A stretch of 27,279 bases of DNA from a virus (taxonomy: Duplodnaviria; Caudoviricetes). The first letter of the stretch is position 1, and each line of letters opens with the position of its first letter. The notes beneath the pieces are model-generated. The model had not been told where the DNA came from. It worked only from the letters and a program-made list of their open reading frames with translations, and searched no databases. This document shows positions 1 through 27,279 of the stretch, one piece after another. Position numbers and translations under genes: made by a program. The stretch spans positions 1 through 27,279 of the IMG/VR virus record IMGVR_UViG_3300033067_001707, one strand, 5' to 3'.

Positions 1-3
1 CCC

Positions 4-16
4 TAAGTCATTGAAA
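4..16 (-). promoter_or_regulatory. IHF-like binding site beside the att core
   Basis: Minus strand TTTCAATGACTTA is one mismatch from the IHF consensus WATCAANNNNTTR and lies 3 nt from the tRNA CCA end. Confidence 0.45.
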
Positions 17-19
17 AGA

Positions 20-65
20 TGGTGCCGACGGTCAGGATTGAACTGACGACCTACTGATTACGAAT
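20..65 (-). mobile_element. att core: 3' half of tRNA-Thr(CGT), anticodon loop to CCA
   Basis: Minus strand reads ATT-CGT-AATCAGTAGGTC-GTCAG-TTCAATC-CTGAC-CGTCGGC-ACCA: CGT anticodon, T-arm and acceptor 3' strand with CCA. The 5' half is absent and replaced by unrelated sequence, as expected for an attP or attR duplication. Confidence 0.88.
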
Positions 66-68
66 GCG

Positions 69-111
69 AAGGCGTTTTTCTTCTAAGCCATAGAAGAAAA
101 ACGCCTTTTTT
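69..111 (+). terminator. Perfect 17-bp inverted repeat with T-run; intrinsic-terminator-like
   Basis: AAGGCGTTTTTCTTCTA (69-85), loop AGCCA, TAGAAGAAAAACGCCTT (91-107), with a T-run to 111 on the + strand. Confidence 0.55.
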
Positions 112-160
112 GCTGACTGTCAGAGTTTGCTGGGGTGATCGCTTGGCGGTTGCTGGGCGA

Positions 161-370
161 TCAGTCGGTGTTCTTGCGGTCCTGGAAAATGAGGCTGAAC
201 ACGGCGGCGACGGCACCGGCAACAGCGGCGATCGTGGTGGTTTGCTCGGTGGTGAGGGTCACGCCGCCAGCAGTCAGCAGCAGGAACAGCACGCCGCTGC
301 GGGTGCTGGTCTGGCGCGCCTGGTCGGCGATGAAGGCGGCCCAGGCGGGTGCGGGGGGTTTGTCGGCCAT
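161..370 (-). CDS. Small membrane protein, holin-like (69 aa)
   Basis: GGAGAG RBS before the ATG at 370; two hydrophobic segments (GVLFLLLTAGGV, IAAVAGAVAAVFSLIF); charged C-terminus; last gene before att. Confidence 0.55.
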   Translation of the reverse strand: MADKPPAPAWAAFIADQARQTSTRSGVLFLLLTAGGVTLTTEQTTTIAAVAGAVAAVFSLIFQDRKNTD

Positions 371-371
371 G

Positions 372-755
372 TCACTCTCCGGGTTCGGGAATGGGGGCGG
401 GCGGGAAGAAACGGCTCTCCAGGCGCGCGAGGCTGGCTTTGATGGTGCCGAGTTCCGACAGGCTGGCTTCGCGGAACTTGAAGGCGCGTTCCTCCTGCCG
501 GCTGGCCACCTGGCGGGTTTCCACGCGGTGCGCCTCCAGCGCCTGCCACAGGTCGCCCAGGCCGTTGTCGTGGCGTTCGATGCCCGCCTGGTGGTGGGCA
601 TCGACCATCCGTTCCAGCGCCACCACGCGCTTGGTCAGCGCGCGGTTGTCCATCGCCTGCCGGGTGAGCACATAGCCGGCCAGCGCGATGCCGCCGGTGA
701 CGATGCCGCTGGCGACCAGCACGAACAGATCGAATTCGACCGCTCCGGTTTGCAT
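372..755 (-). CDS. Membrane-anchored coiled-coil protein, possibly lysis-associated (127 aa)
   Basis: ATG overlaps the tail spike stop (TGATG); N-terminal TM segment LFVLVASGIVTGGIALAGYVL followed by a helical charged region. Confidence 0.6.
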   Translation of the reverse strand: MQTGAVEFDLFVLVASGIVTGGIALAGYVLTRQAMDNRALTKRVVALERMVDAHHQAGIERHDNGLGDLWQALEAHRVETRQVASRQEERAFKFREASLSELGTIKASLARLESRFFPPAPIPEPGE

Positions 756-2404
756 CAGTACACCACGTTGTTGCCGTTGCTGGCGCTGTTCGCGCCGGCC
801 ACGGTGACGGTGCCGTTGGTGACGTTGCCGGCAATCACGTTGTAGTCGGCGACACCGCTTTCCACGATCGATGTGGCGACGCCGGTGCTGTCGCAGAGGT
901 TGGCCTGCACCACGCTGCTGGTGCAGCGCAGGCGGATATCGGTGTTGGTGTTGGCGGACAGGTGGTTGCCCACCACCACGTGCTTGGATCCCTGCAGGTC
1001 GATGCCGTAGCTGTTGATCGGCAGGCGGTTGCCCACGAGCTGGATCGCGGCACACGCGGCATCGGCCTGCACGCCCGGGGTGGCCGGCGCGCCGCCGCCC
1101 GTCACCAGGTCGCAGTTGGCCACCTTCCAGTTCTCGGCGCCGATGAAGGTGAGCGGCCCGCCGCTGCAGGTGAGGAAGGCGCAGCCGGTGAACTGGCCCC
1201 AGTCCTGGCCGGAAACGCCGGCGCCCTTTACCTGGCCGTTGGTGGAGAAACCGTTCACGCGCACGCTTTCGTCCGCGGCGCCGCCGCTGCCGGCGATCCA
1301 GATGCCGTAGTCGCTGCCGAGCTGGGCGAAGCCGCCCGCCACTTCGGTGTCCGTGCAGGTGTCGATGTAGATGCCGATCGCGGCCGAGACGCAGCGGATG
1401 CCGCGCAGCACGGTGGCGGCGCAGAAGCGCAGGTTCACCCCGCGCGCGCAGCCGAGCACATACAGATCCTCCAGCTGCACATAGACGCAGCGCTTGGCCA
1501 CGTCGGTGCCATCGATGTGCACGCCATACACGCCGGTGAACCCGCCATAGCTGAAGCCCAGCCGGCGGATGGTGAAGTTGGTGGTGGTGGCGGCGGCGCT
1601 GTATTTCAGCAGCTTCACGCCGTTGGCGCCGGCCACCAGCAGGGTGGTCAGCGGATCGTCGCCCAGGATGGTGACGTTGGGCTTCATCGTCACGTCGGAC
1701 ATGAGCTTGTAGCTGCCGGGCCGCAGGTAGACGATGCCGGCTGTCAGGCTGTTGATGGCGGCCTGCAGTGCGGCGGCACAGTCGGCGCTGCCGGTGTTGT
1801 CAGCGCCGTGGTCCACCACCAGGTCCACCACCTTGTGCCCGCCCAGCAGGCCGCGGGCGGTGGCCATGGCGGCGGCGGCCACCACGGGCATCATCTGGGC
1901 GGAGACGGGGGCGGTGCCGGCGGCCGGCAGGCTGGCGGTGATGTCGCCGTTGCTGTCGGTGGTGAGGTTCATGGAAAGGCGAGCGGCCCGGGCGGGCAGG
2001 GCGGGCAGGGCGGCCTCGCCGGGCGGGGCGCGCACGGTGCGGGCCAGGGCGGCCTGGGTTTCCTGCGCCACGGCCACGTCGCGGTCCACCATGCGTTCCA
2101 CGGTGGCGCCGGGCAGCGGGTCGGCGTTGTTGAGGCGCACCTGCTGGGTGGGCACGGTGGCGCGCTCGAACCGCCACGTGACCCCCACGGCGGGCGCGGC
2201 CAGGGCGGTGATGCTGCCGCTGGCGCCATTGCCGCCGGAAACGGTGTAGGCGCTGCCGCGTGCCAGGGTGGTGAGCGCGCCGGCCGCGTCGGTTTGGTAC
2301 ACCGCGAGCTCGTCGGCGCCGAAGAAGATGAACGGCACCGGGAAGATCGTGGTGCTGCCGTCGCCTGCATAGCTGATGCTGGTGGTGGTGCTGGTGAGCG
2401 TCAT
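755..2404 (-). CDS. Tail spike: T7 gp17-like N-terminal anchor plus pectate-lyase-like beta-helix (549 aa)
   Basis: N-terminus YAGDGSTTIFPVPFIFF...ERMVDRDVAVAQE is typical of podophage fibre anchors. GADNTGSADCAAALQAAIN...VYLRPGSYKL marks a beta-helix start, followed by repeated VVGN/VIAGN rungs. ATGA overlap with the upstream gene. Confidence 0.85.
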   Translation of the reverse strand: MTLTSTTTSISYAGDGSTTIFPVPFIFFGADELAVYQTDAAGALTTLARGSAYTVSGGNGASGSITALAAPAVGVTWRFERATVPTQQVRLNNADPLPGATVERMVDRDVAVAQETQAALARTVRAPPGEAALPALPARAARLSMNLTTDSNGDITASLPAAGTAPVSAQMMPVVAAAAMATARGLLGGHKVVDLVVDHGADNTGSADCAAALQAAINSLTAGIVYLRPGSYKLMSDVTMKPNVTILGDDPLTTLLVAGANGVKLLKYSAAATTTNFTIRRLGFSYGGFTGVYGVHIDGTDVAKRCVYVQLEDLYVLGCARGVNLRFCAATVLRGIRCVSAAIGIYIDTCTDTEVAGGFAQLGSDYGIWIAGSGGAADESVRVNGFSTNGQVKGAGVSGQDWGQFTGCAFLTCSGGPLTFIGAENWKVANCDLVTGGGAPATPGVQADAACAAIQLVGNRLPINSYGIDLQGSKHVVVGNHLSANTNTDIRLRCTSSVVQANLCDSTGVATSIVESGVADYNVIAGNVTNGTVTVAGANSASNGNNVVY

Positions 2405-4800
2405 CGCACGGCCTCCGTTGGGCGCAGCCAAAAGGTCTGGTCGTTCTCGCGCTTCACGCGCTGTTCCATTCGGCGCAGATAGCCGGGGTTGGCCCATTCC
2501 TGCAGGCGCCACAGCACGGCGTAGTCGATGCCGAGGCGGGTGTAGAACAGGTTGATCAGCGGCGTGTGGTTGGCGCCCATGCGGATGGCCTCGGCCGCGG
2601 CGTGGCCTTCGCCGCGCACGCGGTTGGCCATGAAGCGCGCCACCTCGTCGATGCTTCCGGCGGTGGGGCCGGCCAGGGAACTGACGAAGCCGCCGCCGAA
2701 GCGGTTGTTTTCGCCGAACAGGAAATCGCCGTAGATGCCCATGCCGCCGCCCTGCACGAAGGCAGCGGCCACGGTTTTGGCATAGCTGGCGGCGTCGTCG
2801 GGCTGGCGCGGGTTGCGCCCCTTGGCCAGCTCCTTCAGCGTCATGGCGAGGTAGCCCAGCGCAGTGGTGGCGGCGATCAGGTGCGCCACGCCGCCAGCAT
2901 CCACGCCGTCGCGGGTGAATTCGCGGCCGAGGCTGCGGGTAAGGTAGGTGGTGGTGAAGGTCTTGAACTGCAGCAGGGTGCGGATCAGCTCGCCGCCCCA
3001 GGTGCCGCGCTGGGTGCCAAGCGTGACGATGGCGCGCACGCCGGCGGTCGGTTCCGTCATGCCCTCGCGCACCTGGTCGGCGAAGTAGGCGCCCAGCTTG
3101 CGGCCGGCCTCGGCATCGGCCACGGCTTCCGGCAGCAGGTAGGCGGTGCCATCGGCGGTGCGGGCGGGGGCAGCGCGGATCGCGTCCCACTCCGCTTGCT
3201 CGATGCCGTAGCGGCGTAGGGTGGCTTGCAGGCGCGGGTGCAGCTCGGCGAGTTGGCGGCCGGCATTGTCGGCGAGGTTGGCGGACAGCATCAGGCCGCT
3301 GGTGCGCTTCATGCTGTCGGTCCAAAAGGACAGGCCGTTGAGTTTGTAGAACAGGTTGGCTGCCTTGGCGGCGCGGCCGGTCAGCCCGTCATCGGCGCCC
3401 AGGCGCAGGTGGATGTCGCCCAGCATGCTGTCGATGCCCATGCCCAGCGCGCGCGCCATCTGCTGGGTTTCCGGGCCCTTGGGCAACAGCGCCGTCATCT
3501 CGCGGGCATAGGCGTCGAACAGGCCGATGCCGTTGTGCCGCAGGGTGGCGGCGTTCACGGCCAGGTCGGGGATCGAGGAAAGCACCACGCCGCCCAGCTT
3601 GGTGAACTGCTGCAGCGCGCGCAGGTTGGCGCCGGCCTGGGCCAGGGTGGCGTCGCCGGGCACGTTGGCGCGCCCGTCCAGCACGGCCAGCACGTGGTCT
3701 GGGTGGCTGCTGCCGAGCTGGTCCGTGAGGCGGAAGTTGCCGGCATCGCGCGCGGCGGTGCGCAGGCGATCGATCCAACCTTCAAGCATGGCTTGAGGGT
3801 TGGTGCCGAACTGGCGCATCAGGGCCACGTCGCGGGTGCCTTTGTCCAGGCTGGCAATGATGCTGTCGGCCACCGCGCCGCGGCCGAATTGCTGGTTGTA
3901 GCCGAACCAGGCATCCGCATCGCGGAAGATCAGCACCCGTTCCTGCGACACTTTCTTGGCCAGATTGGCCGGGCCGGAGAAACCGGCCAGCGTTTCGCTG
4001 GTGCTGGTGGTGTGCACGCCGCTCGAAAGATTGTTCCAGATGTTGCGCAGGAACTGTTCGGGGTCGGCAGCATCGCGGAAGGTAATGGGGTCTAGCGCTG
4101 GCCGGATGGCGTCACGCCACGCGGCGTAGGCCTGCGGGGTGCCGTCGCCGCGGATCTTTAGCGTGTCGTGGCTCTGGCGGGTGATGTAGTGATCCTGCTG
4201 GCCGATCCAGGCGCCGGCCTGGTTCAGATGGTTGCGCAGCGCGTCCTGGTATTTGCCGAAGATCGCGGCGGCACTGGCGGCGTGGCGGTTGCCGGTGGGT
4301 GGCAAGCTGGGATCGCGGGCGCGCCACAGTTCGCGGGCCAGGTCTCGTTCGAACGCCTCATCGCGGGTAGCGATGGCGCGCAGCAGTCCGGCGGCTTCCA
4401 GGTCGTGCGTCAGGCCGCCCAGCATCTGGCCGCGCAGGCCGTGCCAGTTGGCTTCCACGCTGTCGGCCAGACCGCGCTCGGTGCCGCGCTGCACGCCGGT
4501 GAGGCTGGCCACAACGCTGTCGTATTCGCGATCGGGGATCACGCGCGCGTCCAGCCGGCGGCGGGCCAGCAGGTTCATGGCTTCGCTGCGGCGCTCGATC
4601 GCGGCGGCGGTGCGGATCTCGCTGCCCAGTTCGGTGCCGGCGCGCTGCGCGGCGGCCAAGCTGTCCATACCCTGCGCCTGGTAGAACTGCGTGCGCTGAT
4701 GCGCACGGGTGAAGATGCGGTCGGCCTCGTCCTCGGACAGATCCCGCCCGGCGGCGGCGTTGGCGGCGGCGAGGCAGGCCCTGAAGTTGCTGCCGCTCAT
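2401..4800 (-). CDS. Large internal virion (ejection) protein (799 aa)
   Basis: Position before the tail spike; helical; C-terminal motifs GELIRTLLQFKTF and GGGMGIYGDFLFG resemble the last internal virion protein of BPP-1/epsilon15-like phages; ATGA overlap. Confidence 0.75.
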   Translation of the reverse strand: MSGSNFRACLAAANAAAGRDLSEDEADRIFTRAHQRTQFYQAQGMDSLAAAQRAGTELGSEIRTAAAIERRSEAMNLLARRRLDARVIPDREYDSVVASLTGVQRGTERGLADSVEANWHGLRGQMLGGLTHDLEAAGLLRAIATRDEAFERDLARELWRARDPSLPPTGNRHAASAAAIFGKYQDALRNHLNQAGAWIGQQDHYITRQSHDTLKIRGDGTPQAYAAWRDAIRPALDPITFRDAADPEQFLRNIWNNLSSGVHTTSTSETLAGFSGPANLAKKVSQERVLIFRDADAWFGYNQQFGRGAVADSIIASLDKGTRDVALMRQFGTNPQAMLEGWIDRLRTAARDAGNFRLTDQLGSSHPDHVLAVLDGRANVPGDATLAQAGANLRALQQFTKLGGVVLSSIPDLAVNAATLRHNGIGLFDAYAREMTALLPKGPETQQMARALGMGIDSMLGDIHLRLGADDGLTGRAAKAANLFYKLNGLSFWTDSMKRTSGLMLSANLADNAGRQLAELHPRLQATLRRYGIEQAEWDAIRAAPARTADGTAYLLPEAVADAEAGRKLGAYFADQVREGMTEPTAGVRAIVTLGTQRGTWGGELIRTLLQFKTFTTTYLTRSLGREFTRDGVDAGGVAHLIAATTALGYLAMTLKELAKGRNPRQPDDAASYAKTVAAAFVQGGGMGIYGDFLFGENNRFGGGFVSSLAGPTAGSIDEVARFMANRVRGEGHAAAEAIRMGANHTPLINLFYTRLGIDYAVLWRLQEWANPGYLRRMEQRVKRENDQTFWLRPTEAVR

Positions 4801-7157
4801 CGCACCCCCACCATGCACAGTGCCGCGGCCTCGGTAGCGCGGGCTTCGGTCTCGGCGTGCTGCACGCCCTCGCGCAGGCGTGCCAGCGTGGCCTGTTCTT
4901 CCGGCGCCAGCTTCAGGGCTTCCAGCTGCTGGGCGATGCGGTCTGCATCGGCGGTGATGGCGGCCAGCTCGGGGTCGGCCTTGTTCATTTTCGCCGCCTC
5001 ATTTGAGGGGGCAGAAATGAACGTGGCGTCCTCTGCCATGCGCTGCGCTTCCCGGCTGGCGGCCACGTCCTCGGCGGCAGCGCGGGGTGCGCGGGCAAGA
5101 TCGTCCAGGGCCTGGGCGGTGGCTGCCTGCGGGTCGATGTGGCGGCCGGCAGCGCGCAGGATATCGGCGGGGCCGGCCGGTTGGCCGCCGAACAGGTCGG
5201 GGCCCGGCTGCACCTTCATGGCTTCGTCGGCGTAGCGAGTCAGCAGCTCGGCCAGGGGTTCGCGGCCCAGGGCGCGGGCCATGGCCTCGTCGCGGTGCAT
5301 CAGGCGCAGCAGCGCCATGGTGGCGGGGCCGGGCGGGGTGCTGAAGGCGTCGGCCTGGGCGAGCACCTCGCCCACGCTCTTGCCCTGGCTGCGAGCCTTC
5401 TCGATCAGCTGCACCGCCTCGCCCAGGGCGGCGGTGATGTCCAGGTCGGCCGGGATCTCGCCGCGCGCGGCGGCGGCACGCAGGCGGCCCCAGGGGCCGG
5501 CGGTGTCGGCCAGGGCGCCGGCGATGCCCTTCAGGTTTTCGGCCTCGCCGTTCAGCAGCTTTTCCAGCAGCGGGCCCAGCCCGTCGCCGAACGAATGGGC
5601 CAGGATCGCCTGGCGCAGCCGCTGCTCGCCGGCGGCCGACAGGCGGCCGTCAGACAGCAGCAGGGGCCCGCGTTCCTCGGCCGGCAGCTGGGCCAGGAAG
5701 CTGCGGGTGAAATCGCGGTTTTGGCTGCTGCTGAGCTGGCCGGCCTGCAGCTGGTCGATCGCCGCGCCGGCGCGGCCAGCATCGGCGCGCGCCTGCTCGG
5801 CCGCGTTCAGGCCTAGGTTCGGGCGCTCGTTTGCCCCCCGCGCGAACGCGCTGGCTTCCTCGGGTGCGAGGTCGGAAATCCGCCGACCGACCAACACCGG
5901 GCGTTCGATGCCCGTAAGGTCGTAGCCTTGGGCTTCCAGGTAGGCCCGATATGCTTGGGCGCGGTGGGCCAGGTCGGGCGAGGAATAGACGGTTTCGAGC
6001 GCGGCAATGCGGCCGTTGCCGCTTTCCACCACGCCGCGGCTATCAACGATGGGAGCGCCAGCACCAGCCTCGGGAGACGGCGCCAGGCGTTCAGGCTGAA
6101 GGTTCGCGGCAATGGCATGGATCTGGTCCTGGCTTCCTGCGGTGGAACGATCACGCGGCTGCAATCCCTCCGCGTGCGGGTAGAGCGGGTTCACGGTGCC
6201 GTCGGCCATGTGGCTGGGCACCAGGCTGGACAGGTCCACCACTTCCGGCCGGGCCTCGATCCGCAGGCCGCCCGGGGTGAAGGTGGCATAGGCGCCGTGC
6301 TGCGCCTGGGTGGCCACCTGGCGGTAGCTGGTGGCCGTGGGCAGGTTCATCACCGGCGCCACGTCCACCGGTCTGCCTTCGGCCAGCGCCGCCACGGCGC
6401 CGCGCAGCATCAGCTCGCGCACCACGGGCGGCGCCTCGGCCACGGCGCGTTCCACCGGGGTGGGCTTGGGGGCCCAGCTGGGCGGGCCGCCGCGCAGCTT
6501 GTCGCCGATCGCGCCGCCGGCCACGTGCAGGCCGGCCCCCAGCACGCCGCCAAAGGCCACGGCGGCCAGCGTCTCCGTCATGGTCCGGTCGTTGAATTCG
6601 GCGCGGCTGAGGCCCCATTCCAGCGGCTCGAGCGCGGCCATACCGGCCGCGCCCCCCACGGCGCCAGAGGCCGCGCGCGCCACGGTCAGGCTGGTGGTGC
6701 CCAGCATCTGCATCATGCGGGCTTCGCCGACGAACGGGATCAGCGCCACGCCGATGTTGATGGGGTCCAGCATGGCGGTGGCAAACGACACCACGCCGCG
6801 CCCTACGGCGCTGGTGGCAAGGCTGTCGCCGCGGCGGGCGATCACCGCCTGGCGGCGGGCCTCCGCCTCGCGGCCGTCGCGCAGCGCGCTGGCGACGGCT
6901 TCGGACACGGGCCGGTCGAATTTCAAGCCCGGCATGCCGTAGCTGGCGTTGGCTTCCTCGGGGTCCAGCAGGCGGCCGGAGGGGGTGAACTGGCGCGTGG
7001 TCCAGTCCCATATGCGCGGGCCGATGCTGTGATGCCAGGCGCTGCCGGCGGTGGCGGCCAGCACTTCGCCGGTACTGGCCTCGACGGCGCCAAGGCCTTG
7101 CGCCTGCACGGCCGCAGGCGCCAGCGGGTCGCCAAGGTAGAGGCCCGTAAAGCTCAT
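4797..7157 (-). CDS. Internal virion protein with DdrB-like ParB domain (786 aa)
   Basis: Hydrophobic Gly/Ala-rich N-terminal third (DPINIGVALIPFVG), typical of ejection proteins; central motifs LVPSH, LQPRDR and GAPIVDSRGVVESGNGR match the ddrB-ParB domain. Confidence 0.75.
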   Translation of the reverse strand: MSFTGLYLGDPLAPAAVQAQGLGAVEASTGEVLAATAGSAWHHSIGPRIWDWTTRQFTPSGRLLDPEEANASYGMPGLKFDRPVSEAVASALRDGREAEARRQAVIARRGDSLATSAVGRGVVSFATAMLDPINIGVALIPFVGEARMMQMLGTTSLTVARAASGAVGGAAGMAALEPLEWGLSRAEFNDRTMTETLAAVAFGGVLGAGLHVAGGAIGDKLRGGPPSWAPKPTPVERAVAEAPPVVRELMLRGAVAALAEGRPVDVAPVMNLPTATSYRQVATQAQHGAYATFTPGGLRIEARPEVVDLSSLVPSHMADGTVNPLYPHAEGLQPRDRSTAGSQDQIHAIAANLQPERLAPSPEAGAGAPIVDSRGVVESGNGRIAALETVYSSPDLAHRAQAYRAYLEAQGYDLTGIERPVLVGRRISDLAPEEASAFARGANERPNLGLNAAEQARADAGRAGAAIDQLQAGQLSSSQNRDFTRSFLAQLPAEERGPLLLSDGRLSAAGEQRLRQAILAHSFGDGLGPLLEKLLNGEAENLKGIAGALADTAGPWGRLRAAAARGEIPADLDITAALGEAVQLIEKARSQGKSVGEVLAQADAFSTPPGPATMALLRLMHRDEAMARALGREPLAELLTRYADEAMKVQPGPDLFGGQPAGPADILRAAGRHIDPQAATAQALDDLARAPRAAAEDVAASREAQRMAEDATFISAPSNEAAKMNKADPELAAITADADRIAQQLEALKLAPEEQATLARLREGVQHAETEARATEAAALCMVGVR

Positions 7158-7163
7158 TGGCCT

Positions 7164-7191
7164 GCGCCTCGCGCGCTACGCGCTGCCGGCG
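7164..7191 (-). repeat. Structured repeat copy 1 (intergenic)
   Basis: Minus: CGCC GGCA GCGC-GTA-GCGC GCGA GGCGC. Confidence 0.85.
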
Positions 7192-10152
7192 TCACCTGTC
7201 ACCTTCCAGGGGCATGCCGGGGCGGCGGCCGTAGCGCTGCTGGGCGCGCTCGCTCCAGCTCGGGATGGGGCGGAACACCGGCAGGCGTTCGGCCGGGCGA
7301 TCCGGCACCGTCACGGTGCTGGGCGGCATGTCGCTGCCCTGCGCCACACCGGGCGGCATGGTTTGCGGCAGCAGGAAATCCACCACGCCATCCAGGACGG
7401 TGGTGTAGGGGTCGAAGCTGGGGTGGCTCATGGCGCGCAGGAAGCGCTGGCGGTCGATGATGCGCGGCGGCGGCTGGGCGCCGGGCTGGTCGGCCGCGGC
7501 CTGTGGGGCGCCGCCGGCCAGCGCCTCGCCGGCGCGCGGCAGGTGTTCGAACAGCACTTCGATGGGCCGGCCATCGGCGCGCATGATGTTGACGATGGCG
7601 CCGCCGGCGCTGCGGCCTACCAGCACCGCGCCGCTGCCATCGGCGTTGTTGATCCAGAAACCGCGGCGGGCGGCGCTGGCGGTGGCATCGCGCAACTCGG
7701 CCTCCTGGGCGGAGGGGCGCAAGGGATCGTGCAGCGGCACGATATCGCCGGGCTGGATCGCGCTGCGCACCTGGGCCAGCGCGGTTTCGATGCGGCCGGC
7801 CTGGCCCTTGGGCACCAGCATGGTCGGCGTGTCGAAAATCCAGCCGCTGCCGTCATCACCGGCCGGTTCCCACTTGTGGCCGATCACGTCGTTGTAGGCG
7901 TTCTTGGCCGCCTGGCTGGCGGTTTCGCCGCGGATCACGCGCATGCGGGCGATCGTCTCCACCGATCGGCGCACGCTGTCGAACATGGCCAGGCCGCCGG
8001 GATGGTGGCTGGTGACGGTGCGCAGGTCGGCCAGCTGGCTATCGAGCTCGCCGCGCAGGTTCTTGTTCTCGCCCTCCGGCATCGCCTTCAACACGGCATC
8101 GGGGCCGCCGCGCTGCGCTTCGAACACCAGCGCCTGCTGCAGCAGCGCGCGGCCCTGCGCCTGCTCCGGGCGGTCCATGCCGGCGAAGGCGATCCATTCC
8201 CAGCCGATCTTCTCGTGCTTCACCAGCTCGCCCAGCGCGGTGTTGAACAGGGCGGCGCCGGTGGCACGGCGGGCCGGGTCGGGATCGTCGGCGCCGAAGG
8301 TGCGCGCCATGCCGGCCAGGGTGGCGCCCATGTCGGCCTTGTCCGGCCCGGTGGTGCGCAGCAGCTGCGCCATCTGGCCGGCCTGGTCGTTGGTCAGCAG
8401 GCGGCGGCCGGCGCTGCTCTGCCCCATGCGCGCCTGCACGGCGATGCCGGCCGCGATCAGCTGCTGCGGCGTGCCGCCGGCCTTGGCCAGGGCCTGCACT
8501 TCCGGCGCCGTCATGGCGTAGCCCATGGCGTCGTCCTTCAGGGCCGTCATCACGCGCTGGCGGGCCTGGTCGAAGTGCTGCACGGCCGCGCGGCGCTCGG
8601 CGGCCATGTGCGGGTCGGCCGGGTTGCCGGCGATGCGGGCGCGCAGCGCCTCCTGGTCGGCCGGGCTGGCGTAGGCGGCGGCCTTGATGGCATCGCCGGC
8701 GGTGCGGGCGATGGCCAGCTCGTCTATGTGGCGCTGGCCCACTTCCGGCCCGAACAGCTGGCGGATGCGCGCCTCCGGCGCCGCGGTGCCGGTTTCGCCC
8801 TGTAGGTAGGTGGCCTTGAGGTCGTTGAGCTGCTGGCCCAGCAGCGCGCGCTCTTGCCCCTGCTGCGCTTCCAGGTGGTTGAACCATTGTTCCACCAGCG
8901 CTTCGCGGTGGAGCTGGCGGGTCAGCGGCAGCCCAGCCGCATCCTGGCGCACCGCGTCGAGCACCACCTGGCGGCCGTTGCCGCCGGCCAGGAGGGTGGC
9001 ATAGCCGGCGCGGCGGCGTTCTTCGGTGGCGGTATCGCGCGGGCGCAGGTAGCGCGTGCTGGCCACGCGTGCCGCTTCTTCCGGCGTGCGGGTGGCGGAC
9101 AGCGCATCGCCGGCGGCCTTCTCGCTGCCGCGCAGCTCCGCCACCACGAAATCCAGCTGCTGGGCCAGGGTGGGGTTGTCGCCATATTGCGCGCGCAGCG
9201 CGGCCAGGCGGCTGTCGTTCCACTGCATCAGGTGGAAGCTCCGGCCGCCATCGCCCGGGCGCACGTTGGGATCGGCGCCGCTTTCCTGCACCGCGTTGGC
9301 GGCCAGGCCCTGCGCCACGTGCTGGGGCAGGCCGCGCTCCATCAGCCCCTGCACCACGGCTTGCGCGCGCGTGCGGGTATCGTCCGGCAGGGACAGGCGC
9401 AGCGTTACCGCGTCCTCGTCCTGCCGGCGCTCCACGGGGCTGCGCAGGGTGGTCGTGAGGCTGGCGACGGTGCCGGCGTCCATCTCGCCCTTGAACCGGT
9501 CCAGCATGGCCTGGGCCCCCACGGGATCGCTGGCGGCCTTGATGGTGATGGCCTGGGCGATGGCGCGGGTGAAGATCACGGGCGCGTCGTGCTGCTGGAA
9601 GATGCCAGCGCGCACGTTGCCGGCGATGCCCTGCTTCAGGGCTTCCAGGTGCTGCAGCAGCTGGGGCTCGTCGCGGGCGGCGGCGATGCCCTGGGCCTGG
9701 GCGCCGAAGGCGTCGGCCGCCTGGCCCTGCAGGTTCTTCACGTGGCGCGCGTGCGCATCCACGATCACCTGGCGGTAGAGCGTGGGCATGTAGCTGTCTA
9801 TGTGGCGCGCGACATAGCCGGCCACGGGGCCGGGCAGGTCTTTCAGCGCCGCCTGCTTCCATTCGGCCGCGGCCTGTTCGAAGCGCTGCGGCACGGTGGC
9901 GGGGTCTGGATCCTGCGCGAAGCCCAGCTGCAGGTCGGTGGCTGACTTGGAGATTTGCGCCCAGGCGGCGGTGGCTGCGTTCACCGTCTTGGCCTGCTCG
10001 GCCTGAGCCCATAGCGGGATGAAGTGGCCGGCCACCTGGGCCATGCCCTGGGCGAGCGTGTCGGACACCAGGCTGGCGGCGCGCGGGTCCGGCGCTGGCG
10101 CGGTCAGCGGCAGGCCCGGGGCGCCGTAGCTCTCTCTGCTGCTGTAGCTCAT
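7192..10152 (-). CDS. Internal virion protein with phage tail lysozyme (muralytic) domain (986 aa)
   Basis: At about 9040-9350: RGLPQHVAQGLAANAVQESGADP...GDGGRSFHLMQWNDSR...QQLDFVVAEL...RYLRP, a Phage_lysozyme2-type signature with the putative catalytic Glu in QES. Confidence 0.8.
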   Translation of the reverse strand: MSYSSRESYGAPGLPLTAPAPDPRAASLVSDTLAQGMAQVAGHFIPLWAQAEQAKTVNAATAAWAQISKSATDLQLGFAQDPDPATVPQRFEQAAAEWKQAALKDLPGPVAGYVARHIDSYMPTLYRQVIVDAHARHVKNLQGQAADAFGAQAQGIAAARDEPQLLQHLEALKQGIAGNVRAGIFQQHDAPVIFTRAIAQAITIKAASDPVGAQAMLDRFKGEMDAGTVASLTTTLRSPVERRQDEDAVTLRLSLPDDTRTRAQAVVQGLMERGLPQHVAQGLAANAVQESGADPNVRPGDGGRSFHLMQWNDSRLAALRAQYGDNPTLAQQLDFVVAELRGSEKAAGDALSATRTPEEAARVASTRYLRPRDTATEERRRAGYATLLAGGNGRQVVLDAVRQDAAGLPLTRQLHREALVEQWFNHLEAQQGQERALLGQQLNDLKATYLQGETGTAAPEARIRQLFGPEVGQRHIDELAIARTAGDAIKAAAYASPADQEALRARIAGNPADPHMAAERRAAVQHFDQARQRVMTALKDDAMGYAMTAPEVQALAKAGGTPQQLIAAGIAVQARMGQSSAGRRLLTNDQAGQMAQLLRTTGPDKADMGATLAGMARTFGADDPDPARRATGAALFNTALGELVKHEKIGWEWIAFAGMDRPEQAQGRALLQQALVFEAQRGGPDAVLKAMPEGENKNLRGELDSQLADLRTVTSHHPGGLAMFDSVRRSVETIARMRVIRGETASQAAKNAYNDVIGHKWEPAGDDGSGWIFDTPTMLVPKGQAGRIETALAQVRSAIQPGDIVPLHDPLRPSAQEAELRDATASAARRGFWINNADGSGAVLVGRSAGGAIVNIMRADGRPIEVLFEHLPRAGEALAGGAPQAAADQPGAQPPPRIIDRQRFLRAMSHPSFDPYTTVLDGVVDFLLPQTMPPGVAQGSDMPPSTVTVPDRPAERLPVFRPIPSWSERAQQRYGRRPGMPLEGDR

Positions 10153-10700
10153 GCCGGGTAGCTCTGCTGGCCGTAGGGCGCTGGCGCCTGCATGCGAAGC
10201 TGCGCGCTGCCGTACTGCGCGAGGCCGCCCAGCAGGGTGGTGCCGGCGCGGATGAAGCCGGCGGTGCCGGCACTGTCGGCGGCGCTGTCGGCGAAGGCGG
10301 CCTGGGCGTCCAGCGTGCTGGCCTGGCTCAGGGCGGCATTCGCGCCGGCCTTGCCTTTCCAGCGTTGGATCTGCGCATCCAAGGCGCCTTCGGCGGCGAT
10401 ATCGCCCATCAGGTCCAGCGGGCTGCCATAGGTGGGATCGCCGCCGCTGGCCGCGGCCTGGTTGAAGGCGGTGGCCACGCGGCGGCGGGTGTTGCCCTGG
10501 GTGCGCGCGGCCTCGGCCTCCGCCTGGTTCAGCTGCATCGCGGCGTTGATGCGGGCCTGCTCGGCGCGGGTGCGATCGGCCGCGGCCTGCTGCTCGTACG
10601 CCGCGGCCTGCTGCTGGCCGCCCATGATGGAGCTGATGGCGGAAACGCCCGCGCTGGCGGCGGCCAGGTAGGGCGCGGCGAGGATCAGCGTTTCAGCCAT
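10149..10700 (-). CDS. Small internal virion protein, T7 gp14-like (183 aa)
   Basis: Ala/Gln-rich with hydrophobic N- and C-terminal patches, an AASGG..GSPLD motif, and canonical position. Confidence 0.7.
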   Translation of the reverse strand: MAETLILAAPYLAAASAGVSAISSIMGGQQQAAAYEQQAAADRTRAEQARINAAMQLNQAEAEAARTQGNTRRRVATAFNQAAASGGDPTYGSPLDLMGDIAAEGALDAQIQRWKGKAGANAALSQASTLDAQAAFADSAADSAGTAGFIRAGTTLLGGLAQYGSAQLRMQAPAPYGQQSYPA

Positions 10701-11127
10701 GGGTGCCCACCTGTGCCCAGCGGTCATAATCGGCGCCGTCGTGGCCGTAGCCGGGCATGATGCCTTCGGGCCGGAAGCCCAGCAGCGCCAGCCATTTCGC
10801 GCCGGGTTCCCAGCCGGTGAGGGTTTCGGCCTCGATCCGGCGCAGGCCCAGCTCGCGGCGCGCTTCGGCCAGGCCGCGGCGCACGCGCTTGGTGAGCCAC
10901 GGCCAGGCGGCGGCGGGAAAGTCGGCGCCCATCACGCACCAGCAGCCGGCGCGGCCGGGCCAGTGCAGCACCAGGCCGGCGCAGGCCAGCACCTGGCCGT
11001 CGCGCAGCGCGGTCCAGCACGGGCCGGCCAGCGGCAGGCTGGCGGCGGCCTGGACCATGGGTGCTGCGATCGGCACGCGGGTGCGGATGCGATGCAGGTC
11101 CAGGGGCTCAAAATCCCGAACGATCAT
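10693..11127 (-). CDS. GNAT-fold protein at the T7 gp13 position (144 aa)
   Basis: DGQVLACAG...LRRIEAE...[16 protein letters not shown]-like pattern; lies between nozzle and gp14-like gene; ATGA overlap. Confidence 0.7.
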
Positions 11128-12884
11128 TGCGCCTCTACCTCCTGGATCAGGGCCAACAGGGAGAAGGGCAGGGGCTCGTCGTGCACGATATCCAGCTGGC
11201 CGGTGCCCCAGCGGCTGCGCGGGCTCACGGCATAGTCGCCGCTGAACAGCGGCACGGGGGCGCCCAGGGCATCCACCTGGCGGCGGTAGGCCAGGGCTTC
11301 GAAGTCCATGCCCAGGCCCGCCACGCTGCCGCCGCCGCTGTGCAGCAGGCGCAGCGTGGCGCGCGGCGTGCGCTTCTTGCTGCCCTGGCTGGTGGTGCCG
11401 CCGGGCTTGGCCACTTCCGGTTCCAGGGTCAGCACGCGGGCGCGATACGGCAGGCCCACGTGCACGGTGCTGGCGGCCGGGCCGGTGATCGCCACGCTGC
11501 CGCTGGCCACCACCTGGCTTTGCCGCACGCTGCCATCGGCGACGATGGCCACGGTTTCGCCTTCCAGGTGATCCAGGCCGGCCACGGTGTTGATGGCGGT
11601 GGCGCTGTCCAGCGTCAGCCCGGCATCCACCAGGAAGGCGTCGGTGGCGTCCTCCACTTCGCCGTCGAAGGGGTCGCGCAGCCATTCCATATACCGCACC
11701 GTGGCGCCGCCGATGGTGCGCGCCATGGCCAGGTAGAGGTCGCTGCTGGTGCCATCGGGATCGGGCACTGATGCGATGCTTTCCACCGTGGCGCCCGGGA
11801 ATGCCAGCAGGGTCCAGGCGCGCATCTTCTGGTCGGCGTCCAGCGTCAGCGCCGCCACCTTGCCATCGGGGCGCAGGCCGTAGAACGTGCCGCCCGGCAG
11901 GTCGGCATAGGCGGTTTCCAGGAAGCCGCCGCCGGTGATCTGCGCCGCCAGCGCCGTGAGGTCGGGGCTAATGTAGCGGTCCAGCTGGAAGTCGTACTCG
12001 AGCTGGCGCAGTTTCTTGCCGCCGCGCTGGGGGAACAGCACCAAGCCGGACACGCGGGTGGGCGTGGCGCCGGAGTGGCTGCCGCGATCGCCCTGGGGAT
12101 CGGCGCCGATGTTGCCGGGGGCCAGGGCGCCGTTGCGGTTCACGGGGGCAATGAGGAATTCGCCGCTGGCGGTGCCGGCCAGCAGGCCGCGCGGGGCGGG
12201 CACCAGCCAGCGCGCGGAGTTCACCTGGTCGGTGTCGATGCTGTAGGCGATGGCGTTGGTATCGAGCACGCTGCCGTCGGGCTCGGTGGGCGACATGCTT
12301 TCGAAGTCGCCGGTTTCGCTGGCCCATAGGGTCTGCGGCTTGGTGGTGGTGCCGAACAGCCAAAGCCTGCCCTTGTAGAATGTGCCGGCGATCGGCCAGC
12401 CGCGCGCATCGCTGAATTCGCCCATGCGCCAGCGCAGGCTGGCGCTGGTGGCGGCGAAGGGCCCGCGCGGGTGAATGGTCACGTCCACCACGGTGGAGCT
12501 GGTGAAGCCGGTGATGGTCGCCCAGCCCCATACATGCCGGCCGGGCCCGAGGTATTTCAGCACCGCGGTGCCGTCCAGCACGGTGGGGCCCACTTCGTTC
12601 GGCACGTTGAGGTCGTAGTCCGGCGTGGTGCCGGCCATGCTGGCCGCCGCGGTGGCGCCCGCCTTGGTGACGCGGTAGAGGCGCGGCACCTGGTTGTATT
12701 CGGCGATCAGCAGCTGGCCGGCGGTGTAGGCGGTGCTGGCGGCGCGGGTGGTGTTACACTTGTGCAGGATGCCGATCAGCCGGCCCACGTCGTCGGCCGT
12801 GAACAGGGCCGCGCTGGCGGTGACGGTGGCGGCACCGGAGGCATGCGCCACGCTGGGCGTGAGGGTGATGGATGTATCGGCCAT
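11124..12884 (-). CDS. Tail nozzle (tail tubular protein B-like), C-terminal part (586 aa)
   Basis: GWPIAGTFYKGRLW, PQTLWASETGDF, VLFPQRGGKKLR and GLDHLEGETV...HVGLPY are motifs of gp12/P22 gp10-like nozzles; the family N-terminus is missing. Confidence 0.85.
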   Translation of the reverse strand: MADTSITLTPSVAHASGAATVTASAALFTADDVGRLIGILHKCNTTRAASTAYTAGQLLIAEYNQVPRLYRVTKAGATAAASMAGTTPDYDLNVPNEVGPTVLDGTAVLKYLGPGRHVWGWATITGFTSSTVVDVTIHPRGPFAATSASLRWRMGEFSDARGWPIAGTFYKGRLWLFGTTTKPQTLWASETGDFESMSPTEPDGSVLDTNAIAYSIDTDQVNSARWLVPAPRGLLAGTASGEFLIAPVNRNGALAPGNIGADPQGDRGSHSGATPTRVSGLVLFPQRGGKKLRQLEYDFQLDRYISPDLTALAAQITGGGFLETAYADLPGGTFYGLRPDGKVAALTLDADQKMRAWTLLAFPGATVESIASVPDPDGTSSDLYLAMARTIGGATVRYMEWLRDPFDGEVEDATDAFLVDAGLTLDSATAINTVAGLDHLEGETVAIVADGSVRQSQVVASGSVAITGPAASTVHVGLPYRARVLTLEPEVAKPGGTTSQGSKKRTPRATLRLLHSGGGSVAGLGMDFEALAYRRQVDALGAPVPLFSGDYAVSPRSRWGTGQLDIVHDEPLPFSLLALIQEVEAQ

Positions 12885-13510
12885 CAGGGACCGGCCCCGC
12901 CGCCTTCGGCGCCCGCGTAGGGGTCGGGCCCGTCGCCGTAGCCGCTGCCGGTCGGCGCCGGTTCCTCCGTGCCGCTTTCGGTGCCGGAGCTGCTGCTGCT
13001 GGGCGCGGCGGCTCCCACGTCGCCGGTGTTCTCGGCATCGAACGGCCCGTTTTCGAAGGCAACGGGGGTGAGCGCGAACACGCCGGCGGCGCTGCGGGTG
13101 ATCTTCCGCGTTTGGTAGCTGCCGTGGAACACATAGGCCACATCAGCCGATTGGGTGAATTTCAGGTCGCGCAGGTCGGCCAGCACGTAGGGGGTGGTGA
13201 CTTCCTGCGGCACGCCGGCGGCCAGCACCTGGGCATGGTTGCGCCACACGCGGAAATAGAGGTCGCCGAATTCCAGCACGTAGGCCACCACGTTGCTGAC
13301 GATGAATGGCACCAGGCGCGCGCGATCGGCCTTGATGCCGCCGGCGTAGTAGGTGCCGGAGCGCTTCGTCACGCCGCCTTCGGGCAGCACCAGCACGTTG
13401 GTCAGTTCCTCCGCGCCGGCCTGGTATTGCTGCAGGTCCACACGGCCGCGCAGGCGGCGGGAGAGGATGCCGGCGGCGAAGCTCGTCTGGATGGTGGTTG
13501 AAGCTGCCAT
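12884..13510 (-). CDS. Tail nozzle, N-terminal part, encoded as a separate ORF (208 aa)
   Basis: QTSFAAGILS..L.GRVDL..Y..G...N....PEGG..KRSGT and FTQSADV are the usual nozzle N-terminal motifs; the ORF ends in a Ser/Gly/Glu-rich tail and TGATG. Confidence 0.8.
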   Translation of the reverse strand: MAASTTIQTSFAAGILSRRLRGRVDLQQYQAGAEELTNVLVLPEGGVTKRSGTYYAGGIKADRARLVPFIVSNVVAYVLEFGDLYFRVWRNHAQVLAAGVPQEVTTPYVLADLRDLKFTQSADVAYVFHGSYQTRKITRSAAGVFALTPVAFENGPFDAENTGDVGAAAPSSSSSGTESGTEEPAPTGSGYGDGPDPYAGAEGGGAGP

Positions 13511-13515
13511 CAGTA

Positions 13516-13540
13516 GCGCCTCGCGCTTCGCTGCCGGCGC
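13516..13540 (-). repeat. Structured repeat copy 2 (intergenic)
   Basis: Minus: GCGCC GGCA GC-GAA-GC GCGA GGCGC. Confidence 0.85.
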
Positions 13541-13544
13541 GCCA

Positions 13545-14120
13545 TCAGGCCCTCGCGTTGATGAAGGCGTCGGCCGGGGCGTATTGCGGCTTGGGCGTGC
13601 CTTCGGCGGCGTCCACCTGGCGGGCCAGGCGGCGGGCGGTTTCCAGCTCGTTGGCGATGCGGGCCGCCTGTTCCTTGCTGGCGCTGAGCGGGATGCACAG
13701 GCGTTCGGCCAGCATCGCGGCCACCAGGCGGATGAACAGCGGGGCCCAGGCGCCGGGCTCCTGGTGGCGCCGGATGTATTGGATGTTCAGCGGCGCATCC
13801 ATGTTGCACAGGAGCAGGTCGCCTTCGCGCTCCCACGGTTCGTGGGGATCGTCGCTCTCGATCGCCAGCACGCGCAGGCAATCCGCCGGCACCTGGAATT
13901 GCGCGGTCCATTCGAAGGCGGGCGCGGTGGGGCTGGCGGCCAGGCTGGCGCGGCGCTTGGCGAAATTCCAGGGATGCAGCGCCAGCGCTTCGTCGCGCAC
14001 CTGCGGCATGAATTCGCCGCACAAGCTGGCTTCCTTGCTGGTGTCCGTGTCCAGGCTGACGATCCGTTCGTCACCCACCATGGCCAGCGCCAGATTGGCG
14101 ATTTCTGTCAGGCTGAGCAC
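13545..14120 (-). CDS. Tail adaptor (tail tubular protein A-like, 191 aa)
   Basis: EIANLALAMVG...HPWNFA...PADCLRV motifs; GGAGG RBS before a GTG start. Confidence 0.85.
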   Translation of the reverse strand: MLSLTEIANLALAMVGDERIVSLDTDTSKEASLCGEFMPQVRDEALALHPWNFAKRRASLAASPTAPAFEWTAQFQVPADCLRVLAIESDDPHEPWEREGDLLLCNMDAPLNIQYIRRHQEPGAWAPLFIRLVAAMLAERLCIPLSASKEQAARIANELETARRLARQVDAAEGTPKPQYAPADAFINARA

Positions 14121-14139
14121 TGTGTCTGCCTCCGGCGGC

Positions 14140-14168
14140 TGCCTCGCGGGGCTGCGCCCCTGCCGGCA
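14140..14168 (-). repeat. Structured repeat copy 3 (intergenic)
   Basis: Minus: TGCC GGCA GGGGC-GCA-GCCCC GCGA GGCA. Confidence 0.85.
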
Positions 14169-14244
14169 TCAGATGGGGTAGGCGCCGCCCGCGGGTCCCC
14201 GCTAGGTCGCGGGCGGCCGACGCAGGGGAAGGAGGAACTTTCCC

Positions 14245-14742
14245 CTACGGCGTGGTGTAGCGAATGCGGAAGCTGAGCGTGCCGGCGGCGGCGGCGGCGG
14301 CGGTCAGTGTCAGCGCGATATCGTACATGCGCTGGCTGTCGGTGGTGAGCCCGGCATCCTCAAACACGCGCTTTTCGATGTTCGCGATGTCCTTCGCCTC
14401 GAACTGCACGTTGATGCCGGTGGTGTTGGCGCTGGCGATGCTCTGCGCGGTGGCATAGCAGCCCACGGCCACCACGGCACCGCCGTTGTCGGTGGTCTGA
14501 TACAGCCCCACGTCGCCGGCGGCGCTGGTGATGGCATCGCAGAACAGCGTGATCTCGTCGATGATCGCGCCGCTGGGCACCTGCGCCATGCGGAAGATGC
14601 TGGCGATGCTGTCGCCGTTGGCGAGTTCGAAGGTGCCACGCACCACCGACTGGTTGCCGCCGGAGATATGCGGCGGGTTGTTGATGCGGGGCGAGCTGTC
14701 GCGGTTGGTAAGCGCGGTGCTCTTGCGGTCCACAACGGCCAT
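14245..14742 (-). CDS. Putative capsid cement/decoration protein (165 aa)
   Basis: Beta-rich protein directly after the capsid gene; GGAGG RBS; function assigned from position only. Confidence 0.55.
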   Translation of the reverse strand: MAVVDRKSTALTNRDSSPRINNPPHISGGNQSVVRGTFELANGDSIASIFRMAQVPSGAIIDEITLFCDAITSAAGDVGLYQTTDNGGAVVAVGCYATAQSIASANTTGINVQFEAKDIANIEKRVFEDAGLTTDSQRMYDIALTLTAAAAAAGTLSFRIRYTTP

Positions 14743-14785
14743 TTGGGCCTCCTGGAAATGCCGGTGCGAAGCGGCGCAGCGGCGG

Positions 14786-14819
14786 AAAGGTAAAAGGGGC
14801 CTGCATCACGCAGGCCCCT
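14786..14819 (-). terminator. Intrinsic terminator after the major capsid gene
   Basis: Minus strand AGGGGCCTGC-GTGAT-GCAGGCCCCT then TTTACCTTT, starting about 15 nt after the capsid stop. Confidence 0.7.
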
Positions 14820-14834
14820 GGGGTCAGGCGCCGA

Positions 14835-15746
14835 TCAGGCGCAGATGATTTCCACCACGCGGTTCTCTTCCAGCCGCGCCGCGCCGAAATTGTCCTCGGC
14901 GAACACCTGGGTGGTGTAGGAAAGATCCGGGCGCTCGCCGACCGTCAGCTTGCGGTCGCTCGCCTCGCCGATGCCCAGCGCCATGCCGGACTTCTGCCAG
15001 ACCGGGATGCGATACTGGCTGGAGCCGTTCAGCGGCAGGTTCTCGTAGCGGATGAACTGGAAGCCCAGGAAGCGGTCGATCTTGCCTTCCTTCAGCGCCA
15101 TCAGATCGCCGGCGAAGTCGCGGCTGGTGGCCTCCGTGGTGGACAGCAGCTCGCCCCATTGCTTCTTCGTCACGGCGCAGAACGCTTCCGGCAGGTTCTG
15201 GTCGTCCATCTCGTCCACCGCCTCGTAGCCGAACAGCAGCGTGCGCGCCGCGATCAGCTTGGAGATGGTCATTCCGGCGTTGCCTAACCCCGCGCCATAG
15301 GTCCAGTCGTTCACCGCCACCTGGTTGGCGGTGGGAAAGGTCACGCTGGTGCTGCCGTCCTCGCCCGTGCTGGCGCTGGCGAAGAACGCGGCGGCGACCG
15401 CGGCATCCTTGGCGCGGTTCATGGCCGCCACGCCGGCCATCACGTAGTTGCTGGTGGGATCGACCAGCATGCGCACCTTGTCGGGCTGGTCGATCAGGTC
15501 GGCCCACTGGTAGGTGTCCAGGTTGATCCAGCGCCGGCGATGCGGCAGCGGGGTGTAGGGCGTGCGGCCGTGGCGCTCGGTCTTCTTCACGGCCTCGCTC
15601 TGGCCGATCTGGTCCACGCTGGCGCGCTTGCCGGTGATGGGCACGACGGTGACGGCGCGTTCAAAGCGGCTGGGCCGCTGCTGGGCCAGCATCATGAAGT
15701 TGCTGGCATACTGCTGAACGAAGCTGGTGGTGATTTCGAGTGACAT
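14835..15746 (-). CDS. Major capsid protein (303 aa)
   Basis: MSLEITTSFVQQY...LAQQRPSR, DLIDQPDKVRMLVDPTSNY, AMNRAKD, FLGFQFI and GAARLEE..VVEI pattern; follows the scaffold and precedes a terminator. Confidence 0.88.
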   Translation of the reverse strand: MSLEITTSFVQQYASNFMMLAQQRPSRFERAVTVVPITGKRASVDQIGQSEAVKKTERHGRTPYTPLPHRRRWINLDTYQWADLIDQPDKVRMLVDPTSNYVMAGVAAMNRAKDAAVAAAFFASASTGEDGSTSVTFPTANQVAVNDWTYGAGLGNAGMTISKLIAARTLLFGYEAVDEMDDQNLPEAFCAVTKKQWGELLSTTEATSRDFAGDLMALKEGKIDRFLGFQFIRYENLPLNGSSQYRIPVWQKSGMALGIGEASDRKLTVGERPDLSYTTQVFAEDNFGAARLEENRVVEIICA

Positions 15747-16030
15747 GCTGGGGAACCCCCGATCATGCGTTGAGCACAATCGGCTAAGCTCCCCGGCAAT
15801 TTCGTGCTGGCTGGTGGGGGCGGTCAGACGGACGCTTGCGCGCTCCCCGCCGATTTCGGCCCGTCAACGCCGCAGGTCAGCCGGACCCGCGCCTTGCCCC
15901 CTTTTCAGCGGGGCCTTCTCTGGCCGGGCCGGCCGGACGCCCCACGGTTCAAGGTGGCGCGCTCCCCGGCTCCCGGCTGGTGAGTGCAATCGTTGCCACA
16001 CTAGCCGGTCTGCACGCAAGGGGATTGTTT

Positions 16031-16058
16031 GCGCCTCGCGCCCTACGGGCTGCCGGCG
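16031..16058 (-). repeat. Structured repeat copy 4 (intergenic)
   Basis: Minus: CGCC GGCA GCCC-GTA-GGGC GCGA GGCGC. Confidence 0.85.
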
Positions 16059-16059
16059 A

Positions 16060-17013
16060 CTATGCCGCCTTGTTCGGGTGCGCCCAGGCGTGCAGCTGGG
16101 TCCAGCGCTCCATGTGCTTGGCGCGGTTGGGGTGCCGGGGGTTCATGAATTCCTTGGTGAACTCGGCATCGCCCTGCAGGCGCTGGATTTCCGCCTGCGC
16201 CTCCGCCGGGGTCAGCACGCGGTTGCCGGGGGTGCCGCCGGTGCCGCTGCCGCCGCGCAGGTCGCCGGGCTCGGCCAGGCGCTTGCCGACTTCGGCGAAG
16301 GCCTTCACCAGCTTGGGGTGCGCGCCCATCATGGAACCGTCTGGCATGCGGGTGTTGGCCAACAGCTCGGCCAGCTCCCTGCCGCCGATTTCGATCACGG
16401 CGCGGTTGGCGGCGTGCAAGGTGTCGTCGTAGGCATCGCCCCATTCGGCCTTCAGGTCGCGCGCCACGGCAGCGGCAACTTCCACCGCGCGGGCGTCCTG
16501 CTGCTCGCGCGCCTGCGTCACCTGGGTGCCATAGAGCTCCATGACGCCGGCGGCCTGCTTCGCGGACAAGCCCAGCTTGTGGAAGGCCTCGCGGGCGGCC
16601 GGTTCCACGCCTTCCAGCATGCCTTCGGGCAGGCCGCTGAACTGGTAGCCGTCCGGCTTTTCCGGGCGGCCCAGCTGGGCGTAGATATCGCCCCATTCCG
16701 GCGCGGCCTCGTCGGCCGGCAGGCGCAGCACCTTGCCCTTGTCCAGGCCCACCATGCGCGCGGCGTTGTCGTAGCTCTTGGCCAAGACCTCGATGGTGGG
16801 AATGTCCTTGAACGCCGGGTTGGCGCGGTAGGCCTCGGGCAGCCAGTCGCGCGGGTCGGCGCCACCAGGCGGCGCTGCGGCGCCGCCGGCATTGTCTGCG
16901 TCTCGCGCGCCCGCGGCGCTGCCGGCGTCGGTAGGCGGGGCGCCCGCGTTCAGCAGGCTGGTGGGGGCGGCCGGCGGCGCAGCTCCGCCGGCGTTGGGGT
17001 CAGCACCGTTCAT
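16060..17013 (-). CDS. Capsid scaffolding protein (317 aa)
   Basis: Low-complexity N-terminus; LAKSY, LGRPEKPDGY and LKAEWG..YD motifs; C-terminal HPNRAKHMER; upstream of the capsid gene. Confidence 0.8.
   Translation of the reverse strand: MNGADPNAGGAAPPAAPTSLLNAGAPPTDAGSAAGARDADNAGGAAAPPGGADPRDWLPEAYRANPAFKDIPTIEVLAKSYDNAARMVGLDKGKVLRLPADEAAPEWGDIYAQLGRPEKPDGYQFSGLPEGMLEGVEPAAREAFHKLGLSAKQAAGVMELYGTQVTQAREQQDARAVEVAAAVARDLKAEWGDAYDDTLHAANRAVIEIGGRELAELLANTRMPDGSMMGAHPKLVKAFAEVGKRLAEPGDLRGGSGTGGTPGNRVLTPAEAQAEIQRLQGDAEFTKEFMNPRHPNRAKHMERWTQLHAWAHPNKAA
16898..16927 (-). repeat. Structured repeat copy 5 (inside scaffold gene)
   Basis: Minus: CGCC GGCA GCGCC-GCG-GGCGC GCGA GACGC; one outer-stem mismatch on this strand. 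Confidence 0.75.
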
Positions 17014-17348
17014 GCCATAGCTCCTTGCAGCGCCTTCCGTGCCACCGCTTCGCCGGCTGTGGTCAGCCACCACCAGGAGCTTTCCGGGGTGTTTCCGCTG
17101 CCGCGTTCGTCACGGCTGCCGGCGCCATTGACCCATCCGTTGTAGTAGAACTCTTGCATCTTGTTGGCGCTCGTTTTCAGGGCGGCGCGGTTCAGCATGT
17201 TGCAGCCGCCGCACGGCTGCACCGCATCAAGCAACGCCTGCAGGATCTGCCTTTCGCGTTGGGTGTAGCGTTCGTAGCCCTCGTTTGGGACATGCGACAT
17301 GCCCCAATTTCGCGCCTTTCTTGGAACGAAATTGTCAGTTTCCGGCAT
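17010..17348 (-). CDS. Hypothetical protein, lower GC, possible winged-helix (112 aa)
   Basis: Strong GGAGG RBS; stop overlaps the scaffold ATG; C-terminal WWLTTAGEAVA resembles a wHTH wing/helix. Confidence 0.55.
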   Translation of the reverse strand: MPETDNFVPRKARNWGMSHVPNEGYERYTQRERQILQALLDAVQPCGGCNMLNRAALKTSANKMQEFYYNGWVNGAGSRDERGSGNTPESSWWWLTTAGEAVARKALQGAMA

Positions 17349-17351
17349 CGT

Positions 17352-17567
17352 CTAATCCTCCTTGGCAGTCTCGGGGGTCTGTGTCTGCGCCTCGCGCGCC
17401 TCCGGCGCTGCTGGCGAAGGCGCATCGGCTGGCTTGGGCGCCGCCTTGCGCTTGGGGCGGGCGGCCTCGGCGGCGTCCAGCACGCGCTGGGCCAGCTGCT
17501 CATTGCTGATGGCGCGGTCGAAACGGTCGTACGCCAGCACGGTGGCGACGTTCTGCACGATGGACAT
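17352..17567 (-). CDS. Hypothetical protein (71 aa)
   Basis: AAGGAG RBS; fits the gap exactly; low-complexity C-terminus. Confidence 0.65.
   Translation of the reverse strand: MSIVQNVATVLAYDRFDRAISNEQLAQRVLDAAEAARPKRKAAPKPADAPSPAAPEAREAQTQTPETAKED
17387..17416 (-). repeat. Structured repeat copy 6 (inside the 71-aa ORF)
   Basis: Minus: CGCC AGCA GCGCC-GGA-GGCGC GCGA GGCGC. Confidence 0.8.
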
Positions 17568-17569
17568 GG

Positions 17570-17905
17570 CTACTCCTTGGGGTCGGACGGAAGCAGGCTT
17601 TCGGTGTCGCCAGACAGGATCATGGCGTTCACCTGGCCGGGGTCGGCGTTCAGCATTTCCACGATTTCCAGCGCGAGCTGGCGCCGGCCCTCGTCGTAGT
17701 AGGTTTGCAACGGGTCGGTGGTGCTGAGGCGCTGCATGACCTTGCCGCGGCGCAGCAGGTCGGCCAGCACTTCCTGGCCGTCGCGGGTGGCGAAGGTGCG
17801 GCGATAGGCCAGGGCCAGCGCCTGGCGCTCACGCCGCAGGCGGGCTTCCTCGGCCTCTAGCGGCTCGGGCTGGCGATCGCGGCGGCGGAACCAGAGGCGG
17901 GCCAT
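17570..17905 (-). CDS. Bbp19-like conserved small phage protein (111 aa)
   Basis: YRRTF.T.DGQEVLADL...DP..TYYDEGRR....I...LN is typical of the small gene found between portal and scaffold; TAATG overlap. Confidence 0.7.
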   Translation of the reverse strand: MARLWFRRRDRQPEPLEAEEARLRRERQALALAYRRTFATRDGQEVLADLLRRGKVMQRLSTTDPLQTYYDEGRRQLALEIVEMLNADPGQVNAMILSGDTESLLPSDPKE

Positions 17906-18246
17906 TATCGGCGTGCCGTTCTGCTGCGGAGCCACCAGCGGTGCACTGTCTTCGCCGGGGTAGCGCGGCCTTTGATCGCGATGACACAGGCCAGCGCTCC
18001 GGTGCAGTGGTCAAGCGCACCGCGCAGCCCGTTGCACCAGGCGCACATGGGTCGAAGGTTATGCGGCTCGGTGGCGCCGCCGCGCTCGCGCGGCAGGATA
18101 TGATCCACGGTGAGTAAGGTGGAAGCACGCTCGGGCGGGGGTGGCGTATGGCTCCACATTTCCACGTCGCAACTTGGGCAGCGCATCGGCAGGCCATCCG
18201 CCGCCCTCAGGAAGTGGCGGCGGGCCTTGGTCTGGGTTGTCACCAT
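17905..18246 (-). CDS. HNH endonuclease (113 aa)
   Basis: CPSC...TVDHILPRERGG...NLRPMCAWCN, a Zn-binding HNH signature. Confidence 0.85.
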   Translation of the reverse strand: MVTTQTKARRHFLRAADGLPMRCPSCDVEMWSHTPPPPERASTLLTVDHILPRERGGATEPHNLRPMCAWCNGLRGALDHCTGALACVIAIKGRATPAKTVHRWWLRSRTARR

Positions 18247-20159
18247 CAGTCCACCAGCCCCCCGAACCTGTCGCTGCCATCCAGCACGTGATCCAGCGGC
18301 ACCAGCACGCAGCGGCTGAGCACGCCGCCGAACCGCATTTCCTTGCTGCGCAGCGCATCCGGCGCGGTTTCCAGCGCCGCCTTCCAGCCGCCGCTGGTGC
18401 CGCTGGCCGCCGCGTAGTGGCTGCCGCGGAACACGCTGCTGTTCAGCGCCTGGTGGCCGTTGGCCACGGCGAGCCAGCCGATCGCGCGCCCGCCGTTGTT
18501 GGTGGCGGGCGGGTAGGTGGCGGGGTCGGTCTTGTGGCGGCGCAGCGGCAGCACCGTCTGCTGCTTCTGGCCTTCCTCGGGCTCGGGATACTGCAGCACC
18601 ACGCGCAGGCCATACTGCGCCAGGATGCGGTTGGCGGCCATGCGCTCGTCGGCCAGAACTTCCTTCACCGCGCCGGTTTCGGGATCCGTCCAGATGGGCG
18701 CGAAGGCGGCGGTGGCGATCAGGTGGCCGATGTTCTCCTGCCCGCCGCGGCGGCCCTGCACGTTGGTGCTGGTGATCCGTTCAAGGCAGCGCTGCCATTC
18801 CATCAGTTCTTCGGCGCGGTCGCTGGCGGTGCCCTCGGCCAGCTTCATGGCGAGGTCCTGCAGCTCGTCGGCGGTGGCGGGCTCGTCGTGCAGCGCGATA
18901 TCGGCGGCGGCCAGCAAAATGCCGAACTGCTCGGGGGCGCGGTCGCGCAGGCCAGCTTCCTTCAGCGCGTGCTGCCAGCGCGGCAGCTCGTCGTTGAAGC
19001 GGTGCCAGCCGTCCATCATGCGGCGGAACAGGCGGCGGCCCAGCAGGGCCAACTCGCTGGGCTTCAACACCAGCGGCGGGGTGGCGGGATCCAGCGGCTT
19101 CAGGTTCAGCAGCATCAGGCGGCTGAGATCCTGCGCCTTCAGCGCCGGGCGCAGGATGGAGTTCATCAGCCCCATGAAGCGCACGGTGAAGGTGGCGCTG
19201 CCGTGGTCGGCGGTGCCGCGCAGCATCATGCTGCCGGTGCTGGCGGCGCGCAGCAGCTGCACCAGGGATTTCACGCGCTCGGGCGTTTCCTCCGCCTCCG
19301 CGTCATCGAACAGCACCGGCAGGCAATTGTGCTGCAGCACCGCGCGCACGCCGGCGGCGGTGGCATCGCCGGTGCGCACGCAGCCGGCGGGTTCGTGCAG
19401 CAGCATGCCCATGGCGCGGAACAGGGAGGATTTGCCGGCGGCGCGCGGGCCCGTCACCCAGCCGTGCGGGCGCCAATCGAGCGCGCCGGCGTAGAAGCTG
19501 GCGACGATCCAGCCCAGCATCAGCCGCTTGTCCAGCTCCGGCCGTTCCCAATTCCAGCGGCCCAGCAGGTCGAACAGCTCGCCGGCCGGGCCGCCGGCGC
19601 CGCCGCCCTGGTATTGCTCGGCCGGGCGCGGGCGCGGGGCGGCGGTGGGATACACGAAATCGCCGATGCGGCCGGGCTTCATGGCGGTGTGGCCCACCAG
19701 GATCACGTCGCCGAAATGCTGCACCAGGTCATCATCGGCGCCGCGATGGGTGCCGGTGCCGCGCACGCGGCCCAGGGGGTTGAACACGCCTTCCGCGGCG
19801 CAGGCGTTCATCAGGTCGCGCGCCACGGCATCGGGCTTGAAGTCCACCACGATTTCGGCATCGCCGCGGGCCTTGATGGTCTTGGCCCATTCCGGCTTTT
19901 TCTCCGCGGCCTTCAGCAGCCACTCGCCCCGCGGGGCGAACAGGCCATGCAGGGTGAGCTTGGAGAGCTTCGCCTGCGGCACGGCGCGCACCTGGCCTAC
20001 CACGTCCAGGAAGAACAGCGTGCCATCGTTGGTGCCCAGGGCCGTCACGGGGCAATCGTCGGGCACGAAATCCTCGCCACCGCGGCGCGGGCGGCGCGGC
20101 TCGGCCTCCTGCAGGCGGGTGCGCAGGGGCGAGACGTTGGAGGCTGGGGTTTCGCTCAT
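18246..20159 (-). CDS. P-loop NTPase, putative replicative helicase (637 aa)
   Basis: Walker A GPRAAGKS, Walker B PVLFDDAE and downstream LRAASTG...RG; coupled to the primase by an ATGA overlap. Confidence 0.78.
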   Translation of the reverse strand: MSETPASNVSPLRTRLQEAEPRRPRRGGEDFVPDDCPVTALGTNDGTLFFLDVVGQVRAVPQAKLSKLTLHGLFAPRGEWLLKAAEKKPEWAKTIKARGDAEIVVDFKPDAVARDLMNACAAEGVFNPLGRVRGTGTHRGADDDLVQHFGDVILVGHTAMKPGRIGDFVYPTAAPRPRPAEQYQGGGAGGPAGELFDLLGRWNWERPELDKRLMLGWIVASFYAGALDWRPHGWVTGPRAAGKSSLFRAMGMLLHEPAGCVRTGDATAAGVRAVLQHNCLPVLFDDAEAEETPERVKSLVQLLRAASTGSMMLRGTADHGSATFTVRFMGLMNSILRPALKAQDLSRLMLLNLKPLDPATPPLVLKPSELALLGRRLFRRMMDGWHRFNDELPRWQHALKEAGLRDRAPEQFGILLAAADIALHDEPATADELQDLAMKLAEGTASDRAEELMEWQRCLERITSTNVQGRRGGQENIGHLIATAAFAPIWTDPETGAVKEVLADERMAANRILAQYGLRVVLQYPEPEEGQKQQTVLPLRRHKTDPATYPPATNNGGRAIGWLAVANGHQALNSSVFRGSHYAAASGTSGGWKAALETAPDALRSKEMRFGGVLSRCVLVPLDHVLDGSDRFGGLVD

Positions 20160-21277
20160 CCGGCGTTCCTCGCGTGCTGGGTCGCTTGGGCGGATGCGCC
20201 GGCAGCGGAGCGCGAGGCGCCACTGAGGGTCGCCATGCGCCAGTCGTTGAAGTCCTTGAAACCCTCGGGCGGGCGGGCCTCGCGCACGTCGCGGCCTTCG
20301 CGCGTGTAGCGTTCCACGGCCGCTTCCACGGCGTGCGCGCTGGCGGGGTTCTCGCCGTCGCGGTCCAGGCACAGCACCACGGTGCCGATGCTGGCCGGCA
20401 GGTCCAGGTTGCCCAGGTTGCCCACGTTGATGGCCGCCAGCACGCGCCAGCCCGGCATTTCGGTGGCGATGGTCAACCCGTCCTCGATGCCTTCGCAGAT
20501 GGCCACCACATCGCCTTCGGGTGCCTTGGCCAGCGGCAGGCCGGACGCGCCGCGCGCCAGCGGGATGTAGCCGCCCTGCTGCCGGCCCAGCACCTTCTTG
20601 GCCTTCGTGATGGGCGCCTTGCGCCACACGCCGGATGCATCCCGCTCAATCCAGGTGCGGTGCACGCCGATCATGTCGGCGCCGCGCATGATGCACGCCA
20701 CCATGGCGGGGGCGACACGGTTGCGCTCGGGGCACAGGCATTCGGGGTCGTAGCGCAGCGCGCTGGGCAGGTGGGCGAGGTCGGCACGGCGGATGCCGCG
20801 GCCGGCCAGGTAGTGCTCCACCGGCGAGGTCGGCCAGGGCAGGGCGTTCAGGAAGATCTTGTGCGCCAGCTTGGAGCGCTGCGCCTGCACGTGCTGGGGG
20901 TCCACGCGCGGGCGCGGCGGGGGCGGCGCCACTTCGCGCACGCGCTCGTCGGACAGGCCCAGCCAGGTGCGGGCCCAGCGCAGCGCTTCCGGCACGTCGC
21001 CGCCGGTGCGGGTGGCGGCGATCAGGTCCAGCGCATCGCCCTTGTCGCGGCCCAGCACGCCGCCGCCGGCCGCGCCCTGGAAGTTCATCCACACGCCTTG
21101 CTTGCCGCCGCTGAGGCAGACCGACACGCCATGGCCGGGCGAGCCCTGCAGGTCGCCGGCCACCCATTCGCGGCCTTCCATCTTGCCGCCCGGCAGCAGG
21201 TCACGCGCCAGCTGGTCGATGCGCGCGGTGAGCATGCCCTTGATCTGGTCGAGCGTGTAGAGGTGCTGGCGGGTCAT
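20156..21277 (-). CDS. Toprim-domain primase, phage/plasmid type (373 aa)
   Basis: GVW.NF...GDALDLI N-domain; HYLAGRGI; GVHRTWI; Toprim motifs ICEGIEDGL and LCLDRD; KDFND. Confidence 0.85.
   Translation of the reverse strand: MTRQHLYTLDQIKGMLTARIDQLARDLLPGGKMEGREWVAGDLQGSPGHGVSVCLSGGKQGVWMNFQGAAGGGVLGRDKGDALDLIAATRTGGDVPEALRWARTWLGLSDERVREVAPPPPRPRVDPQHVQAQRSKLAHKIFLNALPWPTSPVEHYLAGRGIRRADLAHLPSALRYDPECLCPERNRVAPAMVACIMRGADMIGVHRTWIERDASGVWRKAPITKAKKVLGRQQGGYIPLARGASGLPLAKAPEGDVVAICEGIEDGLTIATEMPGWRVLAAINVGNLGNLDLPASIGTVVLCLDRDGENPASAHAVEAAVERYTREGRDVREARPPEGFKDFNDWRMATLSGASRSAAGASAQATQHARNAG
20196..20220 (+). repeat. Structured repeat copy 7 (primase 3' end, opposite orientation)
   Basis: Plus: GCGCC GGCA GC-GGA-GC GCGA GGCGC. 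Confidence 0.85.
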
Positions 21278-21690
21278 AGGGACAAAAGGTTCCGCTGCGC
21301 CGGCTCGCGCTTCGGCCTTGGTGGTTGCGGCGCGAAATCTGGCGTGAAGAAACCGAGCTGGCCGCGGCACGGCCGGAACGGCAGCGGGCGAGCGTTGCGG
21401 ATGACAAAGCCGAACGGCCCGAAGAACCAAGGCGATGGGCTGCTGGTGACGCAATCGACAATTTCCGCAATGCCGATGATGCCGCCTGTGTCGAAAGTAT
21501 CCGGCTGCTGAATGTCGGGCCAATCCCAAAGCAGCGAGGGGCCTTCGTCCAGATAATCAGGATCGAAGCGTTTTCCTGCATGGATCAGCACTTCACCACG
21601 GTAGAACGTGGACCATCCCCTGTTCTCGATATCCTTGTGCCCGGCTGCAATCAGCCAAGCCCATGGTTGCATGATGCTTAGAGCTTTCAC
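21274..21690 (-). CDS. ASCH-domain protein (138 aa)
   Basis: KALSIMQPWAWLI..GHKDIENR.W...RG..LIHA, GGIIG..EIVDC and PCRGQLGFF; GTG start overlaps the portal stop. Confidence 0.88.
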   Translation of the reverse strand: MKALSIMQPWAWLIAAGHKDIENRGWSTFYRGEVLIHAGKRFDPDYLDEGPSLLWDWPDIQQPDTFDTGGIIGIAEIVDCVTSSPSPWFFGPFGFVIRNARPLPFRPCRGQLGFFTPDFAPQPPRPKREPAQRNLLSL

Positions 21691-23285
21691 GCCGGCTGGC
21701 CTCCGCCCTGGATGCCGGCCAGGGTGGCCAGGGCGGCGGCGCCGTCCTTTGCCGCACCGGCGCCGGATTTCAGCAGCTCCGCCTGCGCCAGCTGCTGCTG
21801 CTGCTGCGCCTCGGCGTTGGCCTTCTCCGCCAGTTCCTCCGGCGTGCGCAGCAGGGCCACGGGAAGGCCGGTGCGGTCGGCCAGGAAATCGGCCGTGCGC
21901 GCCGGGTGGATCACGTTGGCCGTGGTGGGGTCGATCTGCATCAGCGGCTGCATGGCGGCGAAGAACCGCATCACGGTTTCCGCGTCGGCCTGGCGCTGGG
22001 CGCGGCTGAGCGGGCCCAGGTATTCCACCCACCAGCCGCCGCCCCGCTGCAGGGCGGCCGGCAGCGGCGGGAAAAAGCCGTTGCGCAGCAGGATCGCGAA
22101 GGTGCGGGCCAGCAGCGGCGCCAGCAGCTCCGCCTCCTGCCGTTCCGTCATCGGGCCCAGCAGGCGCAGCAGCTCGTCGCGGCGCTGCAGCACTTCGGTG
22201 GCCGTCATGTTGGGCTGCTGCGGCAGGCGCAGCCAGGTGACGTAGAAGATGGCGCTGATGCGCTCCTGCACCTGCTCAATCTTCTTCTCGGCGAGGTCCG
22301 GCCGCGCGCCGGTCTGGATCGGGCCGATGCGGTCCACGTGCCGCGTGTCGCCGCGCAGGTAGTTGAACGCCCCGGGGTTGAAGTTGGGCGCGTTCAGAAA
22401 GCCGTCATCCGGCAGCATCAGCGGCGGGTCCACCACCTTGGCCAGGCCGCGCAGGTTGAGGCGCTCGATCTCGTTCAGCATCTTCACGTCGGCCAGCGCG
22501 TTCACGCCGGGGCCGGCGCCGTAGGTTTCGCCGCTGCGCAGGGTCCAGCGGCCCACGGCGAAGGGGAATTCCTGGTAGCGGCCGTGCTCGAGGTACTGCT
22601 GCTGGTGGCACCACATCGTATCGAAGCCGCCTCGCGCTGCGCTGCCGGCGGGTTGCGTGGCATGGGTGATGGTCACGGGCTCGTCGGGGTGGCTGTTGCC
22701 CTTGCGGCGCAGCTGCTCGGGCGTGGTATCGGGCCAGAGGCGCAGCACTTCGCGCAGCGGCAGCTGGTATTCGCGATACAGGGTATCCACCTGGCGGTCG
22801 GCGTTCTCGGCGAAGTAGCATTCCGCCAGCGGGATGGACTGGAAGCGCGCGCCGCGGCGGCCCTTGTCGGCAATGAAGATCACGCCGGCGCCGGGGCCGG
22901 AGAGTTCCAGGAAGGTTTCGTGCAGCGCCACGCCGGCGCCGGTGGCAGCGCTCTTGATGTGCGCATCCATGATATCGGTGGCGGCCTCGAACCAGGCGAC
23001 GGTGGCGCGGTCGCGCGCCAGCTCGGGCGCCGGCTGCAGCTTGAACCAACGCAGCGCCGGCGAGGTCAGCATGCCGTGCAGCCCGCCGGCGAGCTGTTCC
23101 AGCGCCAGCACCGGGTGGGTGTTGAAGATCTTGCCGCCGCGCTTCTGCCCGGGCGTGGGCGTGGTGGTGTAGGCGCGGCTGGGGATCATGTAGTCCGCGA
23201 TTTCCTGCCACACGCTATCGTGGTTGGAGCGCTTGGCCTTCAGCTCCTGCAGGCGCTGATGCGCGGCCTTGGGGTCAATGGCCAT
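21687..23285 (-). CDS. Portal (head-tail connector, T7 gp8-like; 532 aa)
   Basis: WQEIADY, LAGGLHGMLTSP...WF, RW....GETYG.GPG..AL.DVK.L and MTATEVLQR..E....LGP. Confidence 0.92.
   Translation of the reverse strand: MAIDPKAAHQRLQELKAKRSNHDSVWQEIADYMIPSRAYTTTPTPGQKRGGKIFNTHPVLALEQLAGGLHGMLTSPALRWFKLQPAPELARDRATVAWFEAATDIMDAHIKSAATGAGVALHETFLELSGPGAGVIFIADKGRRGARFQSIPLAECYFAENADRQVDTLYREYQLPLREVLRLWPDTTPEQLRRKGNSHPDEPVTITHATQPAGSAARGGFDTMWCHQQQYLEHGRYQEFPFAVGRWTLRSGETYGAGPGVNALADVKMLNEIERLNLRGLAKVVDPPLMLPDDGFLNAPNFNPGAFNYLRGDTRHVDRIGPIQTGARPDLAEKKIEQVQERISAIFYVTWLRLPQQPNMTATEVLQRRDELLRLLGPMTERQEAELLAPLLARTFAILLRNGFFPPLPAALQRGGGWWVEYLGPLSRAQRQADAETVMRFFAAMQPLMQIDPTTANVIHPARTADFLADRTGLPVALLRTPEELAEKANAEAQQQQQLAQAELLKSGAGAAKDGAAALATLAGIQGGGQPA
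22627..22651 (-). repeat. Structured repeat copy 8 (inside portal gene)
   Basis: Minus: CCGCC GGCA GC-GCA-GC GCGA GGCGG. Confidence 0.8.
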
Positions 23286-23949
23286 GGGCGGCCTCCGGCG
23301 CTGCAATGAACATGTCCGCCTGTCGCTGCGCCTGCTCAATGCGCTTGCAGGCCAGGTCGAAGAACCGCGGTTCCACCTCGATGCCGATGAAGCGCCGGCC
23401 GGCGCGCACACAGCCCACGCCGGTGGTGCCACTGCCCATGAAGGGGTCGAGCACCACCTCGCCCGCGTCGGTGGCTCGATCCACCAGCCAGTCGAAATGC
23501 ACCTGCGCGCGCGACATGGGGTGTCCGTTGGCGGGGCGCTGCTGAGGCTGTGCCGCGGGCGCGCGGCCGGGCACCAAATGGCGTCCAGGGCCGGATTTGG
23601 TGGGTGCGCCGAACCAATAGGCCAGCTCGTCGCCTCCGAGCACGCGGCCAAGATAGGCCGGCATGACGTAGGGGAGCAGGATGGAGCGGAAGAATGGGTG
23701 CCAGCGGTAGGCCGCAAGAAAACGAGGATCGCTGTCGCAGCGCATCACGATGACAGCGCGCTGGTGCACCGGGAGGCGCATGCAGGCGGTTTCGAAGAGC
23801 CCATGCGGGTTGTCGCTGCCCGCGACCGAATTCGGCGGACAGTTGGGCCAAACGGGATCGGTAACGATCACGTCGGCTTTCAGCTCCTGCATGACCTCGC
23901 GACAATCGGCGAGGATCAGCGTTGCCGCGCCAAGCTGTTCCATGCGCAT
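23275..23949 (-). CDS. DNA amino-methyltransferase, beta-class-like, with atypical motif IV (224 aa)
   Basis: LILADC...IVTDPVW near the N-terminus; HP; VLDPFMGSGTTG...RRFIGIE SAM-binding motif near the C-terminus. Confidence 0.85.
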   Translation of the reverse strand: MRMEQLGAATLILADCREVMQELKADVIVTDPVWPNCPPNSVAGSDNPHGLFETACMRLPVHQRAVIVMRCDSDPRFLAAYRWHPFFRSILLPYVMPAYLGRVLGGDELAYWFGAPTKSGPGRHLVPGRAPAAQPQQRPANGHPMSRAQVHFDWLVDRATDAGEVVLDPFMGSGTTGVGCVRAGRRFIGIEVEPRFFDLACKRIEQAQRQADMFIAAPEAAHGH

Positions 23950-24128
23950 CAGGTGTGCGCCTTCCCGATCTGGTGCTGCAGCACGGCCTCGCGGTTCGCC
24001 CGGATGGCGGCAATGGCCACTTCGCGCGCGGCCTCGTCGGTGAGGCGCGCCACCTGCATCGTTTCCAATGCGGCGGCGATCGCGCGAGCGGTTGGCTCAA
24101 TCATGTAGGCCGGCGGTTCCCAGCTCAT
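23949..24128 (-). CDS. Hypothetical protein (59 aa), absent from the ORF track
   Basis: MSWEPPAYMIEPTARAIAAAL...QIGKAHT; ATGA overlap upstream and TGATG overlap downstream. Confidence 0.6.
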   Translation of the reverse strand: MSWEPPAYMIEPTARAIAAALETMQVARLTDEAAREVAIAAIRANREAVLQHQIGKAHT

Positions 24129-24556
24129 GCTTCTGGCTCGCCGGTGGTGGCCAGCACGCGCAAGGTGCCGTGCTCGTCATCGTCAAGGACTTGCGTTTGC
24201 GCCGGCGCGGGCTGGCGCTTCTTCAGCTGTTCCAGCTCGCGCTGGCGGCGGATGGCGGCGTTCTCCTGGTAGCTCTGGGCCATGCACGCCGCGGCCAGCA
24301 GGGCGCAGAGGTCGCTCTTGCCGGTGCTGCCCACGCGCACGTTGCCCAGCGCATCGCAGTAGGGATCGCGGCCAGGGCTGGCGTCCAGGATGTAGCCCCA
24401 GCCCTGCGGCAGCACGCTGCGGGCGGCGGCGAAGTCCTGCATGTAGCGGGTGCGCGGGTTGGCGTTCAGCTTCTGCGCCACCGCTTCCTGCAGGGTGATG
24501 CTGGGGGCCTCGGCCTGGGCGATGGCCAGGCCCAGCTCATGCCAGGTGATGCTCAT
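24125..24556 (-). CDS. Hypothetical protein (143 aa)
   Basis: MSITWHELG...; ATGA overlaps at both ends; normal codon usage. Confidence 0.65.
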   Translation of the reverse strand: MSITWHELGLAIAQAEAPSITLQEAVAQKLNANPRTRYMQDFAAARSVLPQGWGYILDASPGRDPYCDALGNVRVGSTGKSDLCALLAAACMAQSYQENAAIRRQRELEQLKKRQPAPAQTQVLDDDEHGTLRVLATTGEPEA

Positions 24557-24771
24557 TCGGACACTCCCAACAGGGTGCGGCGCTGGTCGGGCGCGGCGGT
24601 GTAGCTGCCGGGCGGGCCCAGCAGCGTGGCGGAACGGCCCCGCAGGCCGGCGATGCGCGCGCGCTCGCCCGCCATGGTGGCGGCGACGTCGTCGCGCACC
24701 GGGGCCGGCGGCGGGATGATCGGGGCTTGCGGGGGCGGCGCCTTGGGCCCGCCGCCGAACAGGGCGGTCAT
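24553..24771 (-). CDS. Small virion assembly protein, T7 gp7.3-like (72 aa)
   Basis: LFGGGPKAPPP...RGRSATLL...RTLLG is typical of the small gene that normally precedes the portal. Confidence 0.7.
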   Translation of the reverse strand: MTALFGGGPKAPPPQAPIIPPPAPVRDDVAATMAGERARIAGLRGRSATLLGPPGSYTAAPDQRRTLLGVSE

Positions 24772-24783
24772 CAGAGGGCGCCC

Positions 24784-24814
24784 GCGCCGGCAGCGGCAAA
24801 GCCGCGCGAGGCGC
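24784..24814 (+). repeat. Structured repeat copy 9 (opposite orientation)
   Basis: Plus: GCGCC GGCA GCGGC-AAA-GCCGC GCGA GGCGC. Confidence 0.85.
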
Positions 24815-24839
24815 AAGACAGGGATTGCGCACCCATGGC

Positions 24840-25166
24840 CTATTCCTCGCGGGTGATGGTGATGGTGGGGCCGGCCACTTCGCTGGTGACGGTGGCGGGA
24901 ATGACGGTCAGCGAACCGGCCGCGCTGGCGGTGACATTGAAGCGCCGGCTGTTCTTGGCGCTGCCCCGGATCTGGATGGCGCAGCCCACCGGGAACAGCG
25001 CCAGGCCGTTGCCGCTGTCGGCGATGGTGCCGGGGTTGGTGAAGCTTATGCCGGTTCCGGTCACGACGCCGCCGGCGCCATCCTTGCGCTGGAATTTGCC
25101 CTGCGGCCGGCGGGTGCCGTTGATGCTGGCGGAACGGTCGTTGCGCTGGCTCTTGCGGGTGGACAT
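24840..25166 (-). CDS. Hypothetical, probably virion structural protein (108 aa)
   Basis: AGGAG RBS; basic N-terminal arm followed by a Thr/Gly-rich beta domain. Confidence 0.65.
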   Translation of the reverse strand: MSTRKSQRNDRSASINGTRRPQGKFQRKDGAGGVVTGTGISFTNPGTIADSGNGLALFPVGCAIQIRGSAKNSRRFNVTASAAGSLTVIPATVTSEVAGPTITITREE

Positions 25167-25193
25167 GAGGGTGCTCCTGCGCCTGCCGGCGCG

Positions 25194-27278
25194 CTAGTTC
25201 GCGAAAAAGTCGGTGAGGAACAGCGGCTGGCCGATGAAGCGCATGTGCTGCAGGCTCACGCGCATTTCCATGTGCGTGGCCCAGGCCGGCGGGCGGCCGT
25301 TGCCGTAGCGCTCCCCCATCGGGTCGGCCGGCGCATAGGCGCCGGTGTACCAGCTCGCCATCTGCTGGCGCGTCCAGCCCGCCATGGCCGCGAAGGGCAC
25401 GTTGAAGTCCACTTCGCCGGTGAAGGCCTCCTGCCCGACCATGGGCCGGCCGGCGCCGTCGAAGCCGATCAGGGCTGTCCAGAACCGGCGGTTGAACACG
25501 CGCACGTTGGTCTGGCTGTAGGTGAGCGTGACACCCGCGCCGCCGCCGGTGGCGGTGCTGGTGGCCGCCGCGCCCGCGCGCACGGTGTAGGTGGTGCCGC
25601 CGGTGCGGGAGACGATGGTGCGGGTGCCGTTGATGCTGCCGGCCGCGATGCCGCCCACGCCGGCCGCGCCGCTGATGGTCACGGTCCAGTCGGTTTGCGG
25701 GCCCTCGCCGCCGGTGAACTGGCGCGCGGCGTCGGTGATGGTGATGAGGTCGCTGCCGGCCTCGGTGGTGATGCTGCCGGCCACCACGTAGGGGCCGTAG
25801 GACAGCGGCGCCACGGTGGTGCGCTGGCTCCACCAGAATTCATCGTAGCTCGGGCAGTTGGGGGTGATCGGGTAGAACACGCTGAAATCGACGGCGCCGG
25901 TGCCGCCGGCCGTGGCGGTGATCTTGATGCTGCCGGCGCCGGCGCTGTGGCCCACGCCGGTGTCGGTCACGGCGCTGGCGAAGCCGGGCGAATTCAGCCG
26001 CGCCATCGGCATGCCGTCGGTGTAGAGCCCGCACATGATCCCGATGAGGTCGGGCGGCTCGTAGCGGCTCATGTCGTCGGCCGTGACGGGGCCGCTGATG
26101 CGCCCGGCGCCGCCGAACTTGTCCATCTGGAAGTTGCGCAGGATCATGCCGGGCATCAGCGCGTTGCCCGGGCCCAGGTGGCCGCGCGGCCAGAGGATGC
26201 GGCCGGCGCCGGTGGCCAGGTCGCCGCTGGCGGTGGCCAGGTTGTAGCAGAACGGCGGCAGTTCCATCACGCTGGTGCTGTCGCGCACTTCGATCAGGTG
26301 CTGCGCGTCGGCCGGATCCACGCCGGCCAGCAGGATGGATTGCGTGGCGATGGAAACGCGCGCCTCGCCGCGCACCTGGAACGCCACGTCGCTGCTGGGC
26401 GGGTGGAATTCCATGTGCTCGCCGCTGAAGGTGAGCACCGCGCCGCGGTCGGCCTCCACGATCTTGTCGTTGTAGTCCAGGCTGATGCCGCTGCAGCTGA
26501 ACTGTCCGCCGCCGTTCAGGTCGAAGCACAGGCCGCCGTTGTAGATGATGTGCCGGTGGATGCGGATGTTCTCGCCGGCATTGCGGCTGTTCGGCAGGAA
26601 CTGGAAGGCGGGATCGCATTCGCCGGTGCGCCCGCCCACGATTTCGTTCAGATAAGCCTGGTCGCTGAACACGCGCCCACCGGTGAAGCCTACCACGTCC
26701 AGCCGGTCGGTGTTCAGCCGCGCATCGCCCGCGGTGAAGCTCTTGTTGAGGATGCCGCGCACGCCGGAGGCGCGGCCGGGGCCCAGGATCAGGCCGTTGC
26801 GCCACACGCACCCATCCACTTCCGGCAGGCCGTAGCTCGTCCCATCGGCCCACAAGGCGGCGTTGACGGCATAGGGCGTGATGGTGACGTTCTGCACCGT
26901 CCAGTTGGCGTTGAACGCCCAAAAGGACAGCCAGGTGTCGAAGCTCTCGCCCTCCGGCACTTCGAAGTCGAAGGCGAGGCGCTCGCTGGTGAAGGTGTAT
27001 TTCACCGCGCCGTTGGCCAGCGGGTGATCCCAGGCATAGCCGCCATCGTTCACGCCGTTGGGGGTGAAGCCGAAGCTGATCTGGCGCGAGCCCAGACGGC
27101 CGGCGCTGGCGCCCTCGCTGCCGGCCAGCGTGGCGGCCACGGTCCATTTGCCGGGGGGCAGCACCAGGTGCTGGCCGAAGCCGCCGAAGCTGTAATTCGT
27201 GCTGGGGCTCCACGGGTCGGTGAAGCTGGCCACGCCGGCGCCGAACACGAAGGGCCCGGCCGGGGACAGCAGCGTGTT
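25194..27278 (-). CDS. Large spike/fibre-like protein, 5'-truncated by the window edge (>690 aa)
   Basis: Frame is open to the edge; beta-helix-like rungs (GENIRIHRHIIYNGG...GISLDYN); Gly/Thr-rich beta module at about 25530-25775. Confidence 0.65.
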   Translation of the reverse strand, partial: NTLLSPAGPFVFGAGVASFTDPWSPSTNYSFGGFGQHLVLPPGKWTVAATLAGSEGASAGRLGSRQISFGFTPNGVNDGGYAWDHPLANGAVKYTFTSERLAFDFEVPEGESFDTWLSFWAFNANWTVQNVTITPYAVNAALWADGTSYGLPEVDGCVWRNGLILGPGRASGVRGILNKSFTAGDARLNTDRLDVVGFTGGRVFSDQAYLNEIVGGRTGECDPAFQFLPNSRNAGENIRIHRHIIYNGGLCFDLNGGGQFSCSGISLDYNDKIVEADRGAVLTFSGEHMEFHPPSSDVAFQVRGEARVSIATQSILLAGVDPADAQHLIEVRDSTSVMELPPFCYNLATASGDLATGAGRILWPRGHLGPGNALMPGMILRNFQMDKFGGAGRISGPVTADDMSRYEPPDLIGIMCGLYTDGMPMARLNSPGFASAVTDTGVGHSAGAGSIKITATAGGTGAVDFSVFYPITPNCPSYDEFWWSQRTTVAPLSYGPYVVAGSITTEAGSDLITITDAARQFTGGEGPQTDWTVTISGAAGVGGIAAGSINGTRTIVSRTGGTTYTVRAGAAATSTATGGGAGVTLTYSQTNVRVFNRRFWTALIGFDGAGRPMVGQEAFTGEVDFNVPFAAMAGWTRQQMASWYTGAYAPADPMGERYGNGRPPAWATHMEMRVSLQHMRFIGQPLFLTDFFAN

Positions 27279-27279
27279 G

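Follow-up and report, generated by a model that had tools for sequence, protein, structure and literature searches.

The window, by which we mean the whole stretch of DNA analysed here (27,279 nt, positions 1 to 27,279 of IMGVR_UViG_3300033067_001707, a partial phage genome), raises the question of what its nine scattered hairpins of one design are and how they came to be there. The hairpin described in the first-pass annotation is present at all nine sites that it listed, and its account of the loops, inner stems, closing C-G pairs and four A(A)RACA flanks is correct. Seven copies lie on the minus strand (7164, 13516, 14140, 16031, 16898, 17387 and 22627) and two on the plus strand (20196 and 24784), a split absent from that annotation. 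The perfect form GCC-GGCA-stem-NNN-stem-GCGA-GGC occurs in 7/9 copies, copy 16898 having a single mismatch in the outer stem and copy 17387 having AGCA in place of GGCA. The GGCA/GCGA internal loop need not be wholly unpaired as first described, several ViennaRNA folds pairing GC with GC within it and leaving a G.A mismatch and bulges. The element is a short imperfect palindrome with conserved mismatches, an outer stem of 4-5 bp and an insert length of 27-38 nt, and flank frequencies reveal a CARAC-like 3' tail on its copies.

The strict descriptor gave 7 matches in the window and none in any of the 90 Markov sequences generated as controls (30 per order, for orders 1, 3 and 5), and with one mismatch allowed the control mean was 0.07-0.17 with a maximum of 1. 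The suggested comparison with randomised sequence, run here with these Markov controls, leaves a clear excess in the window. In public genomes, roughly one exact match in two is a look-alike from an unrelated taxon, a coding stretch translated as PAAQREA or PAAEREA, and 57/138 clusters were dropped for this reason. Chance matching in 70% G+C sequence therefore does occur elsewhere, but as the origin of the window copies it is refuted by the Markov controls and by the clean presence/absence gaps described below, which fit the element, and we regard its probability as negligible. A covariance model derived from 58 copies, the window copies included and thus matched by construction, gave nine window hits of 36-45 bits, the next reaching 18 bits, and no further strong copy. 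In the alignment, 98.8% of cells were paired and compensatory changes were seen at 6/8 pairs (in ascertained rows), while outer-stem variants turned up in searches that did not require them. Covariation of the stems, proposed earlier, is thus upheld, and selection on the fold is supported by these sequence patterns. Two single outer-stem variants (L604, L639) look real by context; five others (L562, L646, L652, L582, L629) may be chance matches. Rfam held no matching family, only one chance hit far below threshold, and no description of the motif was found in the literature searched, supplements of REP and Ssn papers included. Annotated phage and plasmid collections gave chance matches only, and the element was missing from the four records inspected.

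Each of the nine sites lacks the element in some related podovirus: six as clean gaps of 12-65 nt, and the other three with the motif missing in a relative. On the minus strand, the copy at 7158..7194 (inner stem GCGC, loop GTA) lies at the junction of the lysozyme-domain and ParB-domain genes, both internal virion genes; the same junction in L128/L136, poorly alignable, lacks the motif. The copy at 13510..13542 is a 35-nt insert between the genes for tail tubular proteins A and B, flanked by a CTGATG duplication, filled in L125/L128/L136 and empty in L130. At 14133..14171 (inner stem GGGGC/GCCCC), upstream of tail tubular protein A, L125/L128/L136 have an orthologous copy and L130 a 46-nt gap, and at 16025..16061, directly 3' of the scaffold stop codon, L125 and L130 have a 38-nt gap. 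Three minus-strand copies are in frame within genes: 16892..16930 (the copy with one outer mismatch) where the scaffold gene encodes a low-complexity N-terminus, shared with L125 and with no motif in L130; 17381..17419 (the AGCA variant) in a 71-aa ORF, opposite a gap of ~32 nt in L130; and 22621..22653 in the portal gene, where L130 is filled (+27 nt) and L240 and L282 are empty. Both plus-strand copies are antisense. That at 20194..20226 lies at the 3' end of the Toprim primase gene, in a poorly alignable region where the motif is absent from L130 and L282, and that at 24782..24820 lies inside an insert of 65 nt at the start of a gene, a site that is empty in L130 and L240. In L282 the copy at this last junction is decayed and faces the other way, so that one junction was struck twice. 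Finally, 25173..25194 (minus strand; 16.8 bits) is the remnant of a tenth copy whose inner arm is deleted, and it aligns with an intact copy in L130.

Related podoviruses carry the element at further sites, among them sites filled in L128/L136 and in L241 but empty in the window. No window site is kept in all relatives, a complete relative has one intact copy only, and decayed copies are seen at 25173-25194 and in L282 and L469. Sequencing reads skipping 13498-13543 were found in 3/4 runs (X2, X3, X4) and reads skipping 24761-24827 in 2/4 (X2, X13), while among reads over 15900-17700 a clean skip of an element was not seen. With filled and empty alleles, repeat hits and stem variants all within a small phage group, single insertion events can be read directly. 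Several filled/empty pairs have duplications of 4-14 nt, and at the GATase site and in L282 and L194 the target already matched the 5' end of the element over 6-9 nt. A uniform target duplication was not detected among 43 single copies (best 8-mer flank match 4.77 versus 4.59 +/- 0.12 shuffled). In cores shared by two phages, 75/81 bases are identical, versus 80% overall and 74% at four-fold sites in neighbouring genes, a comparison made for recognisable pairs only; conservation of these recognisable cores above the neighbouring genes is not predicted for a purely selfish element.

The same element occurs in temperate phages of unrelated types. A siphovirus, likewise unrelated, holds four in-frame copies in a single ORF, two per orientation. 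It is also present in 7/15 genomes of one Acetobacteraceae-level genus, with 1-11 copies each, where it lies in frame in ileS and a peptidase, at operon junctions, in ddl and in tandem arrays, the arrays reaching 3-7 units. Chromosomal inserts include +33 at a phn junction with a duplicated ATGA and +27 in frame in both ileS and an M20 peptidase; two are antisense, one of +36 within a glycosyltransferase gene and one of +30 with a 9-nt duplication. The first-pass idea of a phage signal read by the phage's own primase, HNH or ParB protein is not supported, and the motif is no fixed signal of the phage: the copies are insertion polymorphisms and occur in host-type chromosomes and unrelated phage types as well. 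Density is ~330 copies per Mb in the window versus at most ~2 per Mb in 15 related chromosomes, the richest having no more than 11 strong hits in 5.1 Mb; 150 candidates were scored per genome, and an exact-pattern search agrees. Equal density, which would have marked a generic host repeat, was thus not found among these chromosomes (the phage's true host is not one of them), and since even the richest of them is ~150-fold less dense, phage enrichment stands. A 45-nt tRNA 3' end at the left edge of the window matches 11/15 carrier-genus genomes exactly, which fits that genus as host without proving it. A capsid search of 401 family genomes found distant relatives only, in 2 genomes.

Insertion into a junction whose stop and start codons overlap has one of two outcomes in translation: the element extends a gene in frame, or it forms a short relay ORF that would keep translational coupling. 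On the minus strand of the window, 7154..7195 (13 codons) has a GTG overlapping the upstream stop and a TGA overlapping the next ATG; 13510..13545 (11 codons) has a TGATG overlap at both ends, the 3' one being TAATG in L125; and 24771..24836 (21 codons) begins at the ancestral ATG and ends in a TGATG overlap that is new. Of 26 hand-picked junction sites, some of them orthologues, 19 show a start that is coupled to the stop upstream. Among these, 6 continue into the following gene without a change of frame, 12 end on its start or no more than 2 nt from it, and in 1 the stop precedes a separate ribosome site. Net in-gene inserts keep the frame (27, 30, 33 and 36 nt). An mRNA hairpin that tunes coupling between structural genes, the GAGG of its 3' arm being a hidden ribosome site, would account for the relay ORFs formed by the many copies that come after a stop codon, for the GAGG 8-9 nt ahead of the next ATG at 7164 and 13516, for the L604 variant, which carries the only AGGAG ahead of a start, and for RNA folds of -12 to -22 kcal/mol. 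We nevertheless consider this improbable, given that antisense and mid-gene copies are common, that either orientation is found at the same junction, that the distance to the start varies, that the triloops are a DNA-type cap rather than RNA tetraloops, and that relay ORFs are expected from a frame filter alone.

In line with the earlier proposal that the element acts as DNA and not as RNA, both orientations are used, and GNA loops were found in 14/15 long-stem chromosomal copies although the loop was left free in the search. Triloop and orientations together point to an element that would act as folded single-stranded DNA. Nearest-neighbour folding energies separated neither the two strands nor DNA from RNA. 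Excerpts of PMC13037366 describe a stable, exonuclease-resistant DNA mini-hairpin formed only by GNA loops, and place mini-hairpins at the G4 origin, RSF1010-type ssiA and N4 promoters.

Does the window, or any carrier, encode a protein that reads this fold? Primase, HNH and ParB proteins, suggested as readers earlier, were not retained as their genes are not common to all carriers; for HNH, carriers L125 and L130 have no such gene between helicase and Bbp19. Over the partial stretches compared, podoviruses and other carrier phages had only structural and methylase homologues in common, and unrelated carrier phages shared no small gene. No transposase flanks the copies, and no mobilising enzyme was found. 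Across five carrier genomes, Y1, GIY-YIG and DUF559 genes were rejected as partners, other repeats flanking them: three RAYT loci have a different GTAG repeat, and three small GIY-YIG loci have repeats that are not element copies, although by eye they bear the same C-GNA-G cap. Y1_Tnp was present in 3/7 carriers versus 0/8 non-carriers and small GIY-YIG frames in 5/7 versus 2/8, both contrasts being confounded by kinship and incomplete genomes. The window itself encodes a Toprim primase, and none of its 27 proteins, from a partial genome, belongs to an RNA polymerase family.

Taken together, the copies show insertion polymorphism, both orientations, repeat hits at one site and tandem arrays, short duplications flank several of them, and covarying stems surround a fixed GGCA/GCGA loop under a C-GNA-G cap. 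We favour, as the probable explanation, that the nine hairpins are copies of a polymorphic insert, likely a non-autonomous mobile mini-element that folds as single-stranded DNA and is likely cut and pasted in trans by a putative hairpin-reading enzyme. The folded top strand would be the substrate, and the candidate enzyme, host-encoded or on another mobile element, might act by analogy like an HUH (Y1/RAYT) transposase or an Ssn-type single-strand nuclease. IS200/IS605-type HUH enzymes, however, are not known to create duplications, which counts against such a mechanism. Insertion may prefer exposed single strands (the sense strand has 7/9 window copies), and translation would then filter the survivors, in-gene inserts keeping the frame and a duplicated overlap at stop-start junctions giving the extension or relay ORF. 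Phage enrichment could hypothetically arise if phage DNA is more often exposed as single strands and recombines more, or from a weak benefit. The chromosomal copy number, very low for a REP, counts against this reading.

Hairpin fragments protected from nucleases could also have been captured, with no enzyme for the fold, by phage single-strand annealing or repair at microhomologies. Variable insert and duplication lengths, the pre-existing 6-9 nt matches, phage enrichment and the exonuclease resistance of mini-hairpins (in excerpts of PMC13037366) agree with this, but it leaves the invariant loop, the freely covarying stems and the CARAC-like tail unexplained; these three imply a specific reader, and we give such capture little credence. 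Alternatively, the element may have spread by insertion and been kept as a folded-strand signal of the phage, either for primase or primosome loading on the lagging-strand template or as a mark protecting single-stranded DNA. The density contrast, the strand bias, the conserved cores, the Toprim primase and the mini-hairpins known from origins and promoters (PMC13037366, in part) speak for it; we nonetheless find it unlikely, as no site is kept across all relatives, a complete relative has a single intact copy, copies decay, and others lie in chromosomal ileS and ddl and in phages whose partial stretches lack this primase. A combined reading, to which we attach some limited plausibility, is that of a minimal single-stranded DNA transposon defined by its fold (any 4-5 bp stem, the GGCA/GCGA loop, any 2-5 bp stem, a GNA cap and a CARAC tail), moved by a candidate structure-specific enzyme that would act mainly on temperate-phage DNA, duplicating stop-start overlaps and so writing relay mini-genes into operons; the transposon would then be kept as a phage single-strand signal.

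As a mobile insert, the element would be among the shortest, its stems varying freely around a fixed loop, and it would exemplify a selfish insert that persists in operons with tight coupling by making relay mini-ORFs. An enzyme reading this fold, if there is one, would be a new tool specific for single-stranded DNA, and phage enrichment would also make the element a marker for host assignment.

Among known systems, the N4 virion RNA polymerase promoter, the G4 origin and ssiA share a C-GNA-G or related DNA mini-hairpin cap (PMC13037366, in part). These are fixed sites at origins or promoters, and an ssi or primase site would be expected to be fixed and strand-specific, whereas the element is polymorphic, lies on both strands and has no site conserved across relatives. 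As regards N4, no RNA polymerase domain was found in the proteins of the window, a partial genome. Prokaryotic and viral MITEs are likewise non-autonomous, common to hosts and viruses and denser in viral sequences, but in the part of PMC11602168 considered they span 50-800 bp, above the size of the element, and have 10-15 bp terminal inverted repeats, missing here. A target duplication of fixed length, another mark of MITEs, gave no signal over the 43 single copies, though several filled/empty pairs have duplications of 4-14 nt. Rickettsia palindromic elements are in-frame palindromes in unrelated housekeeping genes, including tRNA synthetases (parts of PMC10969869 and PMC3733652), a habit matched by the ileS, M20 peptidase, portal and scaffold copies. 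RPE-1, however, is ~150 nt in the same excerpts versus ~30 nt here, and the element has no Rfam match, makes relay mini-ORFs at junctions, is phage-enriched and, using several frames and both strands, has no conserved peptide.

GTAG REPs, read by TnpA-REP (RAYT), are also imperfect palindromes of 20-40 nt with conserved stem mismatches (parts of PMC8266576, PMC6006769 and PMC3733652), scattered singly and in clusters near gene ends and sometimes in frame within genes. Their stems with conserved bulges are read as single-stranded DNA by TnpA-REP (PMC8266576, in part), and how REP-like repeats spread is still called an open question in sections of PMC8266576 and PMC3733652. The element differs in lacking GTAG (GT[AG]G) at its 5' foot (flank frequencies, 81 sites), in having 1-11 copies per chromosome where REPs have many, in not lying beside the carriers' RAYT genes, which have their own GTAG repeats, and in being phage-enriched, with short flanking duplications at several sites. 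CGTC repeats and the Ssn GIY-YIG single-strand nucleases are alphaproteobacterial too (parts of PMC3733652 and PMC11893778). Here the GNA strand has no CGTC/TGTC/CCTC tag, a TGTC-like word occurring on the opposite strand in a minority; the outer stem is 4-5 bp and begins with G-C, versus 8-9 bp starting AT in those sources; and copies are rarely head-to-head dimers and do not flank ssn-like genes. The repeats adjacent to the carriers' small GIY-YIG genes share with the element both the C-GNA-G cap and a 2-bp GC stem over an internal loop.

The nine hairpins that the first-pass annotation had claimed in the window are all real, seven matching perfectly and two with one change. Seven copies lie on the minus strand, in the sense orientation (7164, 13516, 14140, 16031, 16898, 17387 and 22627), and two are antisense (20196 and 24784). 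The strict descriptor gave 0 matches in 90 Markov controls. A covariance model built on 58 copies returned nine strong window matches, the next score being only 18 bits, and also found a remnant with a deletion at 25173-25194. In the 58-copy alignment, 98.8% of cells are paired and six of the eight pairs show compensatory change, exceeding every one of 500 shuffles and every slid control; since the rows were chosen for the motif, this covariation statistic is taken as support and not as a probability. Outer-stem covariants that had not been searched for (CACC/GGTG together with ACGC/GCGT, GCGGC/GCCGC, GCTCC/GGAGC and GTCGC/GCGAC) provide independent covariation. C-GGCA ... GCGA-G and a triloop closed by C-G are the constant parts, and a CA(G/A)AC tail is frequent.

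Comparison with related phages indicates that the hairpin was inserted. In L130, gaps take the place of the copies at 13516 (35 nt), 14140 (46), 16031 (38), 17387 (about 32) and 24784 (65), L125 also lacks the one at 16031 (38 nt), and the portal copy is absent from L240 and L282. At 7164, 16898 and 20196, at least one relative each has no motif, in sequence that aligns poorly. The window is itself empty at sites filled in L128/L136 and L241, and the element-free form is present in public runs at two window sites. One junction carries an antisense copy in the window and a decayed sense copy in L282, and one ORF of an unrelated siphovirus holds four in-frame copies, two per orientation. We also observed a decayed antisense look-alike with a GGGGC/GCCCC stem at L240:7490-7520, in the same intergenic spot as window sense copy 14140. 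On chromosomes, with 8-12 empty orthologues each, the filled allele is longer by 33 nt at a phn junction (ATGA duplicated), by 27 nt in both ileS and an M20 peptidase, and by 36 and 30 nt in two other genes with antisense copies. Some copies form arrays of 3-7 units. Several filled/empty pairs show clear duplications of 4-14 nt, and no general flank-duplication signal was found over 43 single copies. The element is judged real and likely mobile.

Exact-pattern scans placed it in three groups of related podoviruses (protein identities of 70-90%), a lambda-head/Mu-tail phage (six copies), an HK97-like phage (four copies), Mu-like prophages and alphaproteobacterial genomes. About half of the exact-pattern genome matches lie in unrelated taxa and are coding sequence that only resembles the element; of 138 site clusters, 81 were retained by hand-picking phage and alphaproteobacterial loci, and 57 were dropped. 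A loose pattern occurs in 87 of 301 family genomes and is hairpin-forming, by eye, in eight among the matches listed. Within the carrier genus (one Acetobacteraceae-level genus), 7 of 15 genomes have 1 to 11 covariance-model matches at E < 0.01. Chromosomal density does not equal that of the phage, at ~2 per Mb in the richest chromosome vs ~330 per Mb in the window, a ratio taken against relatives and not against the true host. In one set of loci (L141, L154, L168, L297, L343, L346, L362), several genomes have the phosphonate (phn) operon struck, at three junctions in all, and a loop of an M20 peptidase and the junction preceding ddl are recurrent sites.

The window, an entire record, is a virus contig whose gene content is that of a temperate podovirus. 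Its genes, nearly all on the minus strand, encode portal, scaffold, capsid, tail tubular proteins, internal virion proteins (one with a ddrB-ParB domain, another with a lysozyme domain), Toprim primase, a helicase-like protein, HNH and methylase. A tRNA 3' end at the left edge (20-64), likely the attachment core, has an exact match in 11 of 15 carrier-genus genomes, with two occurrences in G261, which would be consistent with an alphaproteobacterial host. The ddrB-like ParB protein (4797-7157) is kept in related podoviruses, the tail tubular protein B homologue (PHROG 376; 11124-13510) is split into two neighbouring ORFs (208 and 586 aa) as in three related phages, and the portal and scaffold genes are separated by those for the primase and the helicase-like protein (18246-21277), an order unusual for this virion type. 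Variable genes among the structural ones, absent from some relatives, are a 112-aa ORF (17010-17348), HNH (17905-18246), ASCH (21274-21690) and DNA methylase (23275-23949).

The occurrence of both orientations and of mid-gene sites argues against the element acting as RNA. A GNA loop is present in 7 of the 9 window copies and in 14 of 15 long-stem chromosomal copies, the loop having been left free in that search; the available part of one study describes an exonuclease-resistant DNA mini-hairpin that forms only with GNA loops (PMC13037366). Folding energies separate neither the strands nor DNA from RNA and fit more than one internal-loop pairing. At 19 of 26 junction sites, hand-picked and including orthologous rows, a start overlaps or abuts the upstream stop. 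Of these 19, 6 continue in frame into the following gene, 12 stop at the next start or no more than 2 nt from it and 1 terminates ahead of its own ribosome site; of the others, 6 lack a coupled start and 1 is a spurious call. The window relay ORFs are 13, 11 and 21 codons long, the second of them ending in TGATG, and in TAATG in L125. We infer that purifying selection acting on inserts of random length would predict such a pattern, a regulatory role not being required. The three cores common to the window and L125 share 75 of 81 bases, against 80% identity over four neighbouring genes (binomial P 0.002) and 74% at their four-fold sites (2e-5). This speaks against a purely selfish element and is suggestive, because only still recognisable pairs were compared and decayed copies exist; together with the phage enrichment, it makes a secondary use by the phage possible.

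No mobilising enzyme was found in the carrier phages, covered as partial stretches, or among the RAYT, small GIY-YIG and DUF559 genes of five carrier genomes. The HNH protein, proposed earlier as a reader, loses ground as its gene is missing from two carriers, and a methylase is the only non-structural gene that the different types of carrier phage have in common, over the partial stretches compared. The genes of the five genomes were rejected, being flanked by their own repeats, some with the same C-GNA-G cap. In the carrier genus (L400, L401, L404, L407-L414), RAYT genes come with GTAG repeats, small GIY-YIG genes with CGTC-type repeats and DUF559 genes with palindromes of their own, and several of these are so capped. 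Y1_Tnp is present in the three copy-richest genomes and 0 of 12 others, and 5 of the 7 carriers vs 2 of the 8 non-carriers have small GIY-YIG frames, both confounded by kinship. By analogy only, with the systems in the available parts of PMC8266576, PMC6006769, PMC11893778 and PMC3733652, we favour an ssDNA-hairpin enzyme of HUH or Ssn type, which would move the element in trans.

The first-pass annotation did not recognise the hairpin as a described element, and we likewise found no description in the literature or in the REP and Ssn supplements covered, on which the REP-catalogue figures and the remaining Ssn supplements may bear. The element resembles REP and CGTC repeats, and RPE repeats as described in the available part of PMC10969869, in the way it works, but is without their tags and gene association, and it is too short for a MITE by the available part of PMC11602168.
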